Program-made: the position numbers and the translations under genes
The notes under the pieces: model-generated
What the model saw: only the letters and a program-made list of their open reading frames with translations
Database searches by the model: none
What the model was told of the DNA's origin: nothing
Source of the DNA: Elusimicrobiota bacterium
GTDB lineage: Bacteria > Elusimicrobiota > Elusimicrobia > UBA1565 > UBA9628
Direction of reading: 5' to 3'
Length of the DNA stretch: 64,000 nt
Assembly (NCBI GenBank): GCA_023249675.1
Contig: JAHFCE010000003.1
Span: 111,785 to 175,784 of the forward strand
In this document: positions 1 through 64,000 of the stretch, piece after piece
Layout of the letters: every line of letters starts with the position of its first letter
How positions within the stretch are numbered: the stretch's first letter is position 1

Positions 1-602
1 TCATCGATGTGGACAGTTTCGCGCTTGAGAACGTCAACGAGAAGACCCGCGACGCGAAAGAGAGTCCGGGCGCCACTCTGTACCTCAATATTGGCCATCT
101 CGTGACGAATCTCTCGATCGTGGAGAACGGGGTTACGCGCGTCGTGCGCGACATGTTCATTGCGGGGAGCACGATGACGAAGGCGATCATGAAGGCCTTC
201 CAGTGCGATGCCGCCAAGGCTGAGGAGCTCAAGCACTCGCGCGGCGTGTTCGTCGATCCCGAGGAGAAGGAAAAGGCGCTTGCGGACGGCGACCGCGACG
301 GCCTCGGCGTCTCGCAGGCCGTCGGCCAGGTCGCGCGCGATCTTGTCGCCGAAGTCCACCGTTCCGTCGACTTCTACCTCTCGCAGGGTCCGGACCGCTC
401 GATTGGCCGCATCATACTTGCCGGCGGCACCGCGCGCCTCAAGAATCTCGACAAGCATCTTGCGCAGGAGTTGAAGGTGCCCGTCTCGGTGCTGAATCCG
501 TTTTCTTTTGTGAAGGGCGGCGTCAACGTGCCGGAGGCGCTGTCTGCCTCGTTCGGAGTGGCGGCGGGACTCGCTTTGAGACAGAACAGGGATTGGGAAT
601 AG
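1..602 (+). CDS. pilM: Type IV pilus assembly protein PilM (actin-like ATPase fold), C-terminal ~197 aa; 5' end lies outside the window
   Basis: ORF 9..602 has no upstream stop in frame. The C-terminus ('ILAGGTARLKNLDKHLAQELKVPVSVLNPF') is typical of PilM. It is followed directly by pilN/O/P/Q. Confidence 0.85.
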   Translation, partial: IDVDSFALENVNEKTRDAKESPGATLYLNIGHLVTNLSIVENGVTRVVRDMFIAGSTMTKAIMKAFQCDAAKAEELKHSRGVFVDPEEKEKALADGDRDGLGVSQAVGQVARDLVAEVHRSVDFYLSQGPDRSIGRIILAGGTARLKNLDKHLAQELKVPVSVLNPFSFVKGGVNVPEALSASFGVAAGLALRQNRDWE

Positions 603-608
603 AGAGCG

Positions 609-1151
609 ATGATTAAGGTCAACCTCGTTCCGGCGGGAATCCTCGCCAAGGCCAAGCAGCGGCAGCTGTTGCTGCAGGCCGCGGTGCTCGGCGGCCTTAT
701 GGCTCTTGTTCTAGCGGTCGTTTCCTGCGGCCATTGGTACGGAAAGCATGCGCTTGAAATCACTCTGGCCGCCGATGAAATCGAACTCAAGCGCCTGGAC
801 CGTGTGGTCAAGCAGGTCGAGGAGCTCGAGAAGGCGGCCGCCGCCGTGCGCGCGCGTCTGAGCGTCATCGAGGACCTGCTCCTTGGACGCGCCTACTACC
901 CCGTTTTTATGTCGGAGTTCGCCCGCTCGGTTCCGGCCGGCGTCCGGGTGAACTCGATGACGACCTCAACCGTGTCGTCCGGCGCCATCAAGCTCGTGAT
1001 CTCCGCCGCTGCGAACTCGAATGAGGACATTGCGGCCTGGGTGAAGACCCTGGAGAAAAACGCCAAGTTCAGCTTGATTGAGCTTGGGGCCGTTAACGCC
1101 GCGGTGGCTTTCTATAACTTTTCGATGACGGCGACCTACACAAGTAAATAA
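609..1151 (+). CDS. pilN: Type IV pilus inner-membrane assembly protein PilN (single TM plus coiled coil)
   Basis: 180 aa with an N-terminal 'VNLVP', one TM helix and a coiled-coil periplasmic part. It sits between pilM and pilO, 6 bp after the pilM stop. Confidence 0.75.
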   Translation: MIKVNLVPAGILAKAKQRQLLLQAAVLGGLMALVLAVVSCGHWYGKHALEITLAADEIELKRLDRVVKQVEELEKAAAAVRARLSVIEDLLLGRAYYPVFMSEFARSVPAGVRVNSMTTSTVSSGAIKLVISAAANSNEDIAAWVKTLEKNAKFSLIELGAVNAAVAFYNFSMTATYTSK

Positions 1152-1152
1152 A

Positions 1153-1698
1153 ATGGCCATGCAACTGTCGAAGCAGCAGCAGCAATACCTCGGCGCCGGC
1201 GCCGTGCTGTTCGTCGTCCTCGGCGCTGTCTATGTGAAGTTCTTTTGGCTGCCCATCGCGCAGGCCAAGGCCGAGGCCACCGAGAAGATCGCTCAGATCG
1301 AGGCCAAGATCGTGAAGGCCAAGCAGCAGGCGGCCCGCCTCGAGCGCCTGCAGGCTGAAATCGCGAGCCTGAATGAGCGTGCAGCCGAGGCCGAGAAGCG
1401 GCTGCCGAAGACGAAGTCCGTGCCCGACATCCTGCTTGCGATCTCTGGGCTCGCGCAGAAGAATCGCGTGGTGATTCAGAGTTTCGCGCCGGGACCGCAG
1501 AAGAGCCAGACATACTTTATCGAGCTGGCTTATCCTCTTGCGGTGCGTGGTTCCTATCACAATATTGGCCGCTTTCTGGCTGCCCTCTCGCTCGAGGAGC
1601 GGATATTCAATGTGAGGGACATCAATTATCCATCGGCCGACGCTTTTGGGGACATGACTGTGACCCTGACCTTGCTCTCGTATCAGTACAAAGGATGA
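1153..1698 (+). CDS. pilO: Type IV pilus assembly protein PilO
   Basis: 181 aa with an N-terminal TM, a coiled coil and a C-terminal ferredoxin-like region. It starts 1 bp after the pilN stop and overlaps pilP by 4 bp. Confidence 0.75.
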   Translation: MAMQLSKQQQQYLGAGAVLFVVLGAVYVKFFWLPIAQAKAEATEKIAQIEAKIVKAKQQAARLERLQAEIASLNERAAEAEKRLPKTKSVPDILLAISGLAQKNRVVIQSFAPGPQKSQTYFIELAYPLAVRGSYHNIGRFLAALSLEERIFNVRDINYPSADAFGDMTVTLTLLSYQYKG

Positions 1699-2177
1699 TA
1701 ACCTTCGCCCTCGTTTTACTTTTCGCGATGGCCGGTCCCACGCAAGCGGGACCGGCGCCGTCACCGGCCGCGTCAACGGGCGCCATTTTGCCGATTGGAG
1801 CTTCGACGCAGACCGTGTCGAGCCTCTACACCGGCGACCGCGTGCGCGATCCCTTTCTGCCCTCCGCGATGGGCGTCACCGGCCCGCGCCGAGTCGAGGA
1901 TGCGAAGACAGCCGGCTCTATGGTCTTGGACATTCACAGCATGCTTCTGCGCGGTATCATGAAGGACCCAAAAATCGACTACGCGCTGTTCACCTCCGAG
2001 GATGGCGGCACCTACCTTTTGCGCGGCGGCAAGCTCTACAACGAACGCAATAAGCCGGTCACGGGCATCACGGGCGTCATCAAACTCAAGCAAAAGACCG
2101 TGGAGCTCATCACGTCCGATAAGGACGTTCAGGTATTTCGTCTCGGCGAAGATGAGAAAGAAAAAGAGAAGCCCTAG
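1695..2177 (+). CDS. pilP: Type IV pilus assembly protein PilP-like (signal peptide, periplasmic)
   Basis: 160 aa with a signal peptide and a beta-rich C-terminal domain ending in a Lys/Glu-rich tail. Its position between pilO and pilQ matches the canonical pilMNOPQ order. Confidence 0.6.
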   Translation: MITFALVLLFAMAGPTQAGPAPSPAASTGAILPIGASTQTVSSLYTGDRVRDPFLPSAMGVTGPRRVEDAKTAGSMVLDIHSMLLRGIMKDPKIDYALFTSEDGGTYLLRGGKLYNERNKPVTGITGVIKLKQKTVELITSDKDVQVFRLGEDEKEKEKP

Positions 2178-2190
2178 CCGCGGAGAATTT

Positions 2191-4260
2191 ATGATCAATC
2201 ACCAATTGAAGAAAATCCTGTCCGCGGCGCTCGCCGTCGTCCTCTCCGTCCCTGCGGGCGTCGTTGAGGCCTTCGCCGCCGCGCCGGCCCCCGCTGTCTT
2301 CCAGGGCGTTGAAGTTTCCGACGATTTCGTCACGATCAAGCTCAGCGCCAACGCCCCATACAACAGCTTCTTGACCCAGACGCCTCCGCGTCTCGTGCTA
2401 GAGCTTCTCGACACCAAGCACGATGGGCCGACCCAGTCCGCTCCGGGCAAGGGAACGTTCCTTGCCGGCGTGCGTTCGGGCCAGTTCGAGAAGTCGCCGC
2501 GCCTGATCACCCGTGTTGTGATGGATCTTGTGAAGATGGCGGGCTATAAGGTCGGCGCGATCTCGGGGGGGCTGACCGTTCAGCTGATCGGCTCGGTTGA
2601 TGGCGGATCCAAGAACACGGTTTTGGCGCCGGCCCCCATCCCTGTGCCGGCTCTTCCGGCCATTAGGCCCGTTATCGCCAAGCGCGCGGCTGCGGCTAAA
2701 GCCCCCGCTCCCATCGTCGAGGTTCCCGTGGCCGCTGCGCCCGCTTACATGGCGCCGGCCCCGGAACCGGAAGTGCCGAAGGCGAGACAGCGTGTCAATG
2801 TGACGGCCGCGCAGGCGATGCGGCGCGCCGGTCTCGATGGGAGCATGACCCTGGAACTCGCAGCCGCGGCTCAAAGTTCAGATATCACGAGGAGTAAGGT
2901 TGATCCTGTCGGCGAGGTCGAGGATGGGGACAAGGTCGGGCACGCGGCCGGCGGGCGCATTTTCCGCGACATCATGAGCCGTCTGCCTCGCGACATCGTG
3001 ACGCTCGATTTCGACAATACCGACATCCGCGATGTGATTCATCTGCTCGCGGCGAAGGCCAAGGTTAATATCGTGTTCGGCCCGGACGTCACCGGCTCGC
3101 TGACGTTGCATCTTACCGATGTTCCATTTAATGAGGCCTTCCGCACAGCTCTGTCCATGATGAAACTGACGACCGATCAAGTCGGCGACAATATCCTGCG
3201 CGTGATCACCCCGGCCGAACTCACCAAGCAGCGCACCACCTCGACGGCCATCACCAAGGTCTATGTCCTCAACTACGCGAAGGCAACCGAAGTCAAGACA
3301 ACGATCGATTCTGTTCGGATGGCGGAAGGCCGCAATGGCAGCTCGACCGCCGACACGAAGACGAACACCTTGATCGTGACCGACTCCCTCGAGGGCCAGC
3401 TGTCCACGGAGAACCTGATCGCGCAGATGGACCAGCGGCCGCGCCAGGTGCTCATCGAGACCAAGATCATCGAGATCAACGCGAACTCCGGCCTCAACTA
3501 CGGTGTGCAGTGGGACTATCAAAGCGCCCAGCGGGGAACAATCGGTGGCCAGAAGGGAGTCTCGCTGATCGGCACGACCTCCAATCCAGCGGCGGCCTCC
3601 AGCCCCGTCCTCAATCCCCTTGACCAGAACGCGAACACCGCCGTTGGCGCCGGCGCATCCGGCCGCGGCACGGGCGTGGCGCTCGCCGCCGACCGCGTCT
3701 TCGGCGCGCTGACCCTGGGCCGCATCACGAACAACTTCATTCTGAACGCGACCTTGACTGCGGCGGCGTCCGAGGGCAAGGCGAAGATTCTCTCCGAGCC
3801 CAAAATCGCCACGCTCAACAACCAGGCGGCGAACATCAATGTCACGACGCAGATTCCCTATGTGACCTCGAACGTGGCCTCCACCGGCGTGCAGACCCAG
3901 TCGGTTGCCTATGTAACTACTGGCATTCAGTTGACGGTCACGCCGAGCATCAACGCCGACGGCCGCATCACCCTTCAGGTCAACCCGAACGTGAGCCAGC
4001 CTTCCGCGACCGCGGCCGGCAGCACGCAGACCGGCGCTCCCGCCGTTGATTCGCGCAACGCCACTACGACCGTGCTCGTGCGCGACGGCGAGACGATTGT
4101 GATCGGCGGCCTGATTACCGACACGATGCAGGACACGATTTCCAAGGTTCCCCTGCTCGGCGACATTCCGATCCTGGGTTGGCTGTTCAAGAAGAAGACC
4201 AAGACTCGCGTACGCGCGGAGCTCCTGATCTTCGTGACGACGAGAATATTGCCGGACTAA
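2191..4260 (+). CDS. pilQ: Type IV pilus secretin PilQ (AMIN domain, Pro/Ala linker, N0/N1 and secretin domains)
   Basis: The ORF 2002..4260 most likely starts at ATG 2191, which has a GGAGAA Shine-Dalgarno 5 nt upstream and lies just after the pilP stop. The C-terminal secretin motif reads 'VLVRDGETIVIGGLI...VPLLGDIPILGWLFKKK'. The N-terminus looks like an AMIN domain. Confidence 0.9.
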   Translation: MINHQLKKILSAALAVVLSVPAGVVEAFAAAPAPAVFQGVEVSDDFVTIKLSANAPYNSFLTQTPPRLVLELLDTKHDGPTQSAPGKGTFLAGVRSGQFEKSPRLITRVVMDLVKMAGYKVGAISGGLTVQLIGSVDGGSKNTVLAPAPIPVPALPAIRPVIAKRAAAAKAPAPIVEVPVAAAPAYMAPAPEPEVPKARQRVNVTAAQAMRRAGLDGSMTLELAAAAQSSDITRSKVDPVGEVEDGDKVGHAAGGRIFRDIMSRLPRDIVTLDFDNTDIRDVIHLLAAKAKVNIVFGPDVTGSLTLHLTDVPFNEAFRTALSMMKLTTDQVGDNILRVITPAELTKQRTTSTAITKVYVLNYAKATEVKTTIDSVRMAEGRNGSSTADTKTNTLIVTDSLEGQLSTENLIAQMDQRPRQVLIETKIIEINANSGLNYGVQWDYQSAQRGTIGGQKGVSLIGTTSNPAAASSPVLNPLDQNANTAVGAGASGRGTGVALAADRVFGALTLGRITNNFILNATLTAAASEGKAKILSEPKIATLNNQAANINVTTQIPYVTSNVASTGVQTQSVAYVTTGIQLTVTPSINADGRITLQVNPNVSQPSATAAGSTQTGAPAVDSRNATTTVLVRDGETIVIGGLITDTMQDTISKVPLLGDIPILGWLFKKKTKTRVRAELLIFVTTRILPD

Positions 4261-4263
4261 GCG

Positions 4264-5625
4264 GTGCTTGCCGGACTCGTCGGGACTGTTGTCGCCTCGG
4301 GCCTCCTGCTTCGAGGCGCGTGGGATCTCTGGGCGCAGTCGTTGGTTCTTCTTGGGCTCCTGGCTGCCTCCGCGGCCTGGTTGTGCGCCCGCCTCGTGTC
4401 GGGCTGGTTGCCTCGCCCTGAGGATAGAACGTTCGGTTGGATCCTCGCGCTCGTATCCCTGTCCGCGCTGTCGGCGTTCCTGAGCCCAGTTCCGGCCTAC
4501 TCGCGCCCGGCCTGGGCGGCGTCGGCGGCGGGCCTCTCCCTGTTCCCACTTATCTCCGTTCTCGATTCCGAGGGTCGAGAGCGTGTCGAGCGTTTCCTGC
4601 GCGGGGCGGGCTGGGCATTGCTCCTGCTCGCCGTCTATCAGAGACTTCATAGCGAGAGCCGCCCCCCCGCGACATTCATTAATCAGAACGCGTTTGCCGG
4701 AGCGATCCTGCTGCTGCTGCCCATCGCGTCGCGCGCGGGTCATTGGGCGCTCGCTGGCGGCCTGCTCCTGTGTCTGTGGTGGACGCGGTCCGTCGGGGCT
4801 TGGCTCGGGCTTGCGGCCGCTTTGCTCCTGCATCGGCGCGCGGCCGGCGCGGCAGCGTTTTGGCCAGCCGCCGCCGCGGGTTTCGTCGGCCTTGTTGCCG
4901 CCTACGCCAAGTTCCAGCCGCCGGAAACTTTGCATCGCGTCGAGTGGTGGAAGGCGGCTTGGCGCATGGCGGCCGAGGCGCCCTGGCTCGGCCTCGGTCC
5001 CGGCTCGTACGCGTACGCCCTGCCGGCGTACGCTGCCGGACGCCCAGAGCTGTCGTCCGTGTTCGCGCATCAATACTTTCTCGAGACCGCCGCCGAGCGC
5101 GGCTGGCCGTACGTCCTGCTGTGGATCCTGGGGCTCGCCGTGCTGCTCAAGCCGGCACCCGCCGCGCGGCGCTTCGGACCCGTCGCGGCCCTGATCCACG
5201 GACTCGTGGATTATCCGCTCTCCGTGCCCGGCGTGTTCTGGCTTTTCTGCGCGTCGACAGCGCTCGCGGCGCCGGAGTCGGGGCGTTCTGTCAACGTCCC
5301 GCTGCGCTGGCGTCCGGTTCTGTGCGCGAGCGTTCTCATCGCGGCTTCTGCGTCCGGAATTTTCGTATGGCGAGGCTGGTCGGCCGACCGTCTGCGTGCC
5401 CAGGGGATCGAGTCGATCCGTGCGGGACGTCTGGATGAGGCGGCCAGCACGCTGTCCGCTTCCGAGGTTTTGTCGCCTCATCCGGAGGCCGCGCGCCTGC
5501 GGGCGGAGATCATCCTGGCGCGCGGCGGCTCGGCGGTCGAGGCTGCGGGGCACCTCGCGCGTGCGATCGCACTCGATCCCTATCGCGCCTCGAACCAGAA
5601 GATGCTCAGGGCTTTGCAGAGATGA
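4264..5625 (+). CDS. Polytopic membrane protein with an O-antigen ligase/Wzy_C-like domain and a C-terminal TPR-like segment; candidate O-oligosaccharyltransferase or ligase
   Basis: GTG start 3 bp after the pilQ stop. About 10 TM helices. It has a Wzy_C-like core ('WWTRSVGAWLGLAAALLL', 'HQYFLETAAERGW') and a C-terminal helical TPR-like tail. Confidence 0.6.
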   Translation: MLAGLVGTVVASGLLLRGAWDLWAQSLVLLGLLAASAAWLCARLVSGWLPRPEDRTFGWILALVSLSALSAFLSPVPAYSRPAWAASAAGLSLFPLISVLDSEGRERVERFLRGAGWALLLLAVYQRLHSESRPPATFINQNAFAGAILLLLPIASRAGHWALAGGLLLCLWWTRSVGAWLGLAAALLLHRRAAGAAAFWPAAAAGFVGLVAAYAKFQPPETLHRVEWWKAAWRMAAEAPWLGLGPGSYAYALPAYAAGRPELSSVFAHQYFLETAAERGWPYVLLWILGLAVLLKPAPAARRFGPVAALIHGLVDYPLSVPGVFWLFCASTALAAPESGRSVNVPLRWRPVLCASVLIAASASGIFVWRGWSADRLRAQGIESIRAGRLDEAASTLSASEVLSPHPEAARLRAEIILARGGSAVEAAGHLARAIALDPYRASNQKMLRALQR

Positions 5626-7581
5626 ATGAACGCTGAACGCCTTCGTATCGGTCCGGAGACCCTTGTCGCCACGGCGCTCGCGGCAGCCGTCTTGGCGCTT
5701 CTCGGCGTCGCGTGGGCGCGCGGGCTGTCGGTGTTCTGGAGCGATCTCACTTATCTGCATCACGGCTGGCGCGCCGCGCCCGCCATGCTCGTCGTGGCCG
5801 GGCGCGCGCCTCTCTGGGAGCCGGCGCTTTACTTCGGCATGCCGATGGCGGGCACGATGCAAGGCGGGCTTTTTTATCCGGTGACTCTTTTCTACTACCT
5901 GTTCGGCTTCGCGACCGCGACCGCGTTGTTTCAGGCCTTGCATCTTTTCATCGCCGGGTGGCTGTGCGCGCTGTGGCTTCGTTCCTGCCGTTTGTCCTGG
6001 GGAGCGAGCTTTGGCGGGGCCTTTCTGTTCGCTTTTGGGGGCGTAATGATCGCGCGCCTTCCCTTCCTCAATCATCTCTCGACGTTGGCCTGGGCTCCCG
6101 CGCTCGCGCTGTTCTTTAGGCGTCCCGCGCCGTTGGGCCTCGCGTTGGCGTTGATGGTTCTTGCCGGCTACCCGACCTTCATCCCGGGGTGCGCGGCTGC
6201 CGCGTGGGTCGCGGCCTATGCGGCCCGCTCCAAGCGTTGGTCTTGGAGCGTCGCCGCCATCGACTGGGTCCTGGCGGCTGTGCTCGCCGGCGCGCTCAGC
6301 GCGGCGCAGCTTCTTCCGGGTTTGGAGCTTGCGACCCATTCCCGGCGTTCCTCCGGTGTCGGCCTTGCCGAGGCGTTGACGTGGGGCTTTACGCCTGCCG
6401 ATCTGCTCCAATGGATTGGGCCGCTGGCGGTCGGACTGTCGCATTTCCGTCCGTCCATCGATTGGACGATGTGCGTTTACCTTGGACTCGTGGGCGCGGC
6501 GGCGGCGGCTTACGGCGCCTGCGTTCTGCCGCGGCGCCGGGCTCTTGTTCTCGGCGCGGCCATTGTGGGCGTCGCATTCCTGACGCTCGGAGCCTCTCAC
6601 CCGCTGTCCGGCGCGTTGTGGCGCGTCCTGCCGCCCCTGCGCTTCGTCCGTTACCCGGGCAACCTGGCTTATATCGCTCTGCTCCCGTTGGCCGCGCTCG
6701 CCGCGGCGGGCTTCTCGGACCGTCGGGCGGGGCCGGTGCTCGTGATTCTGTCGGCGTTTGAGCTATTGGCGCTCGGCCGTTGCGCGACGCCGCTCGCTCC
6801 CCGCGCCCTATTCGCCGAACCTGGCCTGCTCGTGCGGACCCTGCAGAAAAGCCAGGGGGACGCGCGTTATCTGATTTCGCCGAGGGCCTTGCAGGCGTCG
6901 AAGGGCTCAGACATCTTCGACTGGAAGCAGCGCCTTTACGGCCTGACGAATGCGCCCTATCGCTTGCGTGCGGCCGCCAATTTTGGCGAGCCTTTGGTGC
7001 CGTCATCCTCCTATGCGGTGATGGACGCGTTGTTGAGTCTGCCGAGCGCCGACGCGGCTGCGGGCTGGATGCCGTGGATTGGGGCCGCGCGCCTGCTGAC
7101 CCCAGAACCGGCGACCTCGCCGCTGCTCACAGCCGAGACACGTTCTCTTTGGGATATCTCGAAATTGCGCGCAAGTCCGGTCTCGCTCGCCTATCAATTG
7201 ACGCCGCAGGATGGCGCGGCCCTGTCGGTGGCGTGGCCGGCGATTCCGCCGGACGCCGCCCGTTCGGCGCTCGAGGTGCGCCGTCCGCGCGAGGACCGTT
7301 TTGAAGTGTCCGGCGCAGGCGCGGGCTGGGCGTACGTCGCGGAGCCGCGCTTTCCGGGCTGGACGACCGTGCTCTCTGTTCCCTCGGGAGAGCGGCGCGT
7401 GACGCCCGAGCCGGCGCTGGGCGCCTTCCAGAAAGTTGAGACCCCGGCCGGTCCTTGGACCTTGCGCTGGCGCTATGAGCCGCAGCCGTGGCGGTTCGGG
7501 CTGCTTGCGACGTGGGCGGCGTGGATAGTCCTGGCGGCCTATTGGTATCATCGAACTCTCGCCTTAGGAGGGATTCAATGA
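5626..7581 (+). CDS. YfhO-family GT-C fold membrane glycosyltransferase (paralog 1)
   Basis: 651 aa polytopic protein. The N-terminal loop motif 'PLWEPALYFGMPMAGTMQGGLFYP' resembles the YfhO signature. Its ATG abuts the preceding TGA. A large C-terminal periplasmic domain follows. Confidence 0.6.
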   Translation: MNAERLRIGPETLVATALAAAVLALLGVAWARGLSVFWSDLTYLHHGWRAAPAMLVVAGRAPLWEPALYFGMPMAGTMQGGLFYPVTLFYYLFGFATATALFQALHLFIAGWLCALWLRSCRLSWGASFGGAFLFAFGGVMIARLPFLNHLSTLAWAPALALFFRRPAPLGLALALMVLAGYPTFIPGCAAAAWVAAYAARSKRWSWSVAAIDWVLAAVLAGALSAAQLLPGLELATHSRRSSGVGLAEALTWGFTPADLLQWIGPLAVGLSHFRPSIDWTMCVYLGLVGAAAAAYGACVLPRRRALVLGAAIVGVAFLTLGASHPLSGALWRVLPPLRFVRYPGNLAYIALLPLAALAAAGFSDRRAGPVLVILSAFELLALGRCATPLAPRALFAEPGLLVRTLQKSQGDARYLISPRALQASKGSDIFDWKQRLYGLTNAPYRLRAAANFGEPLVPSSSYAVMDALLSLPSADAAAGWMPWIGAARLLTPEPATSPLLTAETRSLWDISKLRASPVSLAYQLTPQDGAALSVAWPAIPPDAARSALEVRRPREDRFEVSGAGAGWAYVAEPRFPGWTTVLSVPSGERRVTPEPALGAFQKVETPAGPWTLRWRYEPQPWRFGLLATWAAWIVLAAYWYHRTLALGGIQ

Positions 7582-9419
7582 CCCGCCGTGACCTTCTCGT
7601 CGTTGGAGCCCTCGCGGCCGCCGTCCTCGCGCTGACAGCGCCCGTCTGGGCGCGACCGGGCCAAGCCTTCTTCAACCACGGCGACCTCTACGCCTATCAT
7701 TGGCCGCTGCGCCATCACACGGCGGCTGCAATCATTGAAGGCCATCTTCCTTTTTGGAATCCGTACGTCATGCTTGGTGTTCCGCACGCGGCCAACCCGC
7801 AGGCCGCATTATTTTATCCCGCCTCCGTTCTGGGTTTCCTCCTGCCCGCCATGACGGCCTTGGTTTGGGATCAGATCCTTCATCTCTTGTGGGCGGCGCT
7901 CGGCGCGTTCGTACTCGCGCGTTCGGGCCGCTTGCCGCGCGCGGCCGCCGCGGCGCTCGCGACGGCCTACGCGCTCTCGCCTTTTTTGGTCTACCGCGTG
8001 ACGGCGGGCATCCCGACCTTGGTCGCCGCGCTGTCTTGGGTGCCGTGGGCTTGGCTCGCGTGGCTCGGCGGTTCGGCGCCCCTGCTGGCGGCCGTCTTCG
8101 CTCTCCAGTTCTTCTCCGGCCACCCGCAGTTTCTTCTCGTCAACGCCGTTGGCATGGGTGTATGGGCGCTTTCGAAGGGTTCTTCGCGCGCGGTATTTCT
8201 GCTGTTCACGGGCGCGTGTGGCGCGTTGTTGCTTGCCGCGGTGCAGTGGCTGCCGACGCTTGAGCTGCTGCGCGGCTCCAGCCGTTCCGGCTGGCCGGCG
8301 CAATTCACGGCCGCCTATTCCATTCGTCCCGCGGACCTGCTGATGTGGCTGTCTCCCGGAGCGCTTGGCACGCCGTTCAACGGCGTCTGGGGCGGAGAGG
8401 TGTCCGTATTCTACGAAAGCGGCGGGGTCTGGCTTGGCTGCGCGGTGCTCGCGCTTGCGGTTGGAGGCCTCCGACTCGGGCGTGCGCGGCTCGGGCCGCT
8501 CTTGCTTATTGTGCTCGGCATTATTCTGGCGCTTGGGGCCAACGGCCCGCTTGGCCCGCTTCTGCACGCGCCCGGCTTCTCTTATCTGCGCACTCCCTCG
8601 CGCTGGTCCTTCCTTTCCTTGTGGGGTCTCTGGCTGCTTGCGGGCGCGGGCGCGCGGGCGGTGTTCTCATTGCCCAAGGTTGCGGGGGCGCTGTTCATCC
8701 TCCCGCTCATCGTGTTGGCGGAGCTCGGTTTTTGGGATTTAAGATTCCTTAAATCCATGAACGCGCGGGCGTTCACCCAGGGGAGCCCCGCCGTCGTCGC
8801 GCGCCTGGCCGGCCGCCCATCGCGTGTCCTCACCGATCCCGCGCTCGCCAATCCCAATAAGGCGATGGTCTACCGGATGCGCAACGTCAATGGTTATGAC
8901 GCGTTCTATCCCGCGAGCGCCGCTCGATGGGCCGCGCAAGCCGAGGGCGCTCCGGCCGCGGATCCGAGCTGGGTGCTGGCGTCGCGCTGGAAGTCGGATG
9001 CGGCTGTGCGCGCGGGCGTGTCCGCCCGCCTGGCGCCCTTCGGAATCGAGGAACGGGACGGCGCTTGGCCGCTGGCATCGTTTCTCAACGCGACAGGTGG
9101 CCGCGTGACCCCGGATCCGATTCTTCGCATTGACCGTCCCGAGCGTTGGCGAGTAACGGGATCAATCCCGAAGGGCGCGGTCGCGGTCGCGCTCGCCGAA
9201 ACGCGCTGGCCCGGCTGGCGCGCGGCCCTAGATGGGCGCGAGGCTCCGCTCGCGGCGTGGGGCCCTGCGTTCCAGTTCGTCTCCCTCACGCCGAATACGA
9301 CCGACGTTGATCTCCGCTTTGATTTTTCGCCGACCCGTTGGTTCTTATGGGCGGCTCTGTCGGTCGTCGCCTGGGTCTCTTGGTTTGTCGCCTTCCTGTG
9401 TCGCGCGGAGCCCGTATGA
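7578..9419 (+). CDS. YfhO-family GT-C fold membrane glycosyltransferase (paralog 2)
   Basis: The motif 'LPFWNPYVMLGVPHAANPQAALFYP' is the classical YfhO WNPY..G.P motif. The ATG at 7578 overlaps the upstream stop as ATGA. Polytopic N-terminus with a periplasmic C-terminal domain. Confidence 0.7.
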   Translation: MTRRDLLVVGALAAAVLALTAPVWARPGQAFFNHGDLYAYHWPLRHHTAAAIIEGHLPFWNPYVMLGVPHAANPQAALFYPASVLGFLLPAMTALVWDQILHLLWAALGAFVLARSGRLPRAAAAALATAYALSPFLVYRVTAGIPTLVAALSWVPWAWLAWLGGSAPLLAAVFALQFFSGHPQFLLVNAVGMGVWALSKGSSRAVFLLFTGACGALLLAAVQWLPTLELLRGSSRSGWPAQFTAAYSIRPADLLMWLSPGALGTPFNGVWGGEVSVFYESGGVWLGCAVLALAVGGLRLGRARLGPLLLIVLGIILALGANGPLGPLLHAPGFSYLRTPSRWSFLSLWGLWLLAGAGARAVFSLPKVAGALFILPLIVLAELGFWDLRFLKSMNARAFTQGSPAVVARLAGRPSRVLTDPALANPNKAMVYRMRNVNGYDAFYPASAARWAAQAEGAPAADPSWVLASRWKSDAAVRAGVSARLAPFGIEERDGAWPLASFLNATGGRVTPDPILRIDRPERWRVTGSIPKGAVAVALAETRWPGWRAALDGREAPLAAWGPAFQFVSLTPNTTDVDLRFDFSPTRWFLWAALSVVAWVSWFVAFLCRAEPV

Positions 9420-10408
9420 CCCGCAGGAAGGTCTTGTCGGGAGTTGTCGCCTTCGCGATCACGGGAATCTTCCTGTGGCTGGCTCTGCGCAAGGTTGAGT
9501 TCGCAGCGCTCGGCGCGGCCCTGTCGTCGGCGCGCCTGGTCTGGCTGATCCCGATGGTTGCCATCGTCTATTTTGACCTGCTCGTGCGTGCCGTGCGCTG
9601 GCGCGTCCTGCTCTCTCTCGCGCGCGTTCAGCCCGCGCCGGTGTGGGACCTCCTCAAGCTCGAGGCGATCGGTCTTGCGGTCAACAACGTCCTGCTGCTG
9701 CGCCTTGGCGAGCTTGCGCGCGCGGGCCTTGCGGCCCGCCGCCTGGGCATTCCGGCGGCCGCAGCGCTCGCGAGCGTGGCCGTCGAGCGCGCGCTCGACG
9801 TGGCCGCCCTTCTGACCATCTTCGTGCTCGCCTGCCGGTTGGCGCCCGGCATTGCGCCGGTCGCGGTCGTGCGCGCAGCGTTGCTGCTGCTCGCGGGCGC
9901 GATCGGAGCTTTGATCATCCTGGCCGCGGCGGAAAGCTCGTTGGCGCCAGGCGGTTTTGCCGAGAGCCGTCTACGCCGCTGGCCCCGAGTGCATAACTTC
10001 ATCGAGCAACTGGCGCTCGGCGCCGCGGTGCTTCGCTCTCCCGCCGCTGCCGCACAGGCCGCGTGCCTGAGCCTACTGCTGTGGACCGTGGATGCGGCTG
10101 TGTATTGGGCGGGGGCGTACGCGTTCGGCCTCGGCGGTCTGATGGACTATCCGCGGGCGGTCCTGACCTTGTCGTGGGCGGGGGCGATCTCCGCGATCCC
10201 GGCCGCGCCCGGCTCGATCGGCACGTTTGAGGCCTGCATCGTGTCGATCCTTCACACCTTCGGCGCAGCGCCCGAAACCGCTTTGGCGTACGCTTTGTTT
10301 ACGCACATGACCATGTATCTTCTGGTGACGGTGACGGGGCTCGTGTTCTTGTCGCGCGAGGGCGTGTCGCTAGCACGCCTGCGCGAGGACGTCGAGCGCG
10401 ACGCATGA
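9416..10408 (+). CDS. Lysylphosphatidylglycerol-synthase-TM-like (UPF0104, 'flippase-like') integral membrane protein
   Basis: ATG at 9416 in an ATGA overlap. About 8 TM helices. The start 'RKVEFAALGAALSSARLVWLIPMVAIVYFDLLVRAVRWRVLL' is typical of this family, which is usually partnered with GT2 polyprenyl-phosphate glycosyltransferases. Confidence 0.6.
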   Translation: MTRRKVLSGVVAFAITGIFLWLALRKVEFAALGAALSSARLVWLIPMVAIVYFDLLVRAVRWRVLLSLARVQPAPVWDLLKLEAIGLAVNNVLLLRLGELARAGLAARRLGIPAAAALASVAVERALDVAALLTIFVLACRLAPGIAPVAVVRAALLLLAGAIGALIILAAAESSLAPGGFAESRLRRWPRVHNFIEQLALGAAVLRSPAAAAQAACLSLLLWTVDAAVYWAGAYAFGLGGLMDYPRAVLTLSWAGAISAIPAAPGSIGTFEACIVSILHTFGAAPETALAYALFTHMTMYLLVTVTGLVFLSREGVSLARLREDVERDA

Positions 10409-11430
10409 AGCGCAGTCTGCTCGTCATCCTGGCGTGCCCCGTCTGCGGCGGCGACCTCACCTGCGCCCTGCTCGAAGTTGACCCGCGCCATGATGCGGAA
10501 ATCGAAGAAACGATGCTTGCCTGCAAGTTGTGCGCCCGGGAGTATCCGGTGGTCGGCGGCGTGCCGCGCCTGCGCCCTCCGAATCCCGTCCTGCGCGCGA
10601 CTGCCAAGACGCGCGAAGCGTTCGGTTGGGAGTGGCTGCGCTATCCTGGCTCGCTGTCCGGCGACAAGGATATTTTTCTTGAGGAGACGATGCTGCCGCC
10701 GCGCGAGCTCGCGGGCAAGCTCGTTCTTGACGCGGGCTGCGGCATGGGCCGCTACAGCGCCGTCGCTCTTTCTTTGGGGGCCGAGGTCGTGGCGGTCGAC
10801 ATGTCCGAGAGCCTCGAGCGCGTCGCCGCGCTCGCCCGAGATCAGCCGAAGCTTCACCCGGTCGAGGCCGATCTGCTTCATCCACCGTTCAAGAAGCGCG
10901 TCTTCGACGTCGCCTACAGCCAAGGCGTTCTGCACCACACCGCCGATACGCGTGCCGCTTTTGCGGCGGTGGCAGCGCTCGTCAAGCCGCGAGGCCTGTT
11001 CTCCGTGTGGTTGTACGGCAAGGCCGGGCGCTACTGCGATTTTGCATCAAACCCGCTCAAGCCCGGACGCGGCTGGATCGCCCGCCATCGGAGGGCCGCG
11101 TGGGTCCTCGTGCTCCTGCGTCACGCTGTCAGCGACCTCGTGCGCGCGTTCACGACGCGAATACCCATCCCCGTTGTTTACGCGCTGTGCCATCCGCTGA
11201 CCTGGCTCGGCGTCGTGCCCGGCCTGAGGTGGTTTACCTACTCTGTAGATCCGCGCTATCAGGTCCGTCTCATCGAGAACTTTGATTGGATTTCGCCGCC
11301 CTACCAGTGGCATCACACGAAAGAGGAACTGCTGCGGTGGTGCGCCGCAGAGGGCTTCTCAGTCGTCCGTGTCCTGCCGCACGGTTTGGTGCCCAAGCCC
11401 GGCGTTCTTGGCCGAAAGAATTCCCCATGA
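10405..11430 (+). CDS. Trm112-like zinc-ribbon fused to a class I SAM-dependent methyltransferase
   Basis: The N-terminal 'CPVCGG...CKLCAREYPVVGGVP' is a Trm112-like fold. 'LVLDAGCGMGRYS' is the methyltransferase motif I. ATGA overlap with the previous gene. Confidence 0.7.
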   Translation: MKRSLLVILACPVCGGDLTCALLEVDPRHDAEIEETMLACKLCAREYPVVGGVPRLRPPNPVLRATAKTREAFGWEWLRYPGSLSGDKDIFLEETMLPPRELAGKLVLDAGCGMGRYSAVALSLGAEVVAVDMSESLERVAALARDQPKLHPVEADLLHPPFKKRVFDVAYSQGVLHHTADTRAAFAAVAALVKPRGLFSVWLYGKAGRYCDFASNPLKPGRGWIARHRRAAWVLVLLRHAVSDLVRAFTTRIPIPVVYALCHPLTWLGVVPGLRWFTYSVDPRYQVRLIENFDWISPPYQWHHTKEELLRWCAAEGFSVVRVLPHGLVPKPGVLGRKNSP

Positions 11431-12557
11431 CCAAGCCGAGGACGCGGGTCGTCATGGTGAGTGCTGGTTTTTGGCCTGCCGTGGGAGGCGCGGAGCGCCA
11501 AGCGCTCGAGCTTTCGCGTGAACTGCGTGGGCGCGGCGCGGACGTGCTCGTGCTCACGCGCCGCGTCGGCTGCGCGCCATCCCGTGAGGAGGTGCATGGC
11601 GTGCCGGTGCGGCGCTTGCGCGTGTTCGGGACCGACGCCTTCGACTCCCTCTCTTTTCTCTTCGGCGCGCTTGGCTGGCTGCTCAAGCATGGCGGCGACT
11701 ATGACGCGATCCATGCTCACCTTGCCGGTTCGCCTGCGCTCGCGGCCGCCTTGGCCGGACGCTGGCTCGGCAAACCCGTGTTGATCAAGCTCGGCGGGGG
11801 GCGCGGCATTGGCGAGCTTGCCGTCTCCTCGCGCACTTATCTTGGCCGGCTCAAACTCCGCCTGCTGGCCCGGCTTCAGCCGCGCTTTCTCGCCGTAGTT
11901 CCTGATCTCGCCGCCGAGGCGCGCGAGCATCTTGGCGATGTGCTGATCGAGGTGTTGGCGAACGGAGTGGACGTGAACCGTTATAAGCCCGTTTCCCCAG
12001 AGGAGAGACAGGCCATGCGCGCGCGCCTGGGCTGGACGGGAACGGTCTTCCTTTATACGGGGAGGCTCTCGTGGGAAAAGCGCCTGCCTTGGTTCGCAAA
12101 AATATGGAATCAAGCGACGCAGGATCGCGAAGCGATCCTGGTTCTCGTTGGTGAGGGACCGGAGCGAGCCCTCATCGAGGCGTCGTTTCCGGCGGGCTCC
12201 TGCCGTATCCGCATTCTGCCGGCCGTGGACGATATTTCCGAGTTCTATGCCGCTGCCGACGCCTTCGTCCTGCCCTCCGTGTCCGAAGGACTTTCTAATT
12301 CATTGCTCGAGGCGATGGCCTCGGGACTTGCGGTGATCGCGAGTGCGGTCGGCGGAAGTGCTACGACGATCGAGGACGGCGTCACGGGGCTTTTGTTTGC
12401 GCGCGATGACGAGGCGGCTGCGGCGGCCTGCGTGCGCCGTGTGCTTGACCGGCCGGATCTGGCTGCGAAGCTGGGGGCCCATGCGAGGCGAGCCTGCGAG
12501 GAGCGGTACTCGCTGTCGCGCGTCGCGGCACGCCTTGAGGAGTTGTACACTGTCTGA
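11427..12557 (+). CDS. GT4-family (GT-B fold) glycosyltransferase
   Basis: Start at 'MTKPRTRVVMVSAGFWPAVGGAERQALEL', in an ATGA overlap. The C-terminal half carries an 'E..E'-type GT4 motif ('SEGLSNSLLEAMASGLAVIAS'). Confidence 0.8.
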   Translation: MTKPRTRVVMVSAGFWPAVGGAERQALELSRELRGRGADVLVLTRRVGCAPSREEVHGVPVRRLRVFGTDAFDSLSFLFGALGWLLKHGGDYDAIHAHLAGSPALAAALAGRWLGKPVLIKLGGGRGIGELAVSSRTYLGRLKLRLLARLQPRFLAVVPDLAAEAREHLGDVLIEVLANGVDVNRYKPVSPEERQAMRARLGWTGTVFLYTGRLSWEKRLPWFAKIWNQATQDREAILVLVGEGPERALIEASFPAGSCRIRILPAVDDISEFYAAADAFVLPSVSEGLSNSLLEAMASGLAVIASAVGGSATTIEDGVTGLLFARDDEAAAAACVRRVLDRPDLAAKLGAHARRACEERYSLSRVAARLEELYTV

Positions 12558-12563
12558 TCGAAC

Positions 12564-14486
12564 ATGTGCGGCATTTGTGGCGTCGTTTACGGCGATGGAC
12601 GTGCTCCTGATAAAGGGGTTCTCAAGCGCGCCAACGATCAGATCGCGCACCGCGGTCCCGATGACGAGGGCTACCATCTTGACGCGCCCGTCGGCCTCGC
12701 GATGCGGCGCCTTTCCATCATCGATCTCAACACCGGACATCAGCCGATCTCGTACGCGAACGAGAGCCTGTGGGTCGTCCTCAACGGCGAGATTTACAAT
12801 TATCAAGAGCTGAGGGTCGAGCTCGAGGCCAAGGGCCATCGGTTCAAGACCAAATCCGACACCGAGGTCATCCTCGCGCTGTATCAGGACGAAGGGCCTC
12901 ATTGCGTGGACAGGCTGCGCGGCATGTTCGCGCTTGCGGTGTGGGACAAGAATGCGCGCCGCCTGTTCCTGGCGCGCGACCGCATAGGCAAAAAACCGTT
13001 GTGCTACGCGGTTCGCCCGGATGGGACGCTCTTATTCGGCTCCGAGCTTCGGTGTCTGTTCTCTCTTGACCCGTCTTTGTCCCGCGAGATCGACCCGGTC
13101 GCCGTGGACATGTATCTCACTTTGCAGTACATCCCGTCGCCGCGCACGATCTACCTTTCCGCCCGCAAGCTTCCCCCGGCTCATACGTTGACCTGGCAAG
13201 ATGGCAAGATTTCTGTCGACCGCTACTGGGACCTGCCGATCGGACAGAAGCCCGTCACAACTGACTTCGAAGAGGCCAAGGGCCTACTGCGCGAGACCTT
13301 AACGGAAGCCACGCGCCTGCGCATGATCTCTGATGTGCCGCTCGGTGCGTTTTTGTCCGGCGGGGTCGACTCTTCGATCATCGTGGCGCTGATGTCGGGC
13401 CTCTCCCCCAAGCCAGTCAAGACCTTTTCGATCGGTTTTGAAGAAGAGCGTTTTTCGGAAATCAAATACGCGCGCCTCATCGCCGACCGCTACAAGACCG
13501 ATCACACGGAGTTCATCGTCAAGACCGAGATGGCCGACGTGCTTCCGAAGCTCGCCTGGCATTACGGCGAGCCCTACGCCGACGCCTCGGCCTTGCCGAG
13601 CTACTACGTCGCCCGCGAGACGCGCAAGTTCGTTACGGTGGCGCTCAACGGCGACGGCGGCGACGAGAACTTCGCCGGCTACATCCGCTATTTCGCGATG
13701 AAGGCCGCGCGGCTGACCGATGCGCTTCCCGGCCCGGTGCTGTCGGCGCTGCGCGCCGGCGCCGAGTTGTTGCCCGAGCACGATGCGCCGCTGGGCAATA
13801 TCTGGCGGGCCAAGCGCTTCCTACGCTCGATCCTGTCGAACGACATGGCCGGGCGGCATCTGAAGATGGTCGGCTACTTCTCCGAGGACGACAAGCCTGC
13901 GCTCTATTCCGAGTCGTTCAGGCTTCGCCTGAACGACTCGATCGGCGAGGCTCTGCGTTACATGCGCGCCGCGTTCGCCGCGTGCGAGGGCGAGGATTTC
14001 GTCAACCGCCTGCTGTGCGTGGACTTCAAGACCTATCTGCCGGAATGCCTGATGGCGAAGGTGGACGTGGCGACCATGGCGTGTTCGCTTGAAGGCCGCT
14101 CGCCGTTGTTGGATCACGTTTTCGTTGAAACGGCCTTCCGCATGCCGGGCGATTGGAAGCTGAAAGGGCTGCGCGGTCACAAGTACATCATGAAAGAAAC
14201 CTTCAAGGACCTCTTGCCGGAAGACATTCTCAGCCGCCCGAAGATGGGCTTCGGCATTCCGCTTGGCGCGTGGTTTCGCGGCGGGCTTAAGAACTTCTGG
14301 GAAGAGAACGTGCTGTCGTCGCAGGCGCTGGCGCGAGGCTACTTCAAAGAGAAGGCCATCCGTGGTCTTTGGAACGAGCATCAAAGTGGCCAGCGCGACC
14401 ACGGCTACCGCTTGTGGGCATTATTGATGCTGGAGTTGTTCCATCGCCATGCTGATGAGGCGCTCGCCTCGCCTATCCGAGCTTGA
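12564..14486 (+). CDS. asnB: Asparagine synthetase B-like glutamine-dependent amidotransferase
   Basis: 'MCGICGV' is the N-terminal nucleophile Cys of the class II GATase domain. It also has the PP-loop 'SGGVDSS'. Homologs of this kind occur in glycan clusters as sugar amidotransferases. Confidence 0.85.
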   Translation: MCGICGVVYGDGRAPDKGVLKRANDQIAHRGPDDEGYHLDAPVGLAMRRLSIIDLNTGHQPISYANESLWVVLNGEIYNYQELRVELEAKGHRFKTKSDTEVILALYQDEGPHCVDRLRGMFALAVWDKNARRLFLARDRIGKKPLCYAVRPDGTLLFGSELRCLFSLDPSLSREIDPVAVDMYLTLQYIPSPRTIYLSARKLPPAHTLTWQDGKISVDRYWDLPIGQKPVTTDFEEAKGLLRETLTEATRLRMISDVPLGAFLSGGVDSSIIVALMSGLSPKPVKTFSIGFEEERFSEIKYARLIADRYKTDHTEFIVKTEMADVLPKLAWHYGEPYADASALPSYYVARETRKFVTVALNGDGGDENFAGYIRYFAMKAARLTDALPGPVLSALRAGAELLPEHDAPLGNIWRAKRFLRSILSNDMAGRHLKMVGYFSEDDKPALYSESFRLRLNDSIGEALRYMRAAFAACEGEDFVNRLLCVDFKTYLPECLMAKVDVATMACSLEGRSPLLDHVFVETAFRMPGDWKLKGLRGHKYIMKETFKDLLPEDILSRPKMGFGIPLGAWFRGGLKNFWEENVLSSQALARGYFKEKAIRGLWNEHQSGQRDHGYRLWALLMLELFHRHADEALASPIRA

Positions 14487-15084
14487 GGGCGGACATAATC
14501 AGCTGGACGCCGATGGCGGCCAACAGCAAACCCATCAGGCGCGTGATGATGTTGAGTAGGGTGGAGGAGAGCTTCTTTGCGCTCGCCGCCGCGACGGTCA
14601 GCACCCAGTAGCTGAGCAAGGCCACCAAGGCGATGAGCGCGTAGAAGAGCATTTTTTGGGGAGCTCCCGACGCGCGGCCGCTGAGCACCATCGAGGTCGT
14701 GATTGCGCCGGGCCCGGCCAAGAGGGGGACCGCCAAAGGCGTAATCGCGATGTCGTCCTTGCTCATCCCTTCGGCGAACTCCTCAGGCGTCTCTCGCATC
14801 GGCGACTTCTGGGCGCGGATCATGTCGAGCGCGGACAGCAGAAGCACAAGGCCGCCGGCGATCTGGAAGGCGGGCAAAGTGATTCCGAACAGGCGGAAGA
14901 TCGCGGGTCCGAGCAGGGCGAAGGCCGACATGACGCCAGCACAGGTGATGCAGGCCGTGCGGGCCATGCGCCGCCGTTGCTCGGCGGTGTCGCGGGCCGT
15001 CATCGCGAGGAAGGTTGGGACCGCCGCGAAGGGGTCCACGATCGCGAAGAGGGATCCGAAGGTTAGAAACGCGTACTCGATCAC
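14473..15084 (-). CDS. MarC-family (UPF0056) integral membrane protein
   Basis: 203 aa with ~6 TM helices; 'LFAIVDPFAAVPTFLAMT' is the MarC signature. Its stop overlaps the asnB stop convergently by 14 bp. Confidence 0.7.
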   Translation of the reverse strand: MIEYAFLTFGSLFAIVDPFAAVPTFLAMTARDTAEQRRRMARTACITCAGVMSAFALLGPAIFRLFGITLPAFQIAGGLVLLLSALDMIRAQKSPMRETPEEFAEGMSKDDIAITPLAVPLLAGPGAITTSMVLSGRASGAPQKMLFYALIALVALLSYWVLTVAAASAKKLSSTLLNIITRLMGLLLAAIGVQLIMSALKLG

Positions 15085-15101
15085 TGGCCCATTTTACTAC
15101 A

Positions 15102-16298
15102 ATGAGGCCCATGGAGCGTGAAATCGGTGTCGGGGGCTTTGCCGTCAGCCCGCTGGCCCGGCGCTACGTTAACGAGGTTCTCGACTCAAACCGCCTGTCT
15201 TACGGCTCCTTTCATCGCCGCTTTGAGGCCGCTTTCGCCGCAGAGCACGACTCTAAGCATGCCGTGTTCTGCAATTCAGGCACCAGCGCGCTGCAGATCG
15301 CCCTTCAGGCCCTTAAAGAGAAGCATGGCTGGGACGATGGGGACGAGGTGATCGTCCCGGCCGTCACCTTCATTGCGACGTCGAACATCGTTCTGCACAA
15401 CCGCATGGTCCCGGTCTTCGCCGACGTGGAGCCGTTCACCTATACGCTCGATCCCGCGAAGTTCGAGGCCGCGATCACGCCGCGGACGCGCGCCGTGATC
15501 CCGGTCCATCTGCTCGGCCTGCCCGCCGACATGGATCCGATCTCCGCCGGCGCGCGCCGGCGCGGCCTTTCCATCATAGAAGACTCCGCCGAAACTATGT
15601 TCGCCCGCTACAAAGGGCGCAAGGTTGGATCCCTTGGCGACATCGGCTGCTTTTCGACCTACATCGCGCATTACATCGTCACCGGCGCGGGCGGCCTCGC
15701 CACGACGAATGATCTAGATCTCGCGGTTCGACTGAGAAGCTTGATGAGCCATGGCCGCGACTCGATCTACCTCTCCATCGATGACGATAAGAACGCGACC
15801 GGCGAGAAGCTCCATGAGATCGTGGCGAAGCGCTTCCAGTTCGTTTCCGTCGGCCATAGCTACCGCGCCACCGAGTTCGAAGCGGCTTTGGGCCTGGCCC
15901 AGCTTGAGGAAAAGGACGGCATCTACGCCGCGCGCACCGGCATGGCCAAGCGTCTGAGCGCCGGCCTCAAGGAATTCGAGGACAGGCTCCAACTGCCGTC
16001 CTGTCCGACCGACCGGGATCATAGTTTTATGTTGTATGGCCTCGTCGTGCGCGACCAGGATAAGACGCCGCTCGTCAATTTTCTTGAAGATCACGGCGTC
16101 GAGACGCGCGACATGCTTCCCCTGCTCAATCAGCCGGTGTACAAGAAGATGTTCGGCGACCTCGAATCCAAATATCCGGTCGCAAGGCGTCTTAACCGTT
16201 CCGCGTTCTACATCGGCTGCCATCAGTACATGACCCCGGAGGACGCCGACTACGTCGTTGAGCAATTCCGCGCCTTTTTTAAGACACGGCCTCATTGA
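15102..16298 (+). CDS. DegT/DnrJ/EryC1/StrS-family PLP-dependent sugar aminotransferase (ArnB/PglE-like)
   Basis: 'FCNSGTSALQIALQAL' and a downstream PLP-lysine region are characteristic. The start is taken at ATG 15102 (ORF 15015..16298). Confidence 0.85.
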   Translation: MRPMEREIGVGGFAVSPLARRYVNEVLDSNRLSYGSFHRRFEAAFAAEHDSKHAVFCNSGTSALQIALQALKEKHGWDDGDEVIVPAVTFIATSNIVLHNRMVPVFADVEPFTYTLDPAKFEAAITPRTRAVIPVHLLGLPADMDPISAGARRRGLSIIEDSAETMFARYKGRKVGSLGDIGCFSTYIAHYIVTGAGGLATTNDLDLAVRLRSLMSHGRDSIYLSIDDDKNATGEKLHEIVAKRFQFVSVGHSYRATEFEAALGLAQLEEKDGIYAARTGMAKRLSAGLKEFEDRLQLPSCPTDRDHSFMLYGLVVRDQDKTPLVNFLEDHGVETRDMLPLLNQPVYKKMFGDLESKYPVARRLNRSAFYIGCHQYMTPEDADYVVEQFRAFFKTRPH

Positions 16299-16299
16299 C

Positions 16300-17004
16300 A
16301 TGGCGCCGAGCGAGGCCTTCGATTTGACGGTGGTGGTGCCCGCGCTCAACGAGGAGGCCTCTCTGCGTCAGGTTCTGCCGCGCCTGCGGGAGACCTTCCA
16401 GCGCCTGAGCGTGCGCGGCGAGATTCTCGTCGTGGACGGTCGTTCGAAGGACGCGACGGTCGCCGTCGCCGAAGCGGGCGGCGCGCGCGTGTTCACCCAG
16501 AGAGGCCGCGGCCTGGGCGGAGCCCTGCGCGAGGGCCTTCTGGCCGCGGCCGCCCCCTGGATCGCCATCGTGGACGCCGACGGCTCGCACCCGCCCGAGG
16601 TTTTGGCGGACATGTGGAGCAGGAGGAACGAGGCCGACCTCATCATTGCCTCTCGGTACGTCCCGGGGGGGTCGGCTGTGATGGGACTCGCGCGCCAGGT
16701 TCTGAGTCGTTCGCTGAACCTGGTCTCGTGCTATGTACTCGATCTGCCCGCGCGCGATTCCTCCGGCGGCTTCCGCCTGTATCGCGCCGCGCTCGCCCGT
16801 GCGGCATGCGCGGACTCCGCCGCAAACGACTTTACCGTCCAACAGGAGCTGCTCGTCGCCGTTCTATCGCGCGGCGGCCGAGTTTTGGAGGTTCCATTCC
16901 GCTACGAGTCCCGTATCGATGGCGCATCCAAGGCCTCGGCCGTGCGCCTGGCGCCGGCGTATATTCGCATGCTGCTCAAGCTCCGGGCCCGAAGACACGC
17001 ATGA
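16300..17004 (+). CDS. GT2 polyprenyl-phosphate sugar synthase (DPM1/ArnC/GtrB-like), soluble type
   Basis: 'VVVPALNEE...VVDGRSKD...VDADGSHPPE' is the GT-A DXD region typical of Dpm1/ArnC. It starts 1 bp after the DegT stop. Confidence 0.75.
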   Translation: MAPSEAFDLTVVVPALNEEASLRQVLPRLRETFQRLSVRGEILVVDGRSKDATVAVAEAGGARVFTQRGRGLGGALREGLLAAAAPWIAIVDADGSHPPEVLADMWSRRNEADLIIASRYVPGGSAVMGLARQVLSRSLNLVSCYVLDLPARDSSGGFRLYRAALARAACADSAANDFTVQQELLVAVLSRGGRVLEVPFRYESRIDGASKASAVRLAPAYIRMLLKLRARRHA

Positions 17005-17696
17005 CGACTTTGACGCGCCTGGAGACGCTTTCCACGGCCGACCGATTCAATGACGAAGTGTGGAACAAAGTGCAGTCCTTCATTGGGGCCGACATCCTGG
17101 AGGTCGGCATGGGCATCGGAATCTTCACGGAGAAGCTGCTGAGCCGGGGGAAGGTCTGCGGCGTGGACATCGCCCCCGAATTCGTGGAAGTAGCGCGCCG
17201 TCGTCTCGGTGAGCGGCGGGGCTTTTCCTCTCTTGTCGCCGATATGGGGGGCGCCGTGTTGCCCGACTCCCTGCGCGCTCACGCCTTTGATACCATCGTC
17301 TGTATGAACGTTCTCGAGCATATCGAAGACGATCGCGGGACATTGTCGCGTTTTCGCGGCCTGCTCAGGCCGGGGGGCAAGCTCGTGCTCGTGGTGCCCG
17401 CTTACCGATGGCTGTACAATCCGCTGGATGCCCACGACGGCCATTTTCGGCGCTACGAGCGCGCGGAACTCAACGAGAGGCTTCGGACCGCCGGTTTTGA
17501 CCTCATCCATGAGTCGCGATTCAATTTATTCGGCATCGTCGGCTGGTTTCTCAATGGAACGATTTTGCGCCGCCAAGATCTGCCGTCGGAGCAGATGGGG
17601 CTGTTTAACAAGGTCGCCCCGTTTCTTTTTTGGCTTGAACATCTGATCGGCCCGCCTCTCGGCCTCTCGCTTCTCGCCGTCGGGGCCAGGCCGTGA
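17001..17696 (+). CDS. Class I SAM-dependent methyltransferase (Methyltransf_11/12-like)
   Basis: 'ILEVGMGIGIFTEKL' is motif I. The ATG at 17001 makes an ATGA overlap. The upstream ORF extension 16614..17000 is rejected. Confidence 0.75.
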   Translation: MTTLTRLETLSTADRFNDEVWNKVQSFIGADILEVGMGIGIFTEKLLSRGKVCGVDIAPEFVEVARRRLGERRGFSSLVADMGGAVLPDSLRAHAFDTIVCMNVLEHIEDDRGTLSRFRGLLRPGGKLVLVVPAYRWLYNPLDAHDGHFRRYERAELNERLRTAGFDLIHESRFNLFGIVGWFLNGTILRRQDLPSEQMGLFNKVAPFLFWLEHLIGPPLGLSLLAVGARP

Positions 17697-18850
17697 ACGA
17701 AAGTCTTTCCATTGTCATTCCGGCCTACAACGAAGAAGACTCTGTTGACGGCATATTAAAGCGCTGCCTCGAGGCGAGGGCTGTGCTGATGAAGGATGCG
17801 GGGCTTTCCGGAGTGGAAGTCGTGATTGTCGATGACGGCTCCCGTGACAGGACGCAGGAGAGGGCCTCCCGCTGGACCGAGGCTAAACTGGTCGTCCATG
17901 AGAAGAATAAGGGCTATGGCGCCGCGCTAATGACCGGCTTTCGCGCTTCTTCGGGCGATCTTCTGTCGTTTCTCGATGCGGACGGCACCTGCGATCCCCT
18001 GGCTTTCAAGGATCTCATACTCGCCCTCCGCCGCGAGAAGGCGGATATGGCGGTCGGAGCTCGTTTGCATAGGGACTCCGAGATGCCCATCATCAGAGCC
18101 TTTGGCAACCGCCTGTACGCTCTTTTGCTGCAAAGCCTGACCGGCAGGCGTGTGACCGACGCCGCGAGCGGCATGCGCGTATTCAAGCGCGCGCTCCTGC
18201 CGCGCCTGGCTCCCCTGCCGACGGGCCTGCACTTCACGCCGGCGATGACTGCACGCGTCGTCTGCATGGGCGCTCTCTTGATCGAGCGCCCGATTCCTTA
18301 TTCCGAGCGCGTCGGTCGGTCGAAGCTCTCCGTCTTGCGCGACGGCGTGCGCTTCCTGCGCGTGATCCTCGGCACCGTCTTCGCCTACTTCCCGATGAGA
18401 GTGTTCGCTCCTTTAGCCGCCGCATGCTTTGCGTTGGCGGCGGGCCTGGTCCTTATGCCTGTGCGCGTCTACCTACGCGTCTCGATGCTTGAGGACTGGA
18501 TGATTTACCGCCTGCTCACCGTGCTGACATTGTCGGTGTGCGGAGCGATCTTTGCCGCGATCGGCTTGCTCGCGCAAAAAGCCTCGAACGCCGCCCTTGG
18601 GCGGCCGGGCTCGTGGCTGGACCATCCGTCTGTGCGCGAGGCGTCGGGCTTGGCCGGCGGCGTGCTGTGGTTGAGCGGCGTCGGCGTCAATTGGCCGACC
18701 GCGACTGAGTACGCAATGACCGGGCACATCACTCGTCACTGGGCCTGGGTGCTCATCGGCGCGCTGGCCGTTATCTGCGGCACGGTCCTTATTTCACTGT
18801 CGATCGCGCTCGGCGCTTTCGCGCATCTGCCTTCCCGAGAGGACGCGTGA
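17693..18850 (+). CDS. GT2 polyprenyl-phosphate glycosyltransferase with C-terminal transmembrane helices (GtrB/ArnC/CsbB-like)
   Basis: 'LSIVIPAYNEE...VVIVDDGSRD...FLDADGTCDP', followed by 3-4 C-terminal TM helices. GTG start overlapping the upstream stop. Confidence 0.8.
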   Translation: MNESLSIVIPAYNEEDSVDGILKRCLEARAVLMKDAGLSGVEVVIVDDGSRDRTQERASRWTEAKLVVHEKNKGYGAALMTGFRASSGDLLSFLDADGTCDPLAFKDLILALRREKADMAVGARLHRDSEMPIIRAFGNRLYALLLQSLTGRRVTDAASGMRVFKRALLPRLAPLPTGLHFTPAMTARVVCMGALLIERPIPYSERVGRSKLSVLRDGVRFLRVILGTVFAYFPMRVFAPLAAACFALAAGLVLMPVRVYLRVSMLEDWMIYRLLTVLTLSVCGAIFAAIGLLAQKASNAALGRPGSWLDHPSVREASGLAGGVLWLSGVGVNWPTATEYAMTGHITRHWAWVLIGALAVICGTVLISLSIALGAFAHLPSREDA

Positions 18851-19827
18851 GCTTCTGGACCCGCAAGAAGGTTCTTGTCGCTGGGGGTGGCGGTTTTATT
18901 GGCAGTCACGTGGTTGAGCGGCTCATCCGGGAGCACCGCGGAGTCCGCGTGACCGTGGCCGCCCGCATGACGCCTGAGAACAAGCGCAATCTCGCGGCCG
19001 TCATCAAGGACGTCCGCATTATGAAGGCCGATCTGCGCGATCCTGCAGTCTGCCGCCGCGCCTGCAAGGGCCAGGACGTGGTTCTCAACCTCGCCGGCGT
19101 CATCGGCGGGGTCGGCTACAACAGCCGACATCATGCCAGCTTGTTTCGCGACAACATGTCTCTTGCCATTAACATGATCGAGGCCGCGCGTCTTGAGGGG
19201 GTCTCCCGCTACCTCGTTGTGAGCACAGCCTGCGTTTATCCGCGCAACTGCGCCATTCCCACGCCGGAGACGGAAGGGTTTCTCGATGAGCCGGAGAAAA
19301 CGAATAGGGGATATGGATGGGCCAAACGCATGGCCGAGTACCTGGGCAAAGCGTACGCCGATGAGTATGGCATGGAGATCGCGATCGTGCGTCCCTACAA
19401 TGCTTACGGTCCGCGCGATCATTTCGACCCGGAGAAGTCCCATGTCATCGCGGCCCTTGTGCGCCGCGTCTGCATGGGGGAGAACCCGCTGACGGTCTGG
19501 GGAGACGGCAGATCGACGCGCGCGTTCTTGTATGCCGAGGACTTCGCGCGCGGCCTTCTCGCTGCGGCTGCAAAGCATCCGAAGGCCGATCCGGTCAACA
19601 TCGGCTCCTCCGATGAGGTCTCAATCAAGGAGCTGGCCAAGGCCGTCTTGCGGGCGGCCGGAGCCGAAAAAATGAAGCTCGTGTTCGATCCTTCCCAACC
19701 TTCGGGCCAGCCCCGGCGGGCCTGCGACACGACGAAGTCCAAGACAGTGCTCGGCTTTACGGCAACGACATCTCTTGATGAGGGCCTGCGGCGCACGGTC
19801 GCGTGGTACCGGGAGAACTTGCTGTGA
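18847..19827 (+). CDS. NAD-dependent epimerase/dehydratase (extended SDR; UDP-GlcA decarboxylase / GDP-fucose synthase-like)
   Basis: It has the 'VAGGGGFIGSHV' Rossmann motif, the catalytic 'YGWAK' motif and 'RPYNAYGPRD'. Confidence 0.8.
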   Translation: MSFWTRKKVLVAGGGGFIGSHVVERLIREHRGVRVTVAARMTPENKRNLAAVIKDVRIMKADLRDPAVCRRACKGQDVVLNLAGVIGGVGYNSRHHASLFRDNMSLAINMIEAARLEGVSRYLVVSTACVYPRNCAIPTPETEGFLDEPEKTNRGYGWAKRMAEYLGKAYADEYGMEIAIVRPYNAYGPRDHFDPEKSHVIAALVRRVCMGENPLTVWGDGRSTRAFLYAEDFARGLLAAAAKHPKADPVNIGSSDEVSIKELAKAVLRAAGAEKMKLVFDPSQPSGQPRRACDTTKSKTVLGFTATTSLDEGLRRTVAWYRENLL

Positions 19828-20552
19828 GAGGCAAGAGACTTTTGGTCCTGCTGACCTTCAACGAGGCCGAGGCCCTGCCTAAAATTTTCGACCGACTTCC
19901 ATTGTCCGCGGCCGATGAAGTTCTCGCCGTGGACGGCGGCTCGAAGGACGGCACGATTGAGTTCCTGCGGTCGAAGGGTCTGAAGGTCCTCAATCAACCG
20001 CGTCCCGGCCGGGGCGTGGCTTTCCGCTTGGCGCTTGAGAGCACGGACGCCGATACGATCTGCTACTACAGCCCTGACGGCAATGAGGACCCCGGCGACA
20101 TTCCAAAAATATTCGAGAAGATCGAAGCGGAAGGCCAGGATCTCGTCGTCGCCTCGCGCATGATGAACGGGGCTTACAATGAGGAGGACGTCCACTGGTG
20201 GCGCCCGCGCAAGTGGGTCAACCAGCTCTTCACGCTGGCGGCCAACCTGCTCTGGAACCGCGGGCCTTACGTGGAGGACACGATCAACGGCTTTCGCGCG
20301 GTGCGCGCCGATTCGCTGCGCCGCTGCGCTTGCGATGCCGACGGCTTTCCGATCGAGTACCAGATGTCGATTCGCATGATGAAGCTTGGATGCGTGATCG
20401 GCGAGATGCCGACGCATGAGTACCCGCGCCTCGGGGGGCGGAGCACCGCCGAATCGTGGCCCACGGGAGTGATCTTCGTCAAAACCCTCCTGCGCGAGAT
20501 GTCGATGGGCCACCGCGTCGGGCGCAATGGAACGGTCGGCGGCCATGGCTGA
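19803..20552 (+). CDS. GT2 glycosyltransferase (DPM1-like, soluble)
   Basis: 'LLVLLTFNEAEAL...VLAVDGGSKDGT' is a GT-A fold motif. The start may be GTG 19824, which would overlap the upstream stop. Confidence 0.7.
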   Translation: MVPGELAVRGKRLLVLLTFNEAEALPKIFDRLPLSAADEVLAVDGGSKDGTIEFLRSKGLKVLNQPRPGRGVAFRLALESTDADTICYYSPDGNEDPGDIPKIFEKIEAEGQDLVVASRMMNGAYNEEDVHWWRPRKWVNQLFTLAANLLWNRGPYVEDTINGFRAVRADSLRRCACDADGFPIEYQMSIRMMKLGCVIGEMPTHEYPRLGGRSTAESWPTGVIFVKTLLREMSMGHRVGRNGTVGGHG

Positions 20553-23136
20553 CCAACGCCGCGACCTGCGCGCCGAGGCGGAAACCGCCGCTCATCGAGC
20601 GATCATCGCCTGGCTTCCGCTCCTCTACCTGCTGATCTCCTCCCTCTTCTTTCTGCGCACTTACGACTCCGCGCAGGTGAAGATATCGATGATGCAGATG
20701 GGCGGTCTCGGGCTGCTGACGTTGTGGCTCGTGCGCCTGGCTGTCGCCGGTCGCCATGCCCTCAACAAGGAAGACTTGGTCTGCCTGTCCCCGTTTCTCG
20801 CCTGCCTTCTTTGGGGCGTGTTCTCCTACCTGAAGTCGCCGTATCACATGGCATCCACCGACTTCTTCCTGCGTCACCTCTTCTACATGATCGTGGCGCT
20901 GATCACGATTTATGAGTTTGACGAGGCGGCGGTTTCACGCCTTTTCAAGATTATGATCGGGACCGCTTGGATTGCGATCGGCTACGGCGCCCTTCAGTTC
21001 GTGGACAACGCGGCCTTCCCGCGCGGCATCGGCAAGGGCATCGACCCCTTCGTTTGGCGCGGTGCGTTCGGCGACCGCGTATTCTCAACGTATGGAAACC
21101 CGAATTTCTACGGCGACTTCCTCGTCATCATGTTCCCAATCCTGCTCACGCAGTGGTTCAAGACGCGGCGCTGGAGCCTTGTCGTCTTGATTGGCCTTCT
21201 CCTGCTCAGCCTCGTCAAGACGGGCACGAAGGGCGCGTGGCTTGGCTTCGCGCTGGTCTGCGCGATCTTCGGGGTGATCGCCTTCGTCTTCTTCCCGGAC
21301 CAAACCAAGAACTATCGCAAGCAGGTCCTTGGCATCACGGGAGGTTTGGTTCTGGGCTTCATCGGTTACACGGCCAAGGATCTGACCTCGCGCGTCGTCT
21401 CGATCAATTTCCGTCTGTTCACCTGGGAGGCGACCTGGGAGATGATCCGCACCCAGCCATGGACCGGCACGGGCATTGGCTCCTTCCCTCCGATCTACCC
21501 GGCCTTTCGCCGTCCCGCGATCTTTCATATTGAGGGCAAGCACAACACCGAGACCGATCACGCCGAGAACGAATACCTCGAGCAGTTTTTCGACAACGGC
21601 ATCTTGGGTTTCGGCATCTTCCTCTGGCTCATCGTCAGCACCTTGGTCGTTGGCTTCCGCTCGTTAGGCCAGCTCACGATGACGGCCATGCTCAAGGACG
21701 GCCGTCCGCCGCCGCGCGCCTTCGACCTGATTGGCGTGGTCGTCTCGTTCATGGGCATGCTCGGGCACAACTGCTTTGACGTCAGCCTGCGCTTTGTGTC
21801 CTCCGGAGTATATTTGGGTCTGCTGTCTGGCCTCATCGTCAACGTCGCGCGCGGCAAGGCGCTCTACGAGCTCCATGCGCGGCCGGCGGTCCCGGCCGCC
21901 GACCCCGCCGTGGAGGCGTCCCTGTGGGCCACCGTGTCGGAGATGCTGATTTGGCCCCTGCGACTTGCCGCTGCCGGCGGCGTCCTCTACCTCGCTTTCT
22001 TCAAGGGCTGGGCTCAGCTGCGCCAGGTTCCGTTCGGCGGCATGTTCGGAGAGTTCTGCCTGCTCCAGGGCCCGCTCTCGCGCGTGCCCGGAGGCGGGGA
22101 GCTGCTGCAATGGTGGCTTGCCTGGGGCGTCTTCGCGGGGTGCATGCTTTGGCTCGGCGGGGTCATGATCCGCCTGTGTCTTCTCGCGGAGAATCCCGTC
22201 GTGTCCTTGATCGTGCTCGCGATGCTCTCGCCCCTGTACCAGTTTTGGGGCTACTTCAAGGCGGACATTCACCATAATATCGCGATCTATTTTTCGAAAG
22301 AACGCCAATGGGAGCCGGCCGTCGCCAACTACTTGATCGTCAACAAACTCAACCCAGATTTCGTGATGTCGAAGTACTTTCTTGGCAACGTCTTCAACGA
22401 CCGTTTCACCATGACGAAAGCGTATCTCCCCAATTGGGGCGATACGGGCAACGTCCCGCACGACGACTACGAGCGCGCGATGTATTGGTACGACGAAGTC
22501 CGCAAGCTTGCGCCGAACTACGTTCAGATGCATCACCAGATCGGCAACCTGCACCTGCGCCGGGCCGAGTGGGCGACCAACAACGGGCGTCCCGATGAGG
22601 CGGAAAAATATCTCGAGATGGCGTTGGTCCGCTTCAAGCTCTACTCTCAGGTTGACCCTGTCTTCGCGCCGAACTACTACCGTATGGCGCAGGTCTATAT
22701 GATCCGCAAACAGTACGATCTCGCGGTGAAGACCTACCAGGCCCTCATCGACGCGCAGCGCTGCGCCGCAGACCCGTCCTTGCTCGCGAAGGCCTGGCGG
22801 CGCAACACCATCCTCTCCTATCAGCCCTATGAGCAGGTGAACGGTCGGTGGATTCATCGTCACGTCGGCGCGGATTACCCGCATGAGTCCGCCGAGGTTT
22901 ATACGAGCATGGCCAACGCCTTGTTCATGGGCGGCCGCTTCGAGGAGGCCGAGCGGGCCTATCGCACCGCCCTCTCATATGACCCGGCCTTCGATATGGC
23001 CAAGAAGAATCTTGATGTCACCTACCACCGCGCCCAGCAAGAGGGCCGTCTCAAGCCGGCGACGGCGAATGCCGGCGCAAAGGCCGTTCCTGGAACGCCG
23101 GTTCAGACGGGCTGGATGATTATTCCGAAGAAGTAG
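20527..23136 (+). CDS. Large polytopic membrane protein with an O-antigen ligase/polymerase (Wzy_C) domain and C-terminal TPR repeats
   Basis: 869 aa. 'TKGAWLGFALV...HNTETDHAENEYLEQFFDNGILGFGIFLWL' is the Wzy_C core. The C-terminal ~300 aa are TPR-like. An alternative start is ATG 20545. Confidence 0.7.
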   Translation: MERSAAMADQRRDLRAEAETAAHRAIIAWLPLLYLLISSLFFLRTYDSAQVKISMMQMGGLGLLTLWLVRLAVAGRHALNKEDLVCLSPFLACLLWGVFSYLKSPYHMASTDFFLRHLFYMIVALITIYEFDEAAVSRLFKIMIGTAWIAIGYGALQFVDNAAFPRGIGKGIDPFVWRGAFGDRVFSTYGNPNFYGDFLVIMFPILLTQWFKTRRWSLVVLIGLLLLSLVKTGTKGAWLGFALVCAIFGVIAFVFFPDQTKNYRKQVLGITGGLVLGFIGYTAKDLTSRVVSINFRLFTWEATWEMIRTQPWTGTGIGSFPPIYPAFRRPAIFHIEGKHNTETDHAENEYLEQFFDNGILGFGIFLWLIVSTLVVGFRSLGQLTMTAMLKDGRPPPRAFDLIGVVVSFMGMLGHNCFDVSLRFVSSGVYLGLLSGLIVNVARGKALYELHARPAVPAADPAVEASLWATVSEMLIWPLRLAAAGGVLYLAFFKGWAQLRQVPFGGMFGEFCLLQGPLSRVPGGGELLQWWLAWGVFAGCMLWLGGVMIRLCLLAENPVVSLIVLAMLSPLYQFWGYFKADIHHNIAIYFSKERQWEPAVANYLIVNKLNPDFVMSKYFLGNVFNDRFTMTKAYLPNWGDTGNVPHDDYERAMYWYDEVRKLAPNYVQMHHQIGNLHLRRAEWATNNGRPDEAEKYLEMALVRFKLYSQVDPVFAPNYYRMAQVYMIRKQYDLAVKTYQALIDAQRCAADPSLLAKAWRRNTILSYQPYEQVNGRWIHRHVGADYPHESAEVYTSMANALFMGGRFEEAERAYRTALSYDPAFDMAKKNLDVTYHRAQQEGRLKPATANAGAKAVPGTPVQTGWMIIPKK

Positions 23137-24142
23137 CCGCGGCGAGATCATCGACTGCACGGCCTGCCTGGCGCCAAGCCTCGGGCACGAAGGCGGGGTG
23201 GTAGCGGGTCCTCAAGAACCAGGTCCGTAGGCTCTTGGCCCAGCCCAGCGGCGCGATCGGCAGAAAAGTCCGCCAATAGGCCCAGGTGCCCTTGGCCCGG
23301 CGGCCTTGGATCAGAATCAGCAGCTCCCGAGACTGTGCGGGTTTGAGCGCCTTCCACAGATAGCCGGCAACTTCCAAGGCGATTCTCTCGCGTGCCTTCG
23401 CCTGGACATCGGGGCGCGCGCCGGAGCTTTTGAGCGCCACCATCGACTCCGAAAAATCACGCTCATGGTCGCGAGTGATCTGGCTTTCGTGGATGAAGCG
23501 CACCGCCAACGGTTCGCGCAGGACGCCGACGGGAAGGCCATCCTTGAGCATGCGGGCGTAGAGTTCCGTGTCCTCCAGAATTTTTAGATCTTCGCGAAAA
23601 AATCCGGTCTTGAGGAACGCCCCCCGGCGCACCGCCACCATGGTCGTGACGTACGGCAGGAAGGCATCGCCCACCGCGTAATGGCCGGGCACGACACCTT
23701 CGGGGATATCCCGTTTAGGATCGAAGAGCAGGCCTATGATGCGTCCGTAGCGATGAAGATACGCGTTGGTGAACCAGAATCCTGTCTCCGGCCGTTTCTC
23801 GATCGCTTCGCGAAGACGTTCCAGCCGCAGGGGCAAAAAAAGGTCGTCGGAATCCAAGAAGCATATCCATTCTCCTTGCGCCTCTCTGATCGCTTGATTG
23901 CGGCAGGCGTGCTGGCCGCGATTCTTCTGGTTGACCAGCACGTGGACGCGGGCATCGCCTTGGAAGCGGCCCAAGCGTGCGGCGGTGTCATCGGTCGAAC
24001 CGTCGTCAACGATGAAGAGCTCAAAGTCGGTCTCAGTCTGGGCGAGAGCCGAGCGGATGGCGGTACGGACCGATGCGGACCGGTTATAGGTTGGGATGAC
24101 GATGGAGAACAACGGCGGCCGTCTGCGCGGCGGCTCGCTCAC
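23120..24142 (-). CDS. GT2-family glycosyltransferase
   Basis: 'LFSIVIPTYNRSASV...FIVDDGSTDDT...FLDSDD'. Its 3' end overlaps the preceding + strand gene convergently by 17 bp. Confidence 0.8.
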   Translation of the reverse strand: MSEPPRRRPPLFSIVIPTYNRSASVRTAIRSALAQTETDFELFIVDDGSTDDTAARLGRFQGDARVHVLVNQKNRGQHACRNQAIREAQGEWICFLDSDDLFLPLRLERLREAIEKRPETGFWFTNAYLHRYGRIIGLLFDPKRDIPEGVVPGHYAVGDAFLPYVTTMVAVRRGAFLKTGFFREDLKILEDTELYARMLKDGLPVGVLREPLAVRFIHESQITRDHERDFSESMVALKSSGARPDVQAKARERIALEVAGYLWKALKPAQSRELLILIQGRRAKGTWAYWRTFLPIAPLGWAKSLRTWFLRTRYHPAFVPEAWRQAGRAVDDLAAATSSE

Positions 24143-24732
24143 GCGGTCAGCAACGCCTCGATCTTCCCGACGATCCCCCTGCCGACGGGGTTGGCGTCGG
24201 GGCCGAAGCGCGCGACAACTTTTCCTTCTTGATCAACGAGGAACTTGGAAAAATTCCAGGGGATCTCGCCGTTGCAGCCGGCTTCCATCGTTAGATATTT
24301 GTACAGCGGATGGATCGCGGGGCCTTTCACGCGGATTTTGGAGTAGAGATCGAACGACAAGGCGAATGTCGTTAGGCAGAAGTTCTTGATGTCGGCGTCG
24401 GTGCCCGGCTCCTGCGCGCCGAATTCGTTGGCCGGAAACGCCGCGATGCGCAGGCCTTTGTCTTTATACTTCTGGTACAGCGCCTCGAGATCTGTATATT
24501 GCGGAGTGAAGCCGCACAGGGACGCCGTGTTCACGATGAGAAGGGGATGGCCCTTGTACTTCGACAGCCTCGCCGGCCTGCCTTCGATAGTGGCCATCTC
24601 GAATTCGTAGATGCGGCCCTTTGTCTTTTCGGCTTGCATCGAGTTCACCTCGGGTTTCTTGGAGAAGGCGGCGCCGGCGGCGAATGCCGCCGAAGACAAG
24701 CTCAGCTTCACCTTGCGAATGATTTCCTTCAT
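24139..24732 (-). CDS. Glutathione peroxidase with N-terminal signal peptide
   Basis: 'LIVNTASLCGFTPQY' and 'FPANEFGAQEPG' are GPx motifs; the active residue here is Cys rather than Sec. Confidence 0.85.
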   Translation of the reverse strand: MKEIIRKVKLSLSSAAFAAGAAFSKKPEVNSMQAEKTKGRIYEFEMATIEGRPARLSKYKGHPLLIVNTASLCGFTPQYTDLEALYQKYKDKGLRIAAFPANEFGAQEPGTDADIKNFCLTTFALSFDLYSKIRVKGPAIHPLYKYLTMEAGCNGEIPWNFSKFLVDQEGKVVARFGPDANPVGRGIVGKIEALLTA

Positions 24733-24827
24733 CGCCAGATTCTACCTTTCCGGTTGGGTCTTCTGGTCGAGAATGAAGGGGCCTTTCGACCCTTCCGGCT
24801 TAGCGCTTTTTCCGGCATACTGGCTTT

Positions 24828-25361
24828 GTGAAGCCATGGATTGTCCTGCTGGTGTTGGCGGGGCCCGCCGGCGCGGTTGGGCGCGCGACCGTAAACTTCG
24901 ACGGCGCCCCAGCGCTGAGCGCGTTTCGGACAGTCGAGGGCACGCCGTTCATGCGCTGCGGACCGACCTTGATCGACACGCGCGCTCCGGGCGCGGCGGA
25001 GTGGATCCAGTCGGCCGCATCCCCGGAGCGCCTTCCGATCGTGGGCATCTTCGAGGCGCGCACGGCGCGGGTCGTCAACGCTTTCGTGCTGGGCTCTTTC
25101 GGCGTGCGCGGCCATTCCGACGCCCTTCCTCTCGGCCGCGAGCGTGGCGAGCATGGCGGCTATACGTTATTGCTCGGTCCTGATGGCGGCGTGCGCTTCC
25201 GGCGGTCCGGCTCTCTTGCCGCGCCGATCACGCCGGCCGTCGAACGCTCCATCCTGCGCTTTGTCGGCGCGCGCCCGGCCGAGGAGGCGCTCCACGCGCG
25301 TCTGCTCCGCGCGTGGTTGCGCTTCTATGACGAGGCGCGCCTGCTTCTCGGCGGGTGGTAA
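24828..25361 (+). CDS. Hypothetical secreted protein
   Basis: ORF with an N-terminal hydrophobic signal-like segment, placed upstream of gmhB. No recognisable domain. Confidence 0.35.
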   Translation: MKPWIVLLVLAGPAGAVGRATVNFDGAPALSAFRTVEGTPFMRCGPTLIDTRAPGAAEWIQSAASPERLPIVGIFEARTARVVNAFVLGSFGVRGHSDALPLGRERGEHGGYTLLLGPDGGVRFRRSGSLAAPITPAVERSILRFVGARPAEEALHARLLRAWLRFYDEARLLLGGW

Positions 25362-25377
25362 AAGCTAGAATTTCTCC

Positions 25378-25923
25378 GTGAACCGACGCCCTAAGGCCGT
25401 CTTCATCGACCGCGACGGCGTCCTGATCCGGGATGCGGATTATCTGAGCTCCGTCGCGGGCCTTGTGGTGTTGAAGGGCGCGTCCCAAGCGCTCAGGCTC
25501 CTGCGCAAGGCGGGTTTTAAGATTGTCATCGTCACCAACCAGTCGGGCGTCGCCCGCGGGTACTTCACCGCGGCGGTCGTGCGCAAGATACACGCCGAGC
25601 TCAAGCGTCGCTTGGCCAAGGGTGGAGCGCGCTGGGATGCGATCTATGTCTCGCCGCATGGTCCAGACAGCGGGCACCCGTGGCGCAAGCCTGGGACCGG
25701 GATGCTTCTGGCCGCCAAACGGAAGTTCGGCCTAGACCTCGGGAATTCATTTTTGATCGGCGACAAGACCTCGGACATCGAGTGCGCGCGCCGGGCCGGC
25801 TGCGCCGGGGTACTCGTTCGCACAGGCAAGGGCGGGCGGGATAAAAAATACAAGGCCAAGCCCTTGGTTATCCGCCACAATCTTCTGTCCGCGGCCCGCT
25901 GGATCGCCGCCCGATCGATTTAG
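25378..25923 (+). CDS. gmhB: D-glycero-D-manno-heptose 1,7-bisphosphate phosphatase (HAD-IIIA)
   Basis: 'AVFIDRDGVL' (DxDGT-like motif I), 'VTNQSG' and 'GDKTSD' are HAD-IIIA motifs. Confidence 0.8.
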   Translation: MNRRPKAVFIDRDGVLIRDADYLSSVAGLVVLKGASQALRLLRKAGFKIVIVTNQSGVARGYFTAAVVRKIHAELKRRLAKGGARWDAIYVSPHGPDSGHPWRKPGTGMLLAAKRKFGLDLGNSFLIGDKTSDIECARRAGCAGVLVRTGKGGRDKKYKAKPLVIRHNLLSAARWIAARSI

Positions 25924-27302
25924 TGGCCGATGGGAGCCGAGCCGTCTTCAATGTACTCGCGGACTTTGTAGCGCGACGCGGTCCAGATGAAGATGGCGGA
26001 GACGCCGCCCATGAGCGCCGCGAAGAACCAGAAGAAAGAAGCGCCCGAAAATTTATTAATCTCGGACACGTAGGCCGTCAGCAGGTTGCCCGCGAAGATC
26101 GTGAGGAAGAAGAAGCTCATGATCGTGCTCTTCATCGAGCGCGGCGCCTGAGTGTAGGCGAATTCAAGTCCCGTGATCGAGATCATGATCTCGGCGACCG
26201 TGATCAGGAGGTAGGGGATGAACTGCCAGGCCACCGAGGGGCGCCCGCCCTGATCGATCGCGATTTGAATCAGCGCCGCACCGACGAACGAGGTTGCCGC
26301 GACGACCATGCCGCCCGACATGCGCCGCAAGGGCGTCATCTGGAATGTGAAGGCACTCTCGATCCACGGATAGATCCACCGAGCGAACACCGGGATCAGG
26401 ACCATCACCATGATCGGGTTGAGCGCCGAGATCTGGGAGGCTTCGAAGTGGACGCCGAGCACATCGAGGTTCATCTGTTCGGCCTGGAGCACCCATGAGG
26501 AGCCGTGCTGGTCGAACAGCGCCCAGAACACGGAGACCGTCGCGAAGACCTTGCAGACGTCCTTGACGGCCCGCCCGGCTTCGACCTCATCGGCCGAATA
26601 CTTCGAAAGCGCCGCAGAGAAAAAGTCGCCGCCGGGCTTGCGCTTGCCGACGATCGCCGCCCACAGGATGGGTAGGAAGCCGTGCTTGCCGGTTTTCCCC
26701 GTCGGGGGGACGTTCACGTACTGCGGGTGGCCGCGCCAGAACACGATGGTCGCGACCGCCATCAGGATGCCGGGAATGCCGAACGCCCACGCCGGGCCGT
26801 ACTTGACCAGCACCCACGGCGTCAACAAGGTCGAGAAGAATGAGCCGAAATTGATCGCGAAGTAGAAGATGTCGTAGATTTTCTGGATCAGATGCTTGTT
26901 CTTCTCGGTGAACTGGTCGCCGACGTGGGTGGATACGCAGGGCTTGATGCCGCCGGAGCCGAGGGCGATGAGGCCCAGACCCCAGTACAGGGCGGTCCTG
27001 CCATCGAACAGCGCAAGCACCGCATGGCCGAGGCAGTAGACGATCGAGAGGGTCATGATCGTCTTGTATTTGCCCCAGTAGCGGTCCGCGATGTACGCGC
27101 CCAAGAGCGGCGTGAAGTAGCAGGCTGAGACGAACAGGTGATAGGCGGCGGTCGCCTCGTGCTTGGGCATCATCAGGTGCGAGACCATGAACACGGTCAG
27201 GATCGCGCGCATGCCGTAGAAGCTGAAGCGTTCGCAGGCCTCGTTGCCGACGATGTACTTGATCTGGGGCGGGAATCCGGCCGTCTTGGTCGATGTCGTC
27301 AT
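25920..27302 (-). CDS. POT/PTR2-family proton-dependent oligopeptide transporter
   Basis: 'ERFSFYGMRAILTVFM' is the PTR2 signature 'ExxERFxYYG'. About 12 TM helices. Confidence 0.85.
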   Translation of the reverse strand: MTTSTKTAGFPPQIKYIVGNEACERFSFYGMRAILTVFMVSHLMMPKHEATAAYHLFVSACYFTPLLGAYIADRYWGKYKTIMTLSIVYCLGHAVLALFDGRTALYWGLGLIALGSGGIKPCVSTHVGDQFTEKNKHLIQKIYDIFYFAINFGSFFSTLLTPWVLVKYGPAWAFGIPGILMAVATIVFWRGHPQYVNVPPTGKTGKHGFLPILWAAIVGKRKPGGDFFSAALSKYSADEVEAGRAVKDVCKVFATVSVFWALFDQHGSSWVLQAEQMNLDVLGVHFEASQISALNPIMVMVLIPVFARWIYPWIESAFTFQMTPLRRMSGGMVVAATSFVGAALIQIAIDQGGRPSVAWQFIPYLLITVAEIMISITGLEFAYTQAPRSMKSTIMSFFFLTIFAGNLLTAYVSEINKFSGASFFWFFAALMGGVSAIFIWTASRYKVREYIEDGSAPIGH

Positions 27303-28180
27303 ATCAATCCGAAATTCTTGAGCTCTTTCCTCAGCGCGAGGCGGTTGGGAGTCGACAGCGGGGTCAGCGGCAGGCGCGGTTCAGGGCGGCAGACGCCCAT
27401 CATCGCGAGAGCGGCCTTGACCGGAATCGGGTTGGTTTCGATGAACAATGATTTGATCAGTGGAAAGAGCTTCAGGTGTAAGGCCTTGGCTTTCCTTAGA
27501 TCGCCTTTGAGGGCCGCGGCGCACAACGCTTGCGTCTCTTGAGGCGCGACATTTGCCACAACGGAAACGACTCCGCGAGCCCCAACGGACATCATCGGCA
27601 AGGTGAGGCTGTCATCGCCGGAGAGAACGGTGAAGCTGGGCTTTGTGAGCGTCAAAATCTCGGAGACCTGGTCAAGAGAGCCCGCCGCTTCCTTGACCGC
27701 GACGATTGTCGGCAGGTCCTTGGCCATGCGCGCGAGTGTCCGCGGCAGGATATTGACGCCTGTGCGACTGGGAATGTTGTAGGCGACGATCGGTAAGCGC
27801 GATTCGCGCGCGACGGCGCGGAAATGCTGGTAAATCCCTTCCTGGGTCGGCTTGTTGTAATAGGGAGCGAGCACGAGCAGGGCGTCGGCGCCGAGGCTCT
27901 CGGCTTCGCGCGCGGACTCGACCGCTTTCCAGGTCGCGTTGGCGCCGACGCCGGCGATGACGGGGATTTCGCCGCGGGACTCGTCGCAGGCGATTTCGAT
28001 GGCGCGGCGGGACTCCTCGTGGATCAAGGTCGCGGCCTCGCCCGTTGAGCCACAGGGCACGAGGCCCTGCGTGCCGCCCTTGAGCTGGAGGCGGATCAGG
28101 TGGCGGTAAGCGTCTTCATCAAGGCGTCCATGCCGGTCGAACGGGGTGATCAATGCGACGTACGATCCTTCGAACTTCAT
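27299..28180 (-). CDS. dapA: 4-hydroxy-tetrahydrodipicolinate synthase
   Basis: Start at 'MKFEGSYVALITPF', with 'GSTGE' and 'KEAAG' motifs. The start is taken at ATG 28180 (ORF reaches 28348). Confidence 0.85.
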   Translation of the reverse strand: MKFEGSYVALITPFDRHGRLDEDAYRHLIRLQLKGGTQGLVPCGSTGEAATLIHEESRRAIEIACDESRGEIPVIAGVGANATWKAVESAREAESLGADALLVLAPYYNKPTQEGIYQHFRAVARESRLPIVAYNIPSRTGVNILPRTLARMAKDLPTIVAVKEAAGSLDQVSEILTLTKPSFTVLSGDDSLTLPMMSVGARGVVSVVANVAPQETQALCAAALKGDLRKAKALHLKLFPLIKSLFIETNPIPVKAALAMMGVCRPEPRLPLTPLSTPNRLALRKELKNFGLI

Positions 28181-28956
28181 ATCAATACCTCTCCGGAAAA
28201 GATGACCTTGCCCGGGCCTTTCAGACGGGGGCCGTGATTGAAGGAAACGGAAAGAATCTCGCCGCTTCGGACCTTCACTTTGACGGGCGAGCGGTCGAAG
28301 CCCAGCACGCGTGCAACAAACGCCGATGCGACGATCCCGGTGCCGCAAGCCAACGTTTCATCTTCAACGCCCCGTTCATAGGTTCTGATCAGCAAAATGC
28401 CGCTACGAATTTCGATGAAGTTGGCGTTGGCGCCCGCGCGGCCAAAAATCTTATGGAATCGAAGCGCCCGGCCGAGTTCTCTGACGTTGATCTTTTCTAT
28501 GTCGGGTACGAACACAACGGCATGGGGGACCCCCGTGTCGACGGAGTGCACCGGCAAAGAATGCCCCGCGACGTTCAGAGTCCGTCCCAGATGAAGGTTC
28601 TTCGGGGCCGGCATGGACACTTCGGCTTGCTCCTTGCTCGTCAGACGTACAGCGAGTGGCCCGCGGTTTGTTTCGAGCACGAACTCTTTGCTCTTGAGCC
28701 AGCCCTGCGCCGAGGCCCACAGGGCCGCGCAGCGCGCGCCGTTGCCGCAGAAGGCCGCAGAACCGTCGGCGTTCCAGTAGCCGAGGTGAACCGTGCCGGA
28801 GCGTCGTGTCATCAGCAGTAATCCGTCGGCGCCGATCCCGAGGCGGCGATCGCACAAAGTTCTCGCGAGCGCGGCGCCAGAGCGGCTCCGCGGCTTCCTC
28901 GACAGAAGGATGAAGTCATTGCCCGCCCCGGACATCTTCCAGAAGGGTATTTTCAT
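28177..28956 (-). CDS. dapF: Diaminopimelate epimerase
   Basis: 'MSGAGNDFILL' and 'FCGNGARC' are the DapF catalytic Cys motifs. Confidence 0.85.
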   Translation of the reverse strand: MKIPFWKMSGAGNDFILLSRKPRSRSGAALARTLCDRRLGIGADGLLLMTRRSGTVHLGYWNADGSAAFCGNGARCAALWASAQGWLKSKEFVLETNRGPLAVRLTSKEQAEVSMPAPKNLHLGRTLNVAGHSLPVHSVDTGVPHAVVFVPDIEKINVRELGRALRFHKIFGRAGANANFIEIRSGILLIRTYERGVEDETLACGTGIVASAFVARVLGFDRSPVKVKVRSGEILSVSFNHGPRLKGPGKVIFSGEVLI

Positions 28957-29909
28957 TTTTTAGGGGGCGAGGAAAGCGTGTTGCGCAGGCTGCGGGCTGC
29001 GCGAGCAGAAAAGTCGATGCGCGTGGGAGCTGTCAGGGGGGACAGTTCGAGGACCGCGTCTGCGGTTTGGCCGCGGGCGAGCTCGACGCGCGTGCGCGCC
29101 CAAAGGGCCGCGGCGTCGCCGGGAGACTCTTTGAGCACCAAGGCTGCTTCTACGAGGGCCTCCCCAGGACGACCCGCCTCAACGAGCCAGAGCGCCTTGG
29201 CTCGGCGTGCGCCGATGTCCGCGCCGTGTGCCAGCGCGGCGTCGAGGGCGGCAAGAGCGCCCGTCAGGTCTCCCTGCGCGCGGCGCGCGAAGGCGGTCAG
29301 GATATGGCCCTCGGGATTATTTGGATCGAGAGCGATCGCGCGCTCGATGGCCAGGCCAGCGGTTGCCCAGCTGCGCTGCGCCAGCAAAGTTTCAACGTAG
29401 GAGCGCCACACGTCCGCGCGGCCATCGAGGGTTTCGAGCGCGGTCTCGTAGTGCGACGCGGAGCGGTCGAGGAAGCCGAAACGGCGGTCGATCTCGGCGA
29501 GGCCCAGATGAGCGCCGAAGTGTTTTGGCTCGTAGACGATCGCCTTGAGGTAGAAAACACGGGCCTGCTCATCAAGGCCGGCGCTATGAAGTAGGTCGCC
29601 CTGGCGTGTCAGCAGGTCTACGTTCTTGGGGAACAACTTCACGCCGAGCTGGTAGACGCCGAGAGCTTCATCCACGCGTCCGAGCAAGTCGAGGCTGTCG
29701 CCCATGAGCACATAAGCCTGCCGCAGGTCGGTGCCGCGTAGGGTCTGTAGGAAGTCCGGGGTCAGCGCCGCGATGACTTCGGCAGGTTTGTGCGCATCTG
29801 AGAGTGTCTGCACCGGGCGAATCTTCTTGTCCGACGGCTCGCCCCACAGTCGCCAGGCGCGGGCGGGGCTCGCGAGGAACAGCAAAGACAGCAGGAGCGC
29901 CGATTTCAT
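28953..29909 (-). CDS. TPR-repeat protein with signal peptide
   Basis: Signal peptide followed by several TPR-like helical repeats. Confidence 0.6.
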   Translation of the reverse strand: MKSALLLSLLFLASPARAWRLWGEPSDKKIRPVQTLSDAHKPAEVIAALTPDFLQTLRGTDLRQAYVLMGDSLDLLGRVDEALGVYQLGVKLFPKNVDLLTRQGDLLHSAGLDEQARVFYLKAIVYEPKHFGAHLGLAEIDRRFGFLDRSASHYETALETLDGRADVWRSYVETLLAQRSWATAGLAIERAIALDPNNPEGHILTAFARRAQGDLTGALAALDAALAHGADIGARRAKALWLVEAGRPGEALVEAALVLKESPGDAAALWARTRVELARGQTADAVLELSPLTAPTRIDFSARAARSLRNTLSSPPKK

Positions 29910-30859
29910 TTGACCGCCTTCGCCCCCCAGCCGTCCGTCAGCTTAGGGATCGAGGCCAGGATGAGGCTTTCTTTTGCCGCCTCGAGGCGCGTGGAGGCGG
30001 CGATGATGCCCTTCTCGATCGCCTCGACGACACGGTGATCCTCGAACATGCCGATGTCGCCGACGGGCGGCTCGATGATAAAGTCGGCCTGTTTGCGTTG
30101 CTCGTGCGATAGGTAGGAGCCGCGGATGTCGATGACCTGCATGAGGGATTCAAGGACGTTCTGCGGGCGCGCGGCCGTGTAGTCCGTCTCGGTGACGCTT
30201 GCGATCGTCCACTCGGCGCCGAGCAGCCGCGAGGCGTCCACCGGGATATAGTCCACGACGCCGCCGTCGACGAGGAAGCGGTGGCGGTACTCGAGAGGGC
30301 GGAAGATGCCTGGCAGGTTCATACTCGCGCGCACGGCCTTAGCGACGTCCCCGTCGCGGAAGATAATGGCCTCGCCGGTGTAGACGTCCATTGCCACGCA
30401 GGCGAAGGGCTTGAGCGTTTGGTCGAAGCGGATGCCGCCGATGCCTTTGCGCAGCAGCAACTCGGTCTTCTCAGAGGACAGGAGCCTGTCGAAGAGCAGC
30501 AGGGAGATCAGCCGCGCCGACGAGAGGTCGTTGCCGCTGCCAACCCGGATTGAGGCGGCGTACTCGCGTAGCCGCTGCAGCGGCATGCCCGAGGCGTAGA
30601 GCGCGCCCATGACCGCGCCCATGGAAGTGCCCACGACCGAGTCGATTGGGAAGCCCGCGTCTTCGAGCACCTGTATCACGCCGGCGTGCGCGACGCCGCG
30701 CAGGGAGCCGGCGGAGAGCACGAGGCCGACTTTGGGGCGGCGATTTTCCGGGGCCTGGCGCACCTCGCGCCACAGATGATCGCGCAGGAGTGCCTCGGCC
30801 GATAGATCGGGAGCGGCGTATGCGGGAGCTGCGAGCAGCAGCGCCAGCAGGAGCTTCAC
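29906..30859 (-). CDS. Secreted patatin-like phospholipase
   Basis: Signal peptide. 'GLVLSAGSLRGVAHAGV' is the oxyanion hole, 'GTSMG' is the GxSxG motif and 'VDGG' is the catalytic Asp. Confidence 0.8.
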   Translation of the reverse strand: MKLLLALLLAAPAYAAPDLSAEALLRDHLWREVRQAPENRRPKVGLVLSAGSLRGVAHAGVIQVLEDAGFPIDSVVGTSMGAVMGALYASGMPLQRLREYAASIRVGSGNDLSSARLISLLLFDRLLSSEKTELLLRKGIGGIRFDQTLKPFACVAMDVYTGEAIIFRDGDVAKAVRASMNLPGIFRPLEYRHRFLVDGGVVDYIPVDASRLLGAEWTIASVTETDYTAARPQNVLESLMQVIDIRGSYLSHEQRKQADFIIEPPVGDIGMFEDHRVVEAIEKGIIAASTRLEAAKESLILASIPKLTDGWGAKAVK

Positions 30860-32151
30860 TGCGGGAGCTCCCGACCCACGGCGCGCTCGAATCGCGCGCG
30901 GGCCAGGATATGCTCCGTGACGGCGGAGAGATAGGCGAGCCGCAGCTCAAGGACGCCGTCGCGGGCGCGCAGGCGTGAGAGCGCCGGGCCGGATTTGTCG
31001 GCGGCCTCATCGTAGAGGGCCGAGACTCTCTTCCATTGGCTCTCGCGGCGCGGCCACTCTTCCTGCCACCAGCGCAAAGTCTCGGCGGCCTGGCGGACCT
31101 CGAGGCGCACGCGGTCCTGCAATTCGGCGCGGGTCAACTCGCCCTGGCGCTGTTCGGCGCGTTTTTGCTTGAGCTGGCTCCAGAAGTCGTAGGCGAAGGG
31201 AATCCTGATGCCGAGCGTCATATCCCAATTGTTATTCTTGAGCGGAAAGCGCTGGGCGGTCAGTTCATAGTCGCCGGCGAGGAACACGGTCGGGTTGCGG
31301 CGGCTGATCGCGAGGTTCACGCCGATCGCGTCCATCTGCACGCGGTAGGTCTGCGACTGGAGCTCGGGGCGCAGCTCCATCGCCCAGATGACGGCTTTCT
31401 CCACCTCGGCCTTTGCGGACCGAGTCTCAAGAGCGCCCTGCACGCGGAAAGGCGTGTCGAGCTCGAGGCTCAAAGTGTTGAGGAACTGCAGGCGCGCGCT
31501 GTCGAGCATGTGCTTGGCTTCCGCGGCGCGCGAGCGCGCGAGACCCAGTCCGACCTCGGCCTCGACTCGCTCCCACGGCCCCAGGTCGCCTGTCGAGGCG
31601 GCCGCCTCGACGTTCCTCAGATGAAGGTCGAAGGCATTCGCGCGTTCCTGCGCAAGCAGGAGGCGGTAGAAGGCTTCTTTCCCGCGCAACGTGACGTCCA
31701 GCTTGACCGAATCCCTATTGGACTGAGCCTGTTTGAGGGAGGCTTGCGCGAGGCGCAGCGTGTTCATCGTTCGCTGGCCTTCGTAGAGCGGCATGTTGAA
31801 GTAGGCGCGCCCGGAGTAGATATTCTCGCTCGATGCGCCCGGGAATAGGAGCAGGCTGCGAAACTCGGGTGACAGCGCGAACGGGGAGCGCGCATCGTAT
31901 TTGGTGGCGCTTGCTTGCAGACCGACGTCGGGCAGGAAGCGCAGCCGTGCCTCCGTGACGCGCGCGTCGGCGATGATGACGTCCTGCTCGGCGCTTTGAA
32001 GTTTGGGATCGTTGCGCAGCAGGCGCAAGGTCTCTTCGAGCGTGTACACGCGGTCGGGCAGGGAGGGGCGCGCCGCGCCCTGCGCTCGCGCTGGGGGCGG
32101 CGTCCCGGCGAGAGCGAGGCAGAGCGCTGCGGTAAAGAGTCGGTTGATCAT
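30856..32151 (-). CDS. TolC-like outer membrane efflux protein (OEP family)
   Basis: Signal peptide plus two OEP repeats with coiled-coil segments. Confidence 0.7.
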   Translation of the reverse strand: MINRLFTAALCLALAGTPPPARAQGAARPSLPDRVYTLEETLRLLRNDPKLQSAEQDVIIADARVTEARLRFLPDVGLQASATKYDARSPFALSPEFRSLLLFPGASSENIYSGRAYFNMPLYEGQRTMNTLRLAQASLKQAQSNRDSVKLDVTLRGKEAFYRLLLAQERANAFDLHLRNVEAAASTGDLGPWERVEAEVGLGLARSRAAEAKHMLDSARLQFLNTLSLELDTPFRVQGALETRSAKAEVEKAVIWAMELRPELQSQTYRVQMDAIGVNLAISRRNPTVFLAGDYELTAQRFPLKNNNWDMTLGIRIPFAYDFWSQLKQKRAEQRQGELTRAELQDRVRLEVRQAAETLRWWQEEWPRRESQWKRVSALYDEAADKSGPALSRLRARDGVLELRLAYLSAVTEHILARARFERAVGRELPQ

Positions 32152-32172
32152 ATCGAGGGACGTCGAAAATGG

Positions 32173-32751
32173 TCAGACTTTGAACGACCTGGTCATATGG
32201 TCGAGTTCGACCTTAAGCGCCTTCAGATCCTCTCGCGCGCTCCCGGCCTCGGCGGGCAGGCGTTTGGCTATTTCCCCGACTTGCTCGGACAGACGCTGGG
32301 CGAGGTTGCGGTCTTTCTGGAGCAAAGTCTGCAGTGCTGCGGCCATGCCGTTGAACTCCTCTTGGAGTTCCATGAGTTCGTCGCCGGTGCGCAGGCAGAC
32401 GCGGTGTGTCAGGTCTCCGGCGCCCAGCGACTGGCAGCTTTTTTCGAAGCGGTAGATCGGCCCCGCGAAGCGATGCGAGACATACAGTGAGATCAGGAGC
32501 ATCAGCCCCAGATACAGAGCGATTTTGACGAGCAGGACCGTATTAAACTGAACGATGCGGTCGGTGACCGACGGGCACTCCGTCAGCACCGCGCGCATCA
32601 GCGAGTAATACACATCGCCGCCCACGATCATTGATGCGACCAGCACGCTCAAGAACACCATGCCGATGTATTTGAGCTGTAGGGCGCGTTTGACGAGAAC
32701 GGTCTTGCGTTGGAACCGCTGATCTTCGCCGGATTTCTTTTCCGTGCTCAT
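32173..32751 (-). CDS. Two-TM membrane protein with a HAMP domain and no output domain
   Basis: Two TM helices followed by 'SHRFAGPIYRFEKSCQSLGAGDLTHRV...ELQEEFNGMAAAL', a typical HAMP. The start is uncertain (32751 or 32781). Confidence 0.55.
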   Translation of the reverse strand: MSTEKKSGEDQRFQRKTVLVKRALQLKYIGMVFLSVLVASMIVGGDVYYSLMRAVLTECPSVTDRIVQFNTVLLVKIALYLGLMLLISLYVSHRFAGPIYRFEKSCQSLGAGDLTHRVCLRTGDELMELQEEFNGMAAALQTLLQKDRNLAQRLSEQVGEIAKRLPAEAGSAREDLKALKVELDHMTRSFKV

Positions 32752-32767
32752 CGTCCCCCCGTTTCGG

Positions 32768-33793
32768 TCAGAGCAGATCATCCGAGAGCCTGAGCCACGC
32801 AGGCGTTACGGTCTTGAGCTTTGCGGTCGCGGCTTCGAGGCTGACAGCGATCACGGCGTCGCCCTTGAGCGCGACCATGCTGCCGAATTTTCCTTCGTGC
32901 ACGAGGTCCGTGGCCGCGACGCCGACGCGGGTGCCGAGGATACGGTCGAAGAGGGTGGGGGGGCCGCCGCGCTGCATGTGGCCGATGACGGCGGAGCGCG
33001 TCTCGATCTTGGTCTCGGTCTCGATGATCTTGGTCAGGCGTTCGGCGACGCCGCGGTCCTTGAGGATCATGTGTCCGAACTCATCGAGCTCCTCCTCCTT
33101 CTTCTCGCCGGGGATGTCCACGGCCTCGGAGGCAATCACGATCGCGACGTCGCGCCGCGCGTGCGCGGCCTTGAGTTTGGCGCACATGTCCTTGATATCG
33201 ACGGGACGCTCGGGCAGGCAGAGGTAGTCGGCGCCGGCGCCGATTGCGGTGTAGAGGGCGACCCAGCCCGCGTGACGGCCCATAACCTCCAAGACCATTA
33301 TGCGGCGGTGGGAGCGGCCCGTGTCGATCAAGCGCTCGGCGGCTTCCATCGCAAGCGTGGCCGCGGTATCGAAGCCGAACGTGTAGTCAGTTGCGTCAAG
33401 ATCGTTGTCCATCGTCTTCGGCACGCCGATGACGTTGATCTTGTGCTCTTTGTAGAGCTTGTTAGCCACGCCGAGCGTGTCCTCACCGCCCATCGCGACG
33501 AGCGCGTGCAAGTTGAGCGTCTGAAAAGTTTCGAGGACTTTTGGCACGCAGCCATTTTTATAGGGATTTGTGCGCGAGGTGCCGAGCATCGTGCCGCCCT
33601 TGCCCGTCATCTCGCGGACGTCGTCAGGGCCGATCGGCTTGGCCGCGGCGTTGATCATGCCCTTCCAGCCCTCCTGGATGCCGACGCACTCGTAGCCGAG
33701 CTTGCTCGCCTTCAGGACGACGCCGCGGATCGCCGGATTGAGTCCCGGGCAGTCCCCGCCGCCGGTGAGGATCGCGATTCTCTTTCTCGCCAT
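32768..33793 (-). CDS. 6-phosphofructokinase (PfkA family; ATP- or PPi-dependent)
   Basis: 'IAILTGGGDCPGLN', 'GGEDTL' and 'PKTMDNDL' are PFK motifs. Confidence 0.85.
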   Translation of the reverse strand: MARKRIAILTGGGDCPGLNPAIRGVVLKASKLGYECVGIQEGWKGMINAAAKPIGPDDVREMTGKGGTMLGTSRTNPYKNGCVPKVLETFQTLNLHALVAMGGEDTLGVANKLYKEHKINVIGVPKTMDNDLDATDYTFGFDTAATLAMEAAERLIDTGRSHRRIMVLEVMGRHAGWVALYTAIGAGADYLCLPERPVDIKDMCAKLKAAHARRDVAIVIASEAVDIPGEKKEEELDEFGHMILKDRGVAERLTKIIETETKIETRSAVIGHMQRGGPPTLFDRILGTRVGVAATDLVHEGKFGSMVALKGDAVIAVSLEAATAKLKTVTPAWLRLSDDLL

Positions 33794-33820
33794 GATTCGA
33801 GGGCTCTTCTCTACAAACGG

Positions 33821-34615
33821 TTAGAAGCTGTTGCTGTACTTCAACTGCACGGTGCGTTCGGGGCCTCGCGGGGCGCCGTCGCCGTAGAAGCCGCCCGCGC
33901 CGATCGCGCGCACTGCGAAGTCCACATGGAAATTCGGGGTCAGGTACGTGCGTAGGCCCATGTTCAGGCGTGAATCGCTCCAGTTGTTGATGTTGTCCCA
34001 CTCGATGAGAATCGCGGCCTTGTCGCGGATGTTGATCGTCATCGGCAGGCAGCCGAAGAGGCCGTTCGAGTCGAAATCGGAGACATTGAACGACGGGTGC
34101 AGCTGGAGGCCCGGCACGCCAAGCTCTTGCGTCGCCGCGACATAGAAGCCGCGCTGGCGCTGATTGAAGCGGCGGTCGTTCGCGTTGTAGAGGTAGCCCT
34201 GGCCGTCGAAGCCGACCGCGAGGGCTGGCATCTTGCTGTCGCCATCGTAGAAACGCCACTTGACCTGTGCTGTCGGGGCGCGCATGCGCACTTTGCGTTC
34301 GTCGCCGATCAGGCCGTCCACCGCGGCGGAGGCGCCGAGGTTGACGCCGGGGTACACGCCGAATGAGATGTGCTGCAGAATGCCGCCGCGCGCGTAGAAG
34401 CGCGAGCGCGCGGAATACCCGTAGTTGTCAAGCACCGCGGTCGTCGGCGCGTCGATGATGTCGGTGTCGGGCTGGACGTTGCCGTCGCGCGCGGAGCGCG
34501 GGGCGGAAGAAGCCTTGGGCTTGATCTTTACCGGTGAGGAGGCGGACTCTTCGGAGCGCAGGCTGGTGGTTCCCAGGAGGAGCAGCGCGGTCAGGAGGGG
34601 AAGTCGGATTTTCAT
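33821..34615 (-). CDS. Outer-membrane beta-barrel protein (hypothetical)
   Basis: Signal peptide, alternating amphipathic strands and a C-terminal Phe. Confidence 0.5.
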   Translation of the reverse strand: MKIRLPLLTALLLLGTTSLRSEESASSPVKIKPKASSAPRSARDGNVQPDTDIIDAPTTAVLDNYGYSARSRFYARGGILQHISFGVYPGVNLGASAAVDGLIGDERKVRMRAPTAQVKWRFYDGDSKMPALAVGFDGQGYLYNANDRRFNQRQRGFYVAATQELGVPGLQLHPSFNVSDFDSNGLFGCLPMTINIRDKAAILIEWDNINNWSDSRLNMGLRTYLTPNFHVDFAVRAIGAGGFYGDGAPRGPERTVQLKYSNSF

Positions 34616-34631
34616 TGATCAGCCTGATGGG

Positions 34632-35015
34632 TCAAGCGGGTTTTGCCAGGATCGCTGTGATGCGCGCGTGGAGCTTGGCCATCTCGAAAGGCTTCTGCAG
34701 GACCTCGGTGGCGCCGCTCATCAGCGCGATGCCTTTTTCTTTAACTGTGTCGCGGCTGGTCATGATTAGGATGCGCGGAGCTTTTGCGCCAAGCTTGTTC
34801 GTCAGCTCGTAGGCCACGTGATAGCCGTCGATATAGGGCATCATGACGTCGAGCAGGACGAGGTCAATGGGTTCGTTGAGGGCGGTCTGCAGCGCGTCTT
34901 TTCCGTTCGCTGACGAGAGAACCTCGTATCCCTGATGAGCGAGATCCATCTTGAGCAGGTCGAGCAGATCCGGATCGTCATCGGCAACGAGGATTCGCTT
35001 CTTCGTGTCGGCCAT
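34632..35015 (-). CDS. Single-domain response regulator receiver (CheY-like)
   Basis: 'ILVADDDPDL', 'LVLLDVMMP' and 'TS...K' are receiver motifs. Confidence 0.85.
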   Translation of the reverse strand: MADTKKRILVADDDPDLLDLLKMDLAHQGYEVLSSANGKDALQTALNEPIDLVLLDVMMPYIDGYHVAYELTNKLGAKAPRILIMTSRDTVKEKGIALMSGATEVLQKPFEMAKLHARITAILAKPA

Positions 35016-35095
35016 TCCCTCTCCTTAATTGGTACGAATACCTTCGTGGATTTTAACCCATTTTCCCGGACCGCCACAACAGTTTAGCTTATCCA

Positions 35096-38000
35096 TCATT
35101 TGCGAGGGGCACGAACGGCGGGGGCCCCGGAGGCGTCGATGTTCCAGGAGCGCTCACCCAGGATGGCCTCGATGGCCTCAAACAGAGCCTGGTTGAGGTT
35201 GACGCGCTGGTCAAGGTCAAGCACCGCGGTGCCTTCGGAGGTTTCCTGTTCGAGAGCGACCGGGCAGGGACCCTCGAAGCGATCGAGGACGTCGCGCAAG
35301 GCCTCGAGCTTCTCGGTGCCGACGGTCGCATCGCACTTGAGGCGCAGGCGCTTGGCGAACTGCGCCGCGGACGAGTCGAGCGGGGCGATCTCATCGACGA
35401 TGAGCTCGGGAGTGCTCGCGCCGGCATCTTCTCCCTTGAAGGAAACCCTCCCGGTGACGGCGACGAACGCGCCGATCTTGGCGAGATTGTTGGCGCCTGA
35501 AGCGTAGGTTTTGGGGAAGCAGAGCAGGATGAGTTCGCCCGTCAGGTCCTCGAGCGTGATGATCACCCAGGGCTCGCCGGTCTTCTTGGAGACCATTTTG
35601 CGCATTTTGCTGATCATTCCGGCCAGGCGCACGGGCGTTGTGGTCGCGGGCGTCAATTGGCTGACTTCGTGAGTCGCGGCGGCCTTGAGCTGGGCTTTGA
35701 CCGACAGCAGCGGATGGCCGGAGAAGTAGAAGCCGAGGACCTCGCGCTCAAAGGCCAACGTGTCGTGTTCGGAGAGCGGTTTGATCAGGGTGCCGCCGGC
35801 GGTGAAGGAATCCTTCGCCGCCGGCGGCGCTGACGCCCCGAACAGCAGGCCCTGGCCTTTGTCGAGGTCGGCTCTTACCTTCTGTTGGCGGCTGACGGCT
35901 TCGTCCACGGCGAGCAGCAGGCGCGCCCGCGCGGCGGGCGCGGGTTCGCCGGGGCGCAGCCCGTCGAGGGAGCCGGCTTTGATCAGGGACTCCACAGCTT
36001 TTTTGTTGACGGCGTGCAGATCGACGCGCGCACAGAAGTCCTCTAATGAAACGAACCTTTTTTCACGAGCGGCCTTCACGATTGATTCCGCCGCCCCTGA
36101 TCCGACGTTCTTGATGGCGAGGAGCCCGAAACGGATCTCGTTGTTCTGGATGTCGAAGCAGGTTTCCGACAGGTTGACGTCGGGGGGCAAAACCACGAGG
36201 CCCATGCGGCGGGCCTCATCGAGATAAGTGACGAGCTTGTTTTCCTTGTCCTCGGCGCCGATCGAGGAGTGCCCGATCTCCGAGGTGAGCACCGCGGTCA
36301 TGAATTCGATCGGGTAGTTGGCCTTGAGATAGGCCGTTTGGTAGGCGACGAGGCCGTAGGCCACCGAGTGCGACTTGTTGAAGCCGTAGCCGCCGAATTT
36401 GACCATCATGTCGTAGATCTTATTCGCGAGCTTGGGGCTGACCTTGTTGGCCGCGGCGCCTTTGACGAACTTGTCGCGCATTTTTTCCAAGTCCTCGGCG
36501 ATCTTCTTGCCCATGGCCTTGCGCAGGCCGTCGGCCTCGCCGGGCGTGAATCCCGCGAGCTTCTTTGCGATCTCCATGACCTGTTCTTGGAAGACCATGC
36601 AGCCGTAGGTATCCTTCAGGACGGCCTCAAGGAGCGGATGGTCGTACTTGACCGCCTCGCGCCCGTGCTTGCGGTCGACGAACATGTCGAGCATGCCGGA
36701 CTGCATCGGACCGGGACGGAACAGCGCGATCAAGGAAACGATATCGTCAAAAACGGTCGGCTTGATGCGGAACAGTAGGTCGCGCATGCCTTGGGAATCC
36801 AGCTGGAACACGGCGAGCGCCTTCGCGGTGCGCAGCATGTCGAATGTTTTCGGGTCGTTCATCGGGATCTCATCGATCACGAAGTCGGCATTTCCCCGTT
36901 TGATGATGAACTTGACCGCGTCGTCGATGATGGAAAGGGTGCGCAGGCCGAGGAAGTCGACCTTGAGCAGGCCGAGCTTCGGGCAGACGTCGCCGTCGTA
37001 CTGCGTGGTCACGACGTCGGACTTAGCGCCCTTGGCGAGCGGCGTGTAGCGCACGACGGGCTCCTTGGTGATGAGCGTTCCGGCCGCGTGGACGCCGGTG
37101 TGGCGCTTGAGGCCCTCGAGCTTGAGCGCGAGGTCGAGCAGGCGCTTGACCTGGGGATCTTTCGCGAGCTCCTGGAGCTCGGGGCCCTGCATCGCCTCGT
37201 GCAGATGAACGTTCGGGCCGATAGGGATTTTCTTGGCGATCTCATTGACCTGCATCAGCGGCATGTCGAGGACGCGGCCCACGTCGCGGATGACGAGCTT
37301 AGCGCCCAGCGAGCCGAAGGTGATGATCTGCGCTACGCACTCCTTGCCGTACTTCTCGCGGACGTACGCGATGACGCGGTCGCGTCCGGTGTCCGCGAAG
37401 TCGATGTCCAGGTCGGGCATGGATTTCCGGTCCGGGTTCAGGAAGCGTTCGAACAGCAGGCGGTGCTCAAGCGGATCGGCGTTCGTGATTCGCAGCGCGT
37501 ACGCGACGATGGCTCCCGCGCCGGAGCCGCGGCCGGGGCCGACGGGAATGCCGACGGAGCGGGCGTACTTGATGAAGTCCCAGACGATGAGAAAGTAGCC
37601 GGAAAAACCCATGCGCCGAATGACGCCGAGTTCATACTCAAGCCGTTCTTTATAGTCCGGCCGCACGCCGGCCTTAAAACGCTCCTTGAGGCCTTCGAGG
37701 CAGAGATGCTCGAGGTACGTGTCTTGGGTGAAGCCTTCCGGGACCTTAAACTCGGGCAGCAGCATCTGGTCCATGGGGATTTGAAGATGACACATCTCGG
37801 CAATTTTCAATGTGCTCGATAGCGACTCGGGAGAGAAGGAAAAAAGTTTGTGCATCTCTTCCGGCGACTTGATGTAGAACTCGTGGCTGTCGAATTTCAG
37901 GCGTTCGGTGTCCGCGAGCTTGCGGCCGGTGGCGATGCACACGCGGGCGTCGTGCGCATCGTGGTCAGCGGGCTTCCAGTAGTGGCAGTCGTTGGTGGCA

Positions 38001-38629
38001 ACGAGAGGAATCTTGGTGCGGCGGTTGAGTTCGAGCAGGGCCTGCGTCACCTGCTTCTGCTTGTCGATGCCGTGGTCCATGATCTCGAGGTAGTAGCTCT
38101 CGGGCTCAAGGTTGTCGCGAAACCACGTGACGAGCTTTTCGGATTGGGCCAAATCGCCGGACAAAATCGACTGGTTCAATTCGGATTTTAAGCATCCGGA
38201 CAAAACGACAAGGCCTTTGGAGTGTTTGGCGAGCAGCTCTTTGTCGATGCGGGGGTCGTAATAATAGCCTTCCTGGAACGCGATCGAGCACAGCTCCATC
38301 AGGTTCTGGTAGCCCTCGAAGTTCTTGGCCAGGACCGTGAGGTGGCAGTTCTCTTTCTGGCTATGGCCGCGGTCGAAACGCGTGCCCTTCGAGATGTACA
38401 TCTCGCAGCCGATGATCGCCTTGAGGCCGACGGCTTTCGCGTTCGAGTAGAACTCGACGGCGCCGTACATGTTGCCGTGGTCGGTGAGCGCAAATCCCTT
38501 GGCGCCCGCGGCGGCCAGGTCCTTGAGCGCCTGCGACGGCCGCCCGTCCTTGTCGGACAGGCGGATGACCCCGTCCATCAGGGAATATTCGGAGTGGTTG
38601 TGCAGGTGGACGAATTCGGGCTTTGACAT
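35096..38629 (-). CDS. dnaE: DNA polymerase III alpha subunit
   Basis: 'FVHLHNHSEYSLMDG' is the PHP domain start, and polIII alpha finger motifs are present. The start is taken at ATG 38629. Confidence 0.9.
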   Translation of the reverse strand: MSKPEFVHLHNHSEYSLMDGVIRLSDKDGRPSQALKDLAAAGAKGFALTDHGNMYGAVEFYSNAKAVGLKAIIGCEMYISKGTRFDRGHSQKENCHLTVLAKNFEGYQNLMELCSIAFQEGYYYDPRIDKELLAKHSKGLVVLSGCLKSELNQSILSGDLAQSEKLVTWFRDNLEPESYYLEIMDHGIDKQKQVTQALLELNRRTKIPLVATNDCHYWKPADHDAHDARVCIATGRKLADTERLKFDSHEFYIKSPEEMHKLFSFSPESLSSTLKIAEMCHLQIPMDQMLLPEFKVPEGFTQDTYLEHLCLEGLKERFKAGVRPDYKERLEYELGVIRRMGFSGYFLIVWDFIKYARSVGIPVGPGRGSGAGAIVAYALRITNADPLEHRLLFERFLNPDRKSMPDLDIDFADTGRDRVIAYVREKYGKECVAQIITFGSLGAKLVIRDVGRVLDMPLMQVNEIAKKIPIGPNVHLHEAMQGPELQELAKDPQVKRLLDLALKLEGLKRHTGVHAAGTLITKEPVVRYTPLAKGAKSDVVTTQYDGDVCPKLGLLKVDFLGLRTLSIIDDAVKFIIKRGNADFVIDEIPMNDPKTFDMLRTAKALAVFQLDSQGMRDLLFRIKPTVFDDIVSLIALFRPGPMQSGMLDMFVDRKHGREAVKYDHPLLEAVLKDTYGCMVFQEQVMEIAKKLAGFTPGEADGLRKAMGKKIAEDLEKMRDKFVKGAAANKVSPKLANKIYDMMVKFGGYGFNKSHSVAYGLVAYQTAYLKANYPIEFMTAVLTSEIGHSSIGAEDKENKLVTYLDEARRMGLVVLPPDVNLSETCFDIQNNEIRFGLLAIKNVGSGAAESIVKAAREKRFVSLEDFCARVDLHAVNKKAVESLIKAGSLDGLRPGEPAPAARARLLLAVDEAVSRQQKVRADLDKGQGLLFGASAPPAAKDSFTAGGTLIKPLSEHDTLAFEREVLGFYFSGHPLLSVKAQLKAAATHEVSQLTPATTTPVRLAGMISKMRKMVSKKTGEPWVIITLEDLTGELILLCFPKTYASGANNLAKIGAFVAVTGRVSFKGEDAGASTPELIVDEIAPLDSSAAQFAKRLRLKCDATVGTEKLEALRDVLDRFEGPCPVALEQETSEGTAVLDLDQRVNLNQALFEAIEAILGERSWNIDASGAPAVRAPRK

Positions 38630-38684
38630 GGAACCGCTGCGGAGAGGCATCATACCAAAAGCCGCTTTGCTACAATGCGGCGCG

Positions 38685-39224
38685 ATGAGAAAGGGCGATA
38701 AGGGCCTGATCGAGACATTCGTCAGCAAAAAAACGGTCTGGCGCGGCAGGGCGGTCAACTTCGATGTCGACACCGTGCGGCTTCCGAACGGAAAACTTGC
38801 GACTCGCGAGTACATCTCTCATCCCGGCGCTGTCGGCGTCGTGCCCTTTCTCAACCGCGATACGATCGTCATGGTTCGCCAGTATCGTCATCCTGTCGGC
38901 GAGGTGACGCTCGAGCTTCCCGCCGGCAAGATCGATCCGCGCGAGTCCATCCTTGCCTGCATCAAGCGCGAACTCGCGGAGGAAACCGGCTACACCGCCC
39001 GCGCCTTTAGGCCGCTGATCCGATATTGGCCGACCCCGGCCTTCGCCAACGAAGTCCTGCATTTGTACGTCGCGACGGGTCTCAAGGCAGGCCGCGTGAA
39101 CACCGATGCGGATGAGTTTCTCGAGGTGGTCAACGTGCCTTTCCGGCGGGCCCTCGAGATGGTGCGCCGCGGCAAGATTCGGGACTCAAAAACCGTCGTG
39201 GGCTTGCTCGCCTGCGCCGTCTAG
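38685..39224 (+). CDS. NUDIX hydrolase (ADP-ribose pyrophosphatase-like)
   Basis: Nudix box 'GKIDPRESILACIKRELAEETG'. A TACAAT -10-like box lies about 9 nt upstream of the chosen ATG. Confidence 0.75.
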   Translation: MRKGDKGLIETFVSKKTVWRGRAVNFDVDTVRLPNGKLATREYISHPGAVGVVPFLNRDTIVMVRQYRHPVGEVTLELPAGKIDPRESILACIKRELAEETGYTARAFRPLIRYWPTPAFANEVLHLYVATGLKAGRVNTDADEFLEVVNVPFRRALEMVRRGKIRDSKTVVGLLACAV

Positions 39225-41255
39225 ATGAAGCCTGAAGAAATCCAGACGTGGGAGTCCTTCCTCAAGCGAACGCCCTTGTTCGCGGGCCTGTCGGCTGAGG
39301 ACTTGGGCAAGCTTGCCTCGCGTCTGCAGCTGCTGTCCCTGCCGAAGGGCGCGACTTTGTTCAAGCAAGGCGGCGAGTCCGACGCGCTGTACCTGATCGT
39401 CTCGGGCCATGCGCGCCGCTACCGCCTGACCGATGGGCGCGACGCGCTGGTGGCCTATCTCGGCCGCGGCGACATCGTCGGAGAGACGGGCCTGCTCACG
39501 AGCGCGCCGCGCTCTTCGACCGTTCGCGTGGACGCAACCAGCGAGCTGCTGAAGCTGCCGCGCAAGGATTTCGAAGACGTCCTGCGCGAACACCCGACCA
39601 TCCTGCGGCACCTGTCGCGCACGCTCGCCCACCGCCTCATCGAGGGCGGCCAGTCTTCGCCGCGCCCTTCTTCCGAGCAGGCCCGTCTCGTGGCGCTTGA
39701 CTGCGCTTTGCCGCGCAGCGAGCGGGCCTTGATCTCCTGGCGTCTTGGCGCCGAGCTGGCGGCGCAGACCCGGAAAAAAGTTCTTATCGTGGACCTGGCG
39801 GTCGAGCCCGGCGACATCGCGCGCGCCGCCGGCCTCAAGCCTTCGCCCGTGACCGAGACCGAGCTGCGCGGCGCGAATTTGCGCGACCCCGCCGCGCTGG
39901 CGGCGATGGCGCAGGAGCATCCATCGGGCGTGCGCGTTCTGTCGGTCTCGCCCGCCGCGCTCGGCGGCCGCCTGTTCAGCCAGCTGTACCTGTTCCTGAA
40001 CGCCGTGCGCGATAGCCACGAACTCGCCTTGCTGTGCTTGGGAGGGCCGCGCGGCGATGTCGAACGCGCAGCGCTCACCGAGGCCGATCTGATCCTGATG
40101 GCCGGCTGCGACGCGATGCGCCCGCAGTACCGCCACATGGAAGTCGAGGTGCCGCCGCTCGCTGAGGAGTCGCGCCGCCTCTTGAGGCTGTGGATCGGAG
40201 ATCTCGAACCCGAGGACGCTCCGCTGCTCATCGGAGCTGAGCGCGTCCTCGTGCCGTGGAGCGAGGCCGCGACCGAGGCCTATGAGCGCGACGGCGAGGC
40301 TGACGCCGCTTTCGCCCTCGAGCCGAAGGCGGCGAAAACGCTCGGCCGCCTGGCGCGTCGCATCGGCGGCGTCCAAGTGGGTCTGGCGCTGGGCACGGGC
40401 GCAGCGCTCGGCCATGCGGCGATCGGCGTGCTGAAAGTATTGAAACGCGAGGGCATTCCGGTGGATCTCATCGCCGGCACCTCCATGGGCTCCCTGATCG
40501 GGGGTTGCTATGCCGCCGGCTATGAGCCAGAGGAAATCGAGGAGCTTGTCCTGCGCATCGACAAGTCCTGGGTGTATGAGAATCTGTTCTGGGACCTCAC
40601 GATCCCGCGCTCGGGCTTCTTCGCGGGCGATACGATGCTGCGTTTTATCCGCTCTTACATGGGCTCGCGCGAGTTCGGCGACATGGACATTCCGTTCGCT
40701 TGCGTGGCCGCCGATATCGAGACCGGGGAGGAGGTCGTCCTCCGGCACGGCCGCGTTGCCGAGGCAATTCGCGCTTCGTGCGGCCTCCCCCTGATTTTTG
40801 AGCCGACCCAGCTGTCCGGGCGCTGGCTCGTTGACGGAGGCCTCGTCAATCCGGTGCCGACGCGCGTCATCGCCGATATGGGCGCTGACATCCTGCTCGC
40901 GGTCAACCTGACCTTGCCCGCCGGCGAGCGCAAGACGTCGGTGCACGAACGCCACAGTCGGCGCCTCTTGGATCAGCCGTTGTCATTGGAGACCTTGCGC
41001 CAGGCGGCGTTGCCCGTGCTGCCCAAGGCTTTCCGCGCGCCCAATTTTCTCGAGGTATTCTTCCAGATGATCTACACGATGGAGTACGAGGTGGCGCAGT
41101 CGCGTCTGGATTTGGCGCATGTGACCATGTTCCCCGATTTGAAGGGCTTCTCATGGACCGAGCTACATCGCGCCGGCGAGATCATTCGCGCGGGTGAGCT
41201 CGCGGCGGAAGAGGCGTTGCCGCGTCTTAAGGCCTTGATTCCCTCTCGACGTTGA
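39225..41255 (+). CDS. Cyclic-nucleotide-binding domain fused to a patatin-like phospholipase
   Basis: The N-terminal CAP-family cNMP-binding fold reads 'GGESDALYLIVSGHAR...GETGLL'. The C-terminal patatin has 'GLALGTGAALGHAAIGV', 'GTSMG' and 'VDGG'. Confidence 0.8.
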   Translation: MKPEEIQTWESFLKRTPLFAGLSAEDLGKLASRLQLLSLPKGATLFKQGGESDALYLIVSGHARRYRLTDGRDALVAYLGRGDIVGETGLLTSAPRSSTVRVDATSELLKLPRKDFEDVLREHPTILRHLSRTLAHRLIEGGQSSPRPSSEQARLVALDCALPRSERALISWRLGAELAAQTRKKVLIVDLAVEPGDIARAAGLKPSPVTETELRGANLRDPAALAAMAQEHPSGVRVLSVSPAALGGRLFSQLYLFLNAVRDSHELALLCLGGPRGDVERAALTEADLILMAGCDAMRPQYRHMEVEVPPLAEESRRLLRLWIGDLEPEDAPLLIGAERVLVPWSEAATEAYERDGEADAAFALEPKAAKTLGRLARRIGGVQVGLALGTGAALGHAAIGVLKVLKREGIPVDLIAGTSMGSLIGGCYAAGYEPEEIEELVLRIDKSWVYENLFWDLTIPRSGFFAGDTMLRFIRSYMGSREFGDMDIPFACVAADIETGEEVVLRHGRVAEAIRASCGLPLIFEPTQLSGRWLVDGGLVNPVPTRVIADMGADILLAVNLTLPAGERKTSVHERHSRRLLDQPLSLETLRQAALPVLPKAFRAPNFLEVFFQMIYTMEYEVAQSRLDLAHVTMFPDLKGFSWTELHRAGEIIRAGELAAEEALPRLKALIPSRR

Positions 41256-42816
41256 CGAGGGACAGGTGCGCGCCCTCGAGATCGCCCGAGGCGATCTGGC
41301 CGAAAATCGCCGTGAAGCACGACAGCCTGCGGTGGCGGCCCGCGACCTTGCGTCCGTATGACGTGGACTTCGCGTATGTGACGATCACATCATCGAGGAT
41401 CTCGCGCCAGCGGGGTTGCTTGAATGAGTTCTCGGCCACCCGGTAGGCAACCAGGCGATAATCAGACATGTCGCGTGAGAGATCGCGGCGCAGGCCGCGG
41501 CTTTCGGCCATCCTCTTCTCGATCGCGGCGATCTGTGAGAGCCATCCATCGGACCGCAGGGCGTCGAGCGATTGGCGGGCGTTCTCTTTGAGCTTGGCCA
41601 GGCGCTCCTCGTAGGACTCTCCGCGGCGTTTGTAGGATGCGCGGACGGCGGCGGCGGCCGGCGCCGCGGCGATGACGGCGAGCAAGTCAGCAGTGAGGAA
41701 TCCTTCTTCGGATTCGATGCGTGCGAGCTCCTCTTCCAGCGACGCCACGGTGAGCCAGCGCGCGGCCTCGCGTTGGCGGACGGAGAGTTCGATGAGAAGG
41801 GTCTTGGTGATTTGATTCGGGTCCTTGCTCTTCTCGGCGGCGGCTGCGAAGGAGGCGAGCGCCGACTTGGCCCGGTCGACCGCGGCGGCGCGTGCGATGA
41901 AGCGCTGCGATAATTTGTCCGCCGAGGTCTTGGCGAGCAGACGCGTCTCAAGGCCCGGGTCCTGCATGTCCTGTGCGGTCAGCTGGACCCCGCCCAACGT
42001 CGCAAGCTCGGCGAGGCGCGCGCGGCGCAGGCGCTCCTCGAGGTTGACGAGGTCATACGTGAGGCCGTACGTGGGATAGGACAGGGTCGCGTGGTCGAGT
42101 TTGCCGGTTTCGATCAGCTTCGGCGCGCCTGGGGGGCGGCGCGCGTTGAGCGCGCTCTGCAGGGACATCAGTTGGGGGGAGTAGCCGCGGATGTTACCGG
42201 CGGAGAGGCGGTCGTAGAATGAGCTCGCGAGCGCGGCGCTTGCCGAGGTATCGGAGGAGGCCTTGCCTTCGGGCGCCTGTGCCGCGATGACCTTCTCGCC
42301 TTGCGAACCCCTGCCCTCGAACAGGCTGCGGAGAAGTTCGCGCTTCTCCTCCTCGCCGGTCTGCTGGTCGGGGCTGCCCATGAGCTTTGACGTCTTCGCC
42401 GCACCCTTGAGCACGCCGAAGGCGCCGCGATCGGTGTTGTTGCGCTGGAAGGTTTGCTTGATGCGCTTGACCACGGTGTTCTCAAAGAGGTGCGTGCCGT
42501 CGGCCTCATCCTTGGCGAGACCGAGCGCAATCTCGGCGGCTGGGCCGAGGTCGCCCTGCACCCAGGCGCGGATGTCGGAGCGTTTTTTCTGGTCGTCGCG
42601 CTCCTCGCTGATGGCGCGCGCGATTTTCGACCGTAGAATGCGGTCGACGAGAGCCTCCTGAAGGCCGGGGTCGCTTTCGAGTTGTCGACGCATGTCGGCG
42701 ATGGCCTCGGAGCGGTCGCCCTCGACCGCGGTTCCTGCGGGTGTCGAGCTCGGTTCGCCGTCGTCGGCACGTAACACAGGGGTGAAGAGAAGGATCGTGA
42801 GGAGGGCCGTTCTCAT
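41227..42816 (-). CDS. Hypothetical secreted alpha-helical protein
   Basis: Signal peptide with helical low-complexity content. It is the last gene of the HK-TldD operon. Confidence 0.45.
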   Translation of the reverse strand: MRTALLTILLFTPVLRADDGEPSSTPAGTAVEGDRSEAIADMRRQLESDPGLQEALVDRILRSKIARAISEERDDQKKRSDIRAWVQGDLGPAAEIALGLAKDEADGTHLFENTVVKRIKQTFQRNNTDRGAFGVLKGAAKTSKLMGSPDQQTGEEEKRELLRSLFEGRGSQGEKVIAAQAPEGKASSDTSASAALASSFYDRLSAGNIRGYSPQLMSLQSALNARRPPGAPKLIETGKLDHATLSYPTYGLTYDLVNLEERLRRARLAELATLGGVQLTAQDMQDPGLETRLLAKTSADKLSQRFIARAAAVDRAKSALASFAAAAEKSKDPNQITKTLLIELSVRQREAARWLTVASLEEELARIESEEGFLTADLLAVIAAAPAAAAVRASYKRRGESYEERLAKLKENARQSLDALRSDGWLSQIAAIEKRMAESRGLRRDLSRDMSDYRLVAYRVAENSFKQPRWREILDDVIVTYAKSTSYGRKVAGRHRRLSCFTAIFGQIASGDLEGAHLSLVNVERESRP

Positions 42817-43559
42817 TTCCGCGCCCCATTTTTTTCCGTTGATGTTGACGTTTCCGTTTCAAAAGAGAACACGTCCCGCCTTCCCGAACGCACCACCCCA
42901 TCGTCGCCGATGCGGGCCAGCCCGAGCGTTAAATCCGAGGTCTCAATGTCCTTGCGCGTCTTCGTCCACAGATCAAAAAATGAATGCGTGTCGCTCTTGT
43001 CGGGCACGTTCCAGCGCGCGACCGCGTAGCGGCCTCCGGGTGTGAGAGCGAGGCTCACGAGGCGGGGGAAGGGCCCCGCCTGCAGCTGGGAGCCGCCCGT
43101 CCAGTCGCGCGCCTCGACGGACCACGACTCATCGACATGGCACGCGATCAGGATAACCTTCGAGTCGTTTGAAAATACGACGGGATCGCCTTTCTCCGGC
43201 CAGTCGACCGCGTCGTGGCTCCACAGCGTCTGTCCCGTTGAGCCGTGGATCTTGAGCACGCGGTGGGACTCGAGCAGTTTGCTTCGCGAGGGGCTCCAGG
43301 TGAGCTTGCGCTCAAGCGTCCAGGCCGCGCGCCCGTCCGGGGACGGGCCGCCGAGGACCTCGCGCGTGACGGTGCTGCTCTCCTCGCGCACTAGGCCAAT
43401 TTCGAAGACGAGGGCGCCCGCGGCGTCATAGAGCACAAGCGACTTGCCCTGTTTCGACCAGCCCGGCGTCGAGCGCGGTACGACCATCTCAGGCAGTGCG
43501 AGCACCTCCGCCGCGGAGGTGGGAAGCGCGAGCGCTGCGGCGAGCAGAGCGGCGATCAC
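42813..43559 (-). CDS. Hypothetical secreted beta-rich protein
   Basis: Signal peptide; Trp/Ser-rich beta strands. 4-bp overlaps with both neighbours. Confidence 0.45.
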   Translation of the reverse strand: MIAALLAAALALPTSAAEVLALPEMVVPRSTPGWSKQGKSLVLYDAAGALVFEIGLVREESSTVTREVLGGPSPDGRAAWTLERKLTWSPSRSKLLESHRVLKIHGSTGQTLWSHDAVDWPEKGDPVVFSNDSKVILIACHVDESWSVEARDWTGGSQLQAGPFPRLVSLALTPGGRYAVARWNVPDKSDTHSFFDLWTKTRKDIETSDLTLGLARIGDDGVVRSGRRDVFSFETETSTSTEKNGARK

Positions 43560-43981
43560 TTCGGCGCGGCCTCATCTGGCGGGACGGGAACGACGAATAT
43601 TTTCCCCTTCACGCGCGTGAACGCACGCACTGTCCAGGGACGAGAGATGACCTGGGTTGTGAAGCCGGTTGGGGTCTTGATCTTGTAGCGCACGGTCAGG
43701 TCCATGCCCCTGGGGATCGGTTTGAGGAACTCGACGGTGTAGCCGCCGGTCGGGCGCTCGCCCGCGAACACCGCGACGGCGAAATGAGTCTTGAAGTTGA
43801 GAGGGGGCGCGTCCTGGCCGAGCGTGCGCCACAGGCGCGTCCAGGCTCTCGCGTCGGCGGCGACCTCGGCGCCGGCGTCGATCGGGCCGCCGTGCTGTCC
43901 CTTCCACTCCAGGGTCTTCTCCACTTGCTTTGCGTGCGCGGGGCTCGCGCACAGAATTGCCGCGATCATCCAATTAATCAT
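43556..43981 (-). CDS. Hypothetical secreted protein, possibly PrcB_C-like
   Basis: Probable start at 'MINWMIAAILCASPAHA'. The segment 'FAVAVFAGERPTGGYTVEF' resembles the PrcB C-terminal domain consensus; this is from memory and not verified. Confidence 0.4.
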   Translation of the reverse strand: MINWMIAAILCASPAHAKQVEKTLEWKGQHGGPIDAGAEVAADARAWTRLWRTLGQDAPPLNFKTHFAVAVFAGERPTGGYTVEFLKPIPRGMDLTVRYKIKTPTGFTTQVISRPWTVRAFTRVKGKIFVVPVPPDEAAPK

Positions 43982-45353
43982 GACTGCCCCCCACGATGAG
44001 TTTGGGCATGCGGATCGTGGGCTGGCCATCGCTGACCGGAACGTTTTGCCCCTCTTTACCGCAGACGCCGATACCCCAGCCGATGTCCCAGCCGACGCGA
44101 TCGATCGAGCGTAGGGCTTCGGGCCCGACGCCGAGCAGGTTCGCGTCGCGCACGAGGTGCTTGACGGCTCCGTTCTCGATGCGCCAACCTTCGTCCACTT
44201 CGAAGACGAACTCGCCGCTCGCGGTGTCCACTTGGCCGCCGCCCATGCGCGTGACGAGCAGGCCGCGCTGAAGCTCCTTGATGATCCTGGCCGGATCGTC
44301 CTTGCCGGGCGCGATGTAAAGGTTCGACATGCGCGGGATCGGGCGCGCGGCGAAGGATTCGCGGCGTCCGTGCCCGTTTGAGGCGCGGTTCTCGCTCAGG
44401 GCCGTGGCGCGATCATACAGAAAGTCCGTGAGGACCCCATTGCGCACGAGCTCGGTCGCCCGCGCCGGCACGCCCTCGTCGTCGAACGCAAACGAGCCGC
44501 GCTGGAACGGCAAAGTGGGGTCGTCGACGACGGTGATCGTCTCGGGTGCGACGATCTTGCCCCGCATGCCCCGGTACGCGGGCGAGGAGCCCTCCTGGAC
44601 GTGGTCCGCCTCGAGTGAATGGCCGATGGCCTCATGGATGAAGGTGCCGCCCGCCGCCGCGGCGAGGACGACCGCCATCTCGCCGGCCTTGGCTTTAGGC
44701 GCATCGAGTTTGGCGAGCGCGCGCGCCGCGGCCCGGCGCGCGGCCTTGAGCGCCGCCCCGTCATCGAACACCTCAAAGCCGCGCTGTGCGCCGATGACCT
44801 CCATGCCGGTCTGCAGAATTCCGTCGCGCTCGGCGACGACGGAGACCAAGAGGCTGATCGACACGCGTCTTTGGACGATGTCGGTCCCTTCGGAATTGAG
44901 CAGGCGAGTGTCTTTTCTATGGTCGCTGTAGACGGCTGTCACTTGGCGCACAAGCGGGGAGAGAGACCGCGCGGCGCGGTCGATCCGGCTCAGCAGCGCC
45001 AGCTTATGCTCGAGCGGGACCGCCGCCGGATCGAGCCGGCACACGCTCGCGGCCGGGCGCGTCGCCGAAAACATGGGCCCGCGTTCGGGCGCGCCGGGCA
45101 GCAGCCGCTCGCGCAGGCGAGCTGCGGCGGCGGCCGACATGTCTTGCGCGCTGCCGAACAATGTTTCGACGCGGCCGCGGCCTCGCCGCAGGAGACGGAG
45201 TCCGAGGCCGCGCTCGTCGCTTGAGCCGATGTCGCGCACGGCTCTGTCCTCGAGCCGCGCGGTGGACTCGCGGGACTCCTCAAAGAAGACCTCACCGTAG
45301 TCGGTTCCGCAGAGAGCCGGGCCGTAGTCGTCGGCCCTGTCGCCAAGGCTCAC
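43974..45353 (-). CDS. tldD: TldD/PmbA-family metalloprotease
   Basis: 'HEAIGHSLEADHV' is the HExxxH motif and 'GGQVD' is present. The C-terminus is typical of TldD. Confidence 0.8.
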   Translation of the reverse strand: MSLGDRADDYGPALCGTDYGEVFFEESRESTARLEDRAVRDIGSSDERGLGLRLLRRGRGRVETLFGSAQDMSAAAAARLRERLLPGAPERGPMFSATRPAASVCRLDPAAVPLEHKLALLSRIDRAARSLSPLVRQVTAVYSDHRKDTRLLNSEGTDIVQRRVSISLLVSVVAERDGILQTGMEVIGAQRGFEVFDDGAALKAARRAAARALAKLDAPKAKAGEMAVVLAAAAGGTFIHEAIGHSLEADHVQEGSSPAYRGMRGKIVAPETITVVDDPTLPFQRGSFAFDDEGVPARATELVRNGVLTDFLYDRATALSENRASNGHGRRESFAARPIPRMSNLYIAPGKDDPARIIKELQRGLLVTRMGGGQVDTASGEFVFEVDEGWRIENGAVKHLVRDANLLGVGPEALRSIDRVGWDIGWGIGVCGKEGQNVPVSDGQPTIRMPKLIVGGSHD

Positions 45354-46885
45354 GCGTCTCTCTTGCGCGGCAAGGTCAGCGTGACGGTCGAACCCATGCC
45401 GAGCTTGGAGCTCAGGATCGCGCTGCCGCCGTGCAGCTCCGCGACCTTGCGCACGAAGGCGAGGCCCAGGCCCATGCCTTCCTGCTGGCCGGTAAAATCC
45501 TTCTCCACCTGATGAAAGCGGGAGAACACGCGCTCAAGCTCCTCCGGCGGCACGCCGGGTCCCGTGTCGGTCACCGTCACCGCGGCCCAGTCGCCTTGGG
45601 ACTCGGCGCGCAGCGCTATTGCCGGCGAATGCTTTACATTAAACTTGACCGCGTTGTCGATCAGGTTTTTGAGCGCCTCGACGACGAGCCGTTTGTCGCC
45701 CATGAGGATTAAACCGGTGGCGGTCGCCTCCACCGTCGCCTCGCGTTTGTCGATTTTTTCCTTAAGCGCCTCGAGTGCTTCCTTGATCGCCTCATCGAGC
45801 GAGAAAGGCTCCGGCTTGATTTGCGTGTCGGAGCTTTCGATGGTTGTGTAGCTAAGCAGCTTGTCGACGAGCTCGCTGACCTTGCCGCTCTGCGAGCGGA
45901 TCGCGCGCACGGCCTTGCTGATCGGTTGTTCGGTCTCCGCACCGAGCTCGCTGAGCAGAATGTCGGCAAAACCGGTCACGATCGCAAGCGGGGTGCGCAG
46001 TTTGTGCGAAATGAAGCTCAGAAACGTCCTCTTGAGCCTCTCCTGGCGGAAGCTTTCGGTGCGGTCACGGAACACGAATAGGCGCCCGTCGCTGTCGCCC
46101 AGGGGCGCGCGCGTCACGCGTCCCTCAAGGACGAGGAGGGTCGGATCTTTGCGTACCGCGGCAAAATCGAGCACCGGCCTATCGCCTGAGAACAGTTCGG
46201 GGATGGAGGGTGTGACCGCCATCGCGCTCAGACTCGCGACGAGATCCGTCAGCTCCGTTCCGAGAAGATGTGAGGCGGCCGCATTGGAGAGCAGGACCTT
46301 GCCTGCGGGATCCGTCAGGGCTGCGCCGTCGGTCATCTGCTCGAATACGGTCGCGAGCTTGAAGCGCTCCTCTTTGAGCGAGGAGAATAGCCGCGCGTTC
46401 TCAAGAGCGACCGCCGCTTGGGAGGCGAAAGCCTCGAAGGCGCGCAGGTCCGCGTCGCTGAAATCGCCGTCGCGCTTGTTGATGGCCTCGAGCACTCCGA
46501 CGAGGCGTCCTTTGATCAGCATCGGCACCGCCAGAATCGAGCGCGTGACGAACCCAGACTGCTCGTCTATCGCAGGCGACCAGCGCGGGTCTTCGCGCGC
46601 CACGTTGATGATCTCGGGCGCGCGGTTTTTGGCCACCGCCCCGGCGATGCCCTGGCCGAGCGGTAGGCGGATTTTTGTCGCATCGGGGCCGAGGCCTAAA
46701 GCCACGTCGAAGTAGAGTTCCTGGGTTTTCTCATCGAGCAGAAGGAGCGAGGCGCTTTCCGCCCCCACGACGTGAGTGGACAGCTCGAGTACCGCGGTCA
46801 GAAGTTCGCTGAGCTCGAGCTTAGAAGACAAGAGCCGTCCAACCTCGAGAAGCAGCTCCAACGTCTGCGCGTTCGTCGCGGGCAT
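45350..46885 (-). CDS. Sensor histidine kinase with N-terminal GAF domain
   Basis: A GAF domain is followed by a second sensory region, an H-box 'SHKLRTPL' and HATPase N/G boxes ('DNAVKF', 'DTGPGV', 'GLGL'). Confidence 0.8.
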   Translation of the reverse strand: MPATNAQTLELLLEVGRLLSSKLELSELLTAVLELSTHVVGAESASLLLLDEKTQELYFDVALGLGPDATKIRLPLGQGIAGAVAKNRAPEIINVAREDPRWSPAIDEQSGFVTRSILAVPMLIKGRLVGVLEAINKRDGDFSDADLRAFEAFASQAAVALENARLFSSLKEERFKLATVFEQMTDGAALTDPAGKVLLSNAAASHLLGTELTDLVASLSAMAVTPSIPELFSGDRPVLDFAAVRKDPTLLVLEGRVTRAPLGDSDGRLFVFRDRTESFRQERLKRTFLSFISHKLRTPLAIVTGFADILLSELGAETEQPISKAVRAIRSQSGKVSELVDKLLSYTTIESSDTQIKPEPFSLDEAIKEALEALKEKIDKREATVEATATGLILMGDKRLVVEALKNLIDNAVKFNVKHSPAIALRAESQGDWAAVTVTDTGPGVPPEELERVFSRFHQVEKDFTGQQEGMGLGLAFVRKVAELHGGSAILSSKLGMGSTVTLTLPRKRDA

Positions 46886-47036
46886 GTTTCGCTACCCTAC
46901 CAAATCTCCACCACGAGCGAAGTATAGGAGGAAGCTCCGGAGAGCGCAAGTCAGGGATGTTACAGCCCATTCGTCCCGACAACGGCCTGACGGGAGAATG
47001 GTATGATGGGCCCGGGAAAAACCTTAAGATCTCGAT

Positions 47037-48173
47037 ATGAAGAAATTATTCATCGCCGTCGTCGCGCTGGTCGCGCTCAATGCCCAGGCCGACCCCGTTG
47101 CCGCCGGCCGCGCCCGCGCTCGGGAACTCGGCATCATCGTTGGCCGCATGACGCCCGGCAAACTCAACGCGATCACGGACGTCGCCGGCGTCCGGGTGGG
47201 CCACGTCACCGTGAGCCGGGGCGATGGTCCTCATGCGGCGCGCACCGGCGTGACCGCGATCCTGCCTCACGGCGGAGACCTCTGGAACGAGAAGGTGCCG
47301 GCCGCGACCTGGGTCTATAACGGCAACGGCGAAATGACGGGCGTTCTTTGGCTCAACACGCAGGGCGCCCTCGATGTCCCGCTTCTGCTCACCAACACGA
47401 TGAATATCCCGCGCGTGGCCGACGGCGCTGTCTCCTACATGCTCAAGCGCTACCCGGCCATCGGCAAAAGCGACGATGTGGTGATTCCGGTGGTGGGCGA
47501 GTGCGATGACTCGACTCTCAATGACGCCCGCGGCCGGCACGTGACGTCCGAGGACGCGATCTTGGCCATCGAGTCCGCCCAATCCGGCCCGGTCGCCGAG
47601 GGCTCGGTGGGCGCTGGCGCTGGCATGATCGCCTATGGCTTCAAGGCCGGCATCGGCACGGCCTCGCGGGTGTTATCGGCGCAAGACGGGGGCTGGACGA
47701 TCGGGGTTTTGGTCAACGCGAACATGGGCTGCTGCCGCGAAAACCTGACCATGGCGAACGCTCCGGTCGGCAAGGAGATCGGCGAGTTGCCGGTCAAGGC
47801 CTCGGACGGCTCCATCATCGTCGTGGTGGCGACCGATGCGCCGCTCGATCACCTCAAGCTTCAGCGGCTTGCTTCCAAGGCCGCCATGGGCCTGGCGCGG
47901 ACGGGAAGCACGGCCCGCCATGGGAGCGGCGACATCTTTCTCGCCTTCTCCACCGGCAATCGCATTCCCCACTATCCGAAGGGCCTAACTTACGCGATGA
48001 AGATCGTGGATGATGATCACTTAAATCCCCTGTTCGAGGCCGCCCAGGAGTCGACGGAAGAGGCGATCCTCAACGCCCTGACCACCGCGACGACCACGGC
48101 GGGCAGGGACGGCAACGTCGCTTACGCAATTCCACTCGATCGGCTGCGCGAAGTGATGAAAAAGCGCCCGTGA
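47037..48173 (+). CDS. Peptidase S58 (DmpA/OAT family aminopeptidase) with signal peptide
   Basis: 'ITDVAGVRVGH' and the self-processing 'G|S/T' region are characteristic of DmpA. Confidence 0.7.
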   Translation: MKKLFIAVVALVALNAQADPVAAGRARARELGIIVGRMTPGKLNAITDVAGVRVGHVTVSRGDGPHAARTGVTAILPHGGDLWNEKVPAATWVYNGNGEMTGVLWLNTQGALDVPLLLTNTMNIPRVADGAVSYMLKRYPAIGKSDDVVIPVVGECDDSTLNDARGRHVTSEDAILAIESAQSGPVAEGSVGAGAGMIAYGFKAGIGTASRVLSAQDGGWTIGVLVNANMGCCRENLTMANAPVGKEIGELPVKASDGSIIVVVATDAPLDHLKLQRLASKAAMGLARTGSTARHGSGDIFLAFSTGNRIPHYPKGLTYAMKIVDDDHLNPLFEAAQESTEEAILNALTTATTTAGRDGNVAYAIPLDRLREVMKKRP

Positions 48174-49156
48174 ACGCGTTTCGTCTGGGACTGATTTTTC
48201 TGGTGGTCGCCCAGACATCCTGCCGGCACGGCGCTGTTCAAAGCTCGTCTCGCCAGGCCTCAACCTCCTCGGCGGATGGGCGCATGTCCTTGCCGCAACT
48301 TGATGGCCGTTTGACGTCCTTGGGCGTCGATGGCCGCTGGAAGATGGACGTGGTCTACGCGTATCCCCAGGAAGAGGCCTTGAAGATTGTCGCTTGGCGC
48401 ACCCGGCGCGAAGGCAAGGCTCTTTGGCTCCTGGCCGGCATTCATGGAGAGGAGCCCGCCGGCCCCAACGCGATCATCCGCAGCCTGAAGAGCCTCTCCG
48501 CCTTAGCCGACTTAGGCGTGCCGATCGTCCTCATCGCGATGTGCAATCCCAAGGCTTACCGCAGCAACTGGCGTTATCCCAATACGCCGGAAAGGGATTG
48601 GCGCAAAGGCGGCTACAGTGTCGGCGACGCCGAATACCTGCTTCCAGATTTGGCGGGGGGACAGGCGCCGCGCGCGGCAAGCCCCGTCGGTCCGGAGGCG
48701 CGAGCCCTCACGTCTTACGCCCTGCGACTTTCCGAGTCCTATCCGCCCCGACTGGTGCTGGATTTGCACGAGGACGAGCTTTCCATGGAAGGCGGCTATA
48801 TTTATTCGCAGGGTCAACAGTCGATCGACAATCCGGCGGGAGAAAAAATTATCCGTTTGCTTCAGTCTTCCGGCATCCCCCTGCGACTGTCCGGCAAGAC
48901 GCGTTTCGGAGAACCTGTCCAGAATGGCGTGGTCAGCCGGGATGAAAAGGGGCTTCCGATCCGGGACGGCTCGATCGATGAATTATTCGCCTCCACTCAA
49001 GTCTTCAAAAATAAAAAACTGATTCCGGGTCCTTCCGCCCAAACGGTGATTGTCGTCGAGACGCCGGCTTTTTCAGGCTCTAATCTGGACAAGCGCGTGG
49101 GCGCGCAGAGTGCCATCCTCAACGCGATTGAGGAGCTGTGGACACTAAGCCCGTAG
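48170..49156 (+). CDS. M14-like zinc carboxypeptidase/deacylase (AstE/AspA subfamily)
   Basis: 'GIHGEEPAG' and 'DLHED' are the zinc-ligand motifs. Signal peptide present. Confidence 0.6.
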   Translation: MNAFRLGLIFLVVAQTSCRHGAVQSSSRQASTSSADGRMSLPQLDGRLTSLGVDGRWKMDVVYAYPQEEALKIVAWRTRREGKALWLLAGIHGEEPAGPNAIIRSLKSLSALADLGVPIVLIAMCNPKAYRSNWRYPNTPERDWRKGGYSVGDAEYLLPDLAGGQAPRAASPVGPEARALTSYALRLSESYPPRLVLDLHEDELSMEGGYIYSQGQQSIDNPAGEKIIRLLQSSGIPLRLSGKTRFGEPVQNGVVSRDEKGLPIRDGSIDELFASTQVFKNKKLIPGPSAQTVIVVETPAFSGSNLDKRVGAQSAILNAIEELWTLSP

Positions 49157-49252
49157 CAGGGCGCAACGCACGGTGTTTCTCCAGAAGCAGTTCAGTGAAT
49201 TGCCGGCCGCTGTCCGCGGCGGTCAGCCGGAGAGTGATGGTCACTGTTTTAT

Positions 49253-49453
49253 TCATTCGTATTGCATGTTGTAATACGAATCCTCTCGACCGTCAAGCCC
49301 GTCTCGCGCCTTGCTCCTGAGGCGCCCGAGATGCCGCGCCAGCAGCAGCCGCTGCGCTTCGTCGCGCGCCTCCTCCGTCGCCTCGACAAGTTCGAGCCTC
49401 TTCAACCGCGCGATGAGGCGCCGCGCCGTGCGTTCCGGCATTTCATTTCTCAT
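49253..49453 (-). CDS. Possible small basic helical protein (66 aa)
   Basis: An internal ATG has a strong GGAGGAAG Shine-Dalgarno 4 nt upstream. The product is an Arg-rich amphipathic helix. Its stop lies inside an AT-rich palindrome. Confidence 0.25.
   Translation of the reverse strand: MRNEMPERTARRLIARLKRLELVEATEEARDEAQRLLLARHLGRLRSKARDGLDGREDSYYNMQYE
49255..49281. promoter_or_regulatory. AT-rich 9-bp inverted repeat (ATTCGTATT-n9-AATACGAAT) in the 408-bp gap upstream of the HEAT/SulP operon
   Basis: A perfect palindrome in a local AT-rich patch of an otherwise GC-rich sequence; candidate operator or terminator. Confidence 0.4.
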
Positions 49454-49564
49454 GGCTTCCTCCCGGGGCGCCTGGGCGCCCGTACTCACTAGACGATTGA
49501 CCCCCCGAAAAAGTTTCATGGTCCGGGCCTCGACAGACCGCCGAGAACCCGGTATGCTTCCGGG

Positions 49565-50623
49565 GTGAAGAAAACGCTTGTCGTCTTAGCGGCGCTTCTC
49601 CTGTGCCCCGCCGTCCAGGCCCGCAAACCAAAAATAAAAACCCTTCTCTCGGCTTTCGAAGCCGCAAAAACCGACGAGCGCATCCGTCTGGCCGCCGCTC
49701 TCGGCCGCAGGAAAAACAAAAAAACCACCGACGCCCTGCTCCTCGCCTTCGACGTCAAGCGCGGCGACCCGCGCGAAAGCGCCGCCTACGTGGACGCCCT
49801 TGGCCAAGCGGGCGATCCGCGCGCCGTCGAGCCGCTTGCCGCCGCTTGGGACTACCTCCGTTCCCTAATCCTTCCGATGGGCGGGCTCCCGGGGCAACTC
49901 CAGGTCCTGAGCGAGAAGATCCTCGACGCCCTGAGCCGTCTCGGCGGCGACCGGGCGGTGCGCGTTCTTTTTGAAGCGCTCGCCGATCCAGACCCGCGCG
50001 TGGCCCAAGAAGCCGTGCGCGGCCTCGGCCGTCTCCGGGTGAAGGACGCCGTCCCGGTTCTCCAGCAGAAGTTGGCGGCGGGCGCTTCGGGCAACCTCCT
50101 CCAGGCGATTTGTGAGGCCCTGGGCGACATCGGCGACAAGCGTGCCCTCTCCACTCTTGAGAAGTCGGCCGCGAATCCAGACACGCTCGTCGCGGCCGAG
50201 GTCTCCTACTCTCTCGTCAAGCTCGGCAAGAAGGAGGACCTGGTTCGCCTGCAGGGTTTCCTGGAGGGCGATTCCGGCGCGGGGGCCGCGGGCCTGCTCG
50301 CGGCCTACTACCTCGTCAAGCTCGATAAGGACGCGGGTCTTGAGTACCTCGAGAAAACGATGAAAAAGCGGGACAGCGCGCTGGCTCCCGTCGCGGCCGA
50401 GACCTTGGGCAAAACCGGCAATCCGCGCGCGGTCCTCGTTCTCATCGAGGTTCTCCAGGCGCCGGATTCCGCCGTGCGCCTCTCGGTGGCGCGCGCTTTG
50501 GGGCGCTTGGGCGGGCCGCGCGCGGTGACGGCCTTAAAGAAGCTGCGCGCCGACCCCGATCCCGGCGTGAGCGGCGCGGCCGTCAACAGCCTGAACGATC
50601 TTGGCGAAATCGACTTGAGATGA
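49565..50623 (+). CDS. Periplasmic HEAT-repeat (PBS-lyase HEAT-like) protein
   Basis: Signal peptide followed by repeated 'D..VR..A..ALG.lgd..A...L' units. Confidence 0.7.
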   Translation: MKKTLVVLAALLLCPAVQARKPKIKTLLSAFEAAKTDERIRLAAALGRRKNKKTTDALLLAFDVKRGDPRESAAYVDALGQAGDPRAVEPLAAAWDYLRSLILPMGGLPGQLQVLSEKILDALSRLGGDRAVRVLFEALADPDPRVAQEAVRGLGRLRVKDAVPVLQQKLAAGASGNLLQAICEALGDIGDKRALSTLEKSAANPDTLVAAEVSYSLVKLGKKEDLVRLQGFLEGDSGAGAAGLLAAYYLVKLDKDAGLEYLEKTMKKRDSALAPVAAETLGKTGNPRAVLVLIEVLQAPDSAVRLSVARALGRLGGPRAVTALKKLRADPDPGVSGAAVNSLNDLGEIDLR

Positions 50624-52824
50624 GCCGAGAGACGCGCATCGGCGACTGTTGGGGCGGCCTGGCTGCGATGCTCGTCGCCCTTCCCCAGGCCTTGGCTTTC
50701 GGCGTGGCGATTTTCGCCCCGCTGGGACCCGAGCGCGCGGCCGAAGGGGCTCTCGCCGGCCTCGTGGGCGCGGCCGCGCTCGGCATGGTGGCCGCCTGGC
50801 TGGGAGGCGCGCCGCGCCTGGTCTCAGCGCCCTGCGCGCCGGCCGCGGCGGTGCTGGGCGGCCTTGCCGCCGTGCTTGCCGCGCGCTATGGGCCTGAGCG
50901 AGCGGCGGCACTTCTGATGCTCACCGGCCTGTTCTCGGCTTTGCTCCAGCTCGCCTACGGCTTAGCGGGGGGAGGTCGCCTCATCAAATTTATTCCCTAC
51001 CCGGTCGTGACCGGCTATCTGAGCGGCGTCGCCGTGCTCATGGCGCTCAGCCAGCTGCCGCGCCTGCTGGCCTTGCCCGCGGGCGCCGGCCTCGCTGCCG
51101 GGCTCGCGTCTCCGTCCTCCTGGAGCGGGCCGGGCTTGATCGTGGGCCTAACGGCGATGTTCGCCATGGTCGTGGCCCCGCGCCTGACCAAGGCCGTTCC
51201 CGCGCCCGTCGTGGGGCTGGCCGCGGGTGTGACCGCGTACTGGGCGGCCAGCCTTGTCCATCCTGAATTGCGCACTGTGTCGGGCAACGCGCTCGTCGTC
51301 GGGCGTCTGCCGGGCGGCATCGCCGGGATGTGGTCGGCGCTGGGTTCGCGCTGGTCGGGCTTGAGCGGTTTTGACGCGGGCATGTTCAAGGCGGCGGCCA
51401 TGCCCGCGGCCACGTTATCGCTTCTTCTCTCCGTCGACACGCTCAAGACCTGCGTGGTCGTCGACACGCTCACGCGCTCGCGCCACGATTCTGATCGCGA
51501 ATTACGCGGCCAGGGCCTGGGCAACCTTGCCGCGGCTTTGCTCGGAGGGGCCGCGGGTGCTGGCACGATGGGGGCCACCCTGGTCAACATCAATGCGGGC
51601 GGGCGCACGCGTCTCTCCGGTGCGCTGGCCGGGGCCTTCACTGTGCTGACCCTTCTGCTGGCCGGCCCGCTCGTCGCCTGGGTGCCGGTGCCGGCGTTGG
51701 CCGGCATCCTGCTCATCGTGGCTTGGCGCATGTTCGACCGGAAAAGCCTTCGTCTTCTGAGACGCCGCTCGACCCAGCTTGATTTCGCCGTGAGCGCCGC
51801 CGTCATCGTCGCCGCCGTCAGCATCGATTTGATCGCCGCCGCGGGAATCGGCATCGGCCTGGCCGCGCTTCTCTTCCTGCGCGACCTCTCGCGCGGCTCC
51901 GTCGTGCGCCGCAAGGTCCGTGGCGACGCCGTGACCTCGCGTCAGCGCCGCCTGCCCGCCGAGCGCGAGGCCCTGCGCGAGTTGGGCTCGGCCGTCGTCC
52001 TCTGCGAGCTGCAGGGAAGCCTCTTTTTCGGCACCACGGACCAGCTGCTCAGCGAGCTCGACGCCGACCTCAAGACCTGCCGCTTCGTCATCCTCGACCT
52101 CAAGCGCGTGCAAAGCGTCGATTTCACCGCCGCGCACATGCTCAAGCAGATCGAGGACCGTCTGCACGAGCGCGGCGGCCGCCTGCTGCTGTGCCAGCTG
52201 CCGCAAAACCTGCCCACCGGCCAGGACCTCGAGTCCTATTTCGCCGAGGTGGGATTGGTCAAGCCCGAGCGCTTTGTCAGCGTTTTTGGCGAGCTCGACG
52301 CCGCCCTCGAGTGGGTCGAAGACCGGCTCCTGTCCGACGCGGGCCTGGCTCCGCCCGTTTCGGCGGCGCCGCTGGGCCTTCAAGACATCGAGCTGTTCCG
52401 CGAGCTCGACGCCGATGAGACGGCCTCCGTGCGCTCCATCCTGCGCGAGCTTTCCGCGCCCGCGGGTTCGGCCGTCTTTCGCCGCGGCGAGGCCGGCGAT
52501 GAGGTTTTTCTCATCCGCAAGGGCCGCGTGCGCATCCTCCTTCCCCTCGAGGGCGGCAAGGAGCATCACAAGGAACACCATGTGGCCACCTTCGGCCGGC
52601 GCGACTTCTTCGGCGAGGTCGCCTTCCTCGACCGGGGCGCTCGCACCGCCGACGCCGTGGCGCTGACCCCCACGGAGCTTTTCGCGCTGTCGCGCGCGCG
52701 CTTCAACGACCTGTCCCGCTCCCACCCCGCCTTGGGCGCCATGCTTTTTGCGCGCTTGTCGCACGCCCTGGCCCTGCGCCTGCGCCAGGCCGATGAGGAG
52801 CTGGGACTGCTCCACGACGCTTAG
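50620..52824 (+). CDS. SulP-family anion transporter with STAS domain and C-terminal cyclic-nucleotide-binding domain
   Basis: The SulP TM core is followed by a STAS domain ('VVLCELQGSLFFGTTDQL') and a cNMP-binding fold ('FRRGEAGDEVFLIRKGRVRI...FGEVAFL'). Confidence 0.8.
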   Translation: MSRETRIGDCWGGLAAMLVALPQALAFGVAIFAPLGPERAAEGALAGLVGAAALGMVAAWLGGAPRLVSAPCAPAAAVLGGLAAVLAARYGPERAAALLMLTGLFSALLQLAYGLAGGGRLIKFIPYPVVTGYLSGVAVLMALSQLPRLLALPAGAGLAAGLASPSSWSGPGLIVGLTAMFAMVVAPRLTKAVPAPVVGLAAGVTAYWAASLVHPELRTVSGNALVVGRLPGGIAGMWSALGSRWSGLSGFDAGMFKAAAMPAATLSLLLSVDTLKTCVVVDTLTRSRHDSDRELRGQGLGNLAAALLGGAAGAGTMGATLVNINAGGRTRLSGALAGAFTVLTLLLAGPLVAWVPVPALAGILLIVAWRMFDRKSLRLLRRRSTQLDFAVSAAVIVAAVSIDLIAAAGIGIGLAALLFLRDLSRGSVVRRKVRGDAVTSRQRRLPAEREALRELGSAVVLCELQGSLFFGTTDQLLSELDADLKTCRFVILDLKRVQSVDFTAAHMLKQIEDRLHERGGRLLLCQLPQNLPTGQDLESYFAEVGLVKPERFVSVFGELDAALEWVEDRLLSDAGLAPPVSAAPLGLQDIELFRELDADETASVRSILRELSAPAGSAVFRRGEAGDEVFLIRKGRVRILLPLEGGKEHHKEHHVATFGRRDFFGEVAFLDRGARTADAVALTPTELFALSRARFNDLSRSHPALGAMLFARLSHALALRLRQADEELGLLHDA

Positions 52825-54959
52825 AGCCGGACGCCCTGGCGCTTGAAGTAAGACGCGACGGCCTCGACGGCGAGGTACGTAAATCCCAGAACGTCGGCGT
52901 GCCCGGATAGCTTGGCAAGGCGCTTCAGCTTGCCGATGGTTTTGAGCGCGGCCCGGCGTCCGCCGCCGGCTTTTCTCCAATCTTGAACGTACCGCGCGCG
53001 GAACCATTCCATGGCATCCGTGGCGTCCATGTCCCGGATGGAGTCCTTGTCGTTGTCGTTCTCGAGGGGCAAACGTCGTAGAAAGGCCGCCTGCCGCTTG
53101 ACCCCGGCTTGATGGAGCCGCTCGAGTTTGCGCAAAAGCGGCGTGGGCTTGCCGAGAAGGTTGGAGAGGGCCGCGTTGCCGAGCGTGGGATTCCTGCCGG
53201 CGTCCAGGGAGAAGCTCTGCGTCCCCGGGTTCGTCTCGATGATGACGTAGTCTCCGTCCCGGCGCTTGGCGACGTCGAAGCCTCCGCTGAAATAGCGGCC
53301 TTTTTCGGGGAGCCTGTCCAGAAAACTTTCGATAAGCCGCTTGGCCTGGCTTTCCTCATCGGGCCGATAGTCCCAGCCGTAACGGAACCGAGAGTTCACG
53401 ACGTGCCCATCCAAGACGTCGACGCGAAATTCGATAAGCTCGCCCCTGCGGTTCTTCGCAAGGTCGAGCTTCTCCTGCACCAGGACGTCCCCGGGGCGGG
53501 CGATCAACGCGTGGATCACCGCCGTCCGCGAGGGGCCCTCCGTCATCAGACGCCTCAGCTCGGGATCGAGGGCCGAGATCGGATGGAGGCCCAGGAAGTC
53601 CTTGACCTTTTTCAGGTCGGAGAGGTAGTCGGCGGCCATCTCGTCCGGGTCGCTCAAAAAGGTGGCGACCATGGACGCGCTCTCGCGCGTGGCGTACGCC
53701 GTGCGGAACTTGATGAAAGCGCCCTTTGGGAACTTTTCACGGGACAGTCGGAAGAACTCCTTGACGAGACCCGCGACCTCGCGTTGACGTTCGTCCGCGC
53801 CGGCCTCGTCCGGATTGCCGATATATTCCTCGATGAGGCGCCGCACCTCGGCTTGGCGGCTCTTGAATGCCCCCGTCCGCTTCTTCACAAGAGCCTGACC
53901 GGTCAGTCCCTTGGCCATGAAAGAGGGATCCGCGGAGCGGACCCACGCGGATTCGGTGACCTTATCGAGGCGGGCCAAGAGCCGCCCTTGGCCTAACAGG
54001 GGATTGAGATCTCCTCGAACCAGAAAGGACTTGGGGGAGGGGGAAATAGGCAGGACAAGGCCCGGCAGTTTCACGGGCGTGGAATGATCGGCAAGGTCTT
54101 CGGCATAGAACACGCGGGCCCCGTAAAGCCTCTCGTTGTCCCGCATGTGCTCCTCATTGACTGGACGCCATCCGGGGAGCACGATTGTCACGCCCTTCTC
54201 GGCTGCCTGGCGGATCGCGGCGAGAGTTCGCGGGGGCGTGCCGCGGGGCGTGGGCGCGTTCGTCCAAAGCTCGAAATCGCTGGGCTCTGGATTCTCCGGC
54301 GCCGCGCGACTGGAGCGCTTGCCATCGCGCCAGACGTAGATCGTGTGCAGCGTCGCCGAGGTGCGCTCGATGGAGCGCACTCCTCGGACTCGGCTCAAAC
54401 TCTTGAGGTCGCGGGGGTTCGCCTCGCCCGGCAGGGCCTTGCCCGGTTCAGGTCGACCAAGAACGCGGAAGCCCCTTTTCGCCAGCCGTGCCGCGACTGT
54501 GCGAGCACCCTCCGCCGAGAGCCGCGGGCTGAGCACGGCGCTTGCCAAGCGGGTCTGCGCCAGGGGAAAGTGCCGGGCGGGCTCTTCCAAAAACATCAAC
54601 GCGCGCTGACCGGGAGGCGCGGGTTCGACGTCTTCTAAGGAGAAGGAGGCGGTCTGATCGAAAAGCGCGGCTGCGGACTGATGCTGAGCCGCCAGGGGGT
54701 CATTGCGTTTCTGCGCGAGAACGCCAGCCGGCGCGACGTTGACGCGGGGCGCAGGCACAGTCGGCGCCGCGACGAAGAGAGTTGGAGAGACGGGGGGCGC
54801 GTACGGCGCCAAGCCGACGGCCGGGACGATCGGCGCAAGCGCGATTGTCGGCGCCGCGCCGCCGCCGACCTCCGCCGCCGGCAGCGCCGCGAGAGCGGCG
54901 CCGGCCCACGTCCGAAGCAGGAGGGAAAGGACGACTGCGATCAGGGACCGAACTCTCAT
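52821..54959 (-). CDS. Signal-peptide/anchor protein with a C-terminal ATP-grasp-like domain
   Basis: N-terminal hydrophobic segment, then a Pro/Ala linker. The C-terminus ('IEFRVDVLDGHVV...DYVIIETNPG') resembles the ATP-grasp 'E.N..PG' motif. Confidence 0.55.
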   Translation of the reverse strand: MRVRSLIAVVLSLLLRTWAGAALAALPAAEVGGGAAPTIALAPIVPAVGLAPYAPPVSPTLFVAAPTVPAPRVNVAPAGVLAQKRNDPLAAQHQSAAALFDQTASFSLEDVEPAPPGQRALMFLEEPARHFPLAQTRLASAVLSPRLSAEGARTVAARLAKRGFRVLGRPEPGKALPGEANPRDLKSLSRVRGVRSIERTSATLHTIYVWRDGKRSSRAAPENPEPSDFELWTNAPTPRGTPPRTLAAIRQAAEKGVTIVLPGWRPVNEEHMRDNERLYGARVFYAEDLADHSTPVKLPGLVLPISPSPKSFLVRGDLNPLLGQGRLLARLDKVTESAWVRSADPSFMAKGLTGQALVKKRTGAFKSRQAEVRRLIEEYIGNPDEAGADERQREVAGLVKEFFRLSREKFPKGAFIKFRTAYATRESASMVATFLSDPDEMAADYLSDLKKVKDFLGLHPISALDPELRRLMTEGPSRTAVIHALIARPGDVLVQEKLDLAKNRRGELIEFRVDVLDGHVVNSRFRYGWDYRPDEESQAKRLIESFLDRLPEKGRYFSGGFDVAKRRDGDYVIIETNPGTQSFSLDAGRNPTLGNAALSNLLGKPTPLLRKLERLHQAGVKRQAAFLRRLPLENDNDKDSIRDMDATDAMEWFRARYVQDWRKAGGGRRAALKTIGKLKRLAKLSGHADVLGFTYLAVEAVASYFKRQGVRL

Positions 54960-55119
54960 CGCCTCAGTATGCCCGGCGCACCCCGCGCCCGCGAGAGTCT
55001 TGCGGCCCAAACCGTCTAGGTCTGATATCTGAACGCAAACGCCCCGAAAGACCCATGCCTTTTAAGTCGGTTGCTGGTAGCATACGCTGTCGCTGAAATC
55101 CAAACTTTGAGGTTTTAAA

Positions 55120-55479
55120 ATGAAAAATATCCGTCTCCTGATGGCGTCAGTGCTGTTCGCTTCACTGGTCATGATCGGCTCGGCCTCCGCCCAGTCGGAC
55201 GCTGATTTCGCCCGGAAGCTCACGGAGGGCATGGGGGCGATGGTGAAAAAGGCGAAGGAACCCGCGACTGTCCAGGGAACGCCCGTCCGTCCCGTCGCAA
55301 AGAGTGTGTCGAGCGGCGATGGGGTCATCTGCGATTGCTATGCGGGGGGGCTCTGGTATGTCTATCTCGGGAACGTCGCCGGAGACACGAAGCAGGACGC
55401 TTTCCGCGAGTGTCGGCGCGTGTCCAAGAAACGGGGCTTCGACGACAACTGCAACATCATCGTCAATAATTGTCAGTGA
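55120..55479 (+). CDS. Small secreted Cys-containing protein
   Basis: Signal peptide, four Cys residues and a GAGG Shine-Dalgarno. It overlaps the next gene by 10 bp. Confidence 0.5.
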   Translation: MKNIRLLMASVLFASLVMIGSASAQSDADFARKLTEGMGAMVKKAKEPATVQGTPVRPVAKSVSSGDGVICDCYAGGLWYVYLGNVAGDTKQDAFRECRRVSKKRGFDDNCNIIVNNCQ

Positions 55480-57206
55480 AACATCGAGCCCCCATTGCCG
55501 GGCTCATCTCGCTGATCCTCGCCTCATCCTCTTTTGCCCAGACCGTGGGCGCCGTTGCGGCGCCAAACTTCCCCGGAGGCGTCCCGGCGCCAGTCATCCC
55601 CGGCGCGCCGGCGCTCGGCGGCGGCTTCTCGATGCCGCTGCCTTCAACATTCGCGCTGACTCCCACGATCACGCCGGCGCTCTCTGTCTCGGGGTCCGCA
55701 GCTCCACGCGCCGCTTCCATCAACCCTTCGATGGCTGCCCCCCGGCGTGCGCGCCGCCTCAAAGAAGACGCGGCAACGGCGGCGGTCAGCAACCCTCGAT
55801 CCGCCCCGCGCGCGCTTCGGACACTGTTCGACGGGAGTTCCGACGCCGACGAAGAATCCCCGGTCGCACCCGGAGTTCCGTTCAATTGGGTTCAGCAGAT
55901 GATCGGACAGTCCGCGGCGTCGAATACGAAACTGCAGGACGCCGTTCGGCGCAAGGGATTCGCGAAAGCGGCGGTCAATTCAGAGGTGCTGAAAAAACAC
56001 AACAACCGCTACACCGTCGAGCTCCCGGTGGGGCCAGTCATGAACCAGGAGGGGACGGAGCAATGCTGGGTCTACGCGGGCCAGAACGTGCTGCGTTCGA
56101 TGCTGATCGCCGCGGGCAAGGTCCCGAAGAATTTTGAGTTTTCTCATACCTACCTGCATTTCTTCAACATGCTCGAAAAAGCGAATCACCAGCTGGAAAC
56201 GGCCGCGGTGCGAATCTATAAACGCGGGAGGAAATCGGAGACCGCGACCAGTCGACGCAAGGCTCTCGTTCCTCGCATGGAGGACAACGGTGAATACGCC
56301 TATTTTGCCTTCCTCGTGTCCAAATACGGCTTGGTTCCGAAGAGCGCGATGAAGAATACGGTTTCCTCCGAGAAAACCGCCCTTTTGAATGAGGAGCTCA
56401 ATGCGCGCCTGGCTCTTGTCGAAGCGGAGATGATGGCCAACGCGCGGCGGCACAAGGCTGGACGCGCGCCTGACCTTGCGATGGAAATCTTGGAGCGCGG
56501 TCGGTCGCGTATCTGGAATATCCTGGCCGCGCATCTCGGCATCCCGCCCACGCAGTTCGCATATCGCCCGAACCCATCAAAGAGACCTCGGACGTTCACC
56601 CCGCGTAAATTCGCCCAAAAGTTCGTGGGGTTCGACCCGAATGACTATGTCTTGGTCGCGAGCTTCCCGGGCAAAAAGACGGGGACGACGTACGAGATCA
56701 AGGATTCGGCCATTGGCGCGTCGTCGCCGGGCCGCCCGCGCTCCAACGTGCGTTTTCTGCAAGTGGCTCTGGAGCGGCTCGAGGTGTTGGCCGTTGCGGC
56801 GATTGCGGGCGGGCAACCGGTCTATTTCGCGGCGGACCACTACAACGACATCCACTTGGAAAGCGGGATCATGCACCCGGAGATTTACAATCGCGCGGCT
56901 CTCTATCAGTCAGCCGATGAGGGACGCTTGTCCCGCGCGGAAGCATTCTATCTCGGACGCCTCCGCACGCGGCATGCAATGGCGTTGACGGGTTTCGACC
57001 GCCCGGATAACGATAAGCCGGTCGTTAAATTCAAGGTGGAGAACTCCTGGGGCGCGGACGTCGGCAGCCGCGGCGTTTTCCACCTCTACCGCGAGTGGTT
57101 CCATCGGAACGTGCTGGAGATACTCGTCCACCGCAGGTTTCTCAGCCGGCCCGAAAGGAAATCCTGGAACAACGCCATTCAGGTGAAGAATCCCGAATTA
57201 GGTTGA
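55470..57206 (+). CDS. Secreted papain-superfamily cysteine peptidase (C1, aminopeptidase C/bleomycin hydrolase-like) with a disordered Pro/Ala-rich N-terminal region
   Basis: 'QEGTEQCWVYAG' carries the catalytic Cys. 'KVENSWGADVG' plus an upstream His form the C-terminal catalytic motif. Confidence 0.7.
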   Translation: MSVKHRAPIAGLISLILASSSFAQTVGAVAAPNFPGGVPAPVIPGAPALGGGFSMPLPSTFALTPTITPALSVSGSAAPRAASINPSMAAPRRARRLKEDAATAAVSNPRSAPRALRTLFDGSSDADEESPVAPGVPFNWVQQMIGQSAASNTKLQDAVRRKGFAKAAVNSEVLKKHNNRYTVELPVGPVMNQEGTEQCWVYAGQNVLRSMLIAAGKVPKNFEFSHTYLHFFNMLEKANHQLETAAVRIYKRGRKSETATSRRKALVPRMEDNGEYAYFAFLVSKYGLVPKSAMKNTVSSEKTALLNEELNARLALVEAEMMANARRHKAGRAPDLAMEILERGRSRIWNILAAHLGIPPTQFAYRPNPSKRPRTFTPRKFAQKFVGFDPNDYVLVASFPGKKTGTTYEIKDSAIGASSPGRPRSNVRFLQVALERLEVLAVAAIAGGQPVYFAADHYNDIHLESGIMHPEIYNRAALYQSADEGRLSRAEAFYLGRLRTRHAMALTGFDRPDNDKPVVKFKVENSWGADVGSRGVFHLYREWFHRNVLEILVHRRFLSRPERKSWNNAIQVKNPELG

Positions 57207-57210
57207 GCGC

Positions 57211-58293
57211 CTACTTAAAAACAGACTTTTCGATCCAGGCGCTTACGTTTGGATTGGTCAGTCGCATAAGCTCTGGTTCGTAAAATGTGTAGGCGACAAA
57301 TTCGGCGAAGGCCTCGCTCGGTCCACCCAGCATCGAGTAGAGGGAGGGGAAGCCGAGCTTTTGGGCATAACCATTGACCCGCTCGTTGATTGAAGTAACG
57401 AACGCGGCTCTTTCTGGACCCTCCGGCATAGTCGCGGCGATCGTAAACTGAGAGTAATACCAGTCTTTCATCTCGCCGAGTTCCTTTGCGTCGACGCCCA
57501 CAAGCGACCACTCCCCGTCGGAACCAAGATTAAATCCTGTCAATTGGAGAAATTCGGGCAAGATGGAGGTATCTGGAAGATCCTGTTCGTCTCCATCGAA
57601 TATATGCGCAAGCTCGTGCAGAAGACCCAGGTCCGCCATATCGTGAGTCATTCCCGTGGTTCTGATGTGCGTACGCTTGCTCATGAAAAGTCGGTCCGTC
57701 ATATTGATGCTCTTGTCAAAGGAGTCATACCATGCAGAATTCATCTTCGCTTGCCACTGCCCTGAGTCCACGTCGAACTCCGCCCTTTGGGTATAGCGGA
57801 AAATAGTCGTATAACCGTTTCTGTTGACTTTTTGGAAGAAGGCGGTGAGCCGTGGATCGTTGACCAAGCCTGAGAACACCGGGCTAAAAAGATCGATTTC
57901 CTGGGGAGTCCACTCCTTGGGACCAGCGATCTGGCAGAACTGAGGTGGGGCCCATGGCGTCGCGCAGGTCCGGCCGGGGGAAAGAGAGAATGTCCCGAAG
58001 GTTGCTTGGACTGGCATGACAGGCGCCGGGATCGAGAGGTCAAAGGCCTTCGCGGACAACATGCGGATGTCATCGGCGCGAACCTGCGCCCGCTCTTTTT
58101 CCCCAGGGCTATCATCGCGCGGGATGTACGGCAGCACGACAGCCGCTGTCCCAGTGGCCGGAGCGATCTCGGCTGGGAGTTCACCTTCCGCCTTCAACTG
58201 CTCCAAAGCGTTTTCTTGGGCCGAGGCGGCAAGTAAAGAGGACCGAGCAATTAAAAGAGCCAACGCGACTGAGATCATGTTCTTCCTCCGCAC
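57211..58293 (-). CDS. Secreted putative zinc metallopeptidase (HEXXH)
   Basis: Signal peptide; 'LLHELAHIFD' is an HExxH motif, and a downstream 'EAFAEF' supplies a candidate third ligand. Confidence 0.5.
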   Translation of the reverse strand: MRRKNMISVALALLIARSSLLAASAQENALEQLKAEGELPAEIAPATGTAAVVLPYIPRDDSPGEKERAQVRADDIRMLSAKAFDLSIPAPVMPVQATFGTFSLSPGRTCATPWAPPQFCQIAGPKEWTPQEIDLFSPVFSGLVNDPRLTAFFQKVNRNGYTTIFRYTQRAEFDVDSGQWQAKMNSAWYDSFDKSINMTDRLFMSKRTHIRTTGMTHDMADLGLLHELAHIFDGDEQDLPDTSILPEFLQLTGFNLGSDGEWSLVGVDAKELGEMKDWYYSQFTIAATMPEGPERAAFVTSINERVNGYAQKLGFPSLYSMLGGPSEAFAEFVAYTFYEPELMRLTNPNVSAWIEKSVFK

Positions 58294-58446
58294 TCTGTAT
58301 TCGGGGGTGCCAAGTTATTGTACGGCAAACCGGGACATCCGCCATGAGTCCTAGGTCCTAGGAGTGGGGCCTCTTTGGACCTGTGCCGTTCGGGGGAATT
58401 AGGACCAAAGGACGCGCCGGCGTCCTTCCCTTGATCTATTCTCGAT

Positions 58447-58478
58447 GATAATGACTCGGTCCAGAACGAGTCATTATC
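58447..58478. other. Perfect 12-bp inverted repeat (hairpin) downstream of brnA
   Basis: GATAATGACTCG-gtccagaa-CGAGTCATTATC. There is no adjacent U-run. Confidence 0.6.
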
Positions 58479-58510
58479 TATCGCCGTAGATCGGATTGCC
58501 GATGAAGTCC

Positions 58511-58786
58511 CTAGCGCGTGATGCGGCGCTCCGGGTCGAGGCGCTCGCGCAGCCACATCTTGATGACCGCTTGTCGGGAGACGTTGAGCTTCACCGCCTC
58601 CTCGTCGAGCTTCTGGACCATCCACTCCGGGAAATCGACGTTGACTCGCTTAACCTTGACCCGCGTAAAGACCGCGCTTTCCATGTCAAGGTAGGGGGTG
58701 ATGTCCTTTCCCGAATCGAACATCCGGTCGAATTCCCTGCCTGTGATCGGCTTAAGAGTCTGTTTTCTTTTTATCCTGGTCTTCAT
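58511..58786 (-). CDS. brnA: BrnA-family (CopG/RHH-like) type II antitoxin
   Basis: 'DFPEWMVQKLDEEAVKLNVSRQAVIKMWL' matches the BrnA C-terminal RHH motif. Confidence 0.75.
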   Translation of the reverse strand: MKTRIKRKQTLKPITGREFDRMFDSGKDITPYLDMESAVFTRVKVKRVNVDFPEWMVQKLDEEAVKLNVSRQAVIKMWLRERLDPERRITR

Positions 58787-58825
58787 CGATTCTCTCCAAC
58801 CGTCTGTCCGCCCGGTGGCAGCTGA

Positions 58826-58930
58826 TTAAGCGTACGACCGCGCCTCCCAGAGCGCCTGCGCCTCCTCGAAATCAACCCCGTGCCGTTCCCAATTGAGACG
58901 GCTTTTCCTGGGGTCGAACTCGAACAACAC
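58826..58930 (-). pseudogene. brnT: Truncated BrnT (DUF497) toxin remnant, 34 codons then TAA
   Basis: The minus-strand translation 'VLFEFDPRKSRLNWERHGVDFEEAQALWEARSYA*' matches the BrnT N-terminus. It is in frame with brnA and sits directly upstream of it. Confidence 0.6.
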
Positions 58931-59049
58931 CGGCTTTTTAAAGTATAACAGTTATACCTCCTCGGTGCCAGGGCGAACTGCATCATTCTCCATGTCTTTA
59001 TACGATCGACCCCCGCCGAAAGTTCCATCAAAAGCGGTATCCTAGACGA

Positions 59050-60837
59050 ATGATCCTGCTCCTTCTCTCCGTCTTCCTCTCGGTTCCCAGCCTCGCCGCC
59101 GCTCCGACCGCCAAGGATGCCGCCACCTTCATGACTCGCGCCGAGGCCTCCCTTGACGAACTCGGTCGCCGCTCGAGCTTCTCCTCCTGGGCCCAGCAGA
59201 CCGACATCAACTACACCACCGAGTGGCTCGCCTCCGACGCCGACCGCGCCTTCGCCGCCGAGGCCGCCAAGCTCGCTCACGAGGCGCGCCGATTCGACCG
59301 CCTTCAGCTTCCGGCCGACCTCAAGCGCAAGTTCCTGCTCCTCAAGCTTGCGGTGGACTCTCCCTCCCCGCCCGACCTGAAAGAACAAAAAGAGCTGTCC
59401 GACGCCAAGGTCTGGCTCGAAGGGACCTACGGCAAGGGCAAGTATTGCCCGACTCCCGACAAGTGCCTGACCTTGGACGACATGGAGGACGTCCTCAAGG
59501 AGTCCCGCGACCCGAAGACGCTCCTCGACCTCTGGACCGGCTGGCGCAAAATTTCCGTTCCCATGCGCCCGCGCTACCGGCGCTTCGTTGAGCTCTCCAA
59601 CAAGGGCGCGCGGGACCTTGGTTTCAAAGACACCGCCGACCTGTGGCGCTCCGGCTACGACATGACGCCTGAGGCGTTCTCCGCCGAGCTCGACCGGCAG
59701 TGGCTGCAGATCAAGCCGTTGTATGAGGCTCTCCACGCCTACGTGCGCCGGCGCTTGACCGAGAAGTACGGCAGCGATGTCGTGGGCCCCGACGGCCTCA
59801 TTCCTGCGCATCTTCTTGGCAACATGTGGGGGCAATCCTGGGAGAACATTTACGATCTCGTCGCTCCCCCCAAGAGCAAACCCGCCTTCGACCTCACTGA
59901 GCGCCTGAAGGCCGCCAAGCTCGACGAGAAAACCATGGTGCAGTATGGCGAGAGGTTCTTCACCTCGATGGGCTTCGATCCCTTGCCCGCGACTTTTTGG
60001 GAACGCTCCATGCTGACGCGGCCCCGCGACCGCGAGGTCGTCTGCCACGCTTCGGCCTGGGACGTCGAAAGCGGCCAGGACCTGCGCATCAAGATGTGCA
60101 TCAAGATCAATGCCGAGGATTTCGTCACCATCCACCACGAGCTCGGCCACAATTTTTATCAGCGCGCGTATGAAAAGCAGCCGTACTTCTTCCGCGGCTC
60201 CGCCAACGACGGCTTCCACGAGGCACTGGGCGACACCATCGCGCTCGCGGTGACGCCGGAGTACCTGAAGGAGGTCGGGCTCATTGACTCTGTTCCCGGC
60301 CCGGAGGGGGACATCGACCTTCTCTTGAAGATGGCGCTTGAGCGGGTGGCGTTCCATCCCTTCGGCCTCCTGGTCGATCAGTGGCGCTGGGGCGTGTTTT
60401 CCGGCGCTATCGCGCCGGAAAACTACAACGACGCCTGGTGGGCCCTTGTTAAGAAGTATCAGGGCTTGAAGCCGCCGGTCGCCCGCACCGAGGCCGACTT
60501 CGACCCGGGCGCCAAGTACCACATCCCGGGCAACACCCCGTACGCGCGCTACTTCCTAGCACAGCTCTACCAGTTCCAGTTCTACCGCGCTTTGTGCCGG
60601 CAGCATGGGCACACCGGCCCGCTGCACCGCTGCTCGTTCTACGGGGACAAAGCCGCCGGCAAGCGCTTGGGCGACATGATGGCGATGGGCTCGAGCCGCC
60701 CGTGGCCCGACGCGCTTGAGGCCGCGACGGGCCAGCGCCGGATGGACGCGACGGCGATCCTGGAGTACTTCGCGCCGCTCAAGGCCTGGCTCGACGAGCA
60801 GAACAAGGGGCAAAGTGTTGGCTGGAAGGCGGACTGA
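59050..60837 (+). CDS. M2-family peptidyl-dipeptidase (angiotensin-converting-enzyme-like) with signal peptide
   Basis: 'HHELGHNFYQ' with a downstream 'HEALGD' matches the ACE motifs HHEMGH...EAIGD. Confidence 0.8.
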   Translation: MILLLLSVFLSVPSLAAAPTAKDAATFMTRAEASLDELGRRSSFSSWAQQTDINYTTEWLASDADRAFAAEAAKLAHEARRFDRLQLPADLKRKFLLLKLAVDSPSPPDLKEQKELSDAKVWLEGTYGKGKYCPTPDKCLTLDDMEDVLKESRDPKTLLDLWTGWRKISVPMRPRYRRFVELSNKGARDLGFKDTADLWRSGYDMTPEAFSAELDRQWLQIKPLYEALHAYVRRRLTEKYGSDVVGPDGLIPAHLLGNMWGQSWENIYDLVAPPKSKPAFDLTERLKAAKLDEKTMVQYGERFFTSMGFDPLPATFWERSMLTRPRDREVVCHASAWDVESGQDLRIKMCIKINAEDFVTIHHELGHNFYQRAYEKQPYFFRGSANDGFHEALGDTIALAVTPEYLKEVGLIDSVPGPEGDIDLLLKMALERVAFHPFGLLVDQWRWGVFSGAIAPENYNDAWWALVKKYQGLKPPVARTEADFDPGAKYHIPGNTPYARYFLAQLYQFQFYRALCRQHGHTGPLHRCSFYGDKAAGKRLGDMMAMGSSRPWPDALEAATGQRRMDATAILEYFAPLKAWLDEQNKGQSVGWKAD

Positions 60838-63131
60838 TGAGCCAGTCTGTGAGCGCCAAGAATCGCAGGATCTTCGCCGTGGGGATGTTTTTCCTGTCCG
60901 GATTCACCGCCTTGGTCTACGAGACGGTTTGGACGCGCCGCTTGGTGCTCGTTTTCGGAGCGACGATGACCTCGGCGAGCGCGGTTCTGGCCGGCTTCAT
61001 GGCGGGGATGGCCCTCGGCGCGCTCTGGGGTTCGAGGCTCGTCGGTCGGACGCGTGAACCTCTGAGGCTCTACGGTTTTTTGGAGCTGGGCGTTGCCGCC
61101 GCCGCGGCGGCCTTCCCATGGATCGTCGAAGGGGTTCTTCTGATCGTCGAGCGGACCGACCTCCCGGCGGGGCCTCTGCGCTTTGCCCTCATTTTCGCGG
61201 CCCTGCTCCCCGCGACGACGTTGATGGGCGCCACCTTCCCAGTCCTCGCCCACTTCACCGCTGAGGATGATTCGGGGCGCGGCGTCGGACATCTCTACGC
61301 CGCGAACTTAATCGGCGCGTGTCTCGGCACGCTGGTCACAGCCTACATCCTGCTGGCCTGCATCGGACTTGCCGGAAGCCACTGGCTTGCGGTGTCCGTC
61401 AACCTCGGTATCGGCGCGCTCGCCCTTTCCAGGCCGCGTCAGCCGCAAGCTCCGGCGCCAGCGAAAAGGACCCGTTTCTCCGAACGGCCCGCGATTGCCT
61501 GCCTGTTCGCCGCCGGCCTGTGTGGGATGGCGTATGAGGTCGTTTGGTTGCGGATTTTGATGCCGTCGTTCAATAATTCGGCGTATGGCTTTGCGGCGGT
61601 GATCTTCGTCTTCCTTCTCGGCTTGGGCGGAGGCAGCTTCCTTGCGGCGCGCAGTCCGGGATTGGATATCGTGGCGCTGGGGGGGCTCCAACTTCTGGCC
61701 GCGTTGTTCGCGTTCGTCGGCTACAGCCTCTTTGAACTCGCCGAACTCGTCCAGATTCGGCTCGGCACGATGGCTCCATCGACGATACGGCCGGTTATCT
61801 TTGCCCCCCTCATCGAGACCATGCTTGTCCTCTTGCCGTTGGCCGTGCTGCAAGGCATGCTTCTCCCCGCCGCCGTGCGCCTGACCGCGTCGCGCGTGGA
61901 CGCGGGGCCGACGGCCGGTCGCTTCTATTTCTGGAACACCGTCGGCGGCATCCTGGGCGCGCTGGCGGCCGGCTTTTGGTTGATTCCAGCGATCAACGTG
62001 CAGAATACGCTCTTCCTGACGATCACGCTCAGCGCGGCGTCCGGCGCGGGGCTGATGGCGTGGTCGACGCGAGTTCCGCGCTTGCGTTGGGGGGCGCCCG
62101 TATTTGCGGCCTCCGCACTCGCGCTCATGTGGGGAGCATTCGCGGGTCGGCACCTTCCCGAGAAGGTCTTGCTCGACTGGCTCAATCGCTCTCCGAGCTC
62201 GCAGACGGAACTCCTCTTTTACGCCGATGATCCCGAAGCCTCCGTCGCGGTGCCCGCGCCCGTCCGTCGCCTGATCATCAACGGCGTCGGCGTGACCGGC
62301 TACACGAACGCGACGAAGATGATGGCGCATATCCCCCTGCTTCTGCACCCGAAGCCCCAGCGCGTGCTCATCATCTGCTTCGGCATGGGAACGACTTTCC
62401 GCTCGGCCCTGAGGCATCCGGTGGACGTCGAGGTCGTCGACCTTGTTCCCTCGGTGTTTGAAACCTTCCGTTTCTTTTATGCGGACGCTGCAGCCCGTGC
62501 GGCGGACCCGCGCGCGAAACGCTTCGTCGATGACGGGCGCAACCATCTTCTGCGGTCTCACGGAGGCTACGATGTGATCATCGTGGATCCGTCGCCGCCG
62601 CTGTACGCGGCCGGAACGGTGAACCTCTACAGCAAGGACTTCTTTGAACTGGCGCGACGCCGCCTGCGGCCGGGGGGGATTCTCTCCGTCTGGCTTCCCG
62701 AGTATCCGGAACCGGATTTCAAGATGGTGATGAAGAGTTTCGTCTCCGCCATGCCGCAGACCCAGTTCTGGCTGGGCACCGCCGACAAGGGCGGCATCGT
62801 GATGCTGGGAAGCCAGACGCCCCTGCCGCGAGACCGCGTGCGCGTGCGCGAGCGCATGAAAGATCCCGGTCTGCGCACGGATCTGCGCGAACTCAATGGA
62901 GAATTCGAGAGAGAGGATGCGTTCTGGGAGCTTGCGCTCGGATCCGGAGAGAGCTTCCGCGATTACTTGTCGGGAAGCCCTGAGATCACCGATGATTTTC
63001 CACGCCTCGAGTATCCGTACCATCGCGCCAAGACGTCCGCCTATTTGAAGCATCCCGCGATTCTGGCGGCCGCCAGCGCGCCGGTCGTTGGGAGCGCTCA
63101 AGAGAGCCGGGTCTACGAAAAGCTAGAATAG
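60837..63131 (+). CDS. Polytopic membrane domain fused to a spermidine synthase-like (aminopropyltransferase/class I MTase fold) domain
   Basis: About 12 N-terminal TM helices. The C-terminus has 'VLIICFGMGTTF' and 'VIIVDPSPP' (compare the spermidine synthase motif 'DxxDP'). ATG overlaps the upstream TGA. Confidence 0.65.
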   Translation: MSQSVSAKNRRIFAVGMFFLSGFTALVYETVWTRRLVLVFGATMTSASAVLAGFMAGMALGALWGSRLVGRTREPLRLYGFLELGVAAAAAAFPWIVEGVLLIVERTDLPAGPLRFALIFAALLPATTLMGATFPVLAHFTAEDDSGRGVGHLYAANLIGACLGTLVTAYILLACIGLAGSHWLAVSVNLGIGALALSRPRQPQAPAPAKRTRFSERPAIACLFAAGLCGMAYEVVWLRILMPSFNNSAYGFAAVIFVFLLGLGGGSFLAARSPGLDIVALGGLQLLAALFAFVGYSLFELAELVQIRLGTMAPSTIRPVIFAPLIETMLVLLPLAVLQGMLLPAAVRLTASRVDAGPTAGRFYFWNTVGGILGALAAGFWLIPAINVQNTLFLTITLSAASGAGLMAWSTRVPRLRWGAPVFAASALALMWGAFAGRHLPEKVLLDWLNRSPSSQTELLFYADDPEASVAVPAPVRRLIINGVGVTGYTNATKMMAHIPLLLHPKPQRVLIICFGMGTTFRSALRHPVDVEVVDLVPSVFETFRFFYADAAARAADPRAKRFVDDGRNHLLRSHGGYDVIIVDPSPPLYAAGTVNLYSKDFFELARRRLRPGGILSVWLPEYPEPDFKMVMKSFVSAMPQTQFWLGTADKGGIVMLGSQTPLPRDRVRVRERMKDPGLRTDLRELNGEFEREDAFWELALGSGESFRDYLSGSPEITDDFPRLEYPYHRAKTSAYLKHPAILAAASAPVVGSAQESRVYEKLE

Positions 63132-63154
63132 ACTCCCGCAGAACACCAATTTGG

Positions 63155-63241
63155 GGAGAGGTGGCCGAGCGGTTTAAGGCACCAGTCTTGAAAACTGGCG
63201 ACGTGTAACAGCGTCCGTGGGTTCGAATCCCACCCTCTCCG
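63155..63241 (+). tRNA. tRNA-Ser (anticodon UGA)
   Basis: Acceptor stem GGAGAGG/CCTCTCC, D-loop 'GCCGAGCGGTTTAAGGC', anticodon loop 'CTTGAAA', long variable arm and T-loop 'GGTTCGAATCC'. No encoded CCA. Confidence 0.85.
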
Positions 63242-63284
63242 AAGTTTTTAGGGAACAAAATCGGGGTCTCGATCGTCTGGTAGT

Positions 63285-63770
63285 ATGGAGATCTCGAAGA
63301 TCGATGGATTGATTCACGTTCTGCGGGGCCAGCGGGTCATGCTCGATGTTGACCTGGCTGAGCTTTATGGCGTCGAAGTCCGCCAGCTCAAGCGGCAGGT
63401 TCGCCGTAATAAGGAGCGTTTCCCTGAGGATTTTTTATTTACGCTCACCGCGCGGGAGTATGAAATCTTAAGGTGCCAAATTGGCACCTTAAGTTGGGGG
63501 CGACATTCGAAGTATCTTCCCTTTGCTTTCACCGAGCACGGTGTCGCCATGCTGTCGAGCGTTCTAAACAGTCCGCGGGCGATCTCGGCCAATATTGAGA
63601 TCATGCGGGCGTTCACGCGACTGCGCGGCATTCTCGCGGAACAGCGTCAGCTGATCGCTCGTCTTAACGAGCTTGAGGGCCGCTATGACGCGCAGTTTAA
63701 GGATGTGTTTGCTGCGATACGGCAGCTGATGGAGCCGCCGGTTGCCCCAAAGAAGAAGATCGGGTTTTAG
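63285..63770 (+). CDS. ORF6N-domain protein (phage/antirepressor-associated)
   Basis: 'IHVLRGQRVMLDVDLAELYGVEVRQLKRQVRRNKERFPEDFLFTLT' is the ORF6N signature. Confidence 0.7.
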   Translation: MEISKIDGLIHVLRGQRVMLDVDLAELYGVEVRQLKRQVRRNKERFPEDFLFTLTAREYEILRCQIGTLSWGRHSKYLPFAFTEHGVAMLSSVLNSPRAISANIEIMRAFTRLRGILAEQRQLIARLNELEGRYDAQFKDVFAAIRQLMEPPVAPKKKIGF

Positions 63771-63806
63771 CCGAACTGGGTCGAAAGGCCCGCGCGGACG
63801 CCCCCT

Positions 63807-63833
63807 CATGGAAGGTAGAATGTACCTTCCATG
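63807..63833. promoter_or_regulatory. 11-bp perfect inverted repeat spanning the SD-like sequence and ATG of the downstream ABC-F gene
   Basis: CATGGAAGGTA-gaatg-TACCTTCCATG. GGAAGG pairs with CCTTCC. An 8-codon uORF MEGRMYLP* ends in an ATGA overlap. Confidence 0.5.
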
Positions 63834-64000
63834 ATCTCCGTTCGCGGCCTCAAGAAGTCTTTCGGCGAGCAGGTTCTCTACGACGGCGCCGAGCTCCAGC
63901 TCAACGCGGGGGACCGCTACGCCTTGGTGGGTCCGAATGGTGCGGGCAAGACGACGCTGTTTAAGATGCTCCTCGGTGAGGAGGAGCTCGAGGGCGGCTC
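63831..64000 (+). CDS. ABC-F type ATP-binding cassette protein (N-terminal fragment; 3' end outside window)
   Basis: 'ISVRGLKKSFGEQVLYDGAELQLNAGDRYALVGPNGAGKTTLFKMLLGEEELEGG' contains a Walker A motif, and the 'GEEE..G' phrasing is typical of ABC-F. Confidence 0.75.
   Translation, partial: MISVRGLKKSFGEQVLYDGAELQLNAGDRYALVGPNGAGKTTLFKMLLGEEELEGG

Follow-up and report, generated by a model that had tools for sequence, protein, structure and literature searches.

A probable surface-glycan assembly island joined to the pilMNOPQ operon in an uncultivated Elusimicrobiota clade

The window analyzed here, a stretch of 64,000 nucleotides of Elusimicrobiota DNA, opens on the plus strand with pilM (partial), pilN, pilO, a PilP-sized ORF and pilQ (positions 1-4260). 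The secretin gene is followed after 3 bp, on the same strand, by a Wzy_C gene (g6) and then by tightly packed glycan genes (Table 1). A sequence-only reading had described pilMNOPQ as running straight into 15 co-directional genes, most of them joined by short overlaps. The direct succession and the tight junctions were confirmed, with nine 4-bp ATGA/GTGA overlaps (pilO/PilP-like ORF, g7/g8, g8/g9, g9/g10, g10/g11, g15/g16, g16/g17, g17/g18 and g18/g19) and other co-directional gaps of 0-13 bp, the exception being g19/g20, which overlap by 8 or 26 bp. The unbroken run was not, as a full-length minus-strand MarC gene (g13) divides it into a stretch of 12 genes from pilM to asnB and one of 7 genes from degT to the Wzy_C/TPR gene. 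The glycan part is laid out as 7 + 7 co-directional genes with one opposite-strand gene between them. The MarC gene overlaps asnB convergently by 14 bp, lies 17 bp from the divergent degT, and is found at the equivalent place in close relatives, its minus-strand orientation differing only at locus L015. Because of it, a single pilM-to-Wzy transcript would need antisense read-through of MarC; promoter and terminator scans of the locus gave matches at chance level only. The island probably ends on the right at 24142, where a convergent minus-strand GT2 gene (g21) sits. This gene shares 4 bp with the glutathione peroxidase gene upstream of it, suggesting that it is transcribed with housekeeping genes. 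In relatives, the island runs on upstream of pilM, past the left edge of this window, and a divergent sugar-nucleotide-type operon flanks pilM in three of them.

Table 1. Genes of the pil-glycan locus, with window coordinates and main supporting matches
Gene	Assignment	Coordinates	Strand	Evidence or remark
pilM	PilM, 3' part, cut by window edge	1..602	+	Pfam PilM_2 E 4.1e-23; FtsA-like ATPase fold
pilN	PilN	609..1151	+	Pfam PilN E 8.8e-8; single N-terminal TM helix
pilO	PilO	1153..1698	+	Pfam PilO E 6.2e-24
PilP-like ORF	PilP-like, named from position and size only	1695..2177	+	4-bp overlap with pilO
pilQ	PilQ secretin	2191..4260	+	AMIN, N0/STN, Secretin_N and Secretin domains
g6	Wzy_C-family membrane protein	4264..5625	+	Pfam Wzy_C 48 bits (cut-off 31.7)
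g7	Predicted divergent YfhO-superfamily GT-C glycosyltransferase	5626..7581	+	~10 TM, beta-rich periplasmic C-terminal domain, last TM
g8	Second predicted divergent YfhO-superfamily GT-C glycosyltransferase	7578..9419	+	
g9	LPG_synthase_TM / "flippase-like domain" membrane protein	9416..10408	+	Pfam LPG_synthase_TM 132.7 bits, full profile
g10	SAM-dependent methyltransferase	10405..11430	+	Methyltransf_11 E 3.1e-17; N-terminal Trm112-like zinc ribbon (Trm112p E 2.2e-7)
g11	Cytoplasmic GT4 (GT-B) glycosyltransferase	11427..12557	+	Pfam Glyco_trans_1_4 E 5.5e-33, Glyco_transf_4 E 6.9e-19
g12	AsnB-type glutamine amidotransferase	12564..14486	+	Pfam Asn_synthase E 2.5e-98; passes TIGR01536
g13	MarC/NAAT-family transporter	14473..15084	-	Pfam MarC E 1.4e-53, full length; TIGR00427 191.8 bits
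g14	DegT/DnrJ/EryC1 sugar aminotransferase	15102..16298	+	Pfam E 1.7e-93
g15	Short soluble GT2, AglJ / dolichyl-P-hexose-synthase / PpgS-like	16300..17004	+	Glycos_transf_2 E 5.5e-20
g16	SAM-dependent methyltransferase	17001..17696	+	Pfam Methyltransf_12/23/11, E ~1e-16
g17	Putative polyprenyl-phosphate glycosyltransferase (ArnC/GtrB/DPMS type GT2)	17693..18850	+	Three C-terminal hydrophobic helices
g18	SDR sugar epimerase/reductase	18847..19827	+	Pfam Epimerase E 1.3e-58
g19	Short soluble GT2, AglJ / dolichyl-P-hexose-synthase-like	19824..20552	+	Glycos_transf_2 E 2.2e-14
g20	Second Wzy_C-family membrane protein	20527..23136	+	Start 20527 or 20545; large C-terminal TPR domain
g21	GT2 (TuaG/EpsD-like), convergent with g20	23120..24142	-	NCBIfam TuaG 3.5e-26, EpsD 2.4e-24, under cut-offs

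Full-length pilM encodes 380 aa in relatives and opens the operon there. The PilP-like ORF has a signal-peptide-like N-terminus and a sub-threshold Pfam PilP match (E 0.087), and it is kept between pilO and pilQ in relatives. The PilQ assignment is supported by Secretin (E 3.6e-54), Secretin_N (1.1e-9) and AMIN (3.6e-7) matches. The window has no pilin gene, and of 48 related loci only L027 has one, located within its pilMNOPQ operon. Profile searches of the island genes did not recover an initiating phosphoglycosyltransferase, a Wzz or any exporter/co-polymerase for outer-membrane polysaccharide, and no LPS-core genes were found near the island. PilQ itself could be the outer-membrane exit for the island's polysaccharide, which would account for the missing Wza-type exporter, and glycan genes lie on both sides of pilMNOPQ in relatives. 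However, PilM, PilN, PilO and PilQ belong to the usual type IVa pilus set, AMIN and N0 domains included, the L027 pilin gene sits among them, and exporter genes may be located elsewhere in the genome. As we also know of no precedent for polysaccharide export through a PilQ secretin, we regard this role as barely credible.

The sequence of g6 places it in the O-antigen ligase/polymerase/O-oligosaccharyltransferase superfamily. A His-Gln-X9-Gly motif can be read in its Wzy_C region, its C-terminal 80 aa are conserved across the family and its tail is TPR-like (TPR_16, a weak match at E 0.008); no match was found among PDB sequences. The second Wzy_C protein, g20, scored 57.6 bits with Pfam Wzy_C and E 2.2e-15 with TPR_2, matched the IctB family across 370 aa, and gave a weak match to the WaaL structure 7tpg and a faint one to Tgl (both E 0.002). 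Pfam searches gave no PglL_A (PF15864) match in either protein. The secretin pilotins PilF, PilW and Tgl are TPR proteins. Given its position directly behind pilQ in nearly all loci, its conserved TPR-like tail and the Tgl match in g20, g6 could be a PilQ assembly or pilotin-like factor, a TPR protein on a Wzy_C-type membrane anchor, with the downstream glycan module unrelated. This is very unlikely, as the TPR signal is weak, the Wzy_C catalytic region is above the Pfam threshold and has the motif, and known pilotins are outer-membrane lipoproteins, not inner-membrane proteins with 10-12 TM helices.

The domain searches bore out most of the gene content proposed from sequence alone, recovering Wzy_C twice, LPG_synthase_TM, DegT_DnrJ_EryC1, Epimerase/SDR, Asn_synthase and two SAM methyltransferases, as well as Glycos_transf_2 in three plus-strand genes and a fourth on the minus strand. 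The proposed GT-C transferases, g7 and g8, were recognized by neither Pfam nor NCBIfam (YfhO E = 2.5); structure prediction combined with profile searches supported the assignment, and on these models the two are paralogs with a GT-C fold of the YfhO superfamily. Both have an invariant Asp in the loop behind TM1. The membrane protein g9, joined by 4-bp overlaps to both neighbors, scored 35.6 bits against the NCBIfam "flippase-like domain" model TIGR00374, under its cut-off of 43.2. Our guess is that it is a candidate lipid-linked-sugar flippase; it is not of the GtrA/GtcA or MATE type. Two further core proteins find their best NCBIfam matches, both under cut-off, in XrtA/PEP-CTERM systems: g11 with the glycosyltransferase stp2, and g12 with the amidotransferase (632.7 bits, cut-off 816.9).

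Downstream of MarC, the nearest NCBIfam models of g14 are RfbH, PseC and WecE-type, none of which reaches its cut-off, and the top match of g18 is GDP-L-fucose synthase-like, also under cut-off. The ATG of g16 at 17001 creates the overlap with g15. More than one polyprenyl-phosphate monosaccharide synthase had been proposed, and this held in part. On sequence similarity, g17 is a full-length ArnC-like protein (PDB 9bhc, E 1.9e-20, residues 4-296; also DPMS 5mlz and GtrB 5ekp) and the only firm polyprenyl-phosphate GT2 of the island. The short g15 (AglJ 5.8e-25, PpgS 3.3e-11) and g19 (AglJ 3.9e-22) stay under the NCBIfam cut-offs and have no TM helix. The degT-to-Wzy_C/TPR half, g17 included, differs between species and is not retained in distant relatives. 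Such changeable downstream content is usual for surface-glycan loci.

Comparison across relatives agreed with the expectation that the island follows pilQ. The order pilMNOPQ-Wzy_C-GT-C-GT-C-flippase-like-MT-GT4 is held in 34 of the 35 informative GTDB Elusimicrobiota species, with a median pilQ-to-g6 gap of ~7 bp and overlaps that continue through g11, and is still present where g7 identity has fallen to 43%. Recurrence of this order and spacing in about 40 species argues that the arrangement is not due to chance. A GC-50% lineage (PilQ ~40% identical) keeps only pilQ-Wzy_C-Wzy_C/TPR, the GT-C genes being absent, and locus L035 has g7-g11 with neither g6 nor pil genes within 7.7 kb upstream. 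No comparable glycan genes were detected by tblastn and custom-HMM scans of 77 PilQ loci of other lineages, and the downstream genes were unrelated in the 10 of these checked with Pfam; genes 3' of pilQ in other bacteria include aroK/aroB and chorismate synthase. The pilQ-glycan linkage is thus kept in one uncultivated Elusimicrobiota clade, and an accident of one genome is excluded.

The absence of Wzx had been taken as an argument against a classical O-antigen. It holds for the window, where the g11-g12 gap is 6 bp, and for a handful of others, namely the closest relatives and L040. However, at least 18 loci from relatives carry a Wzx-type Polysacc_synt gene, mostly between the GT4 gene (g11) and asnB (g12), which weakens the argument. 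With two Wzy_C proteins, this leaves room for a classical Wzx/Wzy/WaaL reading, that is, an ordinary LPS O-antigen or envelope-polysaccharide locus sharing an operon with pilMNOPQ. In such a locus, g6 and g20 would act as WaaL and Wzy, the relatives' Wzx would flip the repeat unit, and g7, g8, g9 and g17 would make up a side-branch modification system of the Gtr kind, GtrABC-type logic being well known for O-antigens (PMC11127046). The pilQ link would be inherited synteny, as for pilQ-aroK-aroB in proteobacteria; neighbors of pilQ are often unrelated. The weak WaaL match of g20 and downstream sugar-specific genes that vary as at O-antigen loci point the same way. We consider this a serious candidate, somewhat short of being probable, since Wzz, an initiating transferase and LPS-core genes were not found nearby and the window has no Wzx. 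The pilQ-Wzy_C pair also survives where the remaining locus differs, which pure inherited synteny predicts less well. Both Wzy_C proteins here are tailed, and TPR tails are not known as a feature of characterized WaaL or Wzy.

The locus could instead be dedicated to pilus glycosylation, with g6 a TfpO/PglL-like O-oligosaccharyltransferase, g7 and g8 TfpW-like GT-C enzymes, and pilins or PilQ glycosylated at the PilMNOPQ complex, co-transcription securing stoichiometry and co-localization. Known pilin glycosylases are Wzy_C enzymes and a GT-C enzyme, and g6 and g20 have TPR-like tails, as does the pilin glycosyltransferase TfpW. The pilQ-Wzy_C junction (at most 7 bp in 34/35 species), its persistence in the GC-50% lineage despite changed neighbors, the lack of such genes at the other-lineage PilQ loci and the L027 pilin gene also favor this role. 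Known tfpO, tfpW and most pglL genes, however, adjoin pilin genes, which are absent here and from nearly all related loci, and PglL_A is undetected in g6 and g20. In g7 and g8 the C-terminal domain is beta-rich and not of the TPR type, and characterized YfhO enzymes modify teichoic acids, not proteins (PMC5836110, PMC7389260). With L035 carrying g7-g11 apart from pil genes and conserved but unrelated genes commonly trailing pilQ in other phyla, a dedicated pilus role is possible and rather doubtful.

Taken together, we favor as likely a surface-glycan assembly island built into the pilMNOPQ operon in this clade and organized in two layers, a conserved core (g6-g12) right behind pilQ and a species-variable supply module (g14-g21). 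On the cytoplasmic side, g11 would build a lipid-linked sugar or oligosaccharide, which g10 and g12 would modify. Lipid-linked intermediates would be moved outward by a Wzx-type flippase in most relatives or by g9. In the periplasm, g6 would transfer or polymerize the glycan en bloc, and g7 and g8 would add single sugars from polyprenyl-phosphate-sugar donors. The supply module would provide specific sugars through the DegT aminotransferase, SDR and methyltransferase, lipid-phosphate donors from g17 and possibly g15 and g19, and the second Wzy_C/TPR protein, g20. Three-component glycosylation systems (PMC11127046, PMC8035078) and Wzy_C O-oligosaccharyltransferases (PMC3643930) are precedents. 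Counting against the island model are the position of g17 in the variable half, past the opposite-strand gene, the separate g7-g11 of L035, and the missing initiating phosphoglycosyltransferase, Wzz, exporter and, in this window, Wzx-like gene. If the model is correct, the acceptor could be the LPS core or a different envelope glycan, tied to the pilus by co-expression only, which is not far below an even chance. A type IV pilus-associated protein, either a pilin or PilQ itself, is tentatively possible, at somewhat lower probability, and the remainder falls to some other acceptor. The component parts are all of known types, and it is their linkage to the pil operon that is distinctive in these Elusimicrobiota.

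The left end of the window (positions 1-24142) was mapped from an ORF listing, inspection of start codons and Pfam and NCBIfam scans. By its named homologs, the source belongs to uncultivated, high-GC Elusimicrobiota. Genes for glycan assembly (g6-g21, numbered after pilQ) follow directly behind the type IV pilus genes pilMNOPQ (table). The pilM-N-O-Q order and the AMIN, N0, N1 and secretin domains found by Pfam identify a PilMNOPQ subcomplex of the type IVa kind. The PilP candidate is 160 aa long with a signal-peptide-like N-terminus, matches Pfam PilP only at E 0.087, and no lipobox cysteine was seen in it. The genes are as tightly packed as the sequence-only reading had described, with nine start/stop overlaps of 4 bp, a pilQ-g6 spacing of 3 bp and remaining co-directional gaps of 0-13 bp by ORF and start-codon inspection, the exception being g19/g20, which overlap by 8 or 26 bp. 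The uninterrupted run of 15 co-directional genes in that reading has to be given up, as a full-length minus-strand MarC gene (g13) breaks it and leaves two plus-strand blocks, pilM-asnB and degT-g20. The 3' ends of MarC and asnB overlap by 14 bp, and the MarC and degT start codons are 17 bp apart, a spacing that would put a degT promoter inside the MarC coding sequence or require transcription to read through from asnB, antisense to MarC. Relatives keep MarC in this position (on the minus strand in all but one locus, L015), with a MarC-degT gap of 60-120 bp. Promoter and terminator consensus scans of positions 1-20000 gave signal no better than shuffled sequence and are thus uninformative on operon boundaries. 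The minus-strand g21 and the upstream glutathione peroxidase gene overlap by 4 bp (within 23120-24732), so that g21 appears to be co-transcribed with this redox enzyme.

Features of the pilus-glycan locus and of equivalent positions in related loci (L numbers)
Feature	Position	Strand	Evidence or remark
pilM, truncated by window edge	1-602	+	Pfam PilM_2 4.1e-23, actin-like ATPase fold
pilN	609-1151	+	Pfam PilN 8.8e-8
pilO	1153-1698	+	Pfam PilO 6.2e-24
PilP-sized ORF	1695-2177	+	position between pilO and pilQ
pilQ	2191-4260	+	Pfam Secretin 3.6e-54, Secretin_N, AMIN
g6, Wzy_C with weak TPR tail	4264-5625	+	Wzy_C 48 bits
g7, large membrane protein, no Pfam family match	5626-7581	+	
g8, large membrane protein, no Pfam family match	7578-9419	+	
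g9, LPG_synthase_TM	9416-10408	+	132.7 bits
g10, Trm112-like + SAM methyltransferase	10405-11430	+	
g11, GT4	11427-12557	+	
g12, AsnB-type amidotransferase	12564-14486	+	
g13, MarC/NAAT transporter	14473-15084	-	full-length, E 1.4e-53
g14, DegT aminotransferase	15102-16298	+	
g15, short GT2	16300-17004	+	
g16, methyltransferase	17001-17696	+	
g17, GT2 with C-terminal TM helices	17693-18850	+	
g18, SDR	18847-19827	+	
g19, short GT2	19824-20552	+	
g20, Wzy_C + strong TPR	20527-23136	+	
g21, GT2	23120-24142	-	
Divergent operon upstream of pilM	L043:58-3605, L044:1-3429, L045:1-3497		beyond the window's left edge
Wzx-like gene between GT4 and asnB	L043:17074-18564 and equivalents		Polysacc_synt

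Searching a single genome of each GTDB species with the g7 alignment gave 40 orthologous loci, each from an Elusimicrobiota-type MAG, and one distant YfhO. Of the 35 loci whose upstream sequence is long enough, 34 keep the order pilM-N-O-P-Q-g6-g7-g8-g9-g10-g11, including loci with a g7 identity as low as 43-44%. Estimated junctions across loci are close, with a median gap of ~7 bp between pilQ and g6, an overlap of ~10 bp between g6 and g7, and overlaps of 4-11 bp further downstream. The exception, L035 (1-14784), has g7-g11 behind a GT4 gene and unknown genes lacking a Pfam family, with no pil genes or g6 within 7.7 kb upstream; among the 35 loci, the fusion to pilQ proposed from the sequence holds in all but this one. 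A 997-aa g8-g9 "fusion" in L043 (~13300-13950), a Rosetta-stone candidate, was rejected as an assembly artefact marked by an N-run and a frameshift. Another locus, L005 (CALRXP010000062.1), comes from a record named "Candidatus Endomicrobium trichonymphae"; its proteins share 72-90% identity with those of the high-GC, free-living-type Elusimicrobiota of the window, and the record has probably been given the wrong species name. Precomputed annotations of three relatives (L043, L044 and L045) show pilM as the first gene of its operon. Upstream lies a divergent operon encoding a HAD phosphatase, an NTP_transf_3 protein, an unknown 280-aa protein and a class-III aminotransferase; in L043, the sole flank reaching that far, a GFO_IDH_MocA oxidoreductase comes next. 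The content of this operon resembles a pathway to a nucleotide-activated amino sugar or aminocyclitol, so that in relatives pilMNOPQ is flanked by glycan-type operons on both sides.

To place this linkage in a wider context, metagenomes were scanned with a PilQ alignment, giving 80 PilQ loci. A g6-like gene follows pilQ in only the three closest, and by Pfam the downstream gene in ten loci of other lineages is unrelated to the island (RNase G, PilT-like ATPase, chorismate synthase, an aroK/aroB fusion, histidine kinase, M24 peptidase and others). Together these results show that the link between pilQ and glycan genes is specific to the Elusimicrobiota clade; the ten loci also show that pilQ is often followed by genes with no functional relation to pili. 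The most distant of the three, L048 (3040-8188; PilQ ~40% identical, GC 50.5% vs 63.6% here), has a pilQ stop codon overlapping the Wzy_C start, then a second Wzy_C-TPR gene, and no g7/g8. The pairing of pilQ with Wzy_C therefore exceeds the GT-C linkage in age and in persistence, and is older than the rest of the island. That g6 might be an assembly factor for PilQ is quite improbable, and PilQ serving as an exit for polysaccharide is hardly credible.

The locus is composed of two parts. The degT block is kept only where DegT is at least 80% identical and is replaced by other sugar genes in distant relatives, so that a conserved machinery part (g6-g11/12) stands beside a variable sugar-specific part, as is usual for surface-glycan loci. 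A ~497-aa Polysacc_synt (Wzx/MOP-type) gene was found in at least 18 related loci, mostly between g11 and asnB. It is missing from a few other loci and from the 64-kb window, where neither tblastn with the relatives' gene nor Pfam recovered it and GT4 and asnB are 6 bp apart (12557-12564). No Wzz or initiating phosphoglycosyltransferase was found among the island's 21 genes or in the scanned remainder of the window; these could sit elsewhere in the genome. The absence of Wzx and Wzz noted earlier is correct for the window as far as scanned, and for Wzx it does not extend to the 18 or more related loci that carry the gene.

The products of g7 and g8 each have ~10 hydrophobic helices, a soluble C-terminal region of 200-230 aa and a last helix, and the two families are distant paralogs along their full length (hhalign probability 99.9%, E 1.7e-34). 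The GT-C assignment made from the sequence drew a blank in Pfam, as the YfhO gathering threshold (PF09586) was not reached by g7 (E 2.5) and g8 had no match, and was recovered through YfhO homology in profile searches. YfhO is matched by four of the 17 g7 orthologs, and an intermediate relative from Sumerlaeota (L042) passes the Pfam threshold. When a representative library was searched with the g8-family profile and a sample of the matches was scanned with Pfam, 30,891 cluster representatives were obtained and 48 of the 50 sampled were YfhO (E 1e-43 to 1e-57). PDB sequences searched with the g7-family profile gave nothing useful; fold comparison alone worked, the modeled multi-TM cores of g7 and g8 being superimposable on solved GT-C enzymes. 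Asp36 of g8 (FNHGDL) is invariant in 20 sequences and Asp40 of g7 (WxDLTYLH) is conserved in at least 90%; both belong to the loop that follows TM1, where the catalytic residue of GT-Cs usually lies and which the positively charged N-terminus would place in the periplasm. The C-terminal domains are rich in beta-strands in predicted models and have no Pfam TPR match. The paralogy, the position of the aspartates and the YfhO matches of the orthologs, of L042 and of the g8 profile lead us to conclude that g7 and g8 are shortened, divergent GT-C glycosyltransferases of the YfhO superfamily.

A donor for such enzymes may come from g17, which aligns with the solved ArnC over residues 4-296, membrane part included (E 1.9e-20), as well as with DPMS and GtrB, and has three C-terminal hydrophobic segments. 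On this homology g17 is a predicted polyprenyl-phosphate sugar synthase. The short, soluble GT2s g15 and g19 have AglJ, dolichyl-phosphate hexose transferase and PpgS as best NCBIfam matches, all below the curated cut-offs, so that the polyprenyl-phosphate GT2s claimed earlier are upheld in g17 and stay tentative as donor synthases in g15 and g19. The flippase is less clear. Although g9 spans the whole LPG_synthase_TM profile, it scores 35.6 bits against the NCBIfam "flippase-like domain" TIGR00374, below the 43.2 cut-off. Pfam and the ORF map showed no GtrA/GtcA- or MATE-type flippase in the island, whose genes are too tightly packed to leave room for a hidden small one, and g9 is the sole candidate flippase for polyprenyl-phosphate sugars. 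The g7-g8-g9 genes are adjacent in every locus compared; g17, ~8 kb off on the far side of the minus-strand g13, did not turn up in the flanking sequence of distant relatives. Two known pathways were considered for neighboring genes and rejected. An Arn (L-Ara4N) pathway was rejected as a specific assignment for degT-GT2-SDR: the SDR is Fcl-like rather than ArnA-like, no formyltransferase, deformylase or ArnT was found, and the scores fall far short of the NCBIfam cut-offs. The amidotransferase g12 passes a generic asparagine synthase model and scores highest, below cut-off, with an XrtA/PEP-CTERM-system amidotransferase; the PEP-CTERM/exosortase link hinted at by the best NCBIfam names of g11 and g12 was dropped, as both scores miss their cut-offs and the scans showed no exosortase and no significant match to PrsT.

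The island has counterparts to the CsbB-GtcA-YfhO (Bacillus/Listeria teichoic acid) and GtrA-GtrB-GtrC (Salmonella/Shigella O-antigen) systems in g17, a GT2 synthase that bears membrane helices, in the membrane protein g9 as putative flippase, and in g7 and g8, YfhO-superfamily GT-Cs with a conserved Asp after TM1. Unlike in both, the flippase candidate is of the LPG_synthase_TM (MprF-flippase-like) rather than the GtrA/GtcA kind, g17 stands apart from the GT-Cs in the variable second operon, and the host is a diderm with the genes inside a pilMNOPQ operon. The island also has two paralogous GT-Cs, ~200 aa shorter than a typical YfhO and invisible to Pfam. Of the three-component system proposed from the sequence, the synthase and the GT-Cs are found, and the flippase-like protein is not of the GtrA/GtcA type. 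As a whole, the gene content probably represents a two-tier lipid-linked glycan pathway, all of whose biochemical steps we infer. An en-bloc branch would run through the GT4, the modifying enzymes and a Wzy_C protein acting as transferase or polymerase, with Wzx as a further component in relatives; a single-sugar periplasmic branch would use the ArnC-like synthase, the flippase candidate and the two YfhO-type GT-Cs. Three-component systems share this logic (PMC11127046, PMC8035078).

Both g6 and g20 (57.6 bits) pass the Wzy_C threshold of 31.7 bits and carry TPR-like C-terminal tails. For the tail of g6, a crude hydropathy and positive-inside analysis favored neither the periplasmic nor the cytoplasmic side. 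Within its Wzy_C domain g6 reads H-Q-X9-G-X2-Y, which we take to be the His-containing periplasmic-loop motif described for the family. Among solved structures, WaaL 7tpg is a weak match for g20 (E 0.002), and g6 had no match in the PDB as a single sequence or as a family profile. WaaL ligases and PglL-type protein oligosaccharyltransferases are inseparable by sequence alone, and the PglL_A motif distinguishes PglL from WaaL (PMC3643930). Polymerases, too, are not told apart from these two activities by sequence. This motif (PF15864) was not reported in g6 or g20 at E <= 0.01; since TfpO/PilO also lacks it, its absence does not exclude O-oligosaccharyltransferase activity. Like TfpO/PilO and PglL of Pseudomonas, Neisseria and Acinetobacter, g6 is a Wzy_C inner-membrane enzyme linked to type IV pilus genes, and it would by homology use a flipped undecaprenyl-PP-linked glycan. 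It differs from them in its linkage to the secretin gene pilQ instead of a pilin gene, in its extra TPR-like tail and in that its function is a predicted one, and from PglL in lacking PglL_A. TfpW, the pilin arabinosyltransferase of P. aeruginosa group IV strains, resembles g7 and g8 as a GT-C membrane enzyme of ~650 aa encoded among type IV pilus genes, with a polyprenyl-phosphate sugar as its donor (a predicted one for g7 and g8), and TPR domains occur in both systems, on TfpW itself and on the Wzy_C proteins here. However, TfpW directly follows pilA, whereas no pilA adjoins g7/g8, which are YfhO-like, not ArnT/Emb-like, with beta-rich C-terminal domains.

A pilus-associated acceptor for the glycan, with pilin or another secretin-dependent surface structure suggested as target in the sequence-only reading, is a tentative proposal that falls some way short of an even chance. 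It draws on a deep, tight and lineage-specific pilQ-Wzy_C pairing, on TPR-like tails on both Wzy_C proteins, a domain type also found in the periplasmic part of the pilin GT-C TfpW, and on the fact that known pilin glycosylases are Wzy_C and GT-C enzymes. Against it, PglL_A is lacking, L035 carries g7-g11 away from pil genes, and pilin genes are scarce: a prepilin-motif search found none in the window and one in 48 related loci, a pilin-like ORF with the signature GFTLLEM between pilO and pilP in L027 (~5150-5700). No pilin, pilB/C/T or LPS genes were found in the scanned remainder of the window, which holds housekeeping genes (dapA, dapF, pfk, dnaE, TldD and others). The proteobacterial pilMNOPQ-aroK-aroB operon, which also keeps conserved non-pilus genes after pilQ, counts against a pilus acceptor as well and supplies a null model of downstream genes unrelated to pili; the island departs from it in that its downstream genes are envelope-glycan genes, of kinds that are known pilus modifiers in other systems. 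An acceptor in LPS or in another glycan comes close to an even chance, as the relatives' Wzx and two Wzy_C proteins resemble a standard Wzx/Wzy/WaaL system. Like O-antigen loci of that type with Gtr-type modification, the island has two Wzy_C proteins, a GT4, GT2s, a sugar aminotransferase, an SDR, an amidotransferase and methyltransferases, with conserved machinery beside a variable sugar-specific part. Unlike them, the window has no Wzz, initiating transferase or Wzx, and its Wzy_C proteins bear TPR tails and are embedded in a pilMNOPQ operon. The more specific idea that the pilus secretin complex is co-assembled with its own glycosylation machine, decorating pilins or the secretin at the pilus assembly site, we consider rather unlikely; such a machine would consist of a TPR-bearing Wzy_C oligosaccharyltransferase and two YfhO-type GT-Cs fed by an MprF-like flippase.

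Composition does not set the island apart. Genes g6-g10 have a GC of 67.5% and a T-rich coding strand; a foreign origin was rejected because the window's SulP gene has the same composition, which makes this an effect of coding for membrane proteins (4264-11430; SulP at 50620-52824, 70%; GC 67-70% vs 61-62%, T/(A+T) 0.64-0.68). That SulP/STAS transporter (plus strand) also has a cyclic-nucleotide-binding domain, and of two patatin-like phospholipases (29906-30859, minus; 39225-41255, plus) one is fused to such a domain, which may suggest an unusually broad cyclic-nucleotide control in the source organism. Minus-strand ORFs of 529, 248 and 729 aa at 41227-43559 and 52821-55010 have no Pfam family at E <= 1e-5.

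All parts of the island are of known kinds. A conserved fusion, at operon level, between pilMNOPQ and a module of Wzy_C/TPR and YfhO-type genes in a diderm phylum appears to be undescribed, and literature searches on a pilMNOPQ/O-antigen-ligase link or on Elusimicrobia pilus glycosylation returned nothing relevant. The recognition of two Pfam-blank families as YfhO-superfamily GT-Cs is new, and makes two clade-wide families of ~600-aa "hypothetical proteins" annotatable as such, whichever the acceptor. If the linkage is mere inherited synteny, the island would simply add to the known surface-glycan loci and would warn that genes next to pilQ, as with aroK/aroB, need not belong to the pilus. 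If a pilus-site glycosylation machine did exist, no YfhO-type enzyme before those in it would have had a protein or a pilus as acceptor, or an assigned role in a diderm, and pilus glycosylation systems could be sought by a new rule, a gene context linked to pilQ rather than to pilin. Should the coupling be functional, the locus would argue that lipid-linked sugars can be carried by LPG_synthase_TM (MprF-flippase-like) proteins, provide a first candidate role for YfhO-type GT-Cs beyond Gram-positive teichoic acid glycosylation, and give a way of testing how the pili or the surface of uncultivated Elusimicrobiota from groundwater are coated.

Follow-up and report, generated by a model that had tools for sequence, protein, structure and literature searches.

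A WaaL-fold Wzy_C-TPR protein encoded directly after pilQ in Elusimicrobiota-type bacteria: a candidate pilus-linked protein O-oligosaccharyltransferase

The pilMNOPQ genes at the left end of the window (the whole 64,000-nucleotide stretch of DNA that was analyzed) are followed directly by ORF-A. Its product is the window's member of a separate subfamily of WaaL-fold proteins, deeply conserved, that we term W1. The arrangement of pilMNOPQ with W1 directly behind it is conserved across very divergent Elusimicrobia-type genomes, and this is a new result; a literature search found no paper that links pilMNOPQ to an O-antigen ligase gene. Our best reading is that ORF-A is a candidate pilus-dedicated protein O-oligosaccharyltransferase (OTase) of a previously undescribed kind, to which we assign a probability of about 0.45. 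The features of the window that bear on this reading are the following.

9-602, plus strand: 3' part of pilM, a gene cut by the window start (Pfam PilM_2, E 2.1e-21)
609-1151, plus strand: pilN (Pfam PilN)
1153-1698, plus strand: pilO (Pfam PilO, E 6e-24)
1695-2177, plus strand: pilP-like gene (operon position; faint PilP match, E 0.087)
2191-4260, plus strand: pilQ secretin gene (TIGR02515 PilQ, 299.9 bits against a cut-off of 284; Pfam Secretin, Secretin_N and AMIN)
4264-5625, plus strand: ORF-A (W1), WaaL-fold candidate lipid-linked-glycan transferase, 453 aa
4906-5103, plus strand: ORF-A catalytic loop, predicted periplasmic, aa 215-280 (alignments A1 and A3)
5311-5622, plus strand: ORF-A TM helix 13 (aa 350-369) and TPR tail (aa 372-453) (DSSP of the AF2 model, TPR matches)
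5626-7581, plus strand: U1, putative divergent YfhO-like GT-C glycosyltransferase (YfhO matches of orthologues, Foldseek)
7578-9419, plus strand: U2, paralogue of U1, putative GT-C (hhalign to the U1 profile)
9416-10408, plus strand: stand-alone MprF-type flippase-like membrane protein, LPG_synthase_TM (PF03706, E 3.3e-38; TIGR00374)
10405-11430, plus strand: Trm112-fused SAM methyltransferase (Pfam Methyltransf_11, Trm112p)
11286-12557 (longest ORF), plus strand: GT4 glycosyltransferase (Pfam Glyco_trans_1_4, Glyco_transf_4)
12564-14486, plus strand: AsnB-type amidotransferase (Asn_synthase, E 2.5e-98; TIGR03108, 632 bits, below the cut-off of 817)
15015-20552, plus strand: variable island part, whose content differs between related genomes (Pfam, NCBIfam)
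20527-23136, plus strand: ORF-B, second Wzy_C-TPR gene, 869 aa (Wzy_C 57.6 bits, TPR_2 55.8 bits)
23120-24142, minus strand: GT2 glycosyltransferase, the last gene of the island (Pfam Glycos_transf_2, E 1.2e-33)

The stop codon of pilQ (TAA, 4258-4260) and the GTG start of ORF-A at 4264 are separated by 3 nt, as the original prediction had described, and the start is backed by 33 homologues that open with M/V-LAGLVG at the same position. A Wzy_C core had been proposed for both ORF-A and ORF-B, and both matches lie above the Pfam gathering cut-off of 31.7 bits (ORF-A, residues 146-288, 48 bits, E 1.5e-12; ORF-B, 57.6 bits, E 1.7e-15). Residues N142, R225, G243xG245, and H269 of ORF-A are invariant in 53 family members whose mean identity is only ~22%. 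The local pattern around R225 and H269 resembles that around R288 and H338 of Escherichia coli WaaL, with a Pro at Arg+15 and an H-N-x-x-[LI]-E motif. R288 and H338 are essential in E. coli WaaL and are conserved in PglL as R298 and H349 (PMC3643930), and retention of this Arg/His signature, common to WaaL and PglL, is one reason for the OTase reading. The counterpart of WaaL R215 is probably R175, a position that varies among R, K, and H. The PglL-specific signature that the original prediction had in mind is missing: neither PglL_A (PF15864; Schulz et al. 2013) nor a second Wzy-type domain was found in ORF-A at a Pfam E value of ≤10. Among NCBIfam models the sole match of ORF-A is a weak one to IctB (22.5 bits against a cut-off of 366), and ORF-B matches the same model at 82.7 bits, well under the cut-off; we take these matches to reflect a shared superfamily and not function. 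The absence of PglL_A and of any curated NCBIfam family beyond the weak IctB match counts against the OTase reading.

A fold search with the AF2 model placed WaaL of Cupriavidus metallidurans (PDB 7TPG/7TPJ) as the solved structure closest to ORF-A, which has a WaaL-like polytopic fold with 13 predicted TM helices; WaaL and ORF-A have the Pfam Wzy_C domain in common. Fold searches were needed to recognize this relation, since searches of PDB sequences with ORF-A and with profiles A1 and A3 returned TPR proteins only, via the tail, and did not retrieve WaaL (7TPG). Helix 13 (aa 350-369) passes unbroken into the TPR tail of ~2.5 repeats. In the DSSP assignment of the model, residues 48-50 pair with residues 342-344 in a beta-bridge that places the loop between TM12 and TM13 in the cytoplasm. 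Among the short loops, those predicted as cytoplasmic contain 15 K/R and those predicted as periplasmic contain 3. These two observations predict a periplasmic TPR tail. TPR tails had been proposed for both Wzy_C proteins. That of ORF-B is unambiguous (TPR_2, 55.8 bits), whereas the ORF-A tail on sequence alone reaches 17 bits with TPR_16, below the Pfam cut-off of 32.7, and is recognized through a profile of distant family members that matches TPR proteins through the tail with E values down to 1e-117.

The linkage to pilus genes extends well beyond the window. The gene immediately 5' of W1 is pilQ in each of the 32 close loci with sequence available on that side, in the distant loci L040, L042, and L043 (~26-28% identity), and in 24/24 confident metagenome loci, which were collected with a 10-sequence alignment as the query and a confidence threshold of E≤2e-15. 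Loci with the pilQ-W1 order span 30-64% GC, so the adjacency noted in the original prediction is not peculiar to this genome, and its persistence across close, distant, and metagenome loci is a second reason for the OTase reading. An HMM built from the distant pilQ-linked proteins alone gives ORF-A 144 bits; the distant W1 proteins are 470-600 aa long, versus 453 aa for ORF-A. The organisms from which W1 sequences come are, where named, all Elusimicrobia/Elusimicrobiota and otherwise unclassified, and the synteny could therefore partly reflect inheritance within one phylum.

Downstream of W1 the glycan genes change between loci while W1 stays directly after pilQ. A second Wzy_C-TPR gene (W2) usually comes after W1, and GT4, Trm112-fused methyltransferase, and flippase-type genes recur in several W1 clusters; the Trm112-methyltransferase fusion is present also in the distant clusters L042 and L070, the latter of which reads pilC, pilin, pilD, pilMNOPQ, W1, W2, GT4, flippase, and Trm112-methyltransferase. 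These two distant clusters contain one or two glycosyltransferases only, and chain-length and outer-membrane export (PCP/OPX) genes were not seen near any W1 copy, nor was the Wzz/PCP family in the Pfam tables of the window and its relatives. The small number of glycosyltransferases and the lack of chain-length and export genes fit a short glycan. Whole pilus clusters of this kind, like the predicted periplasmic location of the TPR tail, also speak for the OTase reading.

In the alternative that the original prediction itself had named, the island makes a surface glycan, lipid-anchored or free, such as LPS O-antigen or another envelope polymer, and ORF-A and ORF-B serve as its ligase and/or polymerase. 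Their targets would be lipid A-core or Und-PP-linked repeat units, and the adjacency to pilMNOPQ would reflect only co-inheritance or co-regulation. We consider this less likely than the OTase reading but a serious rival. Several observations speak for it. WaaL is the closest solved structure. The island has an O-antigen-type layout, with a conserved left end, a variable, sugar-modifying middle, and a conserved right end that carries the second Wzy_C gene, and the conserved module after ORF-A (two GT-C proteins, the flippase-like protein, methyltransferase, GT4, and AsnB), which continues into the variable island, is large for a pilin glycan, an argument against the OTase reading. A Wzx/MurJ-type flippase gene occurs in the clusters of relatives, and polysaccharide loci commonly encode AsnB-type amidotransferases and DegT aminotransferases. 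Two W1-like genes without pilus linkage (L044 and L045) lie in glycan loci with PMT_2 GT-C enzymes, which likewise weighs against a role dedicated to pili. Finally, periplasmic TPR domains act also as scaffolds of polysaccharide export (cited in PMC2943079, its reference 99).

Against these points, the position after pilQ is kept at 30-64% GC, which chance or mere inheritance explains poorly. ORF-A is encoded in a pilus operon with no LPS-core genes seen nearby: heptosyltransferase and Kdo-transferase genes were absent from the window genes scanned (to ~52.8 kb) and from the gene tables of related loci. The lack of chain-length and PCP/OPX genes and the scarcity of glycosyltransferases in the distant clusters also fit a surface polymer badly. 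W1 and W2/ORF-B both carry the His motif of the ligase/OTase type, and neither stands out as a polymerase. E. coli WaaL is essentially without score on the family profiles (-17 bits on the W1 HMM, -5 on the W2 HMM, and only 9.3 bits, best domain 15.7, on a broad family HMM), and sequence profiles did not connect WaaL and ORF-A in either direction. The absence of LPS-core genes nearby and the negative scores of WaaL on the W1 and W2 HMMs are a further reason for the OTase reading. ORF-A further differs from E. coli WaaL in having G-x-G at Arg+18/+20 in place of F306/S308, and in its extra TM helix 13 and predicted periplasmic tail; we know of no characterized WaaL enzyme with a TPR tail.

In several respects ORF-A resembles known OTases. 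PglL, a general OTase of Neisseria, Burkholderia, Vibrio, and Acinetobacter, has the same Wzy_C core and Arg/His pair, and the spacing of its G316/G318 after R298 equals that of G243/G245 after R225, a comparison made on published residue numbers (PMC3643930). Residues Q178, N180, G316, G318, H400, E404, and P406 are present in PglL and not in WaaL (PMC3643930); by published residue numbers only, N140-x-N142 and H312-x3-D316 of ORF-A resemble Q178/N180 and H400/E404. PglL is longer (550-600 aa; PMC9829042, table 2), and at 453 aa ORF-A is closer in size to TfpO and TfpM (420-470 aa; PMC9829042), which are likewise Wzy_C proteins encoded in pilus clusters and are known from Pseudomonas group I, Acinetobacter, and Moraxella. 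A TPR tail is present in ORF-A, and none is described for TfpO or TfpM. C-terminal TPR domains are, however, reported in the Wzy_C O-OTases WsfB and PglL (PMC2943079), and the pilin transferase TfpW has a periplasmic TPR domain (bioRxiv 10.1101/2020.04.19.049825). These precedents in O-OTases and in a pilin transferase are another reason for the OTase reading. By description, WsfB of Paenibacillus alvei, with Wzy_C and a C-terminal TPR, has the architecture of ORF-A, and its locus includes wsfA, an AsnB homologue like the island's amidotransferase (PMC2943079). In Geobacillus stearothermophilus, a separate small TPR protein is encoded just upstream of WsaB (PMC2943079), which recalls the gene for a membrane-anchored TPR protein of 197 aa that stands between pilQ and W1 in L043. 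WsfB and WsaB belong to Gram-positive S-layer systems without pilus genes, unlike W1. TfpW, from Pseudomonas aeruginosa group IV, is a polytopic, pilin-dedicated arabinosyltransferase with a large periplasmic C-terminal TPR domain; it is a GT-C (ArnT-like) enzyme, whereas ORF-A is a Wzy_C protein.

The genes tfpO (pilO), tfpW, and tfpM directly follow pilA, whereas W1 directly follows pilQ, and we know of no description of a pilin O-OTase gene after pilQ. The original prediction had presented the position next to pilQ as one where pilin OTases are found. That generalization does not hold: 21/31 pglL homologues adjoin a pilin gene and the Neisseria pglL is unlinked (PMC3643930). The position of known pilin OTase genes beside pilin genes and not beside pilQ (PMC3643930) therefore counts against the OTase reading, as does the lack of a pilin gene in the 64-kb window, in which a strict prepilin-motif regex found none in six frames. 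Pilin genes are present in some W1 clusters only; in distant clusters they lie 4-8 kb upstream of W1. The seven pilins available from W1 clusters, among which the window's own genome is not represented, all end in [S/T]-[Y/W]-COOH with a hydroxyl residue in the penultimate position. TfpO and TfpM glycosylate a C-terminal Ser/Thr of the pilin (PMC9829042), and the shared ending is also a reason for the OTase reading, although it may be purely structural.

ORF-A might also be a protein OTase whose acceptor is a part of the machine, PilP or PilQ, and not the pilin. There is only a slim chance of this in our view. The tight coupling is to pilQ, with its 3-nt gap, and not to a pilin gene; behind its signal peptide the pilP-like product carries a linker rich in Ala, Pro, and Ser (GPAPSPAASTGA), the AMIN domain of PilQ is followed by a long linker rich in Ala and Pro, and general OTases of the PglL type modify flexible low-complexity periplasmic regions (PMC3643930). 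The PilQ linker, however, is almost devoid of Ser/Thr, and a pilin gene shares the cluster in several of the distant loci.

Under the OTase reading, we infer the following roles for donor, acceptor, and neighboring genes. On the cytoplasmic side of the membrane, the conserved GT4, Trm112-methyltransferase, and AsnB proteins together with the variable sugar-modifying genes would assemble a short glycan with undecaprenyl diphosphate as its carrier, and this would then be flipped into the periplasm, a step for which the clusters of relatives carry the Wzx/MurJ-type flippase. There ORF-A would use its Arg225/His269 loop for en bloc transfer of the glycan; the hydroxyl residue that receives it would belong to a type IV pilus protein, with the major pilin as the likeliest candidate, and the TPR tail of ORF-A could serve in acceptor recognition or in docking on the pilus assembly complex. 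U1 and U2 may add further sugars in the periplasm from polyprenyl-phosphate donors; the ArnC-like GT2 would supply these donors, and the MprF-type protein may flip them. ORF-B would be a second, similar transferase with another acceptor or role. Acinetobacter has a gene for a pilin-specific OTase and one for a general OTase side by side, and the W1-W2 tandem resembles this pair. The combination of TfpO and PglL in Acinetobacter is the precedent for such a second transferase. Two features of the locus sit poorly with the OTase reading: Pfam annotation shows no initiating phosphoglycosyltransferase in the island, and Wzx is absent from the window, though present in relatives.

The assignment of U1 and U2 draws on relatives and models. 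Window U1 has no significant Pfam match, but 8 of its 24 orthologues match YfhO (best E 3.5e-6), and its AF2 model (pLDDT 75) retrieves AftD first in Foldseek (1.4e-8), then PglB, Pmt4, and ArnT. U2 aligns to the U1 profile over 564 columns (hhalign probability 99.5%, E 1.2e-22). TfpW, which uses a polyprenyl-phosphate-linked sugar, belongs to the same general fold class as U1 and U2. A 1257-aa protein of L040 was considered as a U1+U2 fusion and rejected for want of BLAST similarity at 1e-3.

In cyanobacteria, secretion of hormogonium polysaccharide has been proposed to depend on type IV pili, and a comparable system could be imagined here: a polymer made at the inner membrane, with the TPR tails bridging to PilQ/PilP, and released at or through the pilus apparatus. 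The fusion to pilMNOPQ is conserved and the pilin gene is found in a subset of clusters, which would suit such a system, as would the predicted periplasmic location of the TPR tail, the additional TPR protein, anchored in the membrane, that L043 encodes between pilQ and W1, and the use of TPR scaffolds in synthase-dependent polysaccharide export (cited in PMC2943079). The idea is nevertheless highly improbable. Signs of polymerization are missing, with few glycosyltransferases and no chain-length regulator, and the catalytic residues follow the pattern of en bloc transferases. To our knowledge, no secretin has been shown to conduct polysaccharide. We also entertain, as a quite improbable reading, a type IV pilus machine in Elusimicrobiota-type bacteria with a built-in glycosylation module (W1, W2, GT-C, and flippase) that would dock by the TPR tail on PilP/PilQ and glycosylate pilins or machine components at the assembly site; in its radical version, glycan would be handed to the secretin for release. 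If true, this would amount to an unrecognized accessory subsystem of type IV pili, going beyond an OTase gene beside its substrate gene.

Glycosylation of pilins influences how pili work, recognition by phages and the immune system, and the chemistry of the surface, and PglL, PglS, TfpO, and TfpM are working tools of bioconjugate vaccine production. All characterized pilin-glycosylating examples that we know of are proteobacterial, with their genes beside pilin genes or unlinked. W1 differs from the characterized enzymes in forming a separate, deeply branching Wzy_C-TPR subfamily whose genes are joined to the pilMNOPQ operon in a phylum that is largely uncultivated, usually as a tandem transferase pair and often accompanied by GT-C enzymes of its own. 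Should a pilus protein prove to be the acceptor, W1 would widen the known range of O-oligosaccharyltransferases, provide a clean genomic marker for them, and suggest that glycosylation can be coupled to the assembly machine and not to the substrate gene. Should it be a lipid or polymer, the conserved fusion to a secretin operon would still need an explanation.

The statement that two Wzy_C proteins bracket the island is borne out here, with the qualification that the GT2 gene at 23120-24142 lies beyond ORF-B, and also on contig Ga0558069_0000206, where orthologues of ORF-A and ORF-B stand ~34 kb apart and enclose a different set of glycan genes. ORF-B has the same signature as ORF-A, with NPN at 191, GTGIGSF at 314, and the His within DHAENEYLEQ, and scores 134 bits on the broad family HMM. 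Its possible orthology to W2, the second tandem gene of the distant clusters, is less clear-cut (65 bits on the W1 HMM, 50 on the W2 HMM, and an ambiguous BLAST result). The genes on its right flank, GT2, GSHPx, HAD, and PTR2, form the identical set in L046, in which the GT2 gene is conserved beside ORF-B. The variable part between 15015 and 20552 encodes a DegT aminotransferase, a methyltransferase, the ArnC/AglJ-like GT2 (17693-18850), an epimerase, and a second GT2.

A consensus scan for promoters and terminators between 3800 and 23700 returned counts equal to the shuffled expectation and so says nothing on operon boundaries. Several genes of the window probably start downstream of their longest ORF. 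The start of pilQ is probably ATG 2191, which is followed by a predicted signal peptide, and the longest ORF runs from 2002. U2 likely starts at ATG 7578, overlapping the U1 stop, with the longest ORF from 7488, and the GT4 gene probably starts near 11430, downstream of the longest-ORF start at 11286. For the flippase-like gene at 9416-10408, the longest ORF begins at 9338. In this high-GC DNA, a 1240-aa ORF on the minus strand (2878-6600), opposite pilQ, ORF-A, and U1, was discarded as their antisense shadow.

The window belongs to a metagenome-assembled genome of Elusimicrobia/Elusimicrobiota, the name under which sources list homologues of the window's proteins. Its first 24 kb form a single plus-strand gene train, with only the final GT2 gene on the minus strand:

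start of train, plus: pilM (cut by the window start), pilN, pilO, a pilP-like gene and pilQ
4264-5625, plus: ORF-A, a Wzy_C-TPR gene (W1), next after pilQ
5626-7581 and 7578-9419, plus: U1 and U2, unannotated membrane proteins of ~650 aa each
after U2, plus: stand-alone MprF-type flippase-like protein
after the flippase-like gene, plus: Trm112-fused methyltransferase, GT4, AsnB-type amidotransferase
between AsnB and ORF-B, plus: DegT aminotransferase, methyltransferase, ArnC/AglJ-like GT2, epimerase, GT2
20527-23136, plus: ORF-B, the second Wzy_C-TPR gene
beyond ORF-B, minus: GT2

PilQ scores 299.9 bits against TIGR02515, exceeding the cut-off. Its stop lies at 4260 and the GTG start of ORF-A, a start residue common to 33 homologues, at 4264. 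The train looks translationally coupled, given the 4-nt overlaps between several of the downstream genes and the stop before them (e.g., U1/U2 and U2/flippase-like). The longest ORFs of two genes are too long: pilQ (from 2002) probably starts at ATG 2191, before the signal peptide and past the pilP stop at 2177, and U2 (from 7488) at ATG 7578, where ATGA overlaps the stop of U1. The largest break, ~530 nt between AsnB and the DegT aminotransferase (14487-15014), is possibly where the island's conserved part gives way to its variable part. Across 4000-11000 (ORF-A, U1, U2 and the flippase-like gene), AT skew falls to -0.41 (T over A) and GC rises to 0.67-0.68, which is consistent with successive genes for very hydrophobic membrane proteins in a high-GC genome and is not evidence of foreign DNA. 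A 1240-aa open frame on the minus strand (2878-6600), antisense to pilQ, ORF-A and U1, was rejected as a shadow ORF typical of high-GC DNA.

The main new result is a conserved link between W1 and the pilus operon. A one-genome-per-species scan returned 30 Elusimicrobia loci with an ORF-A orthologue (45-82% identity), and three loci were added from encoding-contig look-ups. The pilM-N-O-P-Q genes immediately precede the orthologue in every scan or look-up locus having upstream DNA, and U1, U2, a flippase-like gene, usually a methyltransferase, and a GT4 follow it. At E<=1e-10 a profile search of the full library matched about 290 cluster representatives, of which many are full-length proteins with the tail; in the three distant members whose loci were inspected (E 1e-26 to 1e-30, about 26-28% identity), the gene again follows pilMNOPQ, with W2 (another Wzy_C-TPR gene) and glycan genes unlike the window's coming next. 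When distant members seeded a metagenome scan, 29 loci were found: pilQ is directly upstream in all 24 with E<=2e-15, in the order pilMNOPQ-W1-W2 wherever the contig is long enough, and the 5 exceptions are weak partial matches to generic Wzy_C proteins. GC of the loci spans 30% to 64%. ORF-A is the orthologue of the first gene of the distant clusters, since it scores 144 bits on an HMM of distant pilQ-linked proteins only versus 39 bits on the W2 HMM. One locus, L070, has the whole pilus cluster contiguous with W1-W2 (pilC, pilin, pilD, pilMNOPQ, W1, W2, GT4, MurJ/Wzx-type flippase, radical-SAM enzyme, Trm112-methyltransferase). The link is not absolute: W1-like genes at two loci (L044 and L045) lie without pilus genes, in glycan loci with PMT_2 GT-C enzymes. 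That the pilQ-W1 junction is so deeply conserved is strong evidence for a functional tie of W1 to the pilus system. No description of W1 directly after pilMNOPQ appeared in the literature searched.

Two further gene groups occur around these pilus operons. Low-GC clusters carry an ABC transporter (ATPase and ABC-2 permease) and a 270-aa TPR protein between the pilin and prepilin peptidase genes (L070, 1889-4219). Upstream of pilM on the opposite strand, just beyond the point equivalent to the window's start, relatives keep a cluster (L002, 1-4904; L048, 1-4914) of HAD hydrolase, nucleotidyltransferase, unknown 280-aa protein, class-III aminotransferase, GFO/IDH/MocA oxidoreductase and CDP-alcohol phosphatidyltransferase, which looks like a pathway for an unusual CDP-activated head group.

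The original prediction described both proteins as a Wzy_C core with a TPR tail, and this observation stands. Pfam Wzy_C scores are 48 bits for ORF-A and 57.6 bits for ORF-B (cut-off 31.7). AlphaFold2, given 34 homologues, yields a confident model of ORF-A (pLDDT 88, pTM 0.89) that has 13 helices, with a beta-bridge joining the TM2-3 and TM12-13 loops; the model's sole significant membrane-protein match among solved structures (Foldseek) is WaaL (7tpg, E 2.3e-5). The model topology and the Lys/Arg count in short loops (15 on the predicted cytoplasmic side, 3 opposite) predict a periplasmic location for both the 65-residue catalytic loop and the C-terminal tail. Judged by sequence alone, the tail falls below the Pfam TPR threshold. 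Superposition of the tail on a consensus TPR gives 1.2 A, and the profile of distant relatives matches TPR proteins very strongly through it. Such tails recur in protein-glycosylating enzymes: a C-terminal TPR motif is reported for the S-layer O-OTase WsfB and for PglL, WsaB lacks one, and the gene just upstream of it codes for a 168-aa TPR protein (PMC2943079), and the C-terminal TPR domain of TfpW, a GT-C enzyme arabinosylating Pseudomonas group IV pilins, is periplasmic (bioRxiv 10.1101/2020.04.19.049825). At locus L043 pilQ and W1 are separated by a gene (9414-10007) whose 197-aa product carries TPR repeats and is membrane-anchored at its C-terminus, recalling WsaA, the separate TPR protein upstream of the S-layer OTase WsaB. 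TPR tails also occur in polysaccharide-export scaffolds, and a polysaccharide system coupled to the pilus machine would accommodate both tail and junction; we consider it improbable.

Among 53 family members, which average about 22% identity, five residues are invariant (N142, R225, G243, G245 and H269 in ORF-A). By local pattern R225 and H269 correspond to R288 and H338 of E. coli WaaL, residues reported to be essential in WaaL and conserved in PglL, which additionally conserves G316, G318, Q178/N180 and H400/E404, not found in WaaL (Schulz et al., PMC3643930). By published numbers, PglL G316 and G318 lie 18 and 20 residues past R298, the spacing of G243 and G245 past R225, where E. coli WaaL has Phe and Ser; N140-x-N142 and H312-x3-D316 recall Q178/N180 and H400/E404. 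These correspondences, with PglL known by published numbers, are leads rather than tests. Against PglL membership, the PglL-specific PglL_A Pfam motif was not found in ORF-A at E<=10, and ORF-A has 453 aa versus 550-600 aa (PMC9829042). A surface-glycan ligase or polymerase, to which the WaaL-like fold would be suited, is a serious though less likely alternative. Against WaaL membership, no LPS-core genes are seen nearby, E. coli WaaL scores on neither the W1 nor the W2 profile, and ORF-A has an extra TM helix and the TPR tail, while the ligase/OTase-type His in both paired genes and the absence of a chain-length regulator argue weakly against a polymerase. The reading we favor, at a probability of roughly 0.45, is that ORF-A is a pilus-dedicated protein O-oligosaccharyltransferase, with an acceptor that we infer. 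The earlier interpretation holds in part; its positional argument, that ORF-A sits where pilin OTases are found, erred in detail, since the pilin OTase genes known so far adjoin pilin genes.

The window contains no pilin gene. W1 clusters supplied seven, one between pilO and pilP and the rest upstream of pilM, and every encoded pilin ends in [S/T]-[Y/W]-COOH (TSY, TSY, NTW, NSW, NTW, SSW, WTW). TfpO and TfpM glycosylate pilin C-terminal Ser/Thr (PMC9829042), and by analogy these ends are suggestive, and only that, of glycosylation there. A transferase acting on PilP or PilQ rather than on pilin seems quite unlikely. The pilin gene inside the pilMNOPQ operon (L030, 6786-7250) encodes a protein that ends in ...NTWTSY, as does the pilin of L040, a very distant cluster. 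Low-complexity segments are targets of general O-glycosylation systems, and past its signal peptide the PilP-like protein (1695-2177) has an Ala/Pro/Ser/Thr-rich linker of this kind, GPAPSPAASTGAILPIGASTQTVSS.

U1 and U2, which lack annotation in Pfam and NCBIfam, are probably divergent YfhO-like GT-C glycosyltransferases. Pfam YfhO is matched by 8 of 24 U1 orthologues, not by the window's U1; the U1 model (pLDDT 75) matches GT-C enzymes (AftD at 1.4e-8, then PglB, Pmt4 and ArnT), and U2 is paralogous to U1 (hhalign probability 99.5%). In both (5626-9419), the first periplasmic loop contains an invariant Asp and a beta-rich domain is followed by a C-terminal TM helix; both are kept after ORF-A in all close relatives. 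Three-component periplasmic glycosylation systems comprise a polyprenyl-phosphate sugar synthase, a flippase and a GT-C transferase, and the ArnC-like GT2, the flippase-like protein and U1 and U2 may resemble one. The island has no initiating phosphoglycosyltransferase. Relatives encode a Wzx-type flippase of ~497 aa (Polysacc_synt) between GT4 and AsnB (L002, 18319-19809; L048, 18390-19883). It is absent from the window, where GT4 directly precedes AsnB (12557-12564), so it is lost from this position or located elsewhere.

ORF-B belongs to the same broad family as ORF-A (134 bits on the broad family HMM) and shares its NPN, G-x-G-x-G-x-F and His motifs; comparison with the W1 and W2 HMMs gave no assignment to W2. 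Its orthologues are kept in Elusimicrobia (57-100% identity), and the genes to its right (GT2, glutathione peroxidase, HAD, POT transporter) are the same in another genome. There, on one contig, about 34 kb separate the ORF-A and ORF-B orthologues, and the genes in between are a different set, with PMT_2 GT-C enzymes among them. The two genes therefore bracket a variable glycan island, as had been proposed from the window. Past the first 24 kb, genes were examined to about 52.8 kb; these have housekeeping functions or lack annotation. Among them, neither of two adjacent minus-strand ORFs, 41227-42816 and 42813-43559, matches Pfam, and 39225-41255 and 50620-52824 encode two cyclic-nucleotide-binding fusion proteins, the types being a cNMP-binding domain with a patatin-like phospholipase and a SulP-STAS-cNMP transporter.

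Follow-up and report, generated by a model that had tools for sequence, protein, structure and literature searches.

Which sugar is produced by a compact group of DegT, SDR and GT2 genes in an uncultured Elusimicrobiota genome, and by which route does it leave the cytoplasm? The original prediction proposed the logic of the 4-amino-4-deoxy-L-arabinose (Arn) pathway, in which a nucleotide sugar passes from the SDR (oxidation or decarboxylation) to the DegT protein (transamination), is loaded onto undecaprenyl phosphate by a GT2 and is transferred by a YfhO-like GT-C enzyme. Analysis of the whole stretch of DNA (64 kb, hereafter the window) supported the lipid-carrier half of this scheme, from a DPM1/ArnC-like GT2 through polyprenyl phosphate to a GT-C enzyme, but not its amino-sugar half. 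With moderate confidence, the operon at 15111-23136 can be considered to couple the synthesis of a deoxy sugar to glycosylation through lipid carriers, and not to make an amino sugar.

Organization of the locus

The locus constitutes one tight operon (15111-23136), in which a DegT gene is followed by a small GT2, a methyltransferase, a GT2 with transmembrane (TM) helices, an extended SDR and a second small GT2. The first five genes had been recognised in this order on the + strand, and Pfam searches recovered them all: DegT_DnrJ_EryC1 (314 bits) in ORF 15015-16298, Glycos_transf_2 in ORFs 16258-17004 (72 bits) and 17693-18850 (109 bits), a class I SAM methyltransferase (Methyltransf_11/12/23/25) in ORF 16614-17696, and Epimerase/GDP_Man_Dehyd in ORF 18847-19827. 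The DegT gene (15111-16298) likely starts at 15111, with the ATG at 15102 as an alternative, since this start gives a protein 100% identical to a 395-aa database entry (P0001). The likely starts of the small soluble GT2 (gt2a, 16300-17004) and of the methyltransferase (mtB, 17001-17696) are 16300 and 17001, respectively, and in an identical contig mtB has been predicted as a gene of 231 aa. The 1-bp gap originally described between DegT and gt2a was verified, as the TGA stop ends at 16298 and the gt2a ATG lies at 16300; at each of the four following junctions, start and stop codons overlap by 4 nt (ATGA or GTGA), leading through mtB into the TM-bearing GT2 (gt2tm, 17693-18850), the SDR (18847-19827) and beyond. 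This gene order was found in ~20 species-level Elusimicrobiota genomes and, therefore, is not due to chance, although the 1-bp junction itself is a local state, since an additional ordinary GT2 of 318 aa lies between both genes in most relatives.

A third GT2, gt2c (19824-20552, + strand), lies just after the SDR gene and had been missed; it is a small DPM1-like protein and a conserved, cross-phylum partner of DegT(His) and SDR. The final operon gene (20527-23136, + strand), conserved in Elusimicrobiota downstream of gt2c, encodes a Wzy_C (O-antigen ligase/polymerase-like) membrane protein with C-terminal TPR repeats (Pfam), and is convergent with an ordinary GT2 gene (gt2d, 23120-24142, - strand, 117 bits).

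Upstream, the pilMNOPQ genes immediately precede a + strand series that begins, directly after the pilQ secretin, with another Wzy_C-family membrane protein (4264-5625, 48 bits). It is followed by unkA (5626-7581), the 651-aa protein formerly designated YfhO, which presents the fold of a GT-C membrane glycosyltransferase, and by unkB (7578-9419), a second GT-C candidate because it is a paralog of unkA (hhalign probability 99.8%, E 3e-29 over 567 columns). Next are an LPG_synthase_TM membrane protein resembling the MprF flippase domain, a candidate flippase (9338-10408, start uncertain; PF03706, 132 bits), a Trm112p-like plus class I methyltransferase (10405-11430), a GT4 glycosyltransferase (Glycos_transf_1/Glyco_transf_4; ORF 11286-12557, true start probably ~11427) and an AsnB-type glutamine amidotransferase (12564-14486; Asn_synthase, 330 bits), on which the XrtA/PEP-CTERM amidotransferase model scored 633 bits, under its cut-off of 817. 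A MarC/NAAT-family membrane protein gene (14473-15084, - strand; 182 bits), whose position is conserved in relatives, separates the two + strand operons.

The DegT and SDR enzymes

The DegT protein lacks the Schiff-base lysine of sugar aminotransferases and presents His187 at that site. This residue aligns with K186 of the Caulobacter GDP-perosamine synthase, in a column marked by the K186A entry 3dr4, and with His188 of E. coli O55 ColD (FSTYIAH vs. FSSFYSH), with which the protein also shares an insert of ~18 aa that is absent from the perosamine synthase. The histidine was invariant in 84/84 orthologs of at least 50% identity, and Lys-type DegT paralogs from the same loci retained SFxxxK. 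Among the 150 nearest cluster representatives, retrieved from 1.84 billion proteins, 127 carried His and 18 carried Lys, the latter all at no more than 38% identity. The enzyme sits in a separate, large His-type clade with the motif FSTYxAH. According to a review, the Lys-to-His replacement is the key difference between 3-dehydratases and aminotransferases, and His in place of the Schiff-base Lys is a hallmark of ColD/E1-type 3-dehydratases (PMC8987622). The alignments strongly suggest that this PMP/PLP enzyme acts as a ColD-like NDP(GDP)-4-keto-6-deoxyhexose 3-dehydratase. Overall identity with ColD is low (27%), and among solved structures the highest bit score was obtained with the perosamine synthase, an aminotransferase (206), against 146 for E1, 143 for ArnB and ~130 for ColD. 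Only two Cys are conserved among the orthologs, which therefore lack the four-Cys Fe-S motif of E1/SpnQ.

The SDR best matched GDP-L-fucose synthase (GFS, 164 bits vs. 119 for UXS) and then GDP-mannose 3,5-epimerase; the ArnA model reached 38.5 bits against a cut-off of 777, and the Fcl equivalog model was also below its cut-off. Its motifs STACVYP (Cys), YGWAK and SHVIAAL (His) align with those of GFS and E. coli ColC, at a low overall identity with ColC (28%). Judged by this Cys/His catalytic set, it is an enzyme of the GFS/ColC type, predicted to be an epimerase/4-reductase, and not an ArnA/UXS decarboxylase. Both results go essentially against the original amino-sugar assignments: the SDR classifies with enzymes of the GDP-mannose pathway, and the supposedly ArnB-like DegT groups with enzymes acting on GDP-/NDP-4-keto-6-deoxyhexoses.

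Glycosyltransferases and relatives of the module

The best matches of gt2a, gt2c and gt2tm were all polyprenyl-phosphate glycosyltransferases. In the PDB, gt2a, with an intact DAD motif, best matched the Dol-P-Man synthase 5mlz (60 bits), and gt2tm, with three predicted C-terminal TM segments (none in gt2a and gt2c), best matched ArnC (76 bits, residues 4-296), then DPMS and GtrB. For gt2c, which presents a non-canonical DXD motif, DPMS was both the only sequence-level PDB match and the clear best structural match, and the models recovered were AglJ, Dol-P-hexose transferase and PpgS, not GpgS. These three proteins align with each other and with DPMS/ArnC across the whole catalytic domain, whereas ordinary GT2s such as gt2d align with DPM1-like GT2s over the N-terminal half only.

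Gene fusions were found among relatives. A gt2a homolog (57% identical) is fused to PMT_2 in three loci (L004, L005 and L025), and five others (L054, L038, L046, L059 and L085) have PMT_2 genes close to the module. Methyltransferase and DegT(His) are fused in P0364, P0428 and P0491, the first of which also includes a gt2a-like GT2 (38% identity); P0457 joins DegT(His) to gt2c, and seven loci fuse DegT(His) to a degenerate GT2-like domain. SDR-DegT(His) fusions were also found, and E. coli colC and colD are likewise adjacent and overlapping. In Latescibacterota, SDR, DegT(His) and gt2c form a stand-alone three-gene island, with no GT-C gene adjoining it, which counts against the pathway proposed below. 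The GT2 matches, the GT-C fold of unkA, the PMT_2 fusion and P0364 sustain the lipid-carrier half of the original scheme.

No other gene neighboured the DegT(His) clade as often as that of a true Gmd (52-62% identity with the E. coli enzyme): 16 loci carry it less than 5 kb from the DegT(His) ortholog, often directly beside it. In L004, the genes after DegT encode a PseB-like 4,6-dehydratase and an NTP transferase. Neither Gmd nor ManC nor any 4,6-dehydratase occurs in the window or, except for L029, in the close Elusimicrobiota loci, so that substrate supply is assumed.

Proposed pathway and alternatives

The DegT histidine, the Cys/His set of the SDR and the Gmd genes beside DegT in 16 loci point to a route from GDP-4-keto-6-deoxymannose to a 3,6-dideoxyhexose. 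Since DegT lacks the catalytic lysine, the product is most likely colitose-like and not of the aminoarabinose type. GDP-4-keto-6-deoxy-D-mannose, presumably supplied by a Gmd encoded outside the window, would be bound by DegT via PMP, with His187 in the place of Lys, a step strongly suggested by sequence. Removal of the C3 hydroxyl in the manner of ColD would yield a GDP-4-keto-3,6-dideoxyhexose, and PMP would be regenerated from glutamate, since neither an Fe-S motif nor an E3-type reductase was found. As its catalytic residues suggest, the SDR would then epimerise C5 and reduce C4, generating a colitose-like GDP-3,6-dideoxy-L-hexose, possibly modified by mtB. Fold, synteny and fusions suggest that gt2c would move this sugar to polyprenyl phosphate, while gt2a and the ArnC/GtrB-like gt2tm would load other sugars. 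Once the lipid-borne sugars are flipped, for which the LPG_synthase_TM protein is a candidate, the two upstream GT-C paralogs may pass them to a glycan or protein of the envelope at the outer face of the inner membrane; pilins are one candidate acceptor, because of the pilMNOPQ genes immediately upstream.

The same dideoxyhexose could instead belong to an ordinary cytoplasmic O-antigen, capsule or S-layer-glycan cluster, in which the GT2s are Leloir enzymes acting on an Und-PP-linked repeat unit, the Wzy_C proteins polymerise or ligate it, and the GT-C genes serve an unrelated function. This is possible but rather unlikely. Leloir glycosyltransferases are the usual enzymes for the addition of colitose and similar sugars, as in the E. 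coli O55 O-antigen cluster, and the GT4, the ordinary GT2, two Wzy_C proteins, the amidotransferase and the Wzx gene added in relatives' loci fit such a cluster, as do the missing TM helix and unusual DXD motif of gt2c. However, the full-length alignment of the three GT2s with DPMS/ArnC, the structural match of gt2c and the PMT_2 fusions and neighbours in several phyla argue against it; moreover, Pfam showed no initiating phosphoglycosyltransferase in the window, and the Latescibacterota island, devoid of acceptor-building genes, better fits a donor-synthesis module.

It seems improbable that a GT2 makes a polyprenyl-P-hexose whose sugar is then remodelled on the lipid by DegT(His), SDR and methyltransferase, in the way of DprE1/E2 or of the Und-P-ribofuranose epimerase. 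There is a precedent for epimerisation on Und-P (PMC11127046), and the recurrent fusions of DegT(His) to GT2-like domains and methyltransferases, together with the lack of Gmd in the window, would agree with it. Nevertheless, Gmd, the commonest neighbour of the clade, acts on GDP-mannose, and ColD, ColC and GFS alike use GDP-sugars. The nucleotide-binding motifs of the GT2-like domain fused in seven loci are degenerate, a feature more in keeping with docking than with a first catalytic step.

The Arn-like amino-sugar pathway is very improbable, even though the superfamilies of ArnA(DH), ArnB, ArnC and ArnT are all present, ArnC and ArnB are among the solved matches of gt2tm and DegT, and SpnQ, also of the His type, is able to transaminate in vitro. 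The Schiff-base lysine is missing from the whole DegT clade, the SDR carries GFS/ColC residues, no formyltransferase or deformylase occurs among the annotated ORFs, and relatives, with Gmd adjacent to DegT, point to GDP-6-deoxy sugars. Finally, it is likewise very improbable that gt2c forms a soluble glycoside on a small phosphorylated acceptor such as 3-phosphoglycerate, like GpgS/MpgS, with no lipid-linked donor, given its model and DPMS matches and the GT-C genes that recur beside the module.

Comparison with known systems

With the Arn pathway of lipid A, the locus shares an SDR, a DegT fold, a GT2, a GT-C and the same carrier logic; it differs in its DegT and SDR types, in its probable GDP-6-deoxyhexose substrate and in that all Arn equivalog HMMs, those of ArnA, ArnB and ArnC, scored far under their cut-offs. 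The E1/E3 (RfbH/DdhC) CDP-3,6-dideoxyhexose pathway also employs a His-type PMP enzyme, and RfbH was the best NCBIfam match of DegT (219 bits); however, this score is below the 423-bit cut-off, the four-Cys [2Fe-2S] motif and an E3 reductase gene are lacking, and relatives carry Gmd nearby instead of CDP-glucose 4,6-dehydratase.

Three-component periplasmic glycosylation systems (GtrA/GtrB/GtrC; CsbB/GtcA/YfhO; Und-P-pentofuranose/GT136) similarly combine a GT2 polyprenyl-phosphate glycosyltransferase and a GT-C in one locus, and gt2tm bears TM helices of the GtrB/ArnC type. Unlike them, this locus has three candidate polyprenyl-P glycosyltransferases and two GT-C paralogs, an LPG_synthase_TM protein in place of a GtrA, SMR or MATE flippase, none of which was recognised, and a dedicated deoxy-sugar synthesis pair embedded in the operon; the donor would be a dideoxyhexose, for which the searched literature gave no precedent.

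With regard to the colitose pathway of E. coli O55, the differences are an identity of only 27-28% to ColD/ColC, with DegT in its own FSTYxAH clade, a window devoid of Gmd and ManC, a DPM1-like GT2 instead of a GT11 colitosyltransferase as partner, and a sugar that may be methylated. In common with ColD (GDP-4-keto-6-deoxy-D-mannose 3-dehydratase), the DegT-fold enzyme has His for Lys and no Fe-S motif; in common with ColC (GDP-L-colitose synthase), the partner SDR is of the GFS type with Cys/His acid/base residues; and, as in that pathway, both genes are tightly linked, even fused in some relatives, with Gmd as a neighbour in many of them.

Gene content and operon organization

The DNA originates from an uncultured, high-GC member of Elusimicrobiota, and the closest homologs of its DegT-family enzyme (78-100% identity) were all found in Elusimicrobia MAGs. 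Gene content was determined from the ORF listing together with Pfam and NCBIfam scans, the scanned ORFs being about 180-200 aa or longer. The forward strand opens with a pilM fragment, genes resembling pilN, pilO and pilP, and a PilQ secretin gene whose product contains an AMIN domain (9-4260), followed directly by a Wzy_C protein (4264-5625) and by two multi-TM proteins of ~620-650 aa devoid of a family match, unkA (5626-7581) and unkB (7578-9419). Downstream of unkB and in the same orientation, an LPG_synthase_TM protein, a Trm112p-methyltransferase, a GT4 and an AsnB-type amidotransferase were identified, in this order. A MarC/NAAT membrane protein gene on the reverse strand (14473-15084) lies between this glycan operon and a second one, its start being only about 26 bp from that of DegT; its position is kept in relatives, with a reversed orientation in L003, L016 and L030.

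The second operon (15111-23136, forward strand) comprises DegT as its first gene (15111-16298), the small GT2 gt2a (16300-17004), a methyltransferase (17001-17696), gt2tm, a GT2 with TM helices (17693-18850), an extended SDR (18847-19827), a second small GT2, gt2c (19824-20552), and, at its end, a Wzy_C-TPR protein (20527-23136), with an ordinary GT2 (23120-24142) convergent to it. The original prediction of a DegT gene placed 1 bp from a GT2 and followed by a methyltransferase, a TM-GT2 and an SDR was borne out: the last base of the DegT stop codon is 16298 and gt2a starts with ATG at 16300, and three C-terminal TM segments were predicted for gt2tm (none for gt2a and gt2c). The next four junctions are 4-nt overlaps, and no space is left between 15111 and 23136 for additional small genes, a point relevant to the Arn accessory genes ArnD (deformylase) and ArnE/F (small SMR-type flippase subunits). 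This gene order is kept in ~20 Elusimicrobiota species representatives. However, most Elusimicrobiota relatives carry an ordinary 318-aa GT2 between DegT and gt2a (e.g., L008:11188-12144), which is absent from the window and from L015, L026 and L027. Therefore, the 1-bp junction corresponds to a local deletion state, and a conserved translational coupling of DegT and gt2a was rejected. In L009, a ~4-kb replacement occupies the expected methyltransferase position.

Scans for promoters and terminators returned nothing exceeding the shuffle expectation. No exact match was obtained for the 398-aa DegT form (start at 15102), and it is the 395-aa form that is on record. The remainder of the window consists of unrelated housekeeping genes. 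It was observed there that two genes encode patatin-like phospholipases (29906-30859, reverse; 39225-41255, forward), one of which also carries a cNMP-binding domain, and that four large reverse-strand ORFs lack a Pfam match (41227-42816, 42813-43559, 52821-55010 and 57211-58293). Very long antisense ORFs over real genes (e.g., 1240 aa; 2878-6600, reverse, among others) are a high-GC artefact and not genes.

A DegT-family enzyme with the features of a 3-dehydratase

In a HMMER alignment, His187 of the window DegT (FSTYIAH) fell on Lys186 of the Caulobacter GDP-perosamine synthase, a column marked by the K186A entry 3dr4. ColD from the authentic colC-colD pair of E. coli O55:H7 CB9615, which provided the ColD and ColC references, presented 27% identity to this enzyme over 381 residues, with His187 corresponding to ColD His188; an insert of ~18 residues is common to both, whereas the perosamine synthase does not have it. 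The ColD double mutant S187N/H188K reportedly gains aminotransferase activity. This His is shared by all 84 orthologs with at least 50% identity, which come from Elusimicrobiota, Micrarchaeota, Latescibacterota, Gemmatimonadota, Acidobacteriota, Chloroflexota and Proteobacteria, and the Lys-type paralogs within the same loci retain SFxxxK. The grouping of the enzyme was based on a census of its nearest representatives, in which 1.84 billion cluster representatives were searched exhaustively; of the best 150, 127 have His at this column and 18 have Lys, all 18 at the weak end (no more than 38% identity).

The change from Lys to His is the key difference between sugar aminotransferases and the nucleotide-sugar 3-dehydratases ColD, E1 and SpnQ (PMC8987622). 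In the window enzyme, His187 stands at the position of the Lys that forms the PLP internal aldimine in ArnB and sugar aminotransferases, and this exchange of the catalytic residue is the one seen in 3-dehydratases. The only conserved Cys residues are C180 and C370, so that the four-Cys [2Fe-2S] motif of E1/SpnQ is absent, and no E3-like reductase gene was found within the window; E1/E3 chemistry was rejected on both grounds, which place the enzyme in the ColD-like subclass. Among solved structures, the perosamine synthase was the nearest (206 bits), followed by E1 (146), ArnB (143) and ColD (~130), and the best NCBIfam match was the RfbH model, below its cut-off. Taken together, the alignment and conservation of His187, the published Lys-to-His rule and the lack of both the [2Fe-2S] motif and an E3-like reductase indicate that the window DegT would be ColD-like in mechanism, without being a ColD ortholog. 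Automatic annotation names it a DegT aminotransferase, and this name has been inherited by the entire clade of the enzyme and its His-type orthologs, hereafter DegT(His). Because of the His-for-Lys substitution, this large and widespread clade, including its GT2, SDR and methyltransferase fusions, is probably mis-annotated and would be a dehydratase clade.

An SDR of the GDP-fucose-synthase/ColC type

The best matches of the SDR were GDP-L-fucose synthases (GFS; 164 bits) and GDP-mannose 3,5-epimerase (GME; 154 bits), followed by UXS (119 bits). The alignment revealed a catalytic Cys in STACVYP, the YxxxK motif as YGWAK, and the GFS-type His in SHVIAAL, a position occupied by Lys in GME. These motifs are conserved in 26 orthologs and align with those of GFS 8du0 and of E. 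coli ColC, which is 28% identical to the window SDR. The Ser-Tyr-Lys triad and the Cys/His acid/base pair for epimerisation are complete, and, judged by these GFS-like catalytic motifs, the SDR is assigned to the GDP-fucose-synthase/ColC type; it scored 183.7 bits against a cut-off of 500 for the Fcl equivalog NF047922.

Glycosyltransferases, GT-C partners and a proposed lipid carrier

The best characterised relatives of gt2a, gt2tm and gt2c are polyprenyl-phosphate glycosyltransferases. For gt2tm, ArnC came first (76 bits, with the TM region covered), followed by DPMS and GtrB; gt2a matched the Pyrococcus Dol-P-Man synthase, and the sole PDB match of gt2c was DPMS. Their NCBIfam matches were AglJ, Dol-P-hexose transferase and PpgS, and their GT-A catalytic domain is most similar to those of DPMS, ArnC and GtrB over its full length. 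The DXD motif is DAD in gt2a and gt2tm, whereas gt2c instead presents an invariant SPDGNED. The three GT2s align with one another across the entire catalytic domain but with ordinary GT2s only over the N-terminal half. The main rival explanation is an ordinary cytoplasmic Leloir polysaccharide cluster, which is unlikely but keeps a share that is far from negligible. To our knowledge, 3,6-dideoxy sugars have so far been found only as O-antigen residues added by the Leloir route.

Regarding the partner of the predicted lipid-linked donors, none of the multi-TM proteins of the locus matched Pfam PMT_2/PMT (ArnT, GT83/GT39). Protein unkA has a GT-C fold, unkB is its full-length paralog (hhalign probability of 99.8%), and PMT_2 occurs as a fusion or a neighbour in relatives. 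The identification of unkA as YfhO did not hold, since the YfhO profile PF09586 gave 6.8 bits (E 2.5; cut-off 28.5) with the window protein and a precomputed YfhO match was present in only 3 of the 120 homologs listed; the GT-C fold is established, but membership in the YfhO family is not. The pilMNOPQ genes run on the same strand into the Wzy_C protein and the GT-C paralogs (9-5625 onward), an arrangement suggestive of a connection between glycosylation and the assembly of type IV pili.

An aminoarabinose (Arn)-like pathway, as first proposed, retains its carrier half in the GT2 relatives and the GT-C fold but loses its amino-sugar half to His187 and the GFS-type SDR, and it is highly improbable, with scores far below the cut-offs of the curated models for ArnA (NF005998; SDR, 38.5 against 777 bits), ArnB (NF008658; DegT, 154 against 631) and ArnC (NF007986; gt2tm, 79.9, and gt2a, 28, against 529); in ArnA, a UDP-GlcA oxidative decarboxylase is preceded by an N-terminal formyltransferase, and none of the annotated ORFs encodes such a formyltransferase domain.

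Genomic context in relatives

Outside Elusimicrobiota, the conserved core consists of the SDR, DegT(His) and gt2c, which in Latescibacterota form a stand-alone three-gene island amid unrelated genes; the module was found in Elusimicrobiota, Latescibacterota, Chloroflexota, Gemmatimonadota, Alphaproteobacteria and DPANN archaea, and its cultured carriers include Rhodoplanes and Xanthobacteraceae strains. In 16 loci, a DegT(His) ortholog has a true Gmd (52-62% identity to the E. coli enzyme) no more than 5 kb away, often as its direct neighbour (L036, L040, L041, L077, L079, L080 and L085), and in L004/L005 the genes after DegT encode a PseB-like 4,6-dehydratase and a sugar-1-P nucleotidyltransferase. 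This context points to GDP-6-deoxyhexose chemistry. The 4,6-dehydratase association is present in relatives but absent in the window, and tblastn with E. coli and Latescibacterota queries detected no Gmd, ManB or ManC in the window and its close relatives (L029 apart); with Gmd and ManC absent from the window, the model assumes that the substrate is supplied by genes located elsewhere in the genome. PMT_2 genes are close to the module in L038, L046, L059 and L085, and L054 displays the order DegT(His)-GT2-like fusion, SDR, gt2c and a PMT_2 GT-C that also contains an NPCBM domain.

The nearest DegT(His) orthologs outside Elusimicrobiota (60-64% identity) belong to Micrarchaeota (DPANN) MAGs (L031-L033, L037, L042 and L066), for which inter-domain transfer or mis-binning is possible. 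L054 (18027-20050) and L078 (near 14020) each encode another His-type DegT, which is E1-like (SFYPAHH) and adjoins an E3-like NAD_binding_1 reductase, and therefore a locus with the ColD-like module also carries a CDP-type 3,6-dideoxyhexose route. In a Thiotrichaceae MAG (L063:11061-12443), the genes after DegT(His) encode a TylC3-type sugar C-methyltransferase (Methyltransf_14), additional SDRs and Gmd, and thus a 4-keto-3,6-dideoxy intermediate may be C-methylated in some lineages.

Fusion proteins

Several components of the module were found fused in related database proteins, as GT2-methyltransferase-DegT, SDR-DegT, DegT-gt2c, DegT-methyltransferase, methyltransferase-DegT and DegT-GT4 types (P0362 is also in this set). 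In P0364, a gt2a-like GT2 (38% identity), a methyltransferase and DegT(His) share one polypeptide, so these three can be physically joined, and P0457 combines DegT(His) with an intact gt2c ortholog (44% identity). Methyltransferase fusions with DegT(His) are represented by P0428 and P0491, and SDR-DegT(His) fusions by P0375, P0386 and P0394. The fused SDR domains carry Asp/Asn (SDRLIP/SNRLIP) at the position of the GFS/ColC catalytic His, and P0380 presents an apparent intein-like insertion in its DegT domain. In addition, L004/L005/L025 encode PMT_2 joined to a gt2a homolog (57%). In-frame fusions of DegT(His) with a C-terminal GT2-like domain (e.g., L054:9962-11881) occur in seven loci that belong to different phyla (L035, L038, L039, L046, L047, L054 and L059). 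The nucleotide-binding motifs of this domain are degenerate, and the loss of VDGGSxDGT and SPDGNED makes it probably non-catalytic, with docking as a possible role. Fusions of such independent origin support the view that the dehydratase, the SDR, the DPM1-like GT2s and a methyltransferase function in a single pathway.

Proposed pathway

In the proposed pathway, the His-type PMP enzyme would deoxygenate GDP-4-keto-6-deoxymannose at C3, and the GFS/ColC-type SDR would then epimerise and reduce the product to a colitose-like GDP-3,6-dideoxyhexose, possibly methylated. This half, based on catalytic residues, clade membership and context, is considered likely. Next, gt2c would load the dideoxyhexose onto polyprenyl phosphate, and, after flipping, the GT-C paralogs would transfer the sugar, while gt2a and gt2tm would provide further lipid-linked sugars. 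The lipid-loading half, to which fold, synteny and fusions point, is only slightly favoured. The immediate neighbourhood of pilMNOPQ makes pilins a candidate acceptor, which is speculation. A broader reading is tentative and less likely than not: an undescribed, phylum-spanning module of DegT(His), a GFS-like SDR and a DPM1-like GT2, in many cases accompanied by a methyltransferase, would produce a polyprenyl-phosphate-linked, possibly methylated 3,6-dideoxyhexose, with which GT-C enzymes would glycosylate envelope glycans or type IV pilins.

Comparison with known systems

Literature on Elusimicrobia glycosylation and on lipid-linked dideoxyhexose donors yielded nothing relevant, and the module offers a testable hypothesis on how the cell envelope is built in uncultured Elusimicrobiota. 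Precedents exist separately for colitose-type chemistry and for three-component periplasmic glycosylation; no report was found in the literature of their combination, in which a lipid-monophosphate dideoxyhexose donor is made by a DPM1-like GT2 linked to a ColD/ColC-like pair. If true, this would be the first lipid-monophosphate dideoxyhexose donor. The repertoire of three-component periplasmic glycosylation includes glucose, galactose, GlcNAc, Ara4N and pentofuranoses, and, should gt2c load a dideoxyhexose on polyprenyl phosphate, it would extend to 3,6-dideoxy sugars.
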